In this document: positions 1-32,000 of the stretch, one piece after another
Numbering within the stretch: the stretch's first letter is position 1
Layout: every line of letters starts with the position of its first letter
NCBI RefSeq assembly: GCF_003966335.1
Contig: NZ_CP034549.1
Span: 360,001-392,000, forward strand
From: Nonlabens ponticola
GTDB lineage: Bacteria; Bacteroidota; Bacteroidia; Flavobacteriales; Flavobacteriaceae
Length of the DNA: 32,000 nt
Direction of reading: 5' to 3'
Notes under the pieces: model-generated
Databases searched by the model: none
What the model saw: only the letters and a program-made list of their open reading frames with translations
Told to the model about the DNA's origin: nothing
Program-made: the position numbers and the translations under genes

Positions 1-784
1 TGGCATAAGCAACATCCGTCTGATATTCTACAGGATACCCAGCGACGGATTCAATTTTATCTCCTAGCTTCAAATTAATAGAATCAGCAATTGATCCCTT
101 AACGATAGAGTCAAGTGCCATAGGCCTTCTATACGCAAAAGCTCCATTGACCCCGTCATTAAACATGCGATCACCTATGTCGTCTGGAATTGAAATCTCT
201 ACTGGTTGACCTTCACGTAATACAGTAACTGTCTCAACATCTCTGAAAACTAAATATTTACTCAGGTCGCGTGCATAAGGTAATGTATCGCCATTCACAA
301 GATAAGGTTGATCACCTTGCTCAAAGCCAATCTTCTCTAGCGTCGTTGGAAAACCAAAACCATATTTAAAATCATCACCTGTCGCTTCAAGTGTTCCCTG
401 CGAGTAAATGATTCCAGCATAAATAATAAAACCTACTAATACATTGACAATAACACCACCTAACATTACAATCAATCGTTGCCATGCTGGTTTTGATCTA
501 AATTCCCATGGTTGTGCCGGTTGTGCCATCTGCTCCTTATCCATGCTCTCATCGATCATACCAGCGATCTTTACATAACCGCCTAGAGGCAACCACCCAA
601 TTCCATAAACGGTATCGCCTATCTTTTTCTTGAATAGAGAGAATTTAATGTCAAAAAATAGGTAGAATTTCTCCACCTTGATCTTAAATAATCTGGCAGG
701 AATAAAGTGACCTAACTCATGCAGCACGATTAGTAAGGAAAGACTCATCAAGAAATTGATGATTAAAACAACAGTAGGATGCAT
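1..784 (-). CDS. rseP: RIP zinc metalloprotease RseP (M50 site-2 protease), N-terminal part; the gene runs off the left edge of the window
   Basis: Absent from the ORF track because no stop lies in the window. My translation of the minus strand from the ATG at 784..782 gives MHPTVVLIINFLMSLSLLIVLHELGHFIPARLFKIKVEKFYLFFD...GWLPLGGYVKIAGM. This is a TM helix, a HELGH zinc motif and the LPLGGYV block typical of M50/RseP. Confidence 0.8.
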   Translation of the reverse strand, partial: MHPTVVLIINFLMSLSLLIVLHELGHFIPARLFKIKVEKFYLFFDIKFSLFKKKIGDTVYGIGWLPLGGYVKIAGMIDESMDKEQMAQPAQPWEFRSKPAWQRLIVMLGGVIVNVLVGFIIYAGIIYSQGTLEATGDDFKYGFGFPTTLEKIGFEQGDQPYLVNGDTLPYARDLSKYLVFRDVETVTVLREGQPVEISIPDDIGDRMFNDGVNGAFAYRRPMALDSIVKGSIADSINLKLGDKIESVAGYPVEYQTDVAYA

Positions 785-886
785 AGAGCAGATTAGGTTA
801 ACAGCCTGCAAAAATAAGTTTTTATACGCTTACTTTAAAAGTGTTGCATGCTCACAACAAAAAGAGAGAAATCAAACGCTTATCTA

Positions 887-2839
887 TTACTGCACAAGTA
901 GAGACCTAGTTAATAGAGTGGTATCGTCCAGCATGATTTTCACCAGATACATTCCAGGTGTCGCAGGAACTTCAAATCGGCTGGCATTGGCATCTTGATA
1001 TTGATCCACTATTCTACCTTGCAAATCATATATGATGAGCTGCTCCATCCTACCTTCCATTCCATCCACAATAAAATAATCACGCGCTGGATTGGGGTAT
1101 AACCTGAGTTGTGCCGTATCAAAATCATCCATACTCAAAGTCGCCGTATTCTGACTTGAAATGATTTTAGTTTCTGGATCAATCATTACATCAGTGACTG
1201 CAAAGTCAATATCGTCAAGCACGATTTGTATTTGATTTGCATTTATATCTACCAGAATATCTCTTGTCTGGTTCTCACCTACAAGTCGCAGTGGCAATTG
1301 ACCCTCAAATAAATCTACACTCTCGTGACTCGTGGTCTGTTCGATATCTAGGCTCACTTCTAGATTTTGATCCTGTGAATAGGTGACCTGATAAGATGGG
1401 TGACCTTCATCATAAATCCAATCGTCAAAAAACTCTCGAAGATCTTGACCGCTTGTAACTTCTGCAACTCTTAGGAAATCCTCTGTTTTGGCATAGTCAA
1501 AAGCCAATGCGTTATTATTCAGGAAATTTTTAAGCACGCTATTAAATACATCGGCACCCAATCGATCTTCAAGCATATTGAGTACCATGGCTCCTTTATT
1601 ATAACTCAGTCTGCCATTAAAAACTCTTGAAACGCTTAAGGTATCGGCCGCGGGAACATAAACGCTACCGTCTGGCGCGCTGGTGATGGATCTAAGTCTG
1701 CTTTCTCGCCAGCTTTTAAATGAATCTTCTCCCTTTAATTTTTGTATCGCTTTTCCATTTGCATAGGTAGCAAAGCTCTCATTAATCCATATATCTTGCC
1801 AACTGCCGCAGGTCACCTTATTACCAAACCATTGATGCGCTAGCTCGTGAGCGGTCAAATTAAAACTAAATGTACCCATGAATGATATGGTAGTATGTTC
1901 CATGCCACCATTCCAACCAAATTGCGCATGTCCATATTTCTCATCCTTAAAAGGATAAACACCATAAGATTCTTCAAAAAATGACATCATCGGTGGTGTC
2001 ACCGCTAGATCGCTTCTCGCGCGCTCTAGATCCTCTGGATACACATAATTATTGATATTAAATGCGCTTAAATCGCTCTCATATTCCTGTGTGAACTTTT
2101 CATAATTAGTCACCGCAAAAGCAATCAAGTAAGCAGGAATTGGGTAATTATGTTGCCAGGTATATGTCTTGCCCGCGCCATTATCAAGCTCTTCAATCAA
2201 CAAGCCATTGGAGACACCTGTATTGCCATAGGGAACGTTAAGTGTAACCGTCGTTGCATCAATTTTATCATTAAGATCCTGTTTACAAGGCCACCATGAT
2301 TTGGCTCCATAAGGTTCTGATAGCGTCCAGATGATGCCTTGACCATCGTGCTGTCGTCTCGCATAGCTGCCAAAACCTGTTCCCTCAGGATTACCAGAGT
2401 ACGCTATTGAAATAGTAACCTGATTGTCAGCAGCAATGGCGTTTTCAAAATCAATTTGTAGTAAATCATTGCCTATTGCAGTAATAGTTGTCAAACCTGC
2501 ATCACTAGTAACAGTTTCTGCAGTCATGCCGTCGGCAAAATCTAGATATATGCGATTTAGGTTTTCAGTTGCCTTAAAATCCATGGTCATCTCTCCACTC
2601 ATGGCATCCATATCCGGATCGATGTCTAGCTCTAATTCTACCGCAAGTACGTCATAGTTGTCTTGAGATACAAAGGCATTTTTCTGTGGAATTGATGATA
2701 TCAATCTGGATTTGGCAATGCATGCTTGCACGGCGTCGTTTGATACGTCGATTACTGTGGTATGTTGTTGCGCTATTAAAGAGTCAGCTTTCGCGAAAGC
2801 TAACACCATAAAAACCCATAAACACCAGTCGATCTTCAT
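887..2839 (-). CDS. Secreted M1-family zinc metallopeptidase (aminopeptidase N-like) with a T9SS C-terminal sorting domain
   Basis: 650-aa ORF with an N-terminal signal peptide (MKIDWCLWVFMVLAFAKA). It has a GGMEH exopeptidase-like motif and HELAHQW followed by WINESFATY (HEXXH-18-E). The C-terminus LRLYPNPARDYFIV...GMYLVKIML fits the Por secretion tail. Confidence 0.9.
   Translation of the reverse strand: MKIDWCLWVFMVLAFAKADSLIAQQHTTVIDVSNDAVQACIAKSRLISSIPQKNAFVSQDNYDVLAVELELDIDPDMDAMSGEMTMDFKATENLNRIYLDFADGMTAETVTSDAGLTTITAIGNDLLQIDFENAIAADNQVTISIAYSGNPEGTGFGSYARRQHDGQGIIWTLSEPYGAKSWWPCKQDLNDKIDATTVTLNVPYGNTGVSNGLLIEELDNGAGKTYTWQHNYPIPAYLIAFAVTNYEKFTQEYESDLSAFNINNYVYPEDLERARSDLAVTPPMMSFFEESYGVYPFKDEKYGHAQFGWNGGMEHTTISFMGTFSFNLTAHELAHQWFGNKVTCGSWQDIWINESFATYANGKAIQKLKGEDSFKSWRESRLRSITSAPDGSVYVPAADTLSVSRVFNGRLSYNKGAMVLNMLEDRLGADVFNSVLKNFLNNNALAFDYAKTEDFLRVAEVTSGQDLREFFDDWIYDEGHPSYQVTYSQDQNLEVSLDIEQTTSHESVDLFEGQLPLRLVGENQTRDILVDINANQIQIVLDDIDFAVTDVMIDPETKIISSQNTATLSMDDFDTAQLRLYPNPARDYFIVDGMEGRMEQLIIYDLQGRIVDQYQDANASRFEVPATPGMYLVKIMLDDTTLLTRSLLVQ
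2787..2800. repeat. Copy 1 of the iterated palindrome GCTTTCGCGAAAGC (16-bp palindrome with flanks, 2786..2801)
   Basis: Perfect match read directly. It lies in the M1 peptidase gene and is translated on the minus strand as AFAKA within MVLAFAKADS, the end of the signal peptide. Confidence 0.95.
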
Positions 2840-2905
2840 CTTGAAAAACCCATTGAAACCTGTCAGGAGCGCCCTAAAATCACGTCCTAACTACAGTAAA
2901 GGTCG

Positions 2906-2913
2906 TAAATTTG
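2906..2913 (+). promoter_or_regulatory. Bacteroidetes-type -7 promoter element TAnnTTTG (TAAATTTG) upstream of the SCO1 gene
   Basis: Exact match to the sigma-A -7 consensus TAnnTTTG described for Bacteroidetes, 16 nt upstream of the GTG start at 2929. Confidence 0.45.
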
Positions 2914-2928
2914 TAACAAAGCTCTCAC

Positions 2929-3612
2929 GTGAAGGATTTTCTCAAGAAAAACAAGTATCGCATTCTCTTTATGGTGCTATTATGTGCGGCTATCATGGCT
3001 TCTTTCCAGTATGCGCTCACTCCTGAAAAACAGTTGGCCGTTCTGCAACCAGACCAGTTTGACCCAACGCTGGTAGATGACAGCAAGGTTTTTGTAAAAA
3101 AGTATCATGAGATCGCACCTTTTAAACTTGTCAATCAAAACGGCGACACGATTACAGATGAGTTCTATGACGATAAAATTTATGTAGCCGATTTTTTCTT
3201 CACAGTATGTCCTGGAATTTGCCCAATCATGACCGAGAACATGACACTGCTACAAGAGGAATTTAAAAATGATCCAGAGGTGTTGCTACTGTCTCACAGC
3301 GTCACACCGGAGCAAGACAGTGTGAGTGTCCTGCGTGCTTATGCTGATAAAAAAGGCGTTATTGATGATAAATGGAATCTAGTCACTGGTGATAGAAAGG
3401 AGATTTATGACCTTGCTAGAAAGTCGTACCTAGCTGCCAAGAAGAATAAATTTGGCGGTGAATACGCCATGATTCATACAGAGAATTTCATGCTTGTCGA
3501 TAAGGAAGGTCGCCTGCGTGGTAGGTCCTATGACGGTACTAAAAAGGAGGAAATCGACGCACTCATAGAAGACATTTATATTCTCAAGGAAAGCTACCGT
3601 AAAGAGGATTGA
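2929..3612 (+). CDS. SCO1/SenC family thioredoxin-fold copper chaperone / cytochrome oxidase assembly protein
   Basis: 227-aa ORF with a GTG start, an N-terminal membrane anchor and an FFFTVCPGICP CxxxC motif. Downstream blocks (LLSHSVTPEQDS, HTENFMLVD) are typical of SCO1/SenC. Confidence 0.85.
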   Translation: MKDFLKKNKYRILFMVLLCAAIMASFQYALTPEKQLAVLQPDQFDPTLVDDSKVFVKKYHEIAPFKLVNQNGDTITDEFYDDKIYVADFFFTVCPGICPIMTENMTLLQEEFKNDPEVLLLSHSVTPEQDSVSVLRAYADKKGVIDDKWNLVTGDRKEIYDLARKSYLAAKKNKFGGEYAMIHTENFMLVDKEGRLRGRSYDGTKKEEIDALIEDIYILKESYRKED

Positions 3613-3655
3613 TGACGGCGTGGCTATTGCTTATTTTTGCCGCTTATAATTAGGC

Positions 3656-4360
3656 ATGTCGATTTTTGGTTACATATTTTTATTCTTGGTCATACGCTGG
3701 CTGTACACCTTGTTTACTAATGCACAGGTCAACACAGGAAACCCAACAAGACAGCGTACTCAAAGCACAAGAGTAAGTCCACAAGATTTTGAACTTCATT
3801 TGTTATCACTCACATCCATCGTCATCAAAGCAGATGGAAAGGTCACGCAAAACGAGCTGGACTATGTGCGTCAGTATTTTGTAAGCAATTACGGCAAGGA
3901 TCGAGCAAATGCGATCTTTAAGGTTTTTAATGAAGTCGTCAAAAAGCGTGAAGTAAATCCTGCACGTATTTGTCAATATTTGAATGCACGCACTAGGTAT
4001 GAAAGTCGCTTGCAAATCCTACACTTCTTGTTTGGCATTGCACAGGCAGATGGTCACGTGAGCAGCCCAGAAGTAAGCGTACTATCTCAGATTGCTGGCT
4101 ATTTAAGGTTATCACAGCGAGATTTTATTTCTATCAAGGCAATGTTTGTAAAGGATCAAGACAACGCCTATAAGATTCTTGAAATTGACAAGTCCGTTCC
4201 AGATCATGAGGTAAAAAAGGCCTACCGCACCATGGCCAAAAAATACCATCCCGACAAACTCATCGATATGGACGATGCCTACCGCAAGGGCGCCGAGGAG
4301 AAATTCCGCAAGGTGCAGGAAGCCTATGAAACGATCCAGAAAGAGCGCGGCATGGTCTAG
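3656..4360 (+). CDS. Membrane-anchored TerB-like domain plus C-terminal J-domain co-chaperone (DjlA-like)
   Basis: N-terminal TM helix (IFGYIFLFLVIRWLY) and two TerB-like repeats (ADGKVTQNELDYV, ADGHVSSPEVSVL). The C-terminal J domain is YKILEIDKSVPDHEVKKAYRTMAKKYHPDK. Confidence 0.8.
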   Translation: MSIFGYIFLFLVIRWLYTLFTNAQVNTGNPTRQRTQSTRVSPQDFELHLLSLTSIVIKADGKVTQNELDYVRQYFVSNYGKDRANAIFKVFNEVVKKREVNPARICQYLNARTRYESRLQILHFLFGIAQADGHVSSPEVSVLSQIAGYLRLSQRDFISIKAMFVKDQDNAYKILEIDKSVPDHEVKKAYRTMAKKYHPDKLIDMDDAYRKGAEEKFRKVQEAYETIQKERGMV

Positions 4361-4478
4361 CCACGCAATCTTGTGACAGCACTACTCGTTGTATCGCATA
4401 TTACCTATATTTACTGTTAGGTGACAGATGATTCATCCAGCGCATAAGCGACTGGATTCCAATATATAAGATAGTTCA

Positions 4479-5801
4479 ATGAGTTGTAGTAGTTGTGGAA
4501 CTGGTGGTGACTCGCCACGCGGTTGTAAAAATAATGGTACCTGCGGTACTTCTGGATGTAATAAACTTACCGTTTTTGACTGGCTGGCAAACATGGATTT
4601 GCCCGATGGTCAAGAACAATTCAAATATGTAGAGGTACGTTTTAAAAACAGCCGAAAAGAATTCTTCTACAACAAGGATAATCTTCAACTCAAGATAGGT
4701 GACATTGTTGCCACACAGGCAAACAGCGGTCATGACATTGGGATAGTAACACTTACTGGCGAGTTGGTGCGCGTACAGATGAAACGTAAACGCGTAAAGC
4801 AGGATCCAGAAGAAATCTGCGCCATCTACCGCATTGCCAATCAAACCGATATCGACAAGTGGAAAGCTGCTAGAGATCGTGAGGATGCAATGAAGATAAA
4901 TGCTCGCGAGATAGCCATACGCCTGCAACTACAAATGAAAATTTCTGATATTGAATTTCAGGGTGATGGTTCCAAAGCTACTTTTTACTACACGGCAGAC
5001 CAGCGCGTGGATTTCCGTGAATTAATACGGGAATATGCAGGCACCTTCAAGACGCGCATCGAGATGCGCCAGATAGGCCTGCGACAAGAAGCTGCAAGAT
5101 TAGGCGGCATAGGTTCTTGTGGTAGAGAATTGTGCTGTAGCACGTGGTTGACAGACTTTAGATCTGTAACGACCAGTGCCGCCCGATATCAAAATTTATC
5201 ACTCAATCCACAAAAACTGGCCGGGCAATGCGGTAAGCTCAAATGCTGCTTGAACTATGAGCTAGACTCATACCTAGATGCGTTGAGCACGTTCCCAAAA
5301 CAGAATCAAAAGCTATACACAGAAAAAGGCGTCGCGTTGTGCCAAAAGGTAGATATCTTCAAAGGCCTGATGTGGTATTGCTATGATGGTGAGTGGATGA
5401 ACTGGCACGTACTCACAACAGACCAAGTTCATGAGATCGTCAAAAAGAACAAAGCCAAGGAGAAAGTCGCCAGCATTGAAGAATACGCTAGCGAACTGAT
5501 CATAGAGGAAAAAGTGAGCTTTGAGAATGTGGTAGGACAAGACAGCCTTACTCGATTTGATCAAGCTACCAAGCAACGTGGCAAACGCAAGAAAAGACGC
5601 AATAATCGCAAATCCAGCGGTAATAATACCCGCATTAAGAATACAAATCAGAAAAAAAAAGGCGGCAATAAACCTAACGACTCAAAAAAGCCAGTAGCTC
5701 AAAAAACTACCAGTGGCAATAAGCCATCCAGTAATAAGCGCCGCAGGCCTAAACGCACCAATAAAGGCGGTAGTCAAAACAATAATTCGGCTAAGGAATG
5801 A
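4479..5801 (+). CDS. PSP1 (RicT/YaaT-like) domain protein with a Cys-rich N-terminus and a long basic low-complexity C-terminal tail
   Basis: The core (FKYVEVRFKNSRKEFFYNKD...GDIVATQANSGHDIGIV...GSCGRELCCSTWL...CGKLKCCLNYE) matches the PSP1 C-terminal domain family. The last ~75 aa are K/R/N-rich. The stop overlaps the gldH start (ATGA). Confidence 0.85.
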   Translation: MSCSSCGTGGDSPRGCKNNGTCGTSGCNKLTVFDWLANMDLPDGQEQFKYVEVRFKNSRKEFFYNKDNLQLKIGDIVATQANSGHDIGIVTLTGELVRVQMKRKRVKQDPEEICAIYRIANQTDIDKWKAARDREDAMKINAREIAIRLQLQMKISDIEFQGDGSKATFYYTADQRVDFRELIREYAGTFKTRIEMRQIGLRQEAARLGGIGSCGRELCCSTWLTDFRSVTTSAARYQNLSLNPQKLAGQCGKLKCCLNYELDSYLDALSTFPKQNQKLYTEKGVALCQKVDIFKGLMWYCYDGEWMNWHVLTTDQVHEIVKKNKAKEKVASIEEYASELIIEEKVSFENVVGQDSLTRFDQATKQRGKRKKRRNNRKSSGNNTRIKNTNQKKKGGNKPNDSKKPVAQKTTSGNKPSSNKRRRPKRTNKGGSQNNNSAKE

Positions 5802-6301
5802 TGCGCAACTATGTTTACATATGGGGCGTCTTGTGTTTATGTTTGTTGACCAGCTGCGATGACCAACTAGTAGATAGCGACACGGTAACCATAGCTCAAG
5901 GTTCATGGGATTATGACGCGCCAGTTGAGTTTGAAATCACGCCACCAGACAGCATCAATGATTATGATGTATTCTTTTATGTGCGCAATGATCAACAGTA
6001 TGCTTTTAAAAATCTATGGTTGATCAGTCAATTAAAATTTCCAGAAGGAAAAATCGTTACAGATACATTGCAGTACGAGATGGCAGACTCTCAAGGTAGG
6101 TTTTTAGGAACCGGTAAAGATCTGATTGAAAATAAGTTATGGTATAAGAGAGGTGTTAGCTTTCGCGAAAGCGGAACCCACAATCTCACCATTAAACAAG
6201 CTATGAGACGCAATGGTGACGCACAACCACTTGAACAACTGGATGGCGTACTAGACGTAGGTTATATTATTGAAAAACACATGCCCGATGGCAACAACTA
6301 A
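5798..6301 (+). CDS. gldH: Gliding motility lipoprotein GldH
   Basis: 167 aa with lipobox LLTSC. The body (YDVFFYVRNDQQYAFKNLWLISQL...TDTLQYEMADSQGRFLGTG...NKLWYK...LTIKQAMR) resembles F. johnsoniae GldH. The conserved context PSP1-gldH-PBP1A supports the call. Confidence 0.85.
   Translation: MMRNYVYIWGVLCLCLLTSCDDQLVDSDTVTIAQGSWDYDAPVEFEITPPDSINDYDVFFYVRNDQQYAFKNLWLISQLKFPEGKIVTDTLQYEMADSQGRFLGTGKDLIENKLWYKRGVSFRESGTHNLTIKQAMRRNGDAQPLEQLDGVLDVGYIIEKHMPDGNN
6159..6172. repeat. Copy 2 of the iterated palindrome GCTTTCGCGAAAGC
   Basis: Perfect match inside gldH, read in a different phase from the other coding copies: (A)GC TTT CGC GAA AGC gives SFRES within GVSFRESGTH. Confidence 0.95.
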
Positions 6302-8615
6302 AGAACAAAAACAGCGCAAGGAAGATCTCTCTAGAAACATCAAATTATTCTGGAAGATCGTAGCAACAGGTATAGGATTGGTCGTCTTACTATTTGTATT
6401 GACGGGTCTTGGACTTTTTGGATCACTGCCTGATCACACCAAATTAGAGAATCCAGAAACAGACCTCGCGACCGAAATCATATCGGCAGATGGAGAGACT
6501 TTGGGAAAAATATACAAAGACAACCGCACGCCAGTAGATTTTGAGGATCTACCGCAAAATCTCGTAGACGCCCTGGTGTCTACTGAGGATGAACGCTTTT
6601 ACGAACACAGCGGTATTGACGGATATGGAACCGTGCGCGCCGTGGCCTTTTTAGGAAGTCGTGGTGGTGCCAGTACGATCACGCAACAACTTGCTAAAAA
6701 TTACTTTACGGAACGTCCTAGCCAGAATATCGTGGCTCGTATCATCCAGAAACTACAGGAATGGATCATCTCCATACGTCTTGAAAAACAGTACACAAAA
6801 GAGGAAATCATAGCGCAGTACCTCAACCAGATTGACTTCTTGTATCAAGCAGATGGTGTGCGATCGGCTTCACGTATTTATTTTGGCAAAGAACCCAGCG
6901 AGTTGAATGTAGAGGAAAGTGCGGTGATCGTTGCCATGCTTAAAAACCCACGACAGTACAATCCACGTCGTGCCGTGAGTAAAGAGAAGTCGTTGCAGCG
7001 ACGCAATCAGGTATTTGTGCAAATGGTGCGCAATGATAAGATGAGCGAGGCCATGAAAGACAGTCTCAAACAACAGCCTATCAAGCTAGACTATAATCCT
7101 GAAGGTCATAACGATGGTATGGCAACCTATTTTAGAGAATTTTTGCGTGCAGACCTGCGCAAATGGATCAAAGAAAATCCTAATCCAGAAACAGGTGAAC
7201 CCTATGATTTGAGACGTGACGGACTGCGCATCAATGTGACTATCGACAGCCGCATGCAAAAGATTGCAGAAAAAGCCGTGACCGATCACATGGCAAACCT
7301 ACAGGAAGAGTTTGACGATCAGAACAAAAAACTGAGCACGGCACCATTTAGAGATGTAACCGAAAAAGAAATTAATGAAAAGATCATAGCCAGCGCTATG
7401 CGCAGGTCAGACCGTTGGAGAATACTGAAAGCTCAAGGTAAAAGCGAGCAAGAAATCAAGGACAGCTTCCTTGAAAAGACAGACATGACCATCTTTGCTT
7501 GGAACGGCGATATTGATACTGTCATGACACCGGTGGATTCCATAAGATATTATAAAAAATTCTTGCAGGCTGGTATGATGTCACTAGAGCCACAAACAGG
7601 ACATGTTAAGGCTTGGGTAGGTGGTATCAATCACCAGCACTTTAAGTACGACCACGTGAAGAAAGGTAAGCGTCAGGCTGGATCAACATTCAAACCGTTT
7701 TTATATGCAACGGCTATTGATTTGCTGCACTACTCACCTTGTAAAATCTATTCAGATGGTGAGTACACCATTCCAGCAGGTCGTTATGGGTTGAGCAAGG
7801 ACTGGACACCTAGCAACTCCAGTGGTGGCTACGGTAACCTCAAGACCATGAAAGAAGCGCTAGCCAGCTCGACAAATACTATATCCGCACAGTTGATGGA
7901 TGAGGTTGGCCCTCAAGCGGTAGTTGATAGAGCAAAATCCATGGGAATAGATACCGATAATTTTGATGTTACCGTTTCCCTAGCACTAGGAACTGCAGAT
8001 GTTAGTTTATATGAAATGGTAGCGGCATACGGCGTTTTTGCAAACGGTGGTATTTACAACGAGCCAGTATTGGTTACCAGTATTGAAGATAAAAATGGTA
8101 CCGTATTGTTTCAATATGTGCCAGAATCAAAAGATGTCATGAACCCAGAAGTAGCCTACACAACGGTAAAACTTATGGAAGGCGTGGTGCAGTCTGGTAG
8201 CGGCGCGCGTTTGAGAGATACCTGGCGTGGACAACAAGGATATGGCAAAGTGCTTACCGGCTATCCCTATAAACTAGAGAATGATATTGCTGGTAAAACG
8301 GGTACTACCCAAAATAATAGCGATGGCTGGTTCATCGGCATGGTGCCTAATCTTGTGAGCGGCGTCTGGGTTGGTGGTGAAGATCGATCGGTACACTTTT
8401 ATAGTACGACCTATGGTCAAGGTGCTACCATGGCATTACCTATTTGGGGTAGCTTTATGAAAGGTGTATATGCTAATGAATCTTTAGGCATTTCAAAAGA
8501 GCCATTCCCTAAGCCATCTAACTTGTCCATCGAGGTCAATTGTGCGGAGTATGTTGACGGCATGAATAGCAATGACAGTGGCGCAGATGATGGTAGCGAT
8601 CAACTAGACATGTAA
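6270..8615 (+). CDS. mrcA: Bifunctional penicillin-binding protein 1A (GT51 transglycosylase plus transpeptidase)
   Basis: GT51 motifs EDERFYEHSGID and GASTITQQLAKN are present. Transpeptidase motifs are STFKP, SSN-type (SSTN) and KTGTT. The true start may be the second ATG at 6288 (MATTKEQ), which shortens the overlap with gldH. Confidence 0.92.
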   Translation: MKNTCPMATTKEQKQRKEDLSRNIKLFWKIVATGIGLVVLLFVLTGLGLFGSLPDHTKLENPETDLATEIISADGETLGKIYKDNRTPVDFEDLPQNLVDALVSTEDERFYEHSGIDGYGTVRAVAFLGSRGGASTITQQLAKNYFTERPSQNIVARIIQKLQEWIISIRLEKQYTKEEIIAQYLNQIDFLYQADGVRSASRIYFGKEPSELNVEESAVIVAMLKNPRQYNPRRAVSKEKSLQRRNQVFVQMVRNDKMSEAMKDSLKQQPIKLDYNPEGHNDGMATYFREFLRADLRKWIKENPNPETGEPYDLRRDGLRINVTIDSRMQKIAEKAVTDHMANLQEEFDDQNKKLSTAPFRDVTEKEINEKIIASAMRRSDRWRILKAQGKSEQEIKDSFLEKTDMTIFAWNGDIDTVMTPVDSIRYYKKFLQAGMMSLEPQTGHVKAWVGGINHQHFKYDHVKKGKRQAGSTFKPFLYATAIDLLHYSPCKIYSDGEYTIPAGRYGLSKDWTPSNSSGGYGNLKTMKEALASSTNTISAQLMDEVGPQAVVDRAKSMGIDTDNFDVTVSLALGTADVSLYEMVAAYGVFANGGIYNEPVLVTSIEDKNGTVLFQYVPESKDVMNPEVAYTTVKLMEGVVQSGSGARLRDTWRGQQGYGKVLTGYPYKLENDIAGKTGTTQNNSDGWFIGMVPNLVSGVWVGGEDRSVHFYSTTYGQGATMALPIWGSFMKGVYANESLGISKEPFPKPSNLSIEVNCAEYVDGMNSNDSGADDGSDQLDM

Positions 8616-8619
8616 CAAT

Positions 8620-9333
8620 ATGTTGCAACGGTTATCCATACACAACATTCTATTTCTCGATATCGAGACGGTACCTCAGCAAGAAGATTTTAAGGATCTA
8701 GATAAAATTGATCAAGAGCTATTTGCTCAAAAAACACAATACCAGCGAAGAGACGATAAAACTCCTGAGGAATTTTATGATCGTGCTGGCATCTGGGCAG
8801 AGTTTGGCAAAATCATATGTATCTCTGTAGGTTACTTTAGTGAGAAGACAAGTAACAGCAGTTTTAGGGTGCGCAGTTTCACTGGTGAAGAACGAGACAT
8901 CTTGATGGATTTCTCCGCACTTCTTGAGGAGCATTTCTCTAGACGCGATCATTTGTTGTGCGCCCATAATGGCAAGGAATTCGACTTTCCTTACATAGCG
9001 AGACGATTGGTCATTCATGGATTGCCATTACCGGTAAAGCTCAATTTGTTTGGTAAAAAGCCATGGGAAATACCGCACCTTGATACGATGGAGCTGTGGA
9101 AATTTGGCGACTACAAACATTTTACCAGTATCAAATTACTCACGAGAGTGTTGGGCGTACCATCGCCCAAAGATGATATAGATGGCTCGCAGGTACGAGA
9201 TGTATTCTATAAAGAGAATGACATTTCCCGCATCGCGACCTACTGCGAGAAAGATGTAATTGCAGTCGCCCAAGTGCTGTTGCGTATGAGGAACGAGCCA
9301 CTGCTTAAAGACAGCGATATTGTCATCAAATAA
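8620..9333 (+). CDS. DnaQ/RNase H-fold 3'-5' exonuclease (PolB-exonuclease-like)
   Basis: Has an ExoI-like LFLDIETV (DxE) motif, an ExoII-like HNGKEFDFPY motif and a C-terminal YCEKDV motif. It starts 5 nt after the PBP1A stop. Confidence 0.7.
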   Translation: MLQRLSIHNILFLDIETVPQQEDFKDLDKIDQELFAQKTQYQRRDDKTPEEFYDRAGIWAEFGKIICISVGYFSEKTSNSSFRVRSFTGEERDILMDFSALLEEHFSRRDHLLCAHNGKEFDFPYIARRLVIHGLPLPVKLNLFGKKPWEIPHLDTMELWKFGDYKHFTSIKLLTRVLGVPSPKDDIDGSQVRDVFYKENDISRIATYCEKDVIAVAQVLLRMRNEPLLKDSDIVIK

Positions 9334-11011
9334 TCCCATAGTTGAAGTTCAAGGCTTGAACCTAAGTTTTTCAACGAACCATGGTAGCATTCAAGTACTT
9401 CATGATGTGTCGTTCGATCTTCATCCTAACGAGATACTAGCCATCGTTGGTGAGTCTGGCAGCGGTAAATCTGTTACCAGCAAGGTGCTCATGGGCTTGT
9501 TACCAGAGAAAATTACTCAAATAGACTGCAGGAAACTAGAGGTACAACAGAATGATATTAGAGATTTTAAGGAGCGTGATTGGTCTCGCTTTCGCGGAAG
9601 CGTCATCTCAATGATCTTTCAAGAACCTATGAGCAGCCTGAATCCTACTATAACTTGTGGACAACAGGTGGCTGAGATACTGAAAATCCACACTTCACTT
9701 AACACACTACAACGCAAGACTGAAGTTCTTGAGCTTTTTGAAAAAGTAAAATTGCCAGAACCTGAAGTCACCTATAAAAAATATCCACATGAGATAAGTG
9801 GTGGCCAGATGCAACGTGTGATGATCGCGATGGCAATTGCCTGTAAACCTAAAATCCTAATTGCAGATGAGCCAACGACGGCGCTTGATGTGACTGTGCA
9901 GCAAGAAATCTTGATGCTACTCAAGGAATTGCAGGCAGATTATGGTATGAGCATGATTTTTATATCGCACGATCTAGGTGTGGTAAAATCCTTTGCAGAT
10001 CGTATTCTGGTGATGTATCAAGGTAGGATTGTAGAATCCGAGACAGCCACAAATATTTTTGAAAATGCACAACACGACTACACAAAAGCTTTGATCAACT
10101 CAAGACCTGATCCCGAGCAGCGCGTGAAACGACTGCCTACCATTACTGACTTTTTAAATGATACTGTAAAATCTGTTTATGAAGATGTATCAAAACGTCA
10201 TGAGCGATTGTCAATCATGTATGATAAGGCGCCCGTCCTAACAGTGGAAAATGTAGTAAAGGACTATCTAGGCAATAGAAACTCGGTTTTTGGTAAACGA
10301 TACATGTTTAGAGCGGTCGACCATGTGAGTTTTGAGCTGTATCCACAGGAAAGTCTAGGTGTTGTGGGCGAGAGCGGTTGTGGAAAGAGTACTTTAGGTA
10401 ACATGATCACTGGCTTGCGTGATGCCACCAGTGGTAGTATTAGGTATCACGGTACTGATCTATCACAACTATCCCAAAAAGACTGGCGTGCCTATCGTAA
10501 GGATATCCAGATCATTTTTCAGGATCCATTTGCGTCACTCAATCCTAGAATAAAAATAGGTGAAGCAATCATAGAACCCATGCAGATTCATGGGATAGGA
10601 AGCAACCATAAAGAGCGTAAAAAGATGGTGGAAAAGCTCCTAGAACAAGTAGGTCTAGAGGCATCACATTATGATCGATACCCACATGAATTTAGTGGTG
10701 GTCAACGTCAACGTATAGGCATCGCCCGCACTGTAGCTCTGCAACCTAAAATTATTGTTTGTGATGAGTCTGTGAGCGCGCTAGATATATCAGTACAAGC
10801 ACAAGTACTTAATCTGCTCAACGAGTTGAAGGAATTATATGACTTTTCCTATTTGTTTATCTCGCACGATCTAGCGGTAATAAAATATTTCTGCGATCGA
10901 GTGATCGTCATGAATAAAGGTAAAATTGAGGAAATTCAAGAGGCCGATGCACTGTTTGCAAAGCCTACTTCAACTTATACTAGAAAATTAATTGATTCTA
11001 TACTGCACTAA
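9320..11011 (+). CDS. Duplicated (two-NBD) ABC transporter ATP-binding protein, DppD/DppF-YejF type
   Basis: Two Walker A motifs (GESGSGKS, GESGCGKS), two signatures (ISGGQMQR, FSGGQRQR) and two Walker B motifs (LIADEPTTALD, IVCDESVSALD). The start is TTG at 9320 and overlaps the exonuclease gene by 14 nt. No permease or binding-protein gene is nearby. Confidence 0.9.
   Translation: MSSNNPIVEVQGLNLSFSTNHGSIQVLHDVSFDLHPNEILAIVGESGSGKSVTSKVLMGLLPEKITQIDCRKLEVQQNDIRDFKERDWSRFRGSVISMIFQEPMSSLNPTITCGQQVAEILKIHTSLNTLQRKTEVLELFEKVKLPEPEVTYKKYPHEISGGQMQRVMIAMAIACKPKILIADEPTTALDVTVQQEILMLLKELQADYGMSMIFISHDLGVVKSFADRILVMYQGRIVESETATNIFENAQHDYTKALINSRPDPEQRVKRLPTITDFLNDTVKSVYEDVSKRHERLSIMYDKAPVLTVENVVKDYLGNRNSVFGKRYMFRAVDHVSFELYPQESLGVVGESGCGKSTLGNMITGLRDATSGSIRYHGTDLSQLSQKDWRAYRKDIQIIFQDPFASLNPRIKIGEAIIEPMQIHGIGSNHKERKKMVEKLLEQVGLEASHYDRYPHEFSGGQRQRIGIARTVALQPKIIVCDESVSALDISVQAQVLNLLNELKELYDFSYLFISHDLAVIKYFCDRVIVMNKGKIEEIQEADALFAKPTSTYTRKLIDSILH
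9588..9601. repeat. Copy 3 (degenerate, 13/14) of the iterated palindrome: GCTTTCGCGgAAGC
   Basis: One A-to-G mismatch. It lies in the ABC ATPase gene and reads (C)GC TTT CGC GGA AGC, giving RFRGS, the same phase as the gldH copy. Confidence 0.7.
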
Positions 11012-11211
11012 CGCTTCTCTAAAAAGCGAAAAACGTACGGTTTACTAATTGAACGACACCTTTCACTAGGGTGTAAGTAGCATTGATATTCTTAACGATA
11101 ACTTTCATAAGGGGACAATTGAGATATAAATATCTTAATAAACTCCCAATAAACAGCTAATCGACATCATAAAATCGATGAAATACACTAAAATACTTTC
11201 TATTTTGTTAA

Positions 11212-11850
11212 TTAGAAGTGTAAGCCTTTTTTCTGCTCATCCTTAAGATGATCTAGATATAGTATGCCTCGCAAATGATCTACCTCGTGCTGCACAACGA
11301 CCGCAGTAAAATCTGTGATGCTTTCTACGATATTTGTTTGTTCCAGATTATCATATTTCACTAGAACCGTTTTTGCTCTCATGGTTAAGGTATCTGTCCG
11401 ATTAGGTATGGAGAGGCAACCTTCACGACAATCTTGTTTCTCATCAGAATAATTGGTGATTACAGGATTAATAAACACCTCAAAAGGATAACCTTCTTTA
11501 TCAAATCGCTGTACCCAAACCACGTTTTTCAAAATACCTACTTGTGGTGCGGCAATGCCAGCTCCTAGCGACATACTATCACGCACGGTGGCATACATTC
11601 TATCGATAAGCTGAACCAGCACCTTATCATTAGGATCTGGTTTTACATAACTACTCTGCTGGCGTAGAAGCAAGGAATCAGACTCGTTGGTAATTTTAAA
11701 GACACGCATGGGCGTTGTTGACGGTGCCTGCATAATCAGTTCCTGCTGCTGATTAGTAAATACATCACTACCCACTTGAGATTGGGAGGCGCACGCGGCT
11801 ACTAGAATCAATACAAAAACCGAAATACTTTTAAAAAATGATGAATGCAT
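11212..11850 (-). CDS. def: Peptide deformylase with an N-terminal lipoprotein-type signal peptide
   Basis: All three PDF motifs are intact: GAGIAAPQVG, EGCLSIP and HEVDHLRG. The N-terminus MHSSFFKSISVFVLILVAAC fits a lipobox (VAAC). The start lies 4 nt after the stop of the upstream S15 peptidase gene. An internal ATG at 11709 (M48) would give a canonical cytoplasmic-length enzyme. Confidence 0.85.
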   Translation of the reverse strand: MHSSFFKSISVFVLILVAACASQSQVGSDVFTNQQQELIMQAPSTTPMRVFKITNESDSLLLRQQSSYVKPDPNDKVLVQLIDRMYATVRDSMSLGAGIAAPQVGILKNVVWVQRFDKEGYPFEVFINPVITNYSDEKQDCREGCLSIPNRTDTLTMRAKTVLVKYDNLEQTNIVESITDFTAVVVQHEVDHLRGILYLDHLKDEQKKGLHF

Positions 11851-11854
11851 GAGC

Positions 11855-13762
11855 CTATTGTTTTGGTGACCTCGCCGGTAGCTCGATCATATTATTATCG
11901 CCCACTTTTACCATACTATTTCCAGTAATGGTGATTGTTCCTGCGGTAAAGTCATCATCATTTGCCTCGAAAATGTTGTCCACATACTTCTGTGGATTGC
12001 GATCAATGTATGGAAACCAGGTGCTGTGTATTTGTATCATGATGCGATGACCTTTCTTAAAAGTGTGCAACACATCTTGCAACGCAAAATTTACTTGAGT
12101 CTTCTTGCCTTTTTCAAATGGCTCTGGAGTCACAAAACTATTTCTAAAACGTCCTCTAAATGTTTCTGCGCGTACTAGTTGTTGATAACCAGCAAGCGTG
12201 ATATGCTCTGGTGTTTGTGGATCGTTTTTCATATCATTCGGATAGACATCAATGACTTTGACAATGAAATCTGCGTCATCAATATCCTTTAATATGACTT
12301 CAAGATTTGCTTGAATCTCGCCGGATAATCGCTGGTCGTCCTCTAGAATATCTGTAGTAAAAGTAAGTACATCAGGTCGACGTGAGGCATGACGTTGATC
12401 GTCTGTCATATAAGCTCGTGGTGTAAAAGTCACTGGCGTCACCTCACTGCGAAATGGTACTGGTTTCATAGGATCACTGACATAAGAAAACATGGCATCT
12501 TCTTCTACTTCTTCATTGATGGTGAGCTCACCATTTTCTTTAAACCCAAACACGATCTCGTCTTGCTCAGGCGGCCATTTCTCAAATTGCTCCCATTGCT
12601 TGAGACCTGTGTCAAACATGTAGGCTTCTGGTAACTTTGGATTCTTTTTACCCTTTAAGTGGTGCTCAAAGAACGGTGTCTCAATCTGCTTTTGATAAAA
12701 GGTTGACATGCTGTCGCCGTAATAAATATGGTTTACCATTTGAGCGCCGCGCTCGCGTGCCCAATTACCATGGCTCCACGGTCCCATGACGATGGTGTTG
12801 TTTTTATTTTTTGGGTTGTAACGCTCTACATTCTTATAGATCGTTAGTGGCCCATACAAATCCTCTGCATCAAACCAGCCGCCTACGGTCATCACAGCAT
12901 GATCGACATCAGTTAGATGGTTGACAATGGCACGCTTCTGCCAGAATTCGTCATAATTAGGATGTGTGGCAACGTCTTTCCAGAAAAAGTTGTCTGGAAA
13001 AATTTCTTCGGTTACTGTTTTGAGACTTCCTAAACCTAAGTTGAATTGATACGAGTCTTTCAAGTTACCGGCAGCTCTCATGGCATCCCATTTATCTGCA
13101 TACCAGCTTGTGGTAGTAGGTTCTGTCTGGTGACCAAAAACTGGATATGCCATCAAATAACTTTGCAACGTGGCACCATTGTGATGAAAATCATCGAAGA
13201 AAAAATCACCAATAGGTGCCTGTGGAGATGACGCGACTAGCGCTGGATGAGCCTCAGGCAATGCGGCAGCCGTGTAAAAACCTGGATAGGAAATACCCCA
13301 TTGACCTACCTTACCGTTAGTTCCTTTTACGTTTTTGAGCAGCCACTCAATCGTGTCATATGTGTCTGAGCTCTCGTCTATATCTTTTTTATTCTTGACA
13401 TTGTTGCCTGGAATGTGTGGTCGCATGTTATCAAAATCACCTTCACTCATCCATCTACCACGCACGTCTTGATAAACAAATATGTAGCCATCTTCCATCA
13501 TATACTTATTGGGTCCTAAGGATGTCTTGTATTCATCGTCTCCATAGGGTGCGACGCTGTAACAAGTGCGCTGCAACATCATTGGATATTGTTGTGAAGT
13601 ATCCTTAGGCGCATAGACCACCGTGTAAAGTTTGACACCATCGCGCATGGGAATCATGTGGACTTGCTTAGTATAATTTTCAGTTACATAGGTTTGTTGG
13701 GATTGCGCTTTCGCGAAAGCGTAACCCATAACAATCAATAAACACGTGACAAGATTTTTCAT
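11855..13762 (-). CDS. Secreted CocE/NonD-family serine hydrolase (S15 X-Pro dipeptidyl-peptidase-like)
   Basis: 635 aa with signal peptide MKNLVTCLLIVMGYAFAKAQ. The N-terminal block is IPMRDGVKLYTVVYAPKD...YPMMLQRTCY and the nucleophile elbow is WGISYPGF. The large C-terminal beta-sandwich region is typical of PepX_C. Confidence 0.85.
   Translation of the reverse strand: MKNLVTCLLIVMGYAFAKAQSQQTYVTENYTKQVHMIPMRDGVKLYTVVYAPKDTSQQYPMMLQRTCYSVAPYGDDEYKTSLGPNKYMMEDGYIFVYQDVRGRWMSEGDFDNMRPHIPGNNVKNKKDIDESSDTYDTIEWLLKNVKGTNGKVGQWGISYPGFYTAAALPEAHPALVASSPQAPIGDFFFDDFHHNGATLQSYLMAYPVFGHQTEPTTTSWYADKWDAMRAAGNLKDSYQFNLGLGSLKTVTEEIFPDNFFWKDVATHPNYDEFWQKRAIVNHLTDVDHAVMTVGGWFDAEDLYGPLTIYKNVERYNPKNKNNTIVMGPWSHGNWARERGAQMVNHIYYGDSMSTFYQKQIETPFFEHHLKGKKNPKLPEAYMFDTGLKQWEQFEKWPPEQDEIVFGFKENGELTINEEVEEDAMFSYVSDPMKPVPFRSEVTPVTFTPRAYMTDDQRHASRRPDVLTFTTDILEDDQRLSGEIQANLEVILKDIDDADFIVKVIDVYPNDMKNDPQTPEHITLAGYQQLVRAETFRGRFRNSFVTPEPFEKGKKTQVNFALQDVLHTFKKGHRIMIQIHSTWFPYIDRNPQKYVDNIFEANDDDFTAGTITITGNSMVKVGDNNMIELPARSPKQ
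13707..13720. repeat. Copy 4 of the iterated palindrome GCTTTCGCGAAAGC (16-bp palindrome 13706..13721)
   Basis: Perfect match, translated on the minus strand as AFAKA in GYAFAKAQSQ, the signal-peptide cleavage region of the S15 peptidase. Confidence 0.95.
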
Positions 13763-13782
13763 AAGAGTATTTTATCGTGCAC

Positions 13783-13790
13783 TAAAGATA
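13783..13790 (-). promoter_or_regulatory. Near-consensus -7 box (TATCTTTA) for the S15 peptidase-def operon
   Basis: Minus-strand TATCTTTA matches 7 of 8 positions of TAnnTTTG, about 21 nt upstream of the ATG at 13762. Confidence 0.3.
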
Positions 13791-13801
13791 CAGGATGTAT
13801 A

Positions 13802-13830
13802 TAAAAAAGCCTCTCTTAACGAAAGGCTTT
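13802..13830 (-). terminator. Rho-independent terminator after the BNR-repeat gene
   Basis: The stem AAGCCT/AGGCTT (13807..13812 and 13824..13829) is followed on the minus strand by a T-run (TTTTTTAT). It lies about 67 nt downstream of the stop at 13896. Confidence 0.55.
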
Positions 13831-13895
13831 GATCACTGTAGAGCAGCTCTCCTGCGCGGCATCATATGTGCCAGCATGAGTAATACTTTGTTTTA

Positions 13896-16800
13896 CTATC
13901 GCTTGATGAGTTTGCGTGTTGCACTGTTGCCACCAGATGTTATGGTCATAAAATACATACCAGTCGCCATGTCCTCAAGGTTGACTGTACTGTTTTTATT
14001 AGCGCCTGCATCTTGTTGCAACACCATTTTACCCGTCAAGTCATGTACTGTGATGCTGTAATCAGCATCTGATTTCCAATTGATGTTGAAAATACCACTA
14101 CTAGGATTAGGAAAAATTGCAAAATCGACGCTCGTCTCGCTTGCATTGTTAAGTGTTCCTGTCACTTTGAGGTTATCAAGAATTACACCTTCATTATTTA
14201 CCGATTGATCAGACTCAAATACAAACCTAAAAACAACATCCTGTTGTCCAGCAAGATTTCTCAATGAGGTGGCATAGGGCTTCATCTCACTATCAGTTCC
14301 AGTCCACTGTCCACCTGGACAATTGAAACAGTTGCTACCATCCGGGCCACGATCTGAATTATACCAGGTCTCACTACTAGCATCGCCTAACAATGACCAG
14401 TTAGCACCATGATCAATAGAATATTCTACATACATCACGTCCCAATTCTCCTCAAGGTCATACGCCATATCAAATTCTAGTACGAGATTACTAGCATTTG
14501 AGAAGTTGTAACAACCTGTATATAGAAATGATTTAGTAAGATCTGGATAGTTACCGTTTAAGTTGGTACCATAAACTTGACGCCCACTTTCTGCATCCTT
14601 GAGAATGGATCCATTAGGAACGCCACGTTCCCATAATGATTCATTGCCTCTTGAGTTGACGCTTACCAGAGAACGCTGTTCAAACTCATAAGTGTCGCCT
14701 ATGCGGCTGCCTTGATTTTGTATAAACTGACGCTCTTTAAAGTTGTTTCCTAGAAATGCGTCACCATCTGTAGAGACTTCAACCCTTACCATATAGCTAC
14801 CTGGTGGCAGATTTAATTCGGACAGTATAATCTCTTGCTGTTGTCCAGCAACTATTGACATATCAAAGTTTTGAGCGATGATGTCGTTTCCTATCGTACG
14901 TGTAATCGTGAAATTATCAATGTCCTGAAGACCATTATTAGACACTTGAAGTCTCAACCCTAAATCCGTGCAGTCAATTTTACCAGTCGTACTTTCTACT
15001 GACTGCAAGCTCAAGTCCATTTGAGGACTAACTGGAGTTACAGCCGTTTGCCAGATACCACGACCATAGGTAGCGGCTGTCAATATTTGATCTACTGGAT
15101 TGATCTCAAGATCTGTAACACTCACATTAGGCAGGTTGTTGGCAAATTTGCTCCACGTTCCTGCAACGCTATCATACTTGTACACGCCTATAGTAGTTCC
15201 TAGGAACAAGGCATCATCTGCACTATTGATATGGTGAGCTATCGTGTTTTTACCTATTTGCGGCAGGTTAGAAGTGATGTCAGTAAATGTCATACCCATA
15301 TCATCGCTGCGCATCACCTGACCTATTGAATAGGCTGTTGAAACATAAACTGTATTATCATTATTGTTGTTCACTTCAATCGCAGTTATTGGGCCTGGCA
15401 TTTCTACCAACCAGGTGAAGTTCACACCAGCATCCACACTACGGAATAATTGACGATCATAAGCGACGTAGATGATATCATCGTTAATTGGATTAATCTC
15501 AATTACAGACAGGTTCTCTGCGAAAGCATTTGACTGAGCTACAAACTGCCCTTGCTCTACTTTATATAGACTCTTGTAACCTGCATAGATATCACCTTTG
15601 GAATTAGTTTTAAGCGGCGTAATCCAATTACCTTGTTCAGGGCCAGCTATAGCACTATATGTCTCACCAGAATTTGAAGTAACATACAAACCACCACCAA
15701 ATTGACTGAAACCATATCTAACGTTTGAATCTAGTGGGCTCACACCAGCTTCCATACCATCTGCACCATGGTAGTTTTTCCAGGTCCCATTACTACTGGT
15801 GTAACCACCATTATCCTGTAGGCCACCGGCCATGTTAGAGCTACTGTCAGACCCAACTGCAACACGATAGAATTGACCTATTTGCAATCCTGCTGTAAGA
15901 TCAGTAAATGATCTACCATTGTTAGTGCTGCGGTAGATACCGCCATCAGACATAACGTAAAGCTCACCATCAAATTCACGTATTTGGTGAATATCAGCAT
16001 GCGTGTAAGTTGATGAGGCTGGATTATTCCAGGTATTGATTCTATCAAATGATCGACCACCATTAGATGATTTCCAGACATTTAAACAACCTGTGTATAC
16101 TACATCTTCATCAGTTTGCGATACCTCAAGAGCTAGATCATACCAGCCTTGAGTGCTTTCTAGGATATCAGTACCGTCATCAGTTCTAGAAAAAGTAGAT
16201 CCAGCATTTCTAGACTTGTAAAGACCTGCTAGAGAACCATTATTAGTGATTGCGAGCAAGTAAACCCTGTTAGCATCTGCTGCCGTTACACCTATGACGA
16301 TTCTTGAGATTCCTGTAGCTGGTAAACCGCTTGTAATCTGGGTAAAGGTTGAACCACCGTCCATGGATCTATAAAAGGCGCTGTTAGTAGCTAAGTAGAT
16401 CATATCTGGATTTGAAGGGTTGAGCTTCACATCCTTGATGTTGCCATTGAAGGTTTTGGTTACTGTTGTTCCTGCATTATTAGAAACATAAAACCCACGA
16501 CTACTTGCGATCAATATTTTTCTAGAATTGGTTGGATCAATATATACCTCGCTTATTCTAGCATCGTATCCAGTAAAAGAAAGACCTGTCTCATTAAACG
16601 TCTCACCACCATCAGTAGATTTAAGCAAGCCTATACTAGCCGTATCGCCAGCATCGTCATCACCTGTTCCTATATATATAATATCACTGTTATTTTTGTC
16701 AACGGCAATGGCGCTAACACCTATTTGAGATAAAAAATCAGTTCGTGGTGTCCAGTCAATACCAGCATTAGTTGATTTCCACATGCCGCCAGCTGGCGTT

Positions 16801-17237
16801 CCTAGGTAGTAGATATCTGGATTGTTAGGGTCCACGGCAATGGTATTAGTACGACCTTGTCCTGGTGACCATGATGATGTGTGTTTGTAATCAAATGGTC
16901 CTACAGGATTCCATTGTGAATCGTCATTACTAGACTTTGCAATGTTTGAGGACTCAATAATTTCCTGAAGTTGAGATACCGTTTGGAGTGTACCATCGGC
17001 ATTGAGAAAGGGCTTAGCACGTTCTAGCCATCTCATGAATGGTTTATAACCGCTACCTTTTGCATCTTTATCATGAGAAGCCCAGTACGCCTCACCAGCG
17101 CTCTTTACCTGATCGTATGTGATCCCGTTTGCATTTTTGGCAGGTGTTATATCTGTCATCCATGGAGCATCAGTTCCAATTTGAGCGACGCCAAACAATG
17201 GTAGCATTAATAAACAAACAATAGTAAAAATTTTCAT
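13896..17237 (-). CDS. Large secreted BNR/Asp-box repeat protein (sortilin/VPS10- or GH74-like tandem beta-propellers) with a T9SS C-terminal sorting domain
   Basis: At least 9 Asp-box-like motifs: STNAGIDW, STDGGETF, SMDGGSTF, SRNAGSTF, SSNGGRSF, STNNGRSF, SNSGETY, SVDAGVNF and SDDMGMTF. The signal peptide MKIFTIVCLLMLPLFGVAQ starts at M20 of the tracked ORF (ATG at 17237). The C-terminus FAIFPNPSSGIFNINW...GMYFMTITSGG is a Por secretion tail. Confidence 0.8.
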   Translation of the reverse strand: MKIFTIVCLLMLPLFGVAQIGTDAPWMTDITPAKNANGITYDQVKSAGEAYWASHDKDAKGSGYKPFMRWLERAKPFLNADGTLQTVSQLQEIIESSNIAKSSNDDSQWNPVGPFDYKHTSSWSPGQGRTNTIAVDPNNPDIYYLGTPAGGMWKSTNAGIDWTPRTDFLSQIGVSAIAVDKNNSDIIYIGTGDDDAGDTASIGLLKSTDGGETFNETGLSFTGYDARISEVYIDPTNSRKILIASSRGFYVSNNAGTTVTKTFNGNIKDVKLNPSNPDMIYLATNSAFYRSMDGGSTFTQITSGLPATGISRIVIGVTAADANRVYLLAITNNGSLAGLYKSRNAGSTFSRTDDGTDILESTQGWYDLALEVSQTDEDVVYTGCLNVWKSSNGGRSFDRINTWNNPASSTYTHADIHQIREFDGELYVMSDGGIYRSTNNGRSFTDLTAGLQIGQFYRVAVGSDSSSNMAGGLQDNGGYTSSNGTWKNYHGADGMEAGVSPLDSNVRYGFSQFGGGLYVTSNSGETYSAIAGPEQGNWITPLKTNSKGDIYAGYKSLYKVEQGQFVAQSNAFAENLSVIEINPINDDIIYVAYDRQLFRSVDAGVNFTWLVEMPGPITAIEVNNNNDNTVYVSTAYSIGQVMRSDDMGMTFTDITSNLPQIGKNTIAHHINSADDALFLGTTIGVYKYDSVAGTWSKFANNLPNVSVTDLEINPVDQILTAATYGRGIWQTAVTPVSPQMDLSLQSVESTTGKIDCTDLGLRLQVSNNGLQDIDNFTITRTIGNDIIAQNFDMSIVAGQQQEIILSELNLPPGSYMVRVEVSTDGDAFLGNNFKERQFIQNQGSRIGDTYEFEQRSLVSVNSRGNESLWERGVPNGSILKDAESGRQVYGTNLNGNYPDLTKSFLYTGCYNFSNASNLVLEFDMAYDLEENWDVMYVEYSIDHGANWSLLGDASSETWYNSDRGPDGSNCFNCPGGQWTGTDSEMKPYATSLRNLAGQQDVVFRFVFESDQSVNNEGVILDNLKVTGTLNNASETSVDFAIFPNPSSGIFNINWKSDADYSITVHDLTGKMVLQQDAGANKNSTVNLEDMATGMYFMTITSGGNSATRKLIKR

Positions 17238-17261
17238 ACAGTGACTTCCTGACTTGAAGGG

Positions 17262-17269
17262 CAAATTTA
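17262..17269 (-). promoter_or_regulatory. -7 promoter element TAAATTTG (TAnnTTTG) for the BNR-repeat gene
   Basis: Exact consensus on the minus strand, 25 nt upstream of the ATG at 17237. It lies inside the longer tracked ORF, which supports the shorter start. Confidence 0.45.
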
Positions 17270-17335
17270 GCGATACCAACCACCTCAAAATCATGCTATT
17301 CTATCGCAGGTAGATAAGTTGGGTCAACCGTTTGT

Positions 17336-17379
17336 TTAAACGATTAAACGCACCCATTCAATCGCGTTAAATCGTTTAA
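17336..17379. promoter_or_regulatory. 16-bp imperfect inverted repeat (TTAAACGATTAAACGC ... GCGTTAAATCGTTTAA) built from four TTAAACG-like half-sites; candidate operator
   Basis: Arms at 17336..17351 and 17364..17379 match 15 of 16 positions, with a 12-nt spacer. It lies about 100-140 nt upstream of the BNR gene start, and no T-run follows on either strand. Confidence 0.35.
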
Positions 17380-17490
17380 GTCTCCATTACGCAGGCTTGT
17401 TTTAAGGCTAAAACGCCCTATTTACAGCTATTGTGGTTCATTGGACACTTGGGTCACTGGTCGATGTATTTGATATTTACTAGATACAAA

Positions 17491-17982
17491 TCACCTTTTA
17501 AGTGTAGATTTAAAAGTGGTATCCCAAGAGGCCTTCAATTGAGTGACTTCATTCATGTTATCGTTGGGAACCGTAGGTGACAACACATAATGAGCAATTT
17601 TATAGACACCATCCTGTTGATACATAACACCACTACCTCGACAAATTCCCATTTGCGTATCCAGCAATTCATCAAAATATATCACGCCTGATCGTTCATA
17701 GATATTACGTTCTAGGGATGTAAAAGACCAGGCTTTTCCCTTGTCAAAATATGGTTTTGAAAAAGCTTTAAATTCTTCTAGTTGCCAGTTCTCACTGGCG
17801 TCGGTGCCTATGAAAACTGCATCGCTAGTCATTAAATTAAAATATGCATCAAAATCTGCGGACGATGCCGCAGCATGCCAATTGTCGATTTGCTGGGACA
17901 CTTCATCTTTATTGATGTTTTGATAACTGGAACACGCCGTAAGTAATATAATAGCCAGTAAAAAGATTGCTTTTTTCATCAT
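17491..17982 (-). CDS. NTF2-like (SnoaL/DUF4440-type) lipoprotein
   Basis: Lipobox LLTAC. The sequence IDNWHAAASSADFDAYFNLMTSDAVFIGTDASENW and the overall ~160-aa size fit the NTF2-like fold family. Confidence 0.65.
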   Translation of the reverse strand: MMKKAIFLLAIILLTACSSYQNINKDEVSQQIDNWHAAASSADFDAYFNLMTSDAVFIGTDASENWQLEEFKAFSKPYFDKGKAWSFTSLERNIYERSGVIYFDELLDTQMGICRGSGVMYQQDGVYKIAHYVLSPTVPNDNMNEVTQLKASWDTTFKSTLKR

Positions 17983-18008
17983 CGATAATTTTCAAGGAAG
18001 GTAATTAA

Positions 18009-18599
18009 ATGTACCTTGACATCACAATGAAAACAACACATCCATCTAAATGTGCGTGGTGTCTTGGCGACCCACTTTATGAGCAGTATCATGATCAGGA
18101 ATGGGGCGTACCTATTCATGAGGATCGCGCCTTGTTTGAGTTTCTTATTTTAGAAACCATGCAAGCAGGTTTGAGCTGGATCACTATTCTCAAAAAGCGC
18201 AATAATTATCACGATGCACTTGACCAATTTGACTATCATAAAATTGCGAGATACAACGATGATAAGAAGGTTGAGTTGCTCAATAATGCTGGCATAATAA
18301 GGAATAAATTGAAAGTCAACTCGATCATAAACAACGCACAAGTATTTATAGAAGTTCAAAAGGAGTATGGTAGCTTCTCCAAGTTTTTATGGAAGTACGT
18401 AAATGGCAAACCCATTAAAAATAACTGGAATGACTTGAGTGAAGTGCCAGCAACAAGCTCAATTTCTAATCAACTCGCCAAGGACTTAAAAAAGCTAGGG
18501 TTCAAATTCATAGGTAGCACGACGGTTTATGCTTTCATGCAGGCAGTAGGTATGGTCAATGATCACGTGGTAACATGTTATAGGTATGATGAATTATAG
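18009..18599 (+). CDS. tag: DNA-3-methyladenine glycosylase I
   Basis: CAWCLGDPLYEQYHDQEWGVP...ETMQAGLSWITILKKRNNY...GSTTVYAFMQAVGMVNDHVVTC aligns closely with E. coli Tag. The start may be the ATG at 18027 (MKTTHPS). Confidence 0.9.
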   Translation: MYLDITMKTTHPSKCAWCLGDPLYEQYHDQEWGVPIHEDRALFEFLILETMQAGLSWITILKKRNNYHDALDQFDYHKIARYNDDKKVELLNNAGIIRNKLKVNSIINNAQVFIEVQKEYGSFSKFLWKYVNGKPIKNNWNDLSEVPATSSISNQLAKDLKKLGFKFIGSTTVYAFMQAVGMVNDHVVTCYRYDEL

Positions 18600-19176
18600 A
18601 TTATCGATGGTGGTTGTGGTGGTGTTAGCTTTCGCGAAAGCGTATTCCCAAAAATCCTCTACCACAAACCAAAAGGTCGAGCAAGAATCCAGAATAGCAT
18701 TAGAACAAATGGACGATGCAGCTCGCATTCTCATTGTTGAACTAGGCGCTACACCGTCCAGAACCAAGCTCTATGAAGAGCAAGATGGCAGCAAAAAATC
18801 ATACGAGGCAAAATTCAAAGTGAACCGAAAGAAATACAGTGCAGAATTTGATCGCAACTGGCAACTAGAAGATGTGGAAATAAAATCTACACGCCGATCT
18901 ATAGACAAGAAATTGTGGCGATCCATAAACTCACAATTGGACACGATGGCTCGCAAGTGGCGACTAGAAAAAATGCAGTTACAGTATCTGCCTTCTAGCG
19001 ACGTACGGCAACTCAAGCAAAAAATTAGCTCAAAACAATTTGATAACCTGGAACTTATAGTAGCATTCAAGAATAACAAGGCAGTTTATAGAAAAGAGTT
19101 ACTGTTTTCAAGCCGAGGTAAATTATTGAGTCAACGAGATATCAAAAGACGCAGATATGATTTCTTGTTGTTCTAA
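18586..19176 (+). CDS. Secreted hypothetical protein (possibly PepSY-like repeats)
   Basis: Signal peptide MMNYRLSMVVVVVLAFAKAYSQ. Repeated segments of the type YEAKFKVNRKKYSAEFDRNWQLEDVE resemble PepSY-like modules. The family assignment is weak. Confidence 0.55.
   Translation: MMNYRLSMVVVVVLAFAKAYSQKSSTTNQKVEQESRIALEQMDDAARILIVELGATPSRTKLYEEQDGSKKSYEAKFKVNRKKYSAEFDRNWQLEDVEIKSTRRSIDKKLWRSINSQLDTMARKWRLEKMQLQYLPSSDVRQLKQKISSKQFDNLELIVAFKNNKAVYRKELLFSSRGKLLSQRDIKRRRYDFLLF
18628..18641. repeat. Copy 5 of the iterated palindrome GCTTTCGCGAAAGC
   Basis: Perfect match, translated on the plus strand as AFAKA in VVVLAFAKAYSQ, a signal-peptide cleavage region. Confidence 0.95.
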
Positions 19177-19825
19177 ATTGCTCATACTCGCGGTTCTTAT
19201 CCTGTCCGGAGTTGCACATGCACAAATTGTGGATCAGGTAATCGCCCAGCCTGCGATCGTTCTTTCCTACCGCGATGTACCAGCGTGGAAGTTTAATACG
19301 GTCCTACAGCAACGCAATGTAGTTTATGATCAGACTAGTGCACTGCACATCCAAATCGCACAGTTCGCCAGCCGTGAAATAGGTTTTTATAGCGAGATAG
19401 GTGCTGGAATCATGTATAGGCAAGGTCTAGAGTCCAGCGTACGAGACGAGCTGCGCACCACAGAACAATACGTCCACGCTCGCAAATACAATAACTTGAA
19501 ACTAGCCCATAGATTGCGATGGGATCAGCGATGGCGTGACGAGGATTTGACTCATCGCTGGAGATACAGATTATCAGGATCCATGCCGCTAAACGGTCGA
19601 GAAACTAATGTGTCTGAGTTCTATGCGACTGCTAGTGCCGAGGCACTTTTTATTGCCGAAAATAAAGAGCGACCAGCTTACGACCAGCGATTAAGTCTAG
19701 GAATAGGAAGACAATTGGGGAAAAAATTAAAAGTGCAATTGACCTCACAGTACAGATGGGAAGATTATACGGCAATAAATAGGCGATCTCTATTTCTCAA
19801 TCTATCGCTGTATCATACGCTATAA
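19157..19825 (+). CDS. DUF2490-like outer-membrane hypothetical protein
   Basis: Signal peptide LILAVLILSGVAHAQ. The R/W-rich strands (HRLRWDQRWRDEDLTHRWRYRLSGSMPL) and the ~220-aa size are reminiscent of DUF2490. It overlaps the upstream gene by 20 nt. Confidence 0.55.
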   Translation: MISCCSKLLILAVLILSGVAHAQIVDQVIAQPAIVLSYRDVPAWKFNTVLQQRNVVYDQTSALHIQIAQFASREIGFYSEIGAGIMYRQGLESSVRDELRTTEQYVHARKYNNLKLAHRLRWDQRWRDEDLTHRWRYRLSGSMPLNGRETNVSEFYATASAEALFIAENKERPAYDQRLSLGIGRQLGKKLKVQLTSQYRWEDYTAINRRSLFLNLSLYHTL

Positions 19826-20464
19826 GAAGGATAAAAACACCTCGCGATCCATGGTGACAGCGCCTAGACTGTGCAAGTGATCGTTGTAAAGTTGTGCATC
19901 GATGAGTTGGTAATCTTTTTGTTTCAATGTTTTGACGAGGTGCCACAAGGCGAGTTTACTGGCATCAGTAGCCTTAGCAAACATACTCTCGCCACAAAAG
20001 ACTCCTTGCTCTTTCAAATCTACACCGTACAAACCACCAACTAGTTCCTTATCGAGCCAGACCTCGACACTAGCAGCATGTCCCAGCTCGTGCAATTGAG
20101 TATATGCCGCGATCAAGTCATCGTTGATCCATGTACCCAAGTCGCCGTTCCTGGAAACATTCATGCAACAAGTCATTACACGAATAAAGGACTGATTCAT
20201 GGTAATGCGATAGTTGCGGTTGCGCCCACTTTGCCTGAGCGACTTTGAAACTTTCATAGGTTGATCCTTACGCAGATCAAACACCATACGTGGATCTGGG
20301 CTCCACCAACAAATGGGATCATTGTCATCGTACCATGGGAAAATACCATTGTTATAAGCCAGCAACAATCGCTCTACACTCAGGTCACCACCTATCGCTA
20401 GCAGGCCATGAGCATCTGCGGTATGTGGATCTGGAAAACTGAGTTCTTGAGTTAATAATTGCAT
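19820..20464 (-). CDS. aat: Leucyl/phenylalanyl-tRNA--protein transferase
   Basis: FPDPHTADAHGLLAIGGDLSVERLLLAYNNGIFPWY...GGLYGV...FCGESMF are hallmark Aat blocks. Confidence 0.9.
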   Translation of the reverse strand: MQLLTQELSFPDPHTADAHGLLAIGGDLSVERLLLAYNNGIFPWYDDNDPICWWSPDPRMVFDLRKDQPMKVSKSLRQSGRNRNYRITMNQSFIRVMTCCMNVSRNGDLGTWINDDLIAAYTQLHELGHAASVEVWLDKELVGGLYGVDLKEQGVFCGESMFAKATDASKLALWHLVKTLKQKDYQLIDAQLYNDHLHSLGAVTMDREVFLSFL

Positions 20465-20488
20465 GTGTAATAATTAGAATCTACCGTT

Positions 20489-20527
20489 TAAAACAAAAAT
20501 CAACCCTAGAACATTCCAAGGTTGATT
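20489..20527 (-). terminator. Rho-independent terminator after the DUF3127 gene
   Basis: A perfect 8-bp stem AATCAACC/GGTTGATT (20498..20505 and 20520..20527) is followed on the minus strand by TTTTTGTTTT. It lies 28 nt downstream of the stop at 20555. Confidence 0.6.
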
Positions 20528-20554
20528 TTCGATATTTGTAAACCTATTGGTCTT

Positions 20555-20923
20555 TTAGAACGGTAGATCGTCGTGATCCTCATCCTTACTATTACTTATC
20601 GGGTCGTACTCATCAAACGGTGGTACCTCAGCCGCTGGTGCACCAGCACCTACTTTTTCAATACGCCATCCAGCGATCGAATTAAAATATTTGGTTTCAC
20701 CTTGTGGACTTTGCCACTCACGACCGCGCAGATTGATACCTACTTTTACCGTATCGCCTACGTTAAAGGCATCTAGCAAACCTGTTTTATCCTGCACAAA
20801 TTCAATCATGAGGTGCTGTGGATACTGCTCTTCAGTGGTTACAACGAGCTCACGTTTTTGAAAACCGTTTGAGCCGTAAGACTTTGTTTCTCCTACTAAT
20901 TTGATCTTTCCTTGAACTTCCAT
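20555..20923 (-). CDS. DUF3127-type OB-fold protein with an SSB-like acidic C-terminal tip
   Basis: 122 aa. The N-terminal ~95 aa (GKIKLVGETKSYGSNGFQKRELVVTT...GDTVKVGINLRGREWQSPQGETKYFNSIAGWRIEK) fit DUF3127. A Pro/Ala linker follows, and the terminus is EDHDDLPF. Confidence 0.7.
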   Translation of the reverse strand: MEVQGKIKLVGETKSYGSNGFQKRELVVTTEEQYPQHLMIEFVQDKTGLLDAFNVGDTVKVGINLRGREWQSPQGETKYFNSIAGWRIEKVGAGAPAAEVPPFDEYDPISNSKDEDHDDLPF

Positions 20924-20925
20924 AA

Positions 20926-21777
20926 TTATTGTAATAAAATTTTCCAGGCGTCCAGCATGTGACCGTTTGCGATCAATGTTTTCGCCATTTTGTGTTTGTC
21001 TATTTGTTTGAGATTGTATGTGTTGTTAGCTTTCGCGAAAGCTTGCACCTCATCAACCTCTGGTACTTCCTTTACATTTCCTAGTTTGCCCAGATCATTA
21101 CCAGACAAGATCTCGCTATCTCTTGCGTGATCTGGCAGTGCGTCCACGCCTACTCCTTTATCACGCAGTGGTTTTGCTACTTCAAACATAGCGTCTTTTG
21201 AACGGCAATACCAGTTGCCACCCATGCGCGCCACGGTATCGATTTTAAAAGGGTCAATATCGTTATTCTCATCGAGAATCTCATCATCAACATGCACATG
21301 CTGCACCTCACAGAAAATGAGGTTTCCAGCGCCACCTTGTTGACCCATTTCCTTGATCTCGATCACGTTGCACTCAAATTGCACAGGACTTTCTGCCACT
21401 CGTGGTGGTTTCACGCTCACACTGTCACGTGCTGTGAGACCCGATTTAATAAATTCATTGACGCCGGTATCATACTCGGTACTAGCAAGTGACATTTGCT
21501 GTACCAGATCATAGTTGACCACATTAATGACGATCTCACCAGTCTCACGTGCGTTTTCCAGCGTGTCTTTGGTCGTGTTATCGCGCATGCGGCGCAACGG
21601 ACTAAACACCAGTACTGGCGGATTTACACTCAACACATTATAAAACGAATATGGCGATAAATTTACCTTGCCATCCTTATCTACTGTACTTGCAAAAGCG
21701 ATGGGACGCGGCTGCACAGCGCCAGCAAGTATGCCATACAACTGCGATGATTCAACGTCTTGTGCCTTTATTTCCAT
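20926..21777 (-). CDS. Flavin reductase family protein (FMN-binding split barrel)
   Basis: LYGILAGAVQPRPIAFASTVDKDGKVNLSPYSFYN is a typical Flavin_Reduct block. I prefer the ATG at 21777 (MEIKAQD) over the tracked start at 21849. Confidence 0.8.
   Translation of the reverse strand: MEIKAQDVESSQLYGILAGAVQPRPIAFASTVDKDGKVNLSPYSFYNVLSVNPPVLVFSPLRRMRDNTTKDTLENARETGEIVINVVNYDLVQQMSLASTEYDTGVNEFIKSGLTARDSVSVKPPRVAESPVQFECNVIEIKEMGQQGGAGNLIFCEVQHVHVDDEILDENNDIDPFKIDTVARMGGNWYCRSKDAMFEVAKPLRDKGVGVDALPDHARDSEILSGNDLGKLGNVKEVPEVDEVQAFAKANNTYNLKQIDKHKMAKTLIANGHMLDAWKILLQ
21029..21042. repeat. Copy 6 of the iterated palindrome GCTTTCGCGAAAGC (16-bp palindrome 21028..21043)
   Basis: Perfect match, translated on the minus strand as AFAKA in DEVQAFAKANNTY, near the C-terminus of the flavin reductase and not in a signal peptide. 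Confidence 0.95.
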
Positions 21778-21911
21778 AGGTTTAAGCAAGATTACAAAGG
21801 TATGATTATTCAATTGCTCTTGCAACGGGAATGAACTAGGCTTGAGCAACTTTTGAAACCTAAACGCGTTGTGTGATAAGTTGTATTTTTATTTAAATTC
21901 TAAGTACCTGC

Positions 21912-23060
21912 ATGAACTTCACACCCAATCGCAATGTCATAAGATGGATGGTCATCGTATTCTCTGTGGTAGTGACAAGCTTCATCCTTTGGAACACCTA
22001 TATCTTTTTTCAAAAACTCAAGGAGTCTGAACGTAAAAACATTCAGGAATATGCTGTTGCTATAAAGGATCTGGCCAATCAGCCTATTGACGCAGATCTA
22101 GGTGAACTAGGTATTATTGTTTCTGGAAATACGACTGGTGTTCCATTAATCCAAGAAAATTATAAAGGCGAACTAAGCGCTCGTAACCTTCCCGAAAAAA
22201 CACTCAACGATAGCTTAAAACTGCGTGAACTCATAGAAGATTATAAGCAGGTAAACGAACCCATAGTCACCATGTTTAACGGCAAACCTTTTACCACAAC
22301 CTATTATGGCAATAGCGAGGTAGTAAAAAAGATCAAATACTATCCTCTAGCGTTATTGTTGATCATGTTTCTGTTTGGTGCGGTGATCTTGTTTTTTTAC
22401 AGATCCACAAAAGCTGCCGAACAAAACAAACTGTGGGCTGGAATGGCCAAGGAAAGTGCCCATCAAATTGGTACACCGCTATCATCGCTAGTAGGCTGGA
22501 CGGCCATCCTGAGAGAAAGCGATATTGATCCCACTTATGTAGATGAAATGGATAAGGACATAAGTCGCTTACAAATGATCACAGATAGGTTTTCTAAAAT
22601 AGGATCAGTACCCAAATTATCTGCGGTTGATATAGTTCAAGAAACTCGAGACGCCACGCAATACATCATGTCTCGATCTTCAAAACTGATAAAATTTGAA
22701 ATAAACCTGCCTGAAGAGAATATTATTGTAGATCTAAACAGTCAGCTGTATGCATGGGTTATAGAAAACCTGATCAAAAACGGCATAGATGCCATGAAAG
22801 GAAAAGGCTCCATAAAGGTCGCTTTAACCTCTAATGAATCAAAGGTTTTTATAACCGTTAGCGACACTGGAAAAGGAATACCCAAGCGACTAAGAAAGCA
22901 GGTTTTCACACCAGGCTTCACTACTAAAAAACGTGGTTGGGGTCTAGGTTTATCACTAGCGCAGCGCATTATTAGTGATTATCACAACGGTAAAATGCGC
23001 GTTAGAGACAGTAAAATCAATCACGGAACCACCTTTGAAATTATGCTGCGCAAGGCATAA
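21912..23060 (+). CDS. Membrane sensor histidine kinase (orphan)
   Basis: Two TM helices, an H-box ESAHQIGTPLSSL, an N-box NLIKNGIDAM, a G1 box DTGKGI and a G2 box GWGLGLSL. No response-regulator gene is adjacent. Confidence 0.85.
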   Translation: MNFTPNRNVIRWMVIVFSVVVTSFILWNTYIFFQKLKESERKNIQEYAVAIKDLANQPIDADLGELGIIVSGNTTGVPLIQENYKGELSARNLPEKTLNDSLKLRELIEDYKQVNEPIVTMFNGKPFTTTYYGNSEVVKKIKYYPLALLLIMFLFGAVILFFYRSTKAAEQNKLWAGMAKESAHQIGTPLSSLVGWTAILRESDIDPTYVDEMDKDISRLQMITDRFSKIGSVPKLSAVDIVQETRDATQYIMSRSSKLIKFEINLPEENIIVDLNSQLYAWVIENLIKNGIDAMKGKGSIKVALTSNESKVFITVSDTGKGIPKRLRKQVFTPGFTTKKRGWGLGLSLAQRIISDYHNGKMRVRDSKINHGTTFEIMLRKA

Positions 23061-23112
23061 AAAAAGTCTCTCGATTGAAAAGCTTTTTTGAAAATATTTT
23101 AATCATAATAAA

Positions 23113-24348
23113 TTACGACACAGCTTTCAACTTTTGGATACCGCTTTTATCTAGCTTTGATTCTGCATAGATTTTTGTAACTCTTAGCTCGTTCTCGCCG
23201 CTACCCGGTAATTCAAACATGGCATCAGTAAGTATTGCCTCACATAACGATCGCAATCCACGCGCTCCTAGCTTGTACTCGATCGCTTTTTGTACGATGT
23301 ATTCCAGCGCACCATCTGTTATCGTGAACGAGATATCATCCATTGAGAATAGCTTCTCATATTGCTTGATGATGGCATTTTTAGGCTCAGTAAGTATGGC
23401 TCTCAAGGTTCCTGCATCCAGCGGATTCATATAAGTCAATACAGGAAGACGTCCGATGATTTCTGGAATCATCCCGAAGTCCTTGATATCCTTAGGAATC
23501 ACATACTGTAATAGATTGTCTTTTTCTACTACCATGTCGTTTGACATACTAGCGCTAAATCCAACGGCCTGCATATTTAATCGCTTGCGTATTACTTTCT
23601 CGATGCCATCAAAGGCACCACCAGCAATGAACAGGATATTCTCTGTATTTACCTCTATAAACTTCTGGTCTGGATGCTTGCGACCACCTTTAGGCGGCAC
23701 GTTCACAACAGTTCCTTCTAACAGTTTGAGTAATCCTTGTTGTACACCTTCACCAGAAACATCGCGTGTGATGGATGGATTGTCACTCTTGCGGGCGATC
23801 TTATCGATCTCGTCAATAAAGACGATTCCTGTTTGTGCCTTCTCTAGATTGTAATCTGCTGCCTGCAACAATCTTGTCAATATACTTTCTACATCTTCTC
23901 CTACATATCCGGCCTCAGTCAACACGGTGGCATCAACAATAGCCAATGGCACATTAAGCATGCGCGCGACGGTTTTGGCAATAAGTGTTTTACCGGTACC
24001 CGTTTGTCCTACCATCATGATGTTGGACTTCTGGATCTCAATATCATCGTCGCTGGATGGCTGCAACAATCGTTTATAGTGATTGTACACCGCAACAGAC
24101 ATTACTTTCTTAGTAAACTCTTGACCTATGATGTACTGGTCTAGAAAATCCTTAATGGCTTTGGGTTTCTTGAGCGTCAAGTCTGCTTTAGAAACGCCTT
24201 GCTCTTCTTCCTTGCCGTCTTCCAGCACAATACCGTGTGCCTGCTCGATACAGCGGTCACAAATATGCGCGTCTAGTCCAGCGATCAGCAAATTGGTTTC
24301 TGCCTTATTGCGACCACAAAAACTACATTCTAATTGTTCTTTACTCAT
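23113..24348 (-). CDS. clpX: ATP-dependent Clp protease ATP-binding subunit ClpX
   Basis: N-terminal zinc finger CSFCG...CDRC, Walker A GQTGTGKT, Walker B VFIDEIDK and C-terminal GARGLRS. Confidence 0.97.
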
Positions 24349-24419
24349 TGGGTTGAGTTTTGCAACACACCTCTAGCCTTTTCATGGCCTGTCGTTGCTA
24401 TGTGGATTGTTGGGATTAC

Positions 24420-24433
24420 GCTTTCGCGAAAGC
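24420..24433. repeat. Copy 7 of the iterated palindrome GCTTTCGCGAAAGC (16-bp palindrome 24419..24434); the only intergenic copy
   Basis: Perfect match in the 100-nt spacer between the clpP stop (24449) and the clpX start (24348). Confidence 0.95.
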
Positions 24434-24448
24434 GGAACCATCAAAAAT

Positions 24449-25132
24449 CTAGTTATTATTCTCTCGCGTTAGTACTTCATCAATCATACCGTACTCTAGC
24501 GCCTCATCTGCACGCATCCAGAAATCGCGATCACTATCCTCATTGATCTGCTCATAGGTCTTACCTGAATGTTTTGCAATGATAGTGTAAAGCTCTTCTT
24601 TGAGCTTAATCGCCTCTTTTACAGCAATCTCAATATCTGAAGCTTTACCTTGTGCGCCACCTGAAACCTGGTGAATCATCACACGGCTGTGCGGTAGTGC
24701 GCTGCGCTTGCCCTTCTGGCCTGCACAAAGTAACACGGCGCCCATACTTGCTGCCATACCAGTACAAATGGTTGCCACATCTGGCTTGATGAACTGCATG
24801 GTGTCATAGATTCCTAGACCTGCATAAACGCTACCACCTGGTGAGTTGATGTAGATCTGTATGTCCTTATTAGCATCTGCACTTTCTAGGAACAGTAGTT
24901 GTGCCTGAATGATGTTTGCCACCTGATCGTTCACGCCAGTTCCCATAAATATGATGCGATCCATCATAAGTCGGGAAAAAACGTCCATCGCGAGCACATT
25001 CATTTGACGCTCTTCAATAATATTAGGAGTAAGATTTGTTGGGTACATATTGCCCATGATCTTATCGTAGTACATTGGGTTGACGCCTTGATCCTTAGTG
25101 GCGTAACTCTTAAATTCTTTGGCTATATCCAT
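24449..25132 (-). CDS. clpP: ATP-dependent Clp protease proteolytic subunit ClpP
   Basis: INSPGGSVYAGLGIYDTMQFIKPDVATICTGMAASMGAVLL and MIHQ cover the catalytic Ser and His context. Confidence 0.97.
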   Translation of the reverse strand: MDIAKEFKSYATKDQGVNPMYYDKIMGNMYPTNLTPNIIEERQMNVLAMDVFSRLMMDRIIFMGTGVNDQVANIIQAQLLFLESADANKDIQIYINSPGGSVYAGLGIYDTMQFIKPDVATICTGMAASMGAVLLCAGQKGKRSALPHSRVMIHQVSGGAQGKASDIEIAVKEAIKLKEELYTIIAKHSGKTYEQINEDSDRDFWMRADEALEYGMIDEVLTRENNN

Positions 25133-25156
25133 AACTGTAATGATACTTGTTGTTGA

Positions 25157-25196
25157 AGAAAAAAGGCGTTAACTACTTGATAAAAGTTAACGCCTT
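25157..25196 (-). terminator. Rho-independent terminator after tig
   Basis: A perfect 11-bp stem AAGGCGTTAAC/GTTAACGCCTT (25163..25173 and 25186..25196) is followed on the minus strand by TTTTTTC. It lies 25 nt downstream of the tig stop. Confidence 0.7.
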
Positions 25197-25220
25197 AAAG
25201 ATAATCATTAATAAGACGGC

Positions 25221-26549
25221 TTATGCGTCATAAGCTTCCTTGATGAATTGCTCATAGGTTACTTCTTTCTTCTTGAGCTTTGCGTTCTCTTTGAAGAACT
25301 TGAGCATTTTCTCGTTTTGCAACTGCTCACTCATGCGTTTAACTTCTTCTTGATTTTGCATGATACGTGCCACAACCTGATCCACTTCTTCATCAGTCGC
25401 GTCTGTATGACCGTACTGTTTCATCTGCTCGCGTATTTGTTGGCTCGCGTATTCCTTGAGCTCTTCAAACTTGAGTTGTAGGTCTTCATTAGCCTTAAGG
25501 ATGTTTGATTCTATCAATTGATATCTCAAGCCCTTTTCTGACTTCTCGTACTCTTCAGCAGCTTGCTCTGCGGTCAACTCATTCTCACCGTTGTTGGCAA
25601 TCCATTTTTTAAGAAAGTCTGCCGGTAGGTCAAATTTTGTATTTGCAATAAGACCTTCAGTAACGTCAGTCAACAATTTTTGATCTGTTTGTTGTGCAAA
25701 TTGCTTTCCTGCATCTTCTCTTAAACGCTCACGCAGTTCATCTTCAGACTTGATTACATCAGGGCCGAATAGTTTATCAAAGAACTCTTGGTTCAACTCT
25801 GCTTTCTCGCGTGAGTTTACCTCTGTAATTTCAAAAGTCACTGGTACGTTCAAACCATCTGCTTTATCAGCATCTATTTTCAAGAAAGCTGCTAGATCGC
25901 GATCTTCTTCAAAAAGACCTTTGGTCTTGAGCTCAAGCTTATCGCCTTTTTTAGCGCCGATGAACTTTTTAGAATTTGTCTTGCCTTTGATTTTATCTAC
26001 TTTAAAAGTAGCGTCTGCGTTGATTTCTTCATCATCATTTCTAAAGACTCCTGTCACCTCATCATTTTTCTCAACAACGTCCTTGCTTACCAGCTTGCCG
26101 TACTGCTCTCTTATGCGATCAATCTGCTTGTTAATGGTCTCATCATCAGTCTTGATCTCATAGTGCGTGATAGCTTTTTTACCTTTTACATCAACATCAA
26201 AATCTGGCGCAAGACCAATTTCAAAATTGAAGGTAAAATCATCACTTTCCCAATCAATGTCTTCTTGCTCTACAGGTAACGGATTACCTAAAAGGTTCAA
26301 ATCTTCCTTGGTAATGTAGTCATTGAGCTCCTTCTGGATCAATTTATTGATCTCGTCCACTAAAATAGCTGTACGATACTTTTTATTGATAAGGCTAGCG
26401 GGAACGTGTCCTTTTCTAAAACCTGGAATGGAAGCTGTCTTGCGGTAATCTGTAAGTATCTTATCTACTTGCTCCTTATAATCTGCCTGTGCGATGTCAA
26501 GAGTGATGGTCGCGTTAAGTGCGTCTGTGTCAGTGCGCTTTATATTCAT
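25221..26549 (-). CDS. tig: Trigger factor
   Basis: The N-terminus ...TITLDIAQADYKEQVDKILTDYRKTASIPGFRKGHVP carries the ribosome-binding GFRxGxxP signature. The length of 442 aa is typical, and the acidic C-terminal domain fits. Confidence 0.95.
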   Translation of the reverse strand: MNIKRTDTDALNATITLDIAQADYKEQVDKILTDYRKTASIPGFRKGHVPASLINKKYRTAILVDEINKLIQKELNDYITKEDLNLLGNPLPVEQEDIDWESDDFTFNFEIGLAPDFDVDVKGKKAITHYEIKTDDETINKQIDRIREQYGKLVSKDVVEKNDEVTGVFRNDDEEINADATFKVDKIKGKTNSKKFIGAKKGDKLELKTKGLFEEDRDLAAFLKIDADKADGLNVPVTFEITEVNSREKAELNQEFFDKLFGPDVIKSEDELRERLREDAGKQFAQQTDQKLLTDVTEGLIANTKFDLPADFLKKWIANNGENELTAEQAAEEYEKSEKGLRYQLIESNILKANEDLQLKFEELKEYASQQIREQMKQYGHTDATDEEVDQVVARIMQNQEEVKRMSEQLQNEKMLKFFKENAKLKKKEVTYEQFIKEAYDA

Positions 26550-26581
26550 TTATAGACTTTTAACCTGTTTAAATCGGGCTG

Positions 26582-26589
26582 CAAAATTA
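26582..26589 (-). promoter_or_regulatory. -7 promoter element TAATTTTG (TAnnTTTG) for tig
   Basis: Exact consensus on the minus strand, 33 nt upstream of the tig ATG at 26549. Confidence 0.45.
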
Positions 26590-26626
26590 GTGCTTATTTT
26601 ACAGCTAGCAAAGTCATGCAATCTAG

Positions 26627-26974
26627 CTAGTCTTCTTCCTTGTCTAACATCTTGAACAGGATAGATCTTGCGATGGCAAGCAGTAGTGCAAAGATGAGTG
26701 CATACCAAACGTTTGCTACATCAAAACCGCCAACAAGCCAGTCTGCCATCATGATTATAAAGGCATTGATGAATAACAGAAAGATTCCCAGCGTAATTAC
26801 AGTAATAGGCAAAGTCAGTATCACCAGTATAGGTTTTACAATGAAATTAAGTATGGATAAGGCTAATGCAACAAGTACAGCACTGAAAAGGCCTGTCGTC
26901 TCAACACCAGGCATAATATAAGAAAGCACTAGAACCAAGACAGCAGTTACCAGAAGTTTGATCAAAAAGTTCAT
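26627..26974 (-). CDS. Four-TM membrane protein of the phage holin family IV / DUF360 type
   Basis: 115 aa, MNFLIKLLVTAVLVLVLSYIMPGV...ILNFIVKPILVILTLPITVITLGIFLLFINAFIIMMADWLVGGF. This is the characteristic architecture of PF04020-like proteins. Confidence 0.75.
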   Translation of the reverse strand: MNFLIKLLVTAVLVLVLSYIMPGVETTGLFSAVLVALALSILNFIVKPILVILTLPITVITLGIFLLFINAFIIMMADWLVGGFDVANVWYALIFALLLAIARSILFKMLDKEED

Positions 26975-26987
26975 AAGAAGGGTTTTT

Positions 26988-27030
26988 ATAAAAATAGAAA
27001 ATCCGCTAGAGAATGATTCTCTAGCGGATT
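26988..27030 (-). terminator. Strong rho-independent terminator after the FadL-SGNH operon (bidirectional in form)
   Basis: A perfect 13-bp stem AATCCGCTAGAGA/TCTCTAGCGGATT (27000..27012 and 27018..27030) has a 5-nt loop. On the minus strand it is followed by TTTTCTATTTTT. It lies 22 nt downstream of the stop at 27053. Confidence 0.8.
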
Positions 27031-27052
27031 GTCATTTTTGAAAGCAAAAAGT

Positions 27053-28576
27053 TTACTGGACGTTGTTACTAGGCTGTACACCTTTGTATTGTCCAATGTT
27101 TACTGGCGGTACAGTAGAGCCGTACTGTGCGTTGATAGCTTCTAGTATTGCGTTTGCCGTGAAGGCATAACCTCTAGGTGTTGGGTGAACAGCATCTAGA
27201 GAAAATGCACCACCTGTGGCATACGTGCTGGTCAATACACCACCATCAAAGGCGACGCCACCATCAGCAACTTGTGCAAGGAAAGAACGAGCATCAACAA
27301 GAGCTAATCCTTTTTGAGCAGCAATGCCTGCAATTACATTATTATAAGCTTCTTGAGCATCTTCAATACGATCTTGCTCAACACGAGTTAGTACATTTCC
27401 ATCTTCTAATGGTACACCAACGCCGCGTACAGAATTAGGATTGTTAGGGTCTGCTAGAGTACCTAGTACCGTTGCTGCAGTAAAGACGATTAGATCATCC
27501 TCATCAGCTTGTCTTAAATTAGGCAATCCTAGAGCAGATAGGTCTGTCAAGTCCTCATCATCAAGTACTGGTCCATTTTGACCAGCTACAAAGTTGATGG
27601 TTCTAGCTTCACGCTCGTCTGAATCTATGAATCCAGCAGCCTCAGCAGCAAGCAATCCACCGTTATATTGAGCATAGGCCATATTTACACCAGCAGCAGT
27701 CTGACCATCTAGTGGTATGGCATTGAAAGGTACTGTAGTAAAGAATGGGATTGATGTAACATCTGGAATGTTGATCAAGGCACCTTTAGCGCCATTTGCA
27801 GTAAGTGCATCAACATAACCTGAGTAAACACTTGCAAAAACATTGACGTTGGTAATATCATTTGATCCGTAAGTTCTTGGGTCAAGATCTACACCTGTGT
27901 CATCATCGTCATCGTCATCGTCACTATTACGGTCGTTACCATCACCACCTGAAGTAGCAAAACTCAAGATGTCGTTGTTACCAATCCATAGAGTGAAGAA
28001 TGTAGGGTCTGCTGCAACAGCATCACCTATTACTGTAGCGTTGTCACTTGAAGCAAAACGCACATAATAAGGATTTGCAGTACCGGTTGCTACTCCAGCA
28101 AGATTCCCATATCCAGGAGCACCTAGATGGAAACTTTTTGCACCTGGAACACCAAAGTTGTTCAAGTCACCAGTCACTCTATTTGTAATGTCTGTCGTAG
28201 GAGTTCCTGCAAGCACCGCTGGACCTAGGTCTGGAGTTGCTGCTAACACTAACCTGTTAGGTAATATCTGTACGCCACCGGCTAGAACACCGCCTAGATT
28301 ATCTGCCACAAGAGGCTGGAAAAACTCACCACCACCTACAAGGGTAAATTGTTGCGCCATGATGGCTGGGTAAGAATCTTCTTGTCCTTCTAGATAAAGT
28401 GCAGCATCAGCAAATCCTGCGGTAAGAGAATTACCTACAGCTACATACTTACTGAAGTCTGCCTCACCAGCTTCATACTGGTCACCATCTTCAACTGAAT
28501 CGTCAAACTCATTTGCACAGCTCACCATAGTAGCGGCAGCAGCAAACAGAGCTAAATATTTAAATGTATTTTTCAT
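27053..28576 (-). CDS. SGNH/GDSL-family hydrolase lipoprotein with a large insertion and a poly-Asp tract
   Basis: Lipobox TMVSC. Block I is VAVGNSLTAG (nucleophile Ser), block III is LWIGNNDIL and block V is SLDAVHPT (Asp/His). A D8 run lies between blocks III and V. The gene starts 12 nt after the FadL-like gene. Confidence 0.75.
   Translation of the reverse strand: MKNTFKYLALFAAAATMVSCANEFDDSVEDGDQYEAGEADFSKYVAVGNSLTAGFADAALYLEGQEDSYPAIMAQQFTLVGGGEFFQPLVADNLGGVLAGGVQILPNRLVLAATPDLGPAVLAGTPTTDITNRVTGDLNNFGVPGAKSFHLGAPGYGNLAGVATGTANPYYVRFASSDNATVIGDAVAADPTFFTLWIGNNDILSFATSGGDGNDRNSDDDDDDDDTGVDLDPRTYGSNDITNVNVFASVYSGYVDALTANGAKGALINIPDVTSIPFFTTVPFNAIPLDGQTAAGVNMAYAQYNGGLLAAEAAGFIDSDEREARTINFVAGQNGPVLDDEDLTDLSALGLPNLRQADEDDLIVFTAATVLGTLADPNNPNSVRGVGVPLEDGNVLTRVEQDRIEDAQEAYNNVIAGIAAQKGLALVDARSFLAQVADGGVAFDGGVLTSTYATGGAFSLDAVHPTPRGYAFTANAILEAINAQYGSTVPPVNIGQYKGVQPSNNVQ
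27899..27922. repeat. Imperfect hexanucleotide repeat (GTCATC)n encoding Asp8
   Basis: GTCATCATCGTCATCGTCATCGTC on the plus strand equals GAC GAT GAC GAT GAC GAT GAT GAC on the coding strand. Confidence 0.9.
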
Positions 28577-28588
28577 CTTTTCTTTTTT

Positions 28589-29833
28589 TTACATTCTATA
28601 AGTTATACCGATACCTGGAGCAAGTGCTCTAGATTTGTAGGTACCTTCAAATGGTACATTCTGTCCATTTTCTTGATAAAAGTCGTATGACTCATTAATT
28701 TCCTTAAATCTCAAATACAGGAACGAGGCATCAATAGCAAAACTAGGTGAGATATTGTATGATAATCCAAAGGTGTATCCGCTGGAATCATTACGTGGAG
28801 TTTCTGGCGCAAAGAAACCTGACTGTACTGGCGACTCGTCAAAGTAATATCCACCACGCAAAGTCAATGCGTCAGTTGCTGTGTATTGTAAACCAAATCT
28901 ATAAGTTGAAGCATCTTTATAGTTTCTAGGATTCAACGACTGGCTACCATCAGCAAATGTGATATCTAGGTTTTCATATTCACTCCAGAAGGCACGGTTA
29001 TAATCAAAAGCAAATAAGAACTTGTCCCATTTGTAAGATAGACCTACAGTAAGTTCTGCTGGTAACGGTAATGTAGCTTCAAAACCTTGAACACCGTTAC
29101 TAGGAGTCAATGGAGAGTTAGGGAAGTTTGAGAAAGTAGCTTCACCATCTTCACTCTCAATATCGATAAGTGAACGATAATTTGCTCCAATAGAGAAATT
29201 ATCTGTAGGCGTGAACATAATACCAGCTGTCCATCCATAACCCATTACACCGCTGTCCTCAATAGCGACATTTGATCGGTCTCCTTCTTCATCAGTTAGG
29301 GTACGGTTTGCGTTTCTATTGAACTCAACTCCACCTATCGCGATAATTGCACCACCACCTATACTTACACTATCAAATAATTGATAAGACAAGGTAGGTT
29401 GTACAAAGATTGCTTGTAATTCAATTTCATTCACCAGGTGAGATCCTTCCCAATCTGTAGGCCAGGTCACATTACTACCATAAGGTGTATAGATACCTAG
29501 ACCAGCGGCAAAGTTGTCCGTGATAGAATAACTTATATATGCGTATAATGGTGTTCCAGTAGGACTATCGGTCTCTGCACTTGTTCCAAAATCTTCATTT
29601 TGGTACTGCACGTCACTAAAAACTCCAAAACCACCAACACTTACATTAAGCCTATTCTCTAGATGTACTAATCCAGCTGGATTAAAGAACAGAATATCTG
29701 CACTATTGACTACAGCAACGCCGGTGTGACCCATGGCTAACTGCTTGTTACTCTGCAAACTTACTCGGTAACCACCTGCATAGGCAAAGGCACCGACCAA
29801 AAAAAGCACTGCAAAAACTTTTAATTTGTTCAT
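28589..29833 (-). CDS. Outer-membrane transport protein of the OMPP1/FadL/TodX family
   Basis: Signal peptide, then an N-terminal hatch-like GYRVSLQSNKQLAMGHTGVAV and a beta-barrel with alternating hydrophobic residues. The 414-aa protein ends in ...GIGITYRM. Confidence 0.8.
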   Translation of the reverse strand: MNKLKVFAVLFLVGAFAYAGGYRVSLQSNKQLAMGHTGVAVVNSADILFFNPAGLVHLENRLNVSVGGFGVFSDVQYQNEDFGTSAETDSPTGTPLYAYISYSITDNFAAGLGIYTPYGSNVTWPTDWEGSHLVNEIELQAIFVQPTLSYQLFDSVSIGGGAIIAIGGVEFNRNANRTLTDEEGDRSNVAIEDSGVMGYGWTAGIMFTPTDNFSIGANYRSLIDIESEDGEATFSNFPNSPLTPSNGVQGFEATLPLPAELTVGLSYKWDKFLFAFDYNRAFWSEYENLDITFADGSQSLNPRNYKDASTYRFGLQYTATDALTLRGGYYFDESPVQSGFFAPETPRNDSSGYTFGLSYNISPSFAIDASFLYLRFKEINESYDFYQENGQNVPFEGTYKSRALAPGIGITYRM

Positions 29834-29872
29834 ATTCAGTTGTTTAAGGTATATTTTAAAGTTTTATTGAGC

Positions 29873-29880
29873 CAAATTTA
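29873..29880 (-). promoter_or_regulatory. -7 promoter element TAAATTTG (TAnnTTTG) for the FadL-SGNH operon
   Basis: Exact consensus on the minus strand, 40 nt upstream of the ATG at 29833. Confidence 0.45.
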
Positions 29881-29893
29881 ATATTAAATTAAT

Positions 29894-29927
29894 ACTACGC
29901 AAGCGTTTTCGTAGTCATTATGCTTGC
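29894..29927 (-). terminator. Possible terminator after the pdxJ-hydrolase operon (two overlapping alternative hairpins)
   Basis: Stems ACTACG/CGTAGT (29894..29899 and 29910..29915) and GCAAGC/GCTTGC (29899..29904 and 29922..29927) overlap. On the minus strand they are followed by AT-rich ATTAATTTAAT. The region begins 10 nt after the stop at 29938. Confidence 0.4.
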
Positions 29928-29937
29928 ATAATATTAT

Positions 29938-30702
29938 TTATTTTATGAATTCCACAACCATATCGTGAAATTTATCTGGTTCTTGTGCATGCAGCCAGTG
30001 TCCTGCGTTGGGTATTGTTTTTAGTTCCGCTTTCGCGAAAGCGTGATCAATCAACATCTTATCGCTATCTAATATGTATCCCGATTCTCCACCGCGTATG
30101 AACAAGGTAGGTATATCTATAGGCTCATCATGCTGCTCATGAGTTCCTACATCATGCTGGCTCGCAGCTAGTGTGGGTAAGTTAAAACGCCAGCCATAGG
30201 TATTTTTATCGATACGGTGCAGGCTTTTCATCAAGAACATGCGGGTTCCTACATCATTGATACGCTGGGCAAGAATCTTATCTGCATCGCCACGTTTCTT
30301 GAGTGTTGTAAAATCTACCGACTGCAACGCATTGATGATATCGCTGTGATGCGGTGCGTATTCTTTGGGAGCAATATCTGCAATGATCAATTTGTCGATA
30401 AGTTCTGGATACATGGCGGCACACCGCATGGCGACCTTACCGCCCATGCTGTGTCCTAATAGTACGATGTTTTCCAAGTCATACTCCTTGCAATAATTTG
30501 ACACATCTTGTGCCATATCATTATAATCAAAGGTATCGCTATGAAAACTGCGACCATGATTGCGTTGATCGAGCAGGTGCACTTGAAATCCATCCTGTGA
30601 CCAGCGAGTTCCTAGCGTTTTCCAGTTGTCTGCCATGCCCAGGAATCCGTGTAATATAACGAAGGGCTTGCCTTCTCCCAATATGATGCTGTGCAGTTTC
30701 AT
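29938..30702 (-). CDS. Alpha/beta-fold hydrolase (YbfF-like esterase)
   Basis: [10 protein letters not shown] oxyanion region, nucleophile elbow GHSMGG and C-terminal NAGHWLH. It overlaps the pdxJ stop by 4 nt. Confidence 0.85.
30029..30042. repeat. Copy 8 of the iterated palindrome GCTTTCGCGAAAGC (16-bp palindrome 30028..30043)
   Basis: Perfect match, translated on the minus strand as AFAKA in [12 protein letters not shown], a cytoplasmic-type alpha/beta hydrolase with no signal peptide. Confidence 0.95.
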
Positions 30703-31415
30703 GAGCTCAATCGTGCCTTATACATATTAACGACGTTCTCCAGACCTAGATATAGACTCTCAGAAATCAATGCGTGCCCTATGCTTACCTCTAGCAAATC
30801 CGGTAACTGCTGTGCAAAAAATTTAAGGTTCTCTAGTGAAAGATCGTGACCTGCATTGATGCCTATTCCTAATTCGGTAGCCTTTTTAGCTGCTTTTATA
30901 TATGGTGCAATCGCGGCTTCTTTATCCTTATTATAGTGGCTCGCATAATCTTCTGTATATAACTCGATGCGGTCCACGCCTGTTTCTTTGGCGCCTTCAA
31001 CCATCTCTATGACTGAATCAACAAATATGCTGGTGCGTATCCCTTGATTTCTAAAATGAGATACTATCTCTGTCAAAAAATCACGGTGCTTGATCGTATC
31101 CCATCCTGCATTTGATGTGATGGCATCTGGCGCGTCTGGAACTAGGGTAACTTGTGCCGGCTTGACCTCATCGACTAGTTTGATAAAGCTATCAATTGGG
31201 TTTCCTTCAATATTCAGCTCCGTAGTTACAATTCTCTTGAGATCTCGTGCATCTTGATACTTGATGTGACGCTCATCAGGTCGTGGATGGATCGTGATTC
31301 CTTGTGCGCCAAATGATTCTAGATCTACCGCTACCTTGAGCAAATCTGGAACATTACCACCACGAGAGTTGCGCAGTGTTGCTATTTTATTGATGTTGAC
31401 ACTTAAAATGGCCAT
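30699..31415 (-). CDS. pdxJ: Pyridoxine 5'-phosphate synthase
   Basis: [21 protein letters not shown]...[10 protein letters not shown]...NIEGNP...HAGHDL-type blocks (here INAGHDLS) are typical of PdxJ. Confidence 0.95.
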
Positions 31416-31431
31416 AGTCCTGTTTTAGTCT

Positions 31432-31439
31432 CAAAAATA
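31432..31439 (-). promoter_or_regulatory. -7 promoter element TATTTTTG (TAnnTTTG) for pdxJ
   Basis: Exact consensus on the minus strand, 17 nt upstream of the ATG at 31415. Confidence 0.4.
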
Positions 31440-31499
31440 CAAAGTATGTGCGCCGCAGGATACGCCTAGAAATGTTTAATTTGCAGTAAAACATGCTTC

Positions 31500-32000
31500 A
31501 TGGATTTACAAGAGTATATCATTAACGACGTGACACCGCTTTCTCTAGAAGATGACGTCAAGGTTTCTCAGCGCATTTTCCAGCAACAAACGATCTCTCA
31601 TTTACCTGTCCTCGATAAAGATCAATATGTGGGCTGCGTGTCTGAGACTGATGCGCACTGTTTTGAAGACAATCAAAAGCTGAACGATGTCAAATATGCT
31701 CTGGATCGTTTTTTTGTAAAAGAGGATACCCATTGGCTGGATGTGCTAGAAGCATTTGCCCAACATAATGCCAACTTAATGCCTGTTCTAGATACCAATA
31801 ATAAATATCTAGGCTACTATGAGTTGAAGGATATCATGCAGCATTTTAATGACTCGCCTTTCATGTACGAGAGCGGTGCCGTGATCGTGCTGGAAAAAGG
31901 GTCTACGGACTACAGCTTTAGTGAGATATCGCAGATTGTAGAGACTAATGACAGTAGGGTTTTTGGGATGTTTGTAAGCGGTTACCGCGATCATTTGTCT
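31500..32000 (+). CDS. CBS-domain pair protein, N-terminal part; runs off the right edge
   Basis: Absent from the ORF track because there is no stop. My translation from the ATG at 31500 is MDLQEYIINDVTPLSLEDDVKVSQRIFQQQTISHLPVLDKDQYVGCVSETD...LMPVLDTNNKYLGYYELKDIM. It shows two CBS-like hLPVhD motifs and stays open for 167 codons to the window end. Confidence 0.65.
   Translation, partial: MDLQEYIINDVTPLSLEDDVKVSQRIFQQQTISHLPVLDKDQYVGCVSETDAHCFEDNQKLNDVKYALDRFFVKEDTHWLDVLEAFAQHNANLMPVLDTNNKYLGYYELKDIMQHFNDSPFMYESGAVIVLEKGSTDYSFSEISQIVETNDSRVFGMFVSGYRDHLS

Follow-up and report, generated by a model that had tools for sequence, protein, structure and literature searches.

Why a single perfect 14-bp palindrome recurs within a series of unrelated genes is the question raised by a 32,000-nt stretch of Nonlabens ponticola DNA (the window), in which the palindrome was first noticed. 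GCTTTCGCGAAAGC is present there in seven perfect copies and one 13/14 copy, all of them where the initial annotation had placed them, against about 0.03 expected from dinucleotide shuffles. No further matches with two or fewer mismatches were found in the window beyond these eight. Gene identities assigned by Pfam confirm that the copies lie within unrelated genes, with one intergenic copy between clpP and clpX:

2787..2800, gene on the minus strand, phase 0: perfect 14-mer at the signal-peptide end of an M1 peptidase (...VLAFAKA/DS)
6159..6172, gene on the plus strand, phase 1: perfect 14-mer in gldH (SFRES, amino acids 121-125)
9588..9601: 13/14 copy GCTTTCGCGGAAGC in an ABC ATPase gene (RFRGS)
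13707..13720, gene on the minus strand, phase 0: perfect copy with C/G extension (16-mer) at the signal-peptide end of an S15 peptidase (GYAFAKA/QS)
18628..18641, gene on the plus strand, phase 0: perfect 14-mer at the signal-peptide end of a 196-aa protein without Pfam match (VLAFAKA/YS)
21029..21042, gene on the minus strand, phase 0: perfect 14-mer in the variable C-terminal linker of a flavin-reductase-like gene (AFAKA)
24420..24433: perfect copy (16-mer) between clpP and clpX, inside a conserved block of 18 nt
30029..30042, gene on the minus strand, phase 0: perfect copy (16-mer) near the C-terminus of an alpha/beta hydrolase (HAFAKAE)

The reading phases in the window yield AFAKA in five copies, three of them at signal-peptide ends, and xFRES or xFRGS in two. 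The 13/14 copy at 9588 probably belongs to the set and is kept one base off the perfect form by a Gly codon, and this imperfect 14-mer is unchanged base for base in the ABC ATPase gene of three other Nonlabens genomes (L319:13783, L320:13792, L321:8826).

Abundance and clade distribution

In 149 kb of Nonlabens/Dokdonia DNA, picked without regard to the motif, 30 copies were found against at most 0.001 expected under Markov models of order 1, 3 and 5 (motif masked in training). The models are exceeded by a factor of at least 10^4, in line with the claim of the initial annotation that the count exceeds chance. Extrapolated from ~150 kb, the density of about one copy per 4-5 kb would give a genome some 600-700 copies. 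The motif is confined to Nonlabens and Dokdonia, a clade of marine flavobacteria: 715 kb of DNA from other Flavobacteriaceae and the outgroup L322 contain no copy. Most matches in a genome-wide scan came from Dokdonia, Nonlabens and uncultured Flavobacteriaceae, often with 2-3 copies in a stretch of 8 kb. Full-text literature searches returned no earlier description of such a signal in Bacteroidota, and no account of a clade-specific iterated signal comparable to HIP1 or uptake sequences was found for this phylum; the first impression that no Flavobacteriaceae equivalent had been described thus stands.

About 93% of the copies in DNA sampled blind to the motif are genic. All three reading frames as well as intergenic DNA are occupied, with a bias toward the frame encoding the mild peptide AFAKA and an enrichment at signal-peptide ends, which hold 23 of the 104 genic copies overall as counted from crude longest-ORF gene calls.

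Origin and conservation of the sites

In orthologue alignments of GldH and the flavin reductase, the motif arose by substitution, without length change, at positions that were already similar. Outgroup GldH proteins carry KFEES, VFKES, RFTEK, VFPDS or KFNEP at the motif site with no gap, and the GldH flank ENKLW.K.G, which is also kept in GldH proteins without the motif, is ancestral coding sequence. The lack of an insertion contradicts the likeness to Rickettsia palindromic elements (RPEs) proposed at first and, together with the stability of the sites across species, the idea of a tiny mobile element. A miniature element inserting in frame, of the RPE, MITE or REP kind, would account for the high copy number, the palindromic form and shared flank words such as GGTGTTA/GC, and the lack of a graded series of degenerate copies could suggest creation in one step. 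However, orthologues without the motif have the same length, the flanks are ancestral, the sites occupy orthologous positions and persist across genera, and the intragenic share is unlike that of REP/BIME elements. No target duplications were seen, nor was a transposase-like gene in the window. This explanation, rejected on the grounds of unchanged length and stable sites, is largely refuted and very improbable.

Between the window and its nearest relative (L121), all five covered sites are perfect at a third-codon identity of 0.47, whereas control 14-mers are kept in 2.1% of cases. Across all genome pairs, 67 sites are perfect, four more are kept at an offset and one is a real change, with orthologous sites partly reused in both the spacing and the conservation tests. 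The GldH and S15 peptidase sites are kept in four Nonlabens species; the orthologous gldH codon carries a perfect 16-mer in three other Nonlabens genomes (L319:10362, L320:10359, L321:5359), and the S15 peptidase copy is also perfect in L121, L319:17966 and L320:18013, while a homologue in L047 (53% identical) lacks the motif. The M1 peptidase orthologue in L129 has a perfect motif at the equivalent position despite 50% amino acid identity. The site in the 196-aa protein is perfect in L121 despite 44% protein identity and appears as the variant GCTTTTGCAAAAGC in L127; the alpha/beta hydrolase copy is likewise perfect in L121. At the flavin-reductase-like site, eight of nine relatives (66-71% amino acid identity) have the perfect motif amid different adjoining codons, and some 70 homologues at roughly 55% identity show unrelated residues and indels. 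Between clpP and clpX, the 18-nt block CGCTTTCGCGAAAGCGTA has the same letters in L121, and the rest of the intergenic region is diverged and rich in indels. Letter-perfect retention at equivalent places in the genes of different species indicates a genome-wide DNA signal, and GCTTTCGCGAAAGC is the core of this lineage-specific, highly iterated signal of the Nonlabens/Dokdonia clade.

Ordinary protein constraint, named in the initial annotation as a competing cause, is not the cause of the motif as judged from these alignments, in which both the peptide and the DNA motif are missing from distant orthologues. A broader explanation at the RNA or protein level would invoke an mRNA hairpin, a terminator or selection for AFAKA with preferred codons. 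The copies at signal-peptide ends are in its favor, AFA/AKA being suited to signal peptidase I, and a 5-6 bp hairpin can form from the core. Nevertheless, four synonymous positions per copy are invariant, compared to 47% third-position identity elsewhere, all three frames and intergenic DNA are used, and AFAKA is not kept in distant homologues. The hairpins are weak (z-scores -0.4 to -2.3), and the real flanks have no folding advantage over chimeric ones (P=0.68). No copy is terminator-like, including the clpP-clpX copy, which was inspected for this character, and the T-rich side lies upstream, not downstream, of the hairpin. Rfam gave no matches. Given the conserved synonymous sites and the spread over reading frames, this explanation is largely refuted and can hardly be maintained.

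Core, extension and flanks

The palindrome is usually longer than 14 bp (16-20 bp), and the non-coding consensus is TAC-GCTTTCGCGAAAGC-GTA. It is accompanied by mirror-image flanks of ~25 nt, in which C is scarce 5' of the core on each strand; synonymous sites and non-coding copies both show this. A full footprint of ~70 bp is exemplified by the S15 peptidase copy:

13679..13748: C-poor G/T-rich 5' flank, core, G-poor A/C-rich 3' flank

Like flanks are found around every copy, and phage copies have the same pattern as genic and non-coding ones; chance matches elsewhere lack it. According to statistics on 150-350 half-sites, the skew falls to zero ~30 nt from the core. At third codon positions, C decreases from 0.17 to 0.07 upstream and G from 0.17 to 0.06 downstream, independent of gene direction. 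The skew could be a mutational footprint instead of recognition. Some flank words, e.g. the one quoted above, recur between copies. The extension, the mirrored flanks and the regular spacing (see below) had been missed at first.

The whole palindrome is enriched, the half-site alone not clearly so (5 observed vs 2.3 expected), and the motif-blind clade sample holds 4 one-mismatch and 4 two-mismatch copies besides the 30 perfect ones. Whole-palindrome enrichment, two-fold symmetry over ~60 bp and the rarity of one-mismatch variants suggest a binding site for a dimeric factor.

The scarcity of one-mismatch variants is also compatible with methylation-coupled biased repair, Elhai's model for HIPs: a CpG-centre methyltransferase with target TCGCGA or CGCG and a VSP-like repair activity would continually convert near-matches into the palindrome, a neutral drive without function. 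The core holds a typical type II methylase palindrome, and the commonest decay product, GCTTTTGCAAAAGC, is the symmetric CpG-to-TpG/CpA variant, which was seen independently at two sites. HIPs co-occur with cognate orphan methylases (PMC4390886). Outside the motif, however, TCGCGA is at expectation (24 observed vs 18-24 expected), which lends no support to the restriction or methylation target suggested in the initial annotation and implies a specificity of 14-20 bp, far beyond known methylase or VSP recognition. By a rough hand estimate, chance near-matches to the 14-mer also seem too few for hundreds of copies, and cross-species site conservation, regular spacing and the conserved 13/14 copy point to selection on individual sites. 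Both changes in L124, found in a pair of strains that are 96% identical, are third-position and synonymous and give no strong evidence for hypermutable m5C. Biased repair is thus considered unlikely.

Spacing and resident DNA

Copies are regularly spaced (gap CV 0.40, P<1e-4). In independent 8-kb blocks, 5 gaps are shorter than 1.5 kb against 19.8 expected (P<5e-5); with the 9588 copy counted in, the spacing is ~3.4 kb. Low-GC defence-island DNA contains no copies in 8.7 kb, while the adjoining cores contain 3-5 copies (two genomes). Two lytic Nonlabens phages have none, and some viral contigs, the prophage-like L253 among them, have 2-3. The motif thus behaves as expected of resident DNA.

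Tentatively, we favor a clade-specific iterated signal formed by an array of dimer-bound sites that tags self DNA for uptake or recombination, an explanation we regard as plausible without calling it probable. Copies arise by base substitution at tolerant, motif-like positions such as signal-peptide ends, variable linkers and intergenic DNA, and then stay letter-perfect for long enough to saturate synonymous sites. Each copy would be bound by a clade-encoded, sequence-specific DNA-binding factor with two-fold symmetry (a dimer), and purifying selection or an equivalent drive would keep the array at roughly one site every 3-4 kb. By analogy with USS/DUS, whose use of frames and positions the AFAKA bias and signal-peptide-end enrichment parallel, our guess is that the motif may mark resident DNA as self. 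No candidate came to light for a cognate protein, a methylase or a competence system, and the window encodes none of the three. Natural competence is on record in the family only for Riemerella, not for Nonlabens or Dokdonia, and F. johnsoniae was negative (PMC7965970).

The same regular, symmetric array could instead anchor or load a nucleoid-organising protein every 3-4 kb, unrelated to DNA uptake; candidates are Noc/ParB-like, SMC- or topoisomerase-associated, or domain-boundary factors. The perfect palindrome without clear half-site enrichment, the symmetric ~60 bp footprint, the strong mutual avoidance of copies and their long-term conservation are consistent with such a role, and the shape superficially resembles parS and Noc sites (TTTC...GAAA). 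On the other hand, ~600-700 sites far exceed the tens known for specific nucleoid-protein arrays, the motif has TTTC-N2-GAAA instead of the TTTC-N4-GAAA of parS/NBS, no candidate protein was found, and copies in some prophage-like contigs are not obviously needed. We consider this role possible but rather unlikely. For HIP1, a chromosome-architecture conclusion was drawn from periodicity (Xu et al. 2018, PMC5861425).

A bidirectional Chi-like signal, in which the palindrome modulates AddAB/RecBCD from either side and the G/T-rich 5' flank serves as RecA-loading 3' tail, would fit a density similar to that of E. coli Chi, a G/T-rich flank exactly on the strand that survives as 3' tail, and the presence of the motif in long-resident DNA but not in islands and lytic phages. 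Known Chi sites, however, are 5-8 nt long, asymmetric, read on a single strand and replication-oriented, and a 16-20 bp duplex palindrome is not a known substrate of AddAB/RecBCD reading. We judge this function quite improbable.

Comparison with known systems

The motif recalls HIP1 and other cyanobacterial iterated palindromes (GCGATCGC), as the initial annotation anticipated: both arise by substitution, not insertion, and are conserved at the DNA level, with orthologous positions kept more often than control words, non-coding DNA included (PMC5861425 for HIP1 conservation and periodicity). HIP1 has been linked to transformation (bioRxiv 10.1101/2024.09.10.611283) and proposed as an uptake sequence (bioRxiv 10.64898/2026.06.24.733823). 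Both palindromes are hyper-abundant relative to Markov expectation, occur in genes in all frames and between genes, are non-randomly spaced on the chromosome and lineage-restricted, and have a putative function. HIP1 differs in length (8 bp vs 14-20 bp), in density (up to one per gene vs ~1 per 4-5 kb) and in its 10-90 kb periodicity, compared to strong short-range avoidance with ~3.4 kb spacing. The present motif, from the phylum Bacteroidota, has extended mirror-image flanks (~25 nt) and lacks a GATC/CGATCG core and known cognate methylases.

Haemophilus USS and Neisseria DUS are likewise clade-confined, with hundreds to thousands of near-perfect copies that are mostly genic, at tolerant positions, biased in frame to harmless peptides and conserved at orthologous sites. 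They are evenly spaced and scarce in recently acquired DNA, as is the motif, and the motif shares with USS a weaker extended flank consensus. Against the uptake reading, known uptake sequences are asymmetric, shorter (9-12-mers) and, at ~1 per kb, about four to five times denser; they are often paired as terminators, whereas the motif is a long perfect palindrome that is not terminator-like.

parS and Noc-binding sites (NBS) are 14-16 bp TTTC...GAAA palindromes bound by ParB-family dimers, and NBS are often genic and dispersed. Their centre is N4, not N2, and they number 4-70 copies, not hundreds; the motif is regularly spaced throughout the sampled DNA, and no ParB-like reader was found.

REP/BIME/REPIN elements and RPEs are also short palindromic repeats of high copy number, and RPEs can sit in frame within genes. 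REPs, however, are extragenic imperfect palindromes moved by RAYT transposases, and RPEs are insertions of ~100-150 bp that add residues, whereas the motif replaces existing codons without length change and is orthologous across genera.

Abundance and extent of the palindrome

The 14-bp palindrome GCTTTCGCGAAAGC is found seven times perfectly and once with a single mismatch in the window, at the positions reported in the initial annotation. No further match with up to two mismatches was found there.

Copies of GCTTTCGCGAAAGC in the window (self-complementary, no orientation)
2787, perfect copy (14/14 match)
6159, perfect copy (14/14 match)
9588, 13/14 copy (one mismatch to GCTTTCGCGAAAGC), ABC ATPase gene
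13707, perfect copy (14/14 match)
18628, perfect copy (14/14 match)
21029, perfect copy (14/14 match)
24420, perfect copy (14/14 match)
30029, perfect copy (14/14 match)

Dinucleotide shuffles of the window predict 0.03 copies against these eight. A motif-independent sample comprised 80 metagenome loci; the sole criterion for their selection was a gene for a homologue of the flavin-reductase-like protein of the window. Among them, the nine closest (66-71% amino acid identity, 117 kb) contain 23 copies, and a search for the motif in the other 71 loci (~55% identity, 715 kb) returned none. The window and the nine closest loci were pooled into 149 kb of clade DNA (Nonlabens/Dokdonia). In this sample, 30 perfect copies were observed and at most 0.001 are expected under Markov models of order 1-5 with the motif masked in training, which bears out the earlier claim that the count is beyond chance. 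Copies with one, two and three mismatches number 4, 4 and 2 in the clade DNA; the non-clade DNA of the 71 loci has no perfect and no one-mismatch copy, 3 with two and 27 with three mismatches.

In the same 149 kb, the hexamer TCGCGA occurs 24 times outside the motif (18-24 expected), the half-site GCTTTCG occurs five times (2.3 expected), and 21 of the 30 copies extend to the 16-mer CGCTTTCGCGAAAGCG. The unit is therefore the whole palindrome, neither an NruI-like centre nor a half-site. TCGCGA on its own is neither avoided nor enriched, which lends no support to the methylation or restriction target proposed in the initial annotation, and the motif was not classified as an NruI-type restriction-modification target.

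Genes, reading frames and encoded peptides

The gene identities given in the initial annotation were confirmed by Pfam. GldH of the window matches the NCBI protein from Nonlabens ponticola at 100% identity, which assigns the window to this species. The sole intergenic copy of the window is located between clpP and clpX. Five genic copies encode AFAKA, three of them at the end of a signal peptide, and two copies encode xFRES or xFRGS. Over 176 copies, frames 0, 1 and 2 were counted 82, 26 and 20 times, with 48 copies lacking a long ORF, all based on crude longest-ORF gene calls. Copies are distributed roughly evenly over the length of genes, but the first tenth is over-represented (23 of 104); the copies there are signal-peptide ends. 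In frame 0, the motif provides the A-x-A region of the signal peptide (...LAFAKA/xS), as seen at window positions 2787, 13707 and 18628 and in 23 of 104 genic copies elsewhere. For reasons at the DNA level, AFAKA, RFRES or LSRK is borne by hundreds of clade proteins, including many signal-peptide cleavage regions, and such an identical cleavage-region peptide common to many secreted proteins could mislead motif-based protein annotation.

An assignment to REP, BIME or REPIN elements, which are extragenic, imperfect and RAYT-associated palindromes, was rejected, as 28 of 30 copies in the motif-independent sample are intragenic and no RAYT was seen in the window; a search of the window for a cognate enzyme, RAYT included, identified housekeeping genes only.

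Origin by substitution and conservation at the DNA level

The motif is a clade-specific signal at the DNA level that is made by substitution and maintained site by site. In GldH, the clade sequence (R/S)FRES corresponds to KFEES, VFKES, RFTEK, VFPDS or KFNEP in the outgroup, in an alignment free of gaps. The ancestral gldH codons (TTT ... GAA AGC) were already near the motif, and the left "flank" encodes ENKLW.K.G, which is kept in motif-free orthologues. In the flavin-reductase-like protein, the motif is located in a linker that is variable and indel-rich in about 70 distant homologues and reads AFAKA within the clade. The gap-free GldH alignment, the clade-wide AFAKA in a variable linker and the ancestral left flank together exclude an RPE- or MITE-like insertion. 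The comparison with Rickettsia palindromic elements and the suggested footprint of a tiny mobile element were thus abandoned, as were MITEs, all of which would add sequence by insertion: the GldH and flavin-reductase sites are ungapped and the sites are stable across genera.

The nearest relative, locus L121, shares synteny with the window over positions 9.7-31.2 kb, and its five copies are exactly the five window sites of this interval. All five are perfect, compared with 2.1% perfectly conserved control 14-mers and a third-codon-position identity of 0.47 between the two loci. The copy between clpP and clpX lies in an 18-nt identical block within a diverged, indel-rich intergenic region. When related loci were compared in all pairs, 67 sites proved perfect, 4 more were conserved at a two-codon offset and 1 showed a real change; some of the conservation and spacing tests reuse orthologous sites. 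At the flavin-reductase site, 8 of 9 relatives have a perfect copy between codons that differ. N. marinus and Nonlabens sp. Hel1_33_55 have perfect copies at both the GldH and the S15-peptidase site, and a Nonlabens MAG has one at the GldH site. Ordinary protein constraint, under which distant orthologues would keep the peptide without the DNA motif, was not borne out. The opposite was found: distant orthologues keep neither, and clade orthologues keep both, synonymous positions included.

All four Nonlabens genomes share the 13/14 copy in the ABC ATPase gene (RFRGS) with an identical mismatch, so that it seems to be a genuine site in which a Gly codon prevents a perfect match by one base.

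A variant with both outer CpGs changed to TpG/CpA and AFAKA kept, GCTTTTGCAAAAGC, is found independently at two orthologous sites (L124 1153-1166 and L127 ~6909). Among the loci searched, single-change intermediates are not commoner than this double variant (2 vs 3). Between the strains L123 and L124 (~4% diverged), both changes are at synonymous third positions and accompanied by 58 other differences (3.7% of 1756 aligned nt, gaps counted), so that the evidence for hypermutable m5C as the cause of the TTGCAA variant is weak. Biased repair coupled to methylation (Elhai 2015, PMC4390886) is compatible with such a CpG-type decay variant, but not with a specificity of 14-20 bp, the spacing or the stable 13/14 copy. 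Methylomes of Nonlabens or Dokdonia are absent from the supplements of Blow et al. 2016 and from the Dokdonia/Nonlabens genome papers.

Spacing of the copies

The copies avoid each other. With position 9588 counted, the gaps in the window are 3372, 3429, 4119, 4921, 2401, 3391 and 5609 bp. The spacing of the window alone is regular at P=0.02, and at P=0.0016 with 9588 included. In the motif-independent loci, where some sites are mutually orthologous, the 21 gaps average 4.2 kb (CV 0.40) and none is shorter than 1650 bp, a regularity that uniform placement matched in 0 of 20,000 trials. An independent test on fixed 8-kb blocks from many genomes gave 5 gaps below 1.5 kb vs 19.8 expected (P<5e-5).

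Extended core and mirrored flanks

The motif is two-fold symmetric over about 60 bp. Among 152 copies, 80% have C at position -1 and 69% have T at position -3. The consensus of the 31 copies without a long ORF is TAC-GCTTTCGCGAAAGC-GTA (-1 C 90%, -2 A 60%, -3 T 79%). Outside the core, the 5' flank of each strand is depleted of C (0.02-0.10 vs 0.18) and enriched in T and G, and the GC skew declines from +0.6 beside the core to zero by about -30. In copies that lie 50 or more codons downstream of the start, third codon positions have C 0.07 and T 0.44 upstream, and G 0.06 and A 0.44 downstream (baselines C 0.17, G 0.17), on both sides irrespective of gene direction. The skew persists without the copies closer to the start and is also present in non-coding copies, where C is seemingly replaced largely by T; an explanation by signal peptides or coding-strand bias was therefore rejected. 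It is weaker in multi-copy viral contigs and absent around chance matches in unrelated genomes and viruses. The 5' flank, despite its depletion of C, tolerates this base at -2, -8, -14 and -20, for example in window 13687-13706. These intervals of ~6 nt may reflect the contact pattern of a putative site reader.

Hairpins at the copies are weak. An extended hairpin or cruciform, in which the G/T-rich and A/C-rich flanks would be the arms of a stem, was rejected, as complementarity at fixed offsets equals the prediction from base frequencies. Real copies and chimeras of left and right flanks fold equally (-14.16 vs -14.06 kcal/mol, P=0.68). In addition, none of the copies is terminator-like in a terminator test and an Rfam search gave no match, which argues against an intrinsic terminator or structured RNA. 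The skew of the flanks may contribute to recognition, or it may have been left by deamination of single-stranded DNA. The probable reader of the sites is a DNA-binding factor with two-fold symmetry, such as a dimer.

Chi sites are short asymmetric words with strand and orientation bias, a definition that does not apply here because a perfect palindrome has no orientation. A bidirectional Chi-like signal would be an attractive, if hypothetical, explanation of the G/T-rich 3'-tail strand.

Distribution in genomes, islands and phages

A scan of one genome per species for the motif returned at least 120 blocks of 8 kb. Among the matches listed, ~57 blocks belong to Dokdonia or Nonlabens and ~28 to uncultured Flavobacteriaceae (by record title), many of them with 2-3 copies each. 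The remaining listed blocks are single matches, spread over unrelated, mostly high-GC phyla. Analogous palindrome "dialects" in other Flavobacteriaceae were rejected: recurring palindromic 12-mers were sought within each of the 71 non-clade loci and only the AT-rich CTTTTATAAAAG was found, with 2 copies each in L181 and L200.

Upstream of PSP1-gldH, Nonlabens sp. Hel1_33_55 and N. marinus have 8.7 kb of low-GC DNA that resembles a defence island and contains no copies, whereas the adjoining 11.8 kb of core genes contain 3-4 perfect copies and the 13/14 copy. The islands (L319 1-8700 and L320 1-8600, GC 0.28-0.35, both motif-free) occupy the same place with differing gene sets, namely ResIII helicases and GIY-YIG/LEM-3 nucleases in Hel1_33_55, and an ORC/Cdc6-like ATPase, a wHTH protein and a Dam-like methylase in N. 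marinus. The site may be an integration hotspot.

IMG/VR matches are mostly chance singletons. Exceptions are several flavobacterial phage- or prophage-like contigs with 2-3 copies, 3-6 kb apart. They include the contig families L289/L314/L317 and L236/L240/L254/L280, with positions kept among related contigs, and L253 (IMGVR_UViG_2617271332_000001), a prophage-like contig encoding a head maturation protease and an endolysin. Neither the motif (up to two mismatches) nor TCGCGA is present in the cultured Nonlabens phages P12024S and P12024L; if copies were as dense as in the host, a single 35.7-kb phage genome would lack them with a probability of <0.001. BLAST of a 30-nt consensus against GenBank phages returned chance matches only, and phages as universal carriers were rejected. 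As copies are found in core DNA and some prophage-like contigs and in neither the islands nor the cultured phages, the motif marks long-resident DNA. The chromosomal DUF3127 protein of the window (20555-20923) has the domain annotated as single-strand DNA-binding protein in P12024S/P12024L (gp20/gp21).

Comparison with known signals and possible function

The motif belongs to a known kind, the highly iterated genomic signals, of which it is a clearly different variant: longer, sparser, regularly spaced, with large asymmetric flanks and from a new phylum. It shares with HIP-type signals the over-abundance relative to composition and Markov models, the location in coding (all frames) and non-coding DNA, the spread by substitution and the conservation between genomes above control words, the intergenic copy included. 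The HIP1-like behaviour suggested in the initial annotation was thus recovered. HIP1 proper is the cyanobacterial GCGATCGC, from which the clade motif differs in sequence, length and phylum. A further attribute of HIP-type signals is a cognate orphan DNA methyltransferase recognising the inner sequence (Elhai 2015, PMC4390886).

Uptake sequences (USS/DUS), whose presence makes competent cells take up DNA preferentially, resemble the motif in clade-wide over-representation, even spacing, frame bias and scarcity in recently acquired DNA. They are asymmetric 9-12-mers at ~1 per kb, often in inverted pairs that form terminators, whereas the clade motif is a self-complementary 14-20-mer at ~1 per 4-5 kb without terminator-like copies. 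In the family, natural competence is shown for Riemerella only, with no specific uptake sequence defined (PMC7965970). Sites of the parS/Noc type (TTTC-N4-GAAA, bound by ParB-family proteins, few to tens of copies) do not match the TTTC-N2-GAAA of the motif or its density, which implies hundreds of copies by extrapolation from ~150 kb of motif-independent clade DNA. Full-text literature searches with 10- to 14-mers returned no earlier description. Full-text searches on Flavobacteria and the Dokdonia/Nonlabens genome papers likewise yielded no account of uptake sequences or of palindromes that are iterated or over-represented.

The favoured guess is that the motif would mark "self DNA" that is to be taken up or recombined. 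This analogy to USS/DUS and to recent HIP1 work (bioRxiv 10.1101/2024.09.10.611283, 10.64898/2026.06.24.733823) is based on the even spacing, the frame bias, the tolerant positions, the absence from islands and lytic phages and the clade restriction. A role in chromosome architecture, concluded by Xu et al. for HIP1 (PMC5861425), is nearly as likely. In a further reading, which we give slightly less than an even chance, the copies would be reading marks for a putative clade-specific protein machine of marine Flavobacteriia that would recognise a two-fold-symmetric site of ~60 bp and need about one such site per 3-4 kb. They would then be the first uptake-signal-like or chromosome-structuring site array in Bacteroidota, and the mirrored C-poor flanks would represent part of an unusually large recognition surface or a scar left by mutation where the 3'-ending side of each half-site is repeatedly exposed as a single strand.

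Few iterated signals of the kind of HIP1, USS/DUS and Chi are known, and every one of them opened a field of DNA biology, be it uptake specificity, recombination control or nucleoid structure; the function of HIP1 is still under debate after 30 years. The clade motif provides an independent example in another phylum, with unambiguous length, a measurable spacing rule and a strand-asymmetric footprint. Both Nonlabens and Dokdonia can be cultivated and already serve as rhodopsin models, which offers a route to the reader protein and to testing uptake against architecture models. In clade genomes and metagenome bins, the motif is a clean marker of resident vs recently acquired DNA.

Other features of the window

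The gene order of window 4479-11011, PSP1/YaaT - gldH - class A PBP - PolB-like 3'-5' exonuclease - double ABC ATPase, is kept in the four Nonlabens genomes examined (L319-L321), and neighbouring ORFs overlap. Between a holin-family gene (26627-26974) and a GDSL-lipase-like gene (27053-28576), positions 27000-27030 form a perfect palindrome of 31 bp, AATCCGCTAGAGAATCATTCTCTAGCGGATT, in which both strands have T-runs. This palindrome has the appearance of a common bidirectional intrinsic terminator and is not related to the iterated motif.

What the first reader, a model, noticed from the sequence alone, without database searches (positions are those of the whole stretch)
6152..24439. Flanks of the palindrome are conserved at the DNA level regardless of reading frame, suggesting a ~26-27 bp unit
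The left flank GGTGTTA precedes the motif at 6152 (gldH, SFRES phase), at 18621 (AFAKA phase) and, as a reverse complement, at 2801..2807. The similar GTTGTTA precedes it at 21022. The right flank GGAACC or GGAACT follows it at 6173, at 24434 and, as a reverse complement, at 30023..30028. GTAACC follows it at 13721, mirrored by GGATTGC and GGATTAC left flanks at 13700 and 24412. Two of these facts rule out protein-level convergence as the explanation. The same flanking nucleotides occur in different translation phases, giving VLAFAKA in one gene and GVSFRESGT in another. The same flanks also occur at the intergenic copy. The implied consensus, GG(T)GTTA-GCTTTCGCGAAAGC-G(G/T)AACC, is itself roughly palindromic. 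Its length of about 27 nt is a multiple of three, which is what an element would need to insert into genes without a frameshift.
Basis: seen in the sequence. Interest (0 to 1): 0.65.

Follow-up and report, generated by a model that had tools for sequence, protein, structure and literature searches.

The report
Conserved, evenly spaced 16-bp genomic palindrome
The repeated palindrome is not a small mobile insert but a fixed DNA "tag", written into genes and spacers by point changes, kept at the same positions about every 3-4 kb across Nonlabens/Dokdonia-type marine flavobacteria, and apparently undescribed.

Summary
The window holds 7 exact copies of GCTTTCGCGAAAGC and one 1-mismatch copy, where 0 are expected. 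Their flanks carry DNA-level information in all three reading frames and in the intergenic copy. In the 15 bases from -18 to -4 of each half-site, C occurs 2 times in 210 (p=7e-19).

Across 149 copies from Dokdonia, Nonlabens and related genomes, the unit is a 16-bp palindrome, CGCTTTCGCGAAAGCG. It extends weakly to about 22 bp (T-N-C/G-N-A). The 5' flank is C-poor and G/T-rich; the 3' flank is G-poor and A/C-rich.

The insertion interpretation fails. GldH, an alpha/beta hydrolase and a flavin reductase all align with motif-free orthologues without any indel.

Other properties:
- Copies sit at orthologous positions in Nonlabens: 7 of 7 testable in N. agnitus, at about 72% nucleotide identity. 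One of them is coding in the window and intergenic in N. agnitus.
- Synonymous sites inside the motif are frozen.
- Degenerate copies are rare.
- Spacing is very even (CV 0.29).
- Close outgroups, two inserted gene islands and two lytic Nonlabens phages have none.

My best reading is a selected protein-recognition "self" tag, analogous to HIP1, USS/DUS or Chi. The molecular function is inferred, not shown.

The parts
2783..2804 (.). Copy 1 (core 2787-2800). It encodes ..VLAFAKA.. from codon 14 of the M1-peptidase signal peptide (gene 887-2839, - strand).
   Evidence: It is orthologous to copies in the M1 peptidase N-terminus of L324 and L325. It is also orthologous to an intergenic copy in N. 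agnitus (L322 6710), at the same distance from the conserved SCO1 promoter element.
6155..6176 (.). Copy 2 (core 6159-6172). It encodes SFRES at codon 121 of gldH (5798-6301, + strand).
   Evidence: It is exact at the orthologous codons in five other species, with 1 mismatch in L325, and is absent in L065. There is no indel against any homologue.
9584..9605 (.). Copy 3, a 1-mismatch form GCTTTCGCGGAAGC (core 9588-9601). It encodes SRFRGS in the ABC ATPase (9320-11011, + strand).
   Evidence: The same mismatch, a GGA Gly codon, is found at the orthologous site in L319, L321, L322, L323 and L325.
13703..13724 (.). Copy 4 (core 13707-13720). It encodes YAFAKA at codon 15 of the S15 peptidase signal peptide (11855-13762, - strand).
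   Evidence: It is conserved, flanks included, in L319, L321, L322 and L327. The orthologue in L047 lacks it.
18624..18645 (.). Copy 5 (core 18628-18641). It encodes VLAFAKA at codon 15 of a 196-aa secreted protein of unknown family (18586-19176, + strand).
   Evidence: It is conserved in N. agnitus (L327 13199) and N. spongiae (L326 13331).
21025..21046 (.). Copy 6 (core 21029-21042). It encodes QAFAKA at codon 246 of the 283-aa flavin reductase (- strand).
   Evidence: AFAKA is conserved in nearly all Nonlabens homologues, and the DNA copy is present in N. agnitus (L327 10736). Outgroups carry SYAKE, LLISV and similar residues in the same columns, with no indel.
24416..24437 (.). Copy 7 (core 24420-24433). 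It is intergenic, 15 nt downstream of the clpP stop codon and 71 nt upstream of the clpX start.
   Evidence: An intergenic copy lies in the same spacer of N. agnitus (L327 6737). No terminator-like T-tract is present.
30025..30046 (.). Copy 8 (core 30029-30042). It encodes HAFAKAE at codon 221 of an alpha/beta hydrolase (29938-30702, - strand).
   Evidence: Fourteen motif-free orthologues have HFPNAK in the same columns, with no indel. The copy is conserved, flanks included, in N. agnitus (L327 1059).

Best explanation
**Shown.**
- The window carries eight instances of a clade-specific, genome-wide iterated palindrome.
- The recognised unit is the 16-mer CGCTTTCGCGAAAGCG. It extends weakly to about 22 bp (T-N-C ... 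G-N-A). About 18-30 nt on each side are strand-polar: almost no C on the 5' side of each strand and almost no G on the 3' side.
- It is not a mobile element. Copies are written into existing coding and non-coding DNA by point substitutions.
- Copies are then held exact at the same orthologous positions over genus-level divergence.
- They lie about one per 3-4 kb, with far more even spacing than chance.
- Protein-coding constraints are accommodated rather than the reverse. Copies sit where the peptide AFAKA, FRES or LSRK is tolerated. Signal-peptide cleavage regions fit well, because G/T-rich hydrophobic codons upstream and A/C-rich polar codons downstream match the polar flanks.

**Inferred.**
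- The exact two-fold symmetry, and the absence of enriched lone half-sites, point to recognition of double-stranded DNA by a dimeric sequence-specific protein.
- The motif is present in the chromosome and in some phage-type contigs. It is absent from inserted islands, lytic phages and sister genera.
- That distribution, the Chi-like density and the even spacing point to a chromosomal 'self' tag used in DNA uptake and/or recombinational processing. This would be a functional analogue of USS/DUS, Chi and cyanobacterial HIP1.
- On each strand the G/T-rich side is the one that would become the 3' tail if processing began at, or was halted by, the motif.
For: **Over-representation and unit**
- 7 exact copies are found against 0 expected.
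- The logo from 298 half-sites has -1 = C at 80% (90% in intergenic copies) and -3 = T at 70%. C is at 2-8% from -4 to -18 against a 19% background.
- 29 chance copies from unrelated phyla show no flank signal. In the window, C occurs 2 times in 210 flank positions.
- The whole word is the unit. TCGCGA outside the motif and lone half-sites are not enriched.
- Counts of exact, 1-mismatch and 2-mismatch copies are 151, 14 and 14 in 684 kb. They are 38, 8 and 0 in loci that were not chosen by motif.

**Context**
- The motif occurs in all three frames: AFAKA 61, FRES 22, LSRK 22.
- 19-30% of copies are intergenic.

**Origin by substitution**
- No indel is seen in GldH, the alpha/beta hydrolase or the flavin reductase, nor at the L110/L071 pair.

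**Conservation**
- 7 of 7 testable window copies are at orthologous positions in N. agnitus. Overall nucleotide identity there is about 72%, and the neutral expectation is 0.72^14, or about 1%, per site.
- The gldH copy is exact in six species whose GldH identity to the window protein is about 50-59%.
- Third-codon-position conservation is 0.90 inside the motif against a gene mean of 0.61.
- Copy 2787 is coding in the window and intergenic in N. agnitus.

**Spacing**
- 3.8% of neighbour distances are under 1 kb, against 27.7% at random (p=8e-6).
- The pooled CV is 0.29, with 0 of 20000 simulations as even.

**Distribution**
- The motif is abundant in Dokdonia and Nonlabens.
- There are zero copies, even at 1 mismatch, in 80 ClpX-syntenic metagenome loci with ClpX identity up to 84%.
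- There are none in two 10-kb gene islands (helicase, GIY-YIG, D12 methyltransferase and ORC/Cdc6-like genes) in L319 and L321.
- There are none in the lytic Nonlabens phages P12024S and P12024L.
- Phage-type contigs carry 2-3 copies per ~12 kb, some inside head, portal or protease genes.

**Literature context**
- USS/DUS evolve by point mutation, are enriched in non-coding DNA and were reported as evenly spaced (PMC1939737).
- HIP1 is conserved within and between ORFs and is quasi-periodic (PMC5861425).
- Methylated HIP1 raises transformation (bioRxiv 10.1101/2024.09.10.611283).
- A member of the Flavobacteriaceae prefers its own DNA in transformation (PMC7965970).
Against: - No recognising protein, methylation, competence phenotype or uptake bias is known or testable here for Nonlabens or Dokdonia.
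- Known uptake sequences and Chi sites are short and asymmetric, not 16-bp palindromes.
- Density is 3-4 times lower than that of USS/DUS.
- Even spacing and positional conservation fit an architectural DNA-binding role equally well.
- The polar flank composition has no demonstrated explanation.
- The absence from lytic phages is weak evidence. A 14-mer is not expected by chance, and these phages also avoid CGCG generally.
- The spacing statistics from the Nonlabens loci are partly non-independent, because several of those loci are orthologous.
Confidence: 0.45

Rival explanations
1. The motif is a set of architectural sites. A dimeric nucleoid-associated or ParB/Noc/SlmA-like protein binds the palindrome, and the evenly spaced sites organise or mark the chromosome through loop anchoring, occlusion or compaction.
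For: - The motif is an exact 16-bp palindrome with no enrichment of lone half-sites.
- Spacing is very even.
- Positions are conserved whatever the coding context.
- In L065 the gldH copy is absent and an intergenic copy lies about 60 bp downstream.
- A nucleoid-structure role was proposed for HIP1 (PMC5861425).
Against: - The extrapolated number, several hundred to about 900 sites per genome, is 10-100 times more than known parS, NBS, SBS or matS sets (from my own knowledge of those systems).
- The TTTC-GC-GAAA spacing differs from the TTTC-N4-GAAA of parS and NBS (direct comparison of the sequences).
- No candidate protein has been identified.
- This model does not predict the polar flanks.
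Confidence: 0.25
2. The motif has no function. It accumulates and is kept by a neutral molecular drive, either a sequence-biased repair or short-patch conversion process or an uptake bias alone.
For: - Copies arise by substitution.
- They sit at protein-tolerant places.
- Inserted islands lack them.
- USS/DUS can in principle accumulate by drive (PMC1939737).
Against: - A repair bias would have to recognise 16 bp.
- Shorter internal words are not enriched.
- The deficit of close neighbours and the low spacing CV are not produced by a simple mutational bias.
- Lytic phages replicating in the same host have no copies or near-copies.
- Exact copies greatly outnumber 1-mismatch copies.
Confidence: 0.12
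3. The function lies in a hairpin or cruciform in RNA or single-stranded DNA. Examples would be an RNA stability or processing signal, a terminator, or a replication or priming signal.
For: - The core folds as a 5-6-bp stem with a CGCG loop in every copy.
- There is weak covariation keeping -1/+1, -2/+2 and -4/+4 complementary (p=0.002-0.03).
- Copies are about 2-3-fold enriched between genes.
Against: - There is no complementarity between the arms beyond +/-4.
- Folding z-scores are only -0.2 to -2.3.
- The 3' side is A/C-rich, so there is no T-tract, and none of the 26 terminator-like sites coincides with a copy.
- There is no Rfam match.
- Most copies lie inside ORFs at no fixed place in the transcript.
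- One orthologous copy is coding in one species and intergenic in another.
Confidence: 0.08
4. One reading: a ~26-27-bp palindromic mobile element, like a MITE, REP or Rickettsia palindromic element, that inserts in frame into genes.
For: The unit is palindromic, has conserved flanks, occurs in several frames and also between genes.
Against: - There is no indel at any of the three testable internal genic copies, nor in the L110/L071 pair.
- Copies are orthologously fixed rather than polymorphic.
- Almost no decayed copies exist.
- Flanks beyond +/-4 are compositional rather than a shared sequence.
Confidence: 0.02
5. Protein-level convergence: AFAKA is simply a favoured signal-peptidase site encoded with preferred codons.
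For: Three of the seven exact window copies, and 13 of 61 AFAKA-frame copies in the clade sample, lie 5-23 codons from the start codon.
Against: - The motif occurs in three frames and in intergenic DNA.
- Codons are identical at synonymous sites across species.
- The same site is coding in one species and non-coding in another.
- The flanks are conserved in intergenic copies.
Confidence: 0.01

Closest known systems
HIP1 (GCGATCGC) and other highly iterated palindromes of cyanobacteria
   Same: - A palindromic word enormously over-represented in one clade.
- Present in genes, in all frames, and in spacers.
- Spreads by substitution rather than transposition.
- Conserved at orthologous sites and non-randomly spaced.
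- Can carry palindromic extensions.
- Function still unsettled, with possible links to transformation or recombination.

Sources: PMC4390886, PMC5861425, bioRxiv 10.1101/2024.09.10.611283.
   Different: - The phylum is different (Bacteroidota) and the sequence is unrelated.
- The unit is 16 bp rather than 8.
- Density is about 5-10 times lower.
- Internal 4-8-mers are not independently enriched, so a short-site methyltransferase alone cannot define it.
- The flanks are strongly strand-polar.
- No cognate methyltransferase is known.
DNA uptake sequences (USS of Pasteurellaceae, DUS of Neisseriaceae)
   Same: - Clade-specific 'dialect'.
- Hundreds to thousands of copies.
- Origin by point mutation in pre-existing sequence.
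- Excess in non-coding DNA and a biased reading frame inside genes.
- Reported even spacing.
- Compositionally biased flanks next to a core (for USS).

Source: PMC1939737. The point about USS flanks is from my own knowledge.
   Different: - USS and DUS are asymmetric 9-12-mers at about 1 per kb, and 1-mismatch forms are common.
- Here the motif is a perfect palindrome at about 1 per 3-4 kb, with very few mismatched forms.
- Competence and uptake bias are not known for Nonlabens or Dokdonia.
Chi sites (RecBCD/AddAB)
   Same: - Similar density. E. coli Chi is about 1 per 4.5 kb (from my own knowledge).
- Behaves as a chromosomal 'self' marker that is absent from lytic phages here.
- Has a G/T-rich character on the strand that would become the 3' tail.
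   Different: - Chi is 5-8 nt, asymmetric and strand-skewed with replication.
- It is recognised as single-stranded DNA.
- A 16-bp palindrome has no orientation.
REP/BIME, MITEs and Rickettsia palindromic elements
   Same: Short palindromic repeats dispersed through a genome. Rickettsia palindromic elements can also lie in frame inside genes.
   Different: - Those elements are inserted, giving an indel against empty sites.
- They decay into many variants.
- REPs are extragenic and associated with a RAYT transposase.
- Here there is no indel, there are almost no variants, and 70-80% of copies are genic.
Palindromic binding sites of chromosome-organising proteins (parS, Noc NBS, SlmA SBS, MatP matS)
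   Same: They are 12-16-bp perfect palindromes bound by dimers. They are scattered on the chromosome regardless of genes.
   Different: - Those sets have tens of sites per genome, not several hundred.
- The half-site geometry differs: TTTC-GC-GAAA here, against TTTC-N4-GAAA in parS and NBS.

Membership tests
Mobile palindromic element (MITE / REP / RPE) | The element is present or absent as an insertion, so filled and empty orthologous sites differ by an indel. | tested here: not met
   There is no indel in GldH (15 homologues; L065), the alpha/beta hydrolase (14 orthologues), the flavin reductase (18 homologues) or the L110/L071 pair.
Mobile palindromic element (MITE / REP / RPE) | The family contains many diverged or decaying copies. 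| tested here: not met
   Exact, 1-mismatch and 2-mismatch copies number 151, 14 and 14. They number 38, 8 and 0 in loci not selected by motif.
Mobile palindromic element (MITE / REP / RPE) | A cognate transposase (RAYT or IS) is present in the genome. | not testable with these tools
   Whole genomes could not be searched. None was seen in the fetched loci.
Highly iterated palindrome (HIP-type) | A palindromic word is over-represented by orders of magnitude across a clade's genomes, in both coding and non-coding DNA. | tested here: met
   O/E against base composition is above 1e5.
Highly iterated palindrome (HIP-type) | Copies arise by substitution and are conserved at orthologous positions. 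| tested here: met
Highly iterated palindrome (HIP-type) | Cognate, often orphan, DNA methyltransferases target the word. | not testable with these tools
   No methylome or whole-genome gene inventory was available. Internal short words are not enriched on their own.
DNA uptake sequence (USS/DUS) | Genomic signature: clade-specific, point-mutational origin, non-coding excess, frame bias and even spacing. | tested here: met
   The comparison features are taken from PMC1939737.
DNA uptake sequence (USS/DUS) | Competent cells preferentially take up DNA that carries the motif. | not testable with these tools
   This needs an uptake or transformation competition assay. The only relevant fact found is that another member of the Flavobacteriaceae prefers its own DNA (PMC7965970).
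Chi site | An asymmetric word with orientation skew relative to replication, recognised by RecBCD or AddAB. | tested here: not met
   The motif is a perfect palindrome, so it cannot carry orientation. Enzyme recognition is not testable here.
Intrinsic terminator | A G+C-rich hairpin is followed by a T-tract. | tested here: not met
   The 3' flank is A/C-rich. None of the 26 terminator-like sites found in 12001-32000 overlaps a copy.
Known RNA family | A match to an Rfam covariance model. | tested here: not met
   There are no matches at gathering threshold in the whole window.

The most novel reading that the evidence does not exclude
Nonlabens, Dokdonia and their relatives possess a previously unrecognised sequence-tag system. 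A 16-bp palindrome with strand-polar flanks would be read by a dedicated dimeric protein to mark chromosomal 'self' DNA for uptake, recombination or protection. That would make it the first USS/Chi-type system in Bacteroidota and the first with a palindromic tag. The selection involved is strong enough to fix codons and to shape signal-peptide cleavage sites across genera.
Probability: 0.35. Interest if true: 0.85.

Novelty: new variant of a known kind. Interest (0 to 1): 0.7.

Why it matters
- A 16-bp word has been held exact at the same genomic addresses across genera, inside genes in any frame. This is a clear case of a chromosome-level constraint overriding synonymous, and even amino-acid, choice.
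- It gives a second, independent system beside cyanobacterial HIP1 in which to ask what iterated palindromes are for. The longer word should make the reader protein easy to fish out.
- If the motif proves to be an uptake or recombination tag, it would extend sequence-specific 'self' DNA recognition to marine Bacteroidota. It would also offer a practical handle for genetic manipulation of these hard-to-transform bacteria.
- Practically, annotators should not read the recurrent AFAKA, FRES and LSRK peptides as protein motifs, nor the repeats as mobile elements.

Tried and rejected
1. **Long individual hairpin.** I tested complementarity between the left and right arms of each copy against shuffled pairings. 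There is none beyond +/-4. Covariation at -1, -2 and -4 is only modest. DNA folding z-scores are weak.
2. **Short-site explanation.** Methyltransferase- or restriction-type words (CGCG, TCGCGA, TTCGCGAA) and lone half-sites are not enriched outside the full word.
3. **Terminators and known RNAs.** No copy overlaps a terminator-like site, and there is no Rfam match.
4. **Literature.** Searches for the 14-mer, for iterated palindromes in flavobacteria, and for Dokdonia/Nonlabens palindromes returned nothing. A search for AFAKA returned only unrelated papers.
5. **More of the window's own genome.** Four look-ups by window proteins, including P0001, were not on record. The lineage-specific GG-N-K-T-N-M flank therefore could not be tested on more copies.
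6. **BLAST of a 38-nt consensus against cultured phages.** Only chance hits were returned.
7. **Compensation after loss.** N. spongiae lost the flavin-reductase copy without an obvious nearby replacement. The L065 case remains a single anecdote.

Full report
**1. Observation**

The 14-bp palindrome GCTTTCGCGAAAGC occurs 7 times exactly in the 32-kb window, at 2787, 6159, 13707, 18628, 21029, 24420 and 30029. It occurs once with one mismatch, at 9588. None is expected from dinucleotide-preserving shuffles.

One coordinate is off by a base: GGATTAC lies at 24413, not 24412.

Each copy gives two half-sites, making 14 in all. The flanks are far from random:
- T at -3 in 12 of 14
- A or C at -1 in 14 of 14
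- G at -6 in 12 of 14
- only 2 C among the 210 positions from -18 to -4 (expected 21%, p=7e-19)

The window is flavobacterial. It carries gldH, Por-secretion tails, clpP-clpX and tig. Its nearest named relatives are Nonlabens: ClpX is 92% identical to N. agnitus, with about 72% nucleotide identity overall.

**2. What the unit is**

A scan of one genome per species returned 120 8-kb blocks. Most come from Dokdonia, Nonlabens and unnamed Flavobacteriaceae, often with 2-3 copies per block. The rest are single chance hits in unrelated phyla.

I built a logo from 149 flavobacterial copies, or 298 half-sites:
- -1 is C in 80% (90% in intergenic copies).
- -3 is T in 70%, -4 is T in 58%, and -2 is A in 43%.
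- C is depleted to 2-8% from -4 to -18 against a 19% background. The depletion fades by about -30.
- The 29 chance copies show nothing.

The commonest flank is T-N-C|core|G-N-A (TAC, TCC, TGC, TTC; 57% of half-sites).

The left and right arms of a given copy are no more complementary beyond +/-4 than arms from different copies. Covariation at -1, -2 and -4 is only modest.

The unit is therefore a 16-bp palindrome, CGCTTTCGCGAAAGCG, loosely extended to about 22 bp. It is embedded in strand-polar composition: G/T-rich and C-free on the 5' side, A/C-rich and G-free on the 3' side, on both strands. Shorter internal words (CGCG, TCGCGA) and lone half-sites are not enriched outside the full word.

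**3. Gene context**

In the window:
- Three copies encode ..AFAKA at codons 14-15 of signal peptides: the M1 peptidase, the S15 peptidase and an unknown secreted protein.
- Two copies encode AFAKA near C-termini: the flavin reductase and the alpha/beta hydrolase.
- One copy encodes SFRES in GldH.
- The 1-mismatch copy encodes SRFRGS in an ABC ATPase.
- One copy lies between clpP and clpX.

In the clade sample, 105 of 151 copies lie in ORFs of at least 90 aa: AFAKA frame 61, FRES 22, LSRK 22. The other 46 do not. In loci with gene calls, 8 of 42 copies are intergenic. That is roughly 2-3 times the share I would expect for intergenic DNA in such genomes, a figure from my own knowledge rather than measured here.

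Signal peptides are a natural fit. Hydrophobic codons are G/T-rich, the polar codons after the cleavage site are A/C-rich, and AFAKA offers an A-x-A cleavage site. This last point is inference.

**4. Insertion test**

None is found.

| Protein | Window sequence | Motif-free orthologues | Source |
|---|---|---|---|
| GldH | KRGVSFRESGTHNL | KEGIKFNEPGEYLL in a Nonlabens genome (L065); FKESGTY, FPVTGVY and FTEKGDY in outgroups | |
| alpha/beta hydrolase | [10 protein letters not shown] | KRHFPNAKIE and similar, in 14 orthologues | |
| Flavin reductase | EVQAFAKANN | EVQSYAKEQK, LEGLLISVS and others | |

All of these occupy the same alignment columns. An Aquimarina-labelled pair differs by substitutions only. 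Copies are therefore written by point changes onto sequences that already matched in part.

**5. Conservation**

Loci fetched through GldH and flavin-reductase homologues show the copies at orthologous positions:
- The gldH copy is exact in the window and five other species. It has 1 synonymous mismatch in a sixth, although GldH identity to the window protein is only about 50-59%.
- The ABC copy carries the same single mismatch, a Gly codon GGA, in six genomes.
- The S15, unknown-protein, flavin-reductase, clpP-clpX and hydrolase copies are all present in N. agnitus.

Altogether 7 of 7 testable window copies are conserved at about 72% overall nucleotide identity. The neutral expectation is about 1% per site.

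Third codon positions are 0.90 conserved inside the gldH motif against 0.61 for the whole gene.

Window copy 2787 lies in the M1-peptidase signal peptide. It is orthologous to an intergenic copy in N. agnitus, where that gene is absent. Both sit at the same distance from a conserved promoter-like element, AGGTCGTAA(A/T)TTTGTAA. The constraint is on the DNA, not on the protein.

**6. Population of copies**
- Exact copies greatly outnumber degenerate ones: 151, 14 and 14 for 0, 1 and 2 mismatches in 684 kb. The counts are 38, 8 and 0 in loci not ascertained by the motif.
- Spacing is even. Only 3.8% of 53 neighbour distances are below 1 kb, against 27.7% for random placement (p=8e-6).
- The window intervals are 2.4-5.6 kb, with CV 0.26 (p=0.001).
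- Pooled with six Nonlabens loci, the mean interval is 3.2 kb and the CV is 0.29. None of 20000 simulations is as even. Several of those loci are orthologous, so the intervals are partly non-independent.
- Eighty metagenome loci syntenic through ClpX (61-84% identity) have no copy, even at one mismatch.
- Two 10-kb gene islands next to the conserved block have none. They carry helicase, GIY-YIG, D12-methyltransferase and ORC/Cdc6-like genes.
- Some IMG/VR phage-type contigs of matching G+C carry 2-3 copies per ~12 kb, including inside portal, protease and head genes.
- The two cultured lytic Nonlabens phages P12024S and P12024L have none within two mismatches. These phages also avoid GGCC, CCGG and CGCG.

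**7. Mechanism**

Shown: the motif is a selected or driven chromosomal word. It is not a mobile element, a protein motif, a terminator or a known RNA.

Inferred:
- Perfect dyad symmetry, with no benefit from half-sites, implies a dimeric reader of double-stranded DNA.
- The motif is present on the chromosome and in some phage-type contigs. It is absent from inserted islands, lytic phages and sister genera.
- Together with a Chi-like density and even spacing, this resembles the 'self-DNA tags' used in uptake and recombination (USS/DUS, Chi) and HIP1. For HIP1, conservation, quasi-periodicity and a transformation effect have been reported (PMC1939737, PMC5861425, bioRxiv 10.1101/2024.09.10.611283).
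- A flavobacterial relative prefers its own DNA in transformation (PMC7965970).

The polar flanks may be a clue. On either strand, the C-free, G/T-rich side is the stretch that would form the 3' tail adjacent to the motif after end processing. RecA-type proteins favour G/T-rich DNA, a point from my own knowledge. A gradient of C>T change in exposed single strands would also give this pattern. This part is speculation.

An architectural DNA-binding role fits the spacing and conservation equally well and is the main rival.

**8. Comparison and novelty**

The motif behaves like HIP1, USS/DUS and Chi. It differs from each in being a 16-bp palindrome, in having few mismatched forms, in its lower density and in its polar flanks. 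It fails the defining tests for MITE, REP or RPE elements, terminators and Chi.

No paper in the searchable library contains the sequence or describes such a repeat in these genera. I classify it as a new variant of a known kind, the clade-specific iterated genomic signature word. Its molecular function is still to be found.

Noticed in passing
L065 5438-5451 (Nonlabens MAG), compared with window 6159: This genome lacks the otherwise conserved gldH copy; it has IKFNEPGEY in place of RFRESGTY. It carries a copy about 60 bp downstream, in a gldH-PBP1A spacer that the other species lack because those two genes overlap. This may be compensatory turnover that keeps a copy in the neighbourhood.
   Followed up: partly
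L319 1-10000 and L321 1-10000 (Nonlabens sp. Hel1_33_55 and N. marinus): The 10 kb upstream of the conserved PSP1-gldH block differ between the species. They encode helicases, GIY-YIG nucleases, a D12 methyltransferase and ORC/Cdc6-like proteins. These regions look like inserted defence or mobile islands, and they contain no copy of the motif.
   Followed up: partly
window, whole; also L319-L327 and phage L328: TTCGAA is strongly under-represented. It occurs 0 times against 10 expected in the window, 3 against 38 in 119 kb of Nonlabens loci, and 1 against 12 in phage P12024S (base-composition expectation). This suggests a widespread TTCGAA-specific restriction system in this clade.
   Followed up: no
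L328 and L329 (Nonlabens phages P12024S and P12024L): P12024S, which was the one scanned, almost lacks GGCC (0 against 32 expected), CCGG (2 against 32) and CGCG (9 against 43). The chromosomal loci do not show this. It is a classic restriction-avoidance signature, and it includes the central CGCG of the motif.
   Followed up: partly
window 2901-2916: GGTCGTAAATTTGTAA lies upstream of the SCO1/SenC gene. It is conserved in four species and contains the Bacteroidetes-type -7 promoter element TAnnTTTG. The motif copy sits about 100 nt upstream of it in every species.
   Followed up: partly
window 27000-27030: A perfect 14-bp-stem inverted repeat with T-tracts on both strands lies between the convergently ending genes 26627-26974 and 27053-28576. 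It is a likely bidirectional intrinsic terminator and is unrelated to the motif.
   Followed up: no
window 9588-9601, and orthologues at L319 13783, L321 13792, L322 13786, L323 8826 and L325 13797: The only imperfect copy in the window has the same A>G mismatch in six genomes. It falls on a Gly codon (SRFRGS) just upstream of the ..MIFQEP.. segment of the ABC ATPase. Here protein constraint appears to hold the word one step from perfection.
   Followed up: partly
window 27899-27922 (in gene 27053-28576, - strand) and window 5500-5801 (C-terminus of gene 4479-5801): There is a run of eight Asp residues in the predicted secreted protein (orthologue annotated with a faint GDSL-lipase hit). The PSP1-domain protein has a long Lys/Arg/Asn/Ser-rich low-complexity tail.
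   Followed up: no
L071 and L110 (labelled uncultured Aquimarina); L030 and L112 (Leeuwenhoekiella); L101; L107: Exact copies with typical C...G flanks also occur in blocks labelled Aquimarina; L110 holds two. Single copies occur in Leeuwenhoekiella, Altibacter and a Flavobacterium sp. The taxonomic limits of the motif may therefore be wider than Dokdonia and Nonlabens, or the labels may be loose.
   Followed up: no
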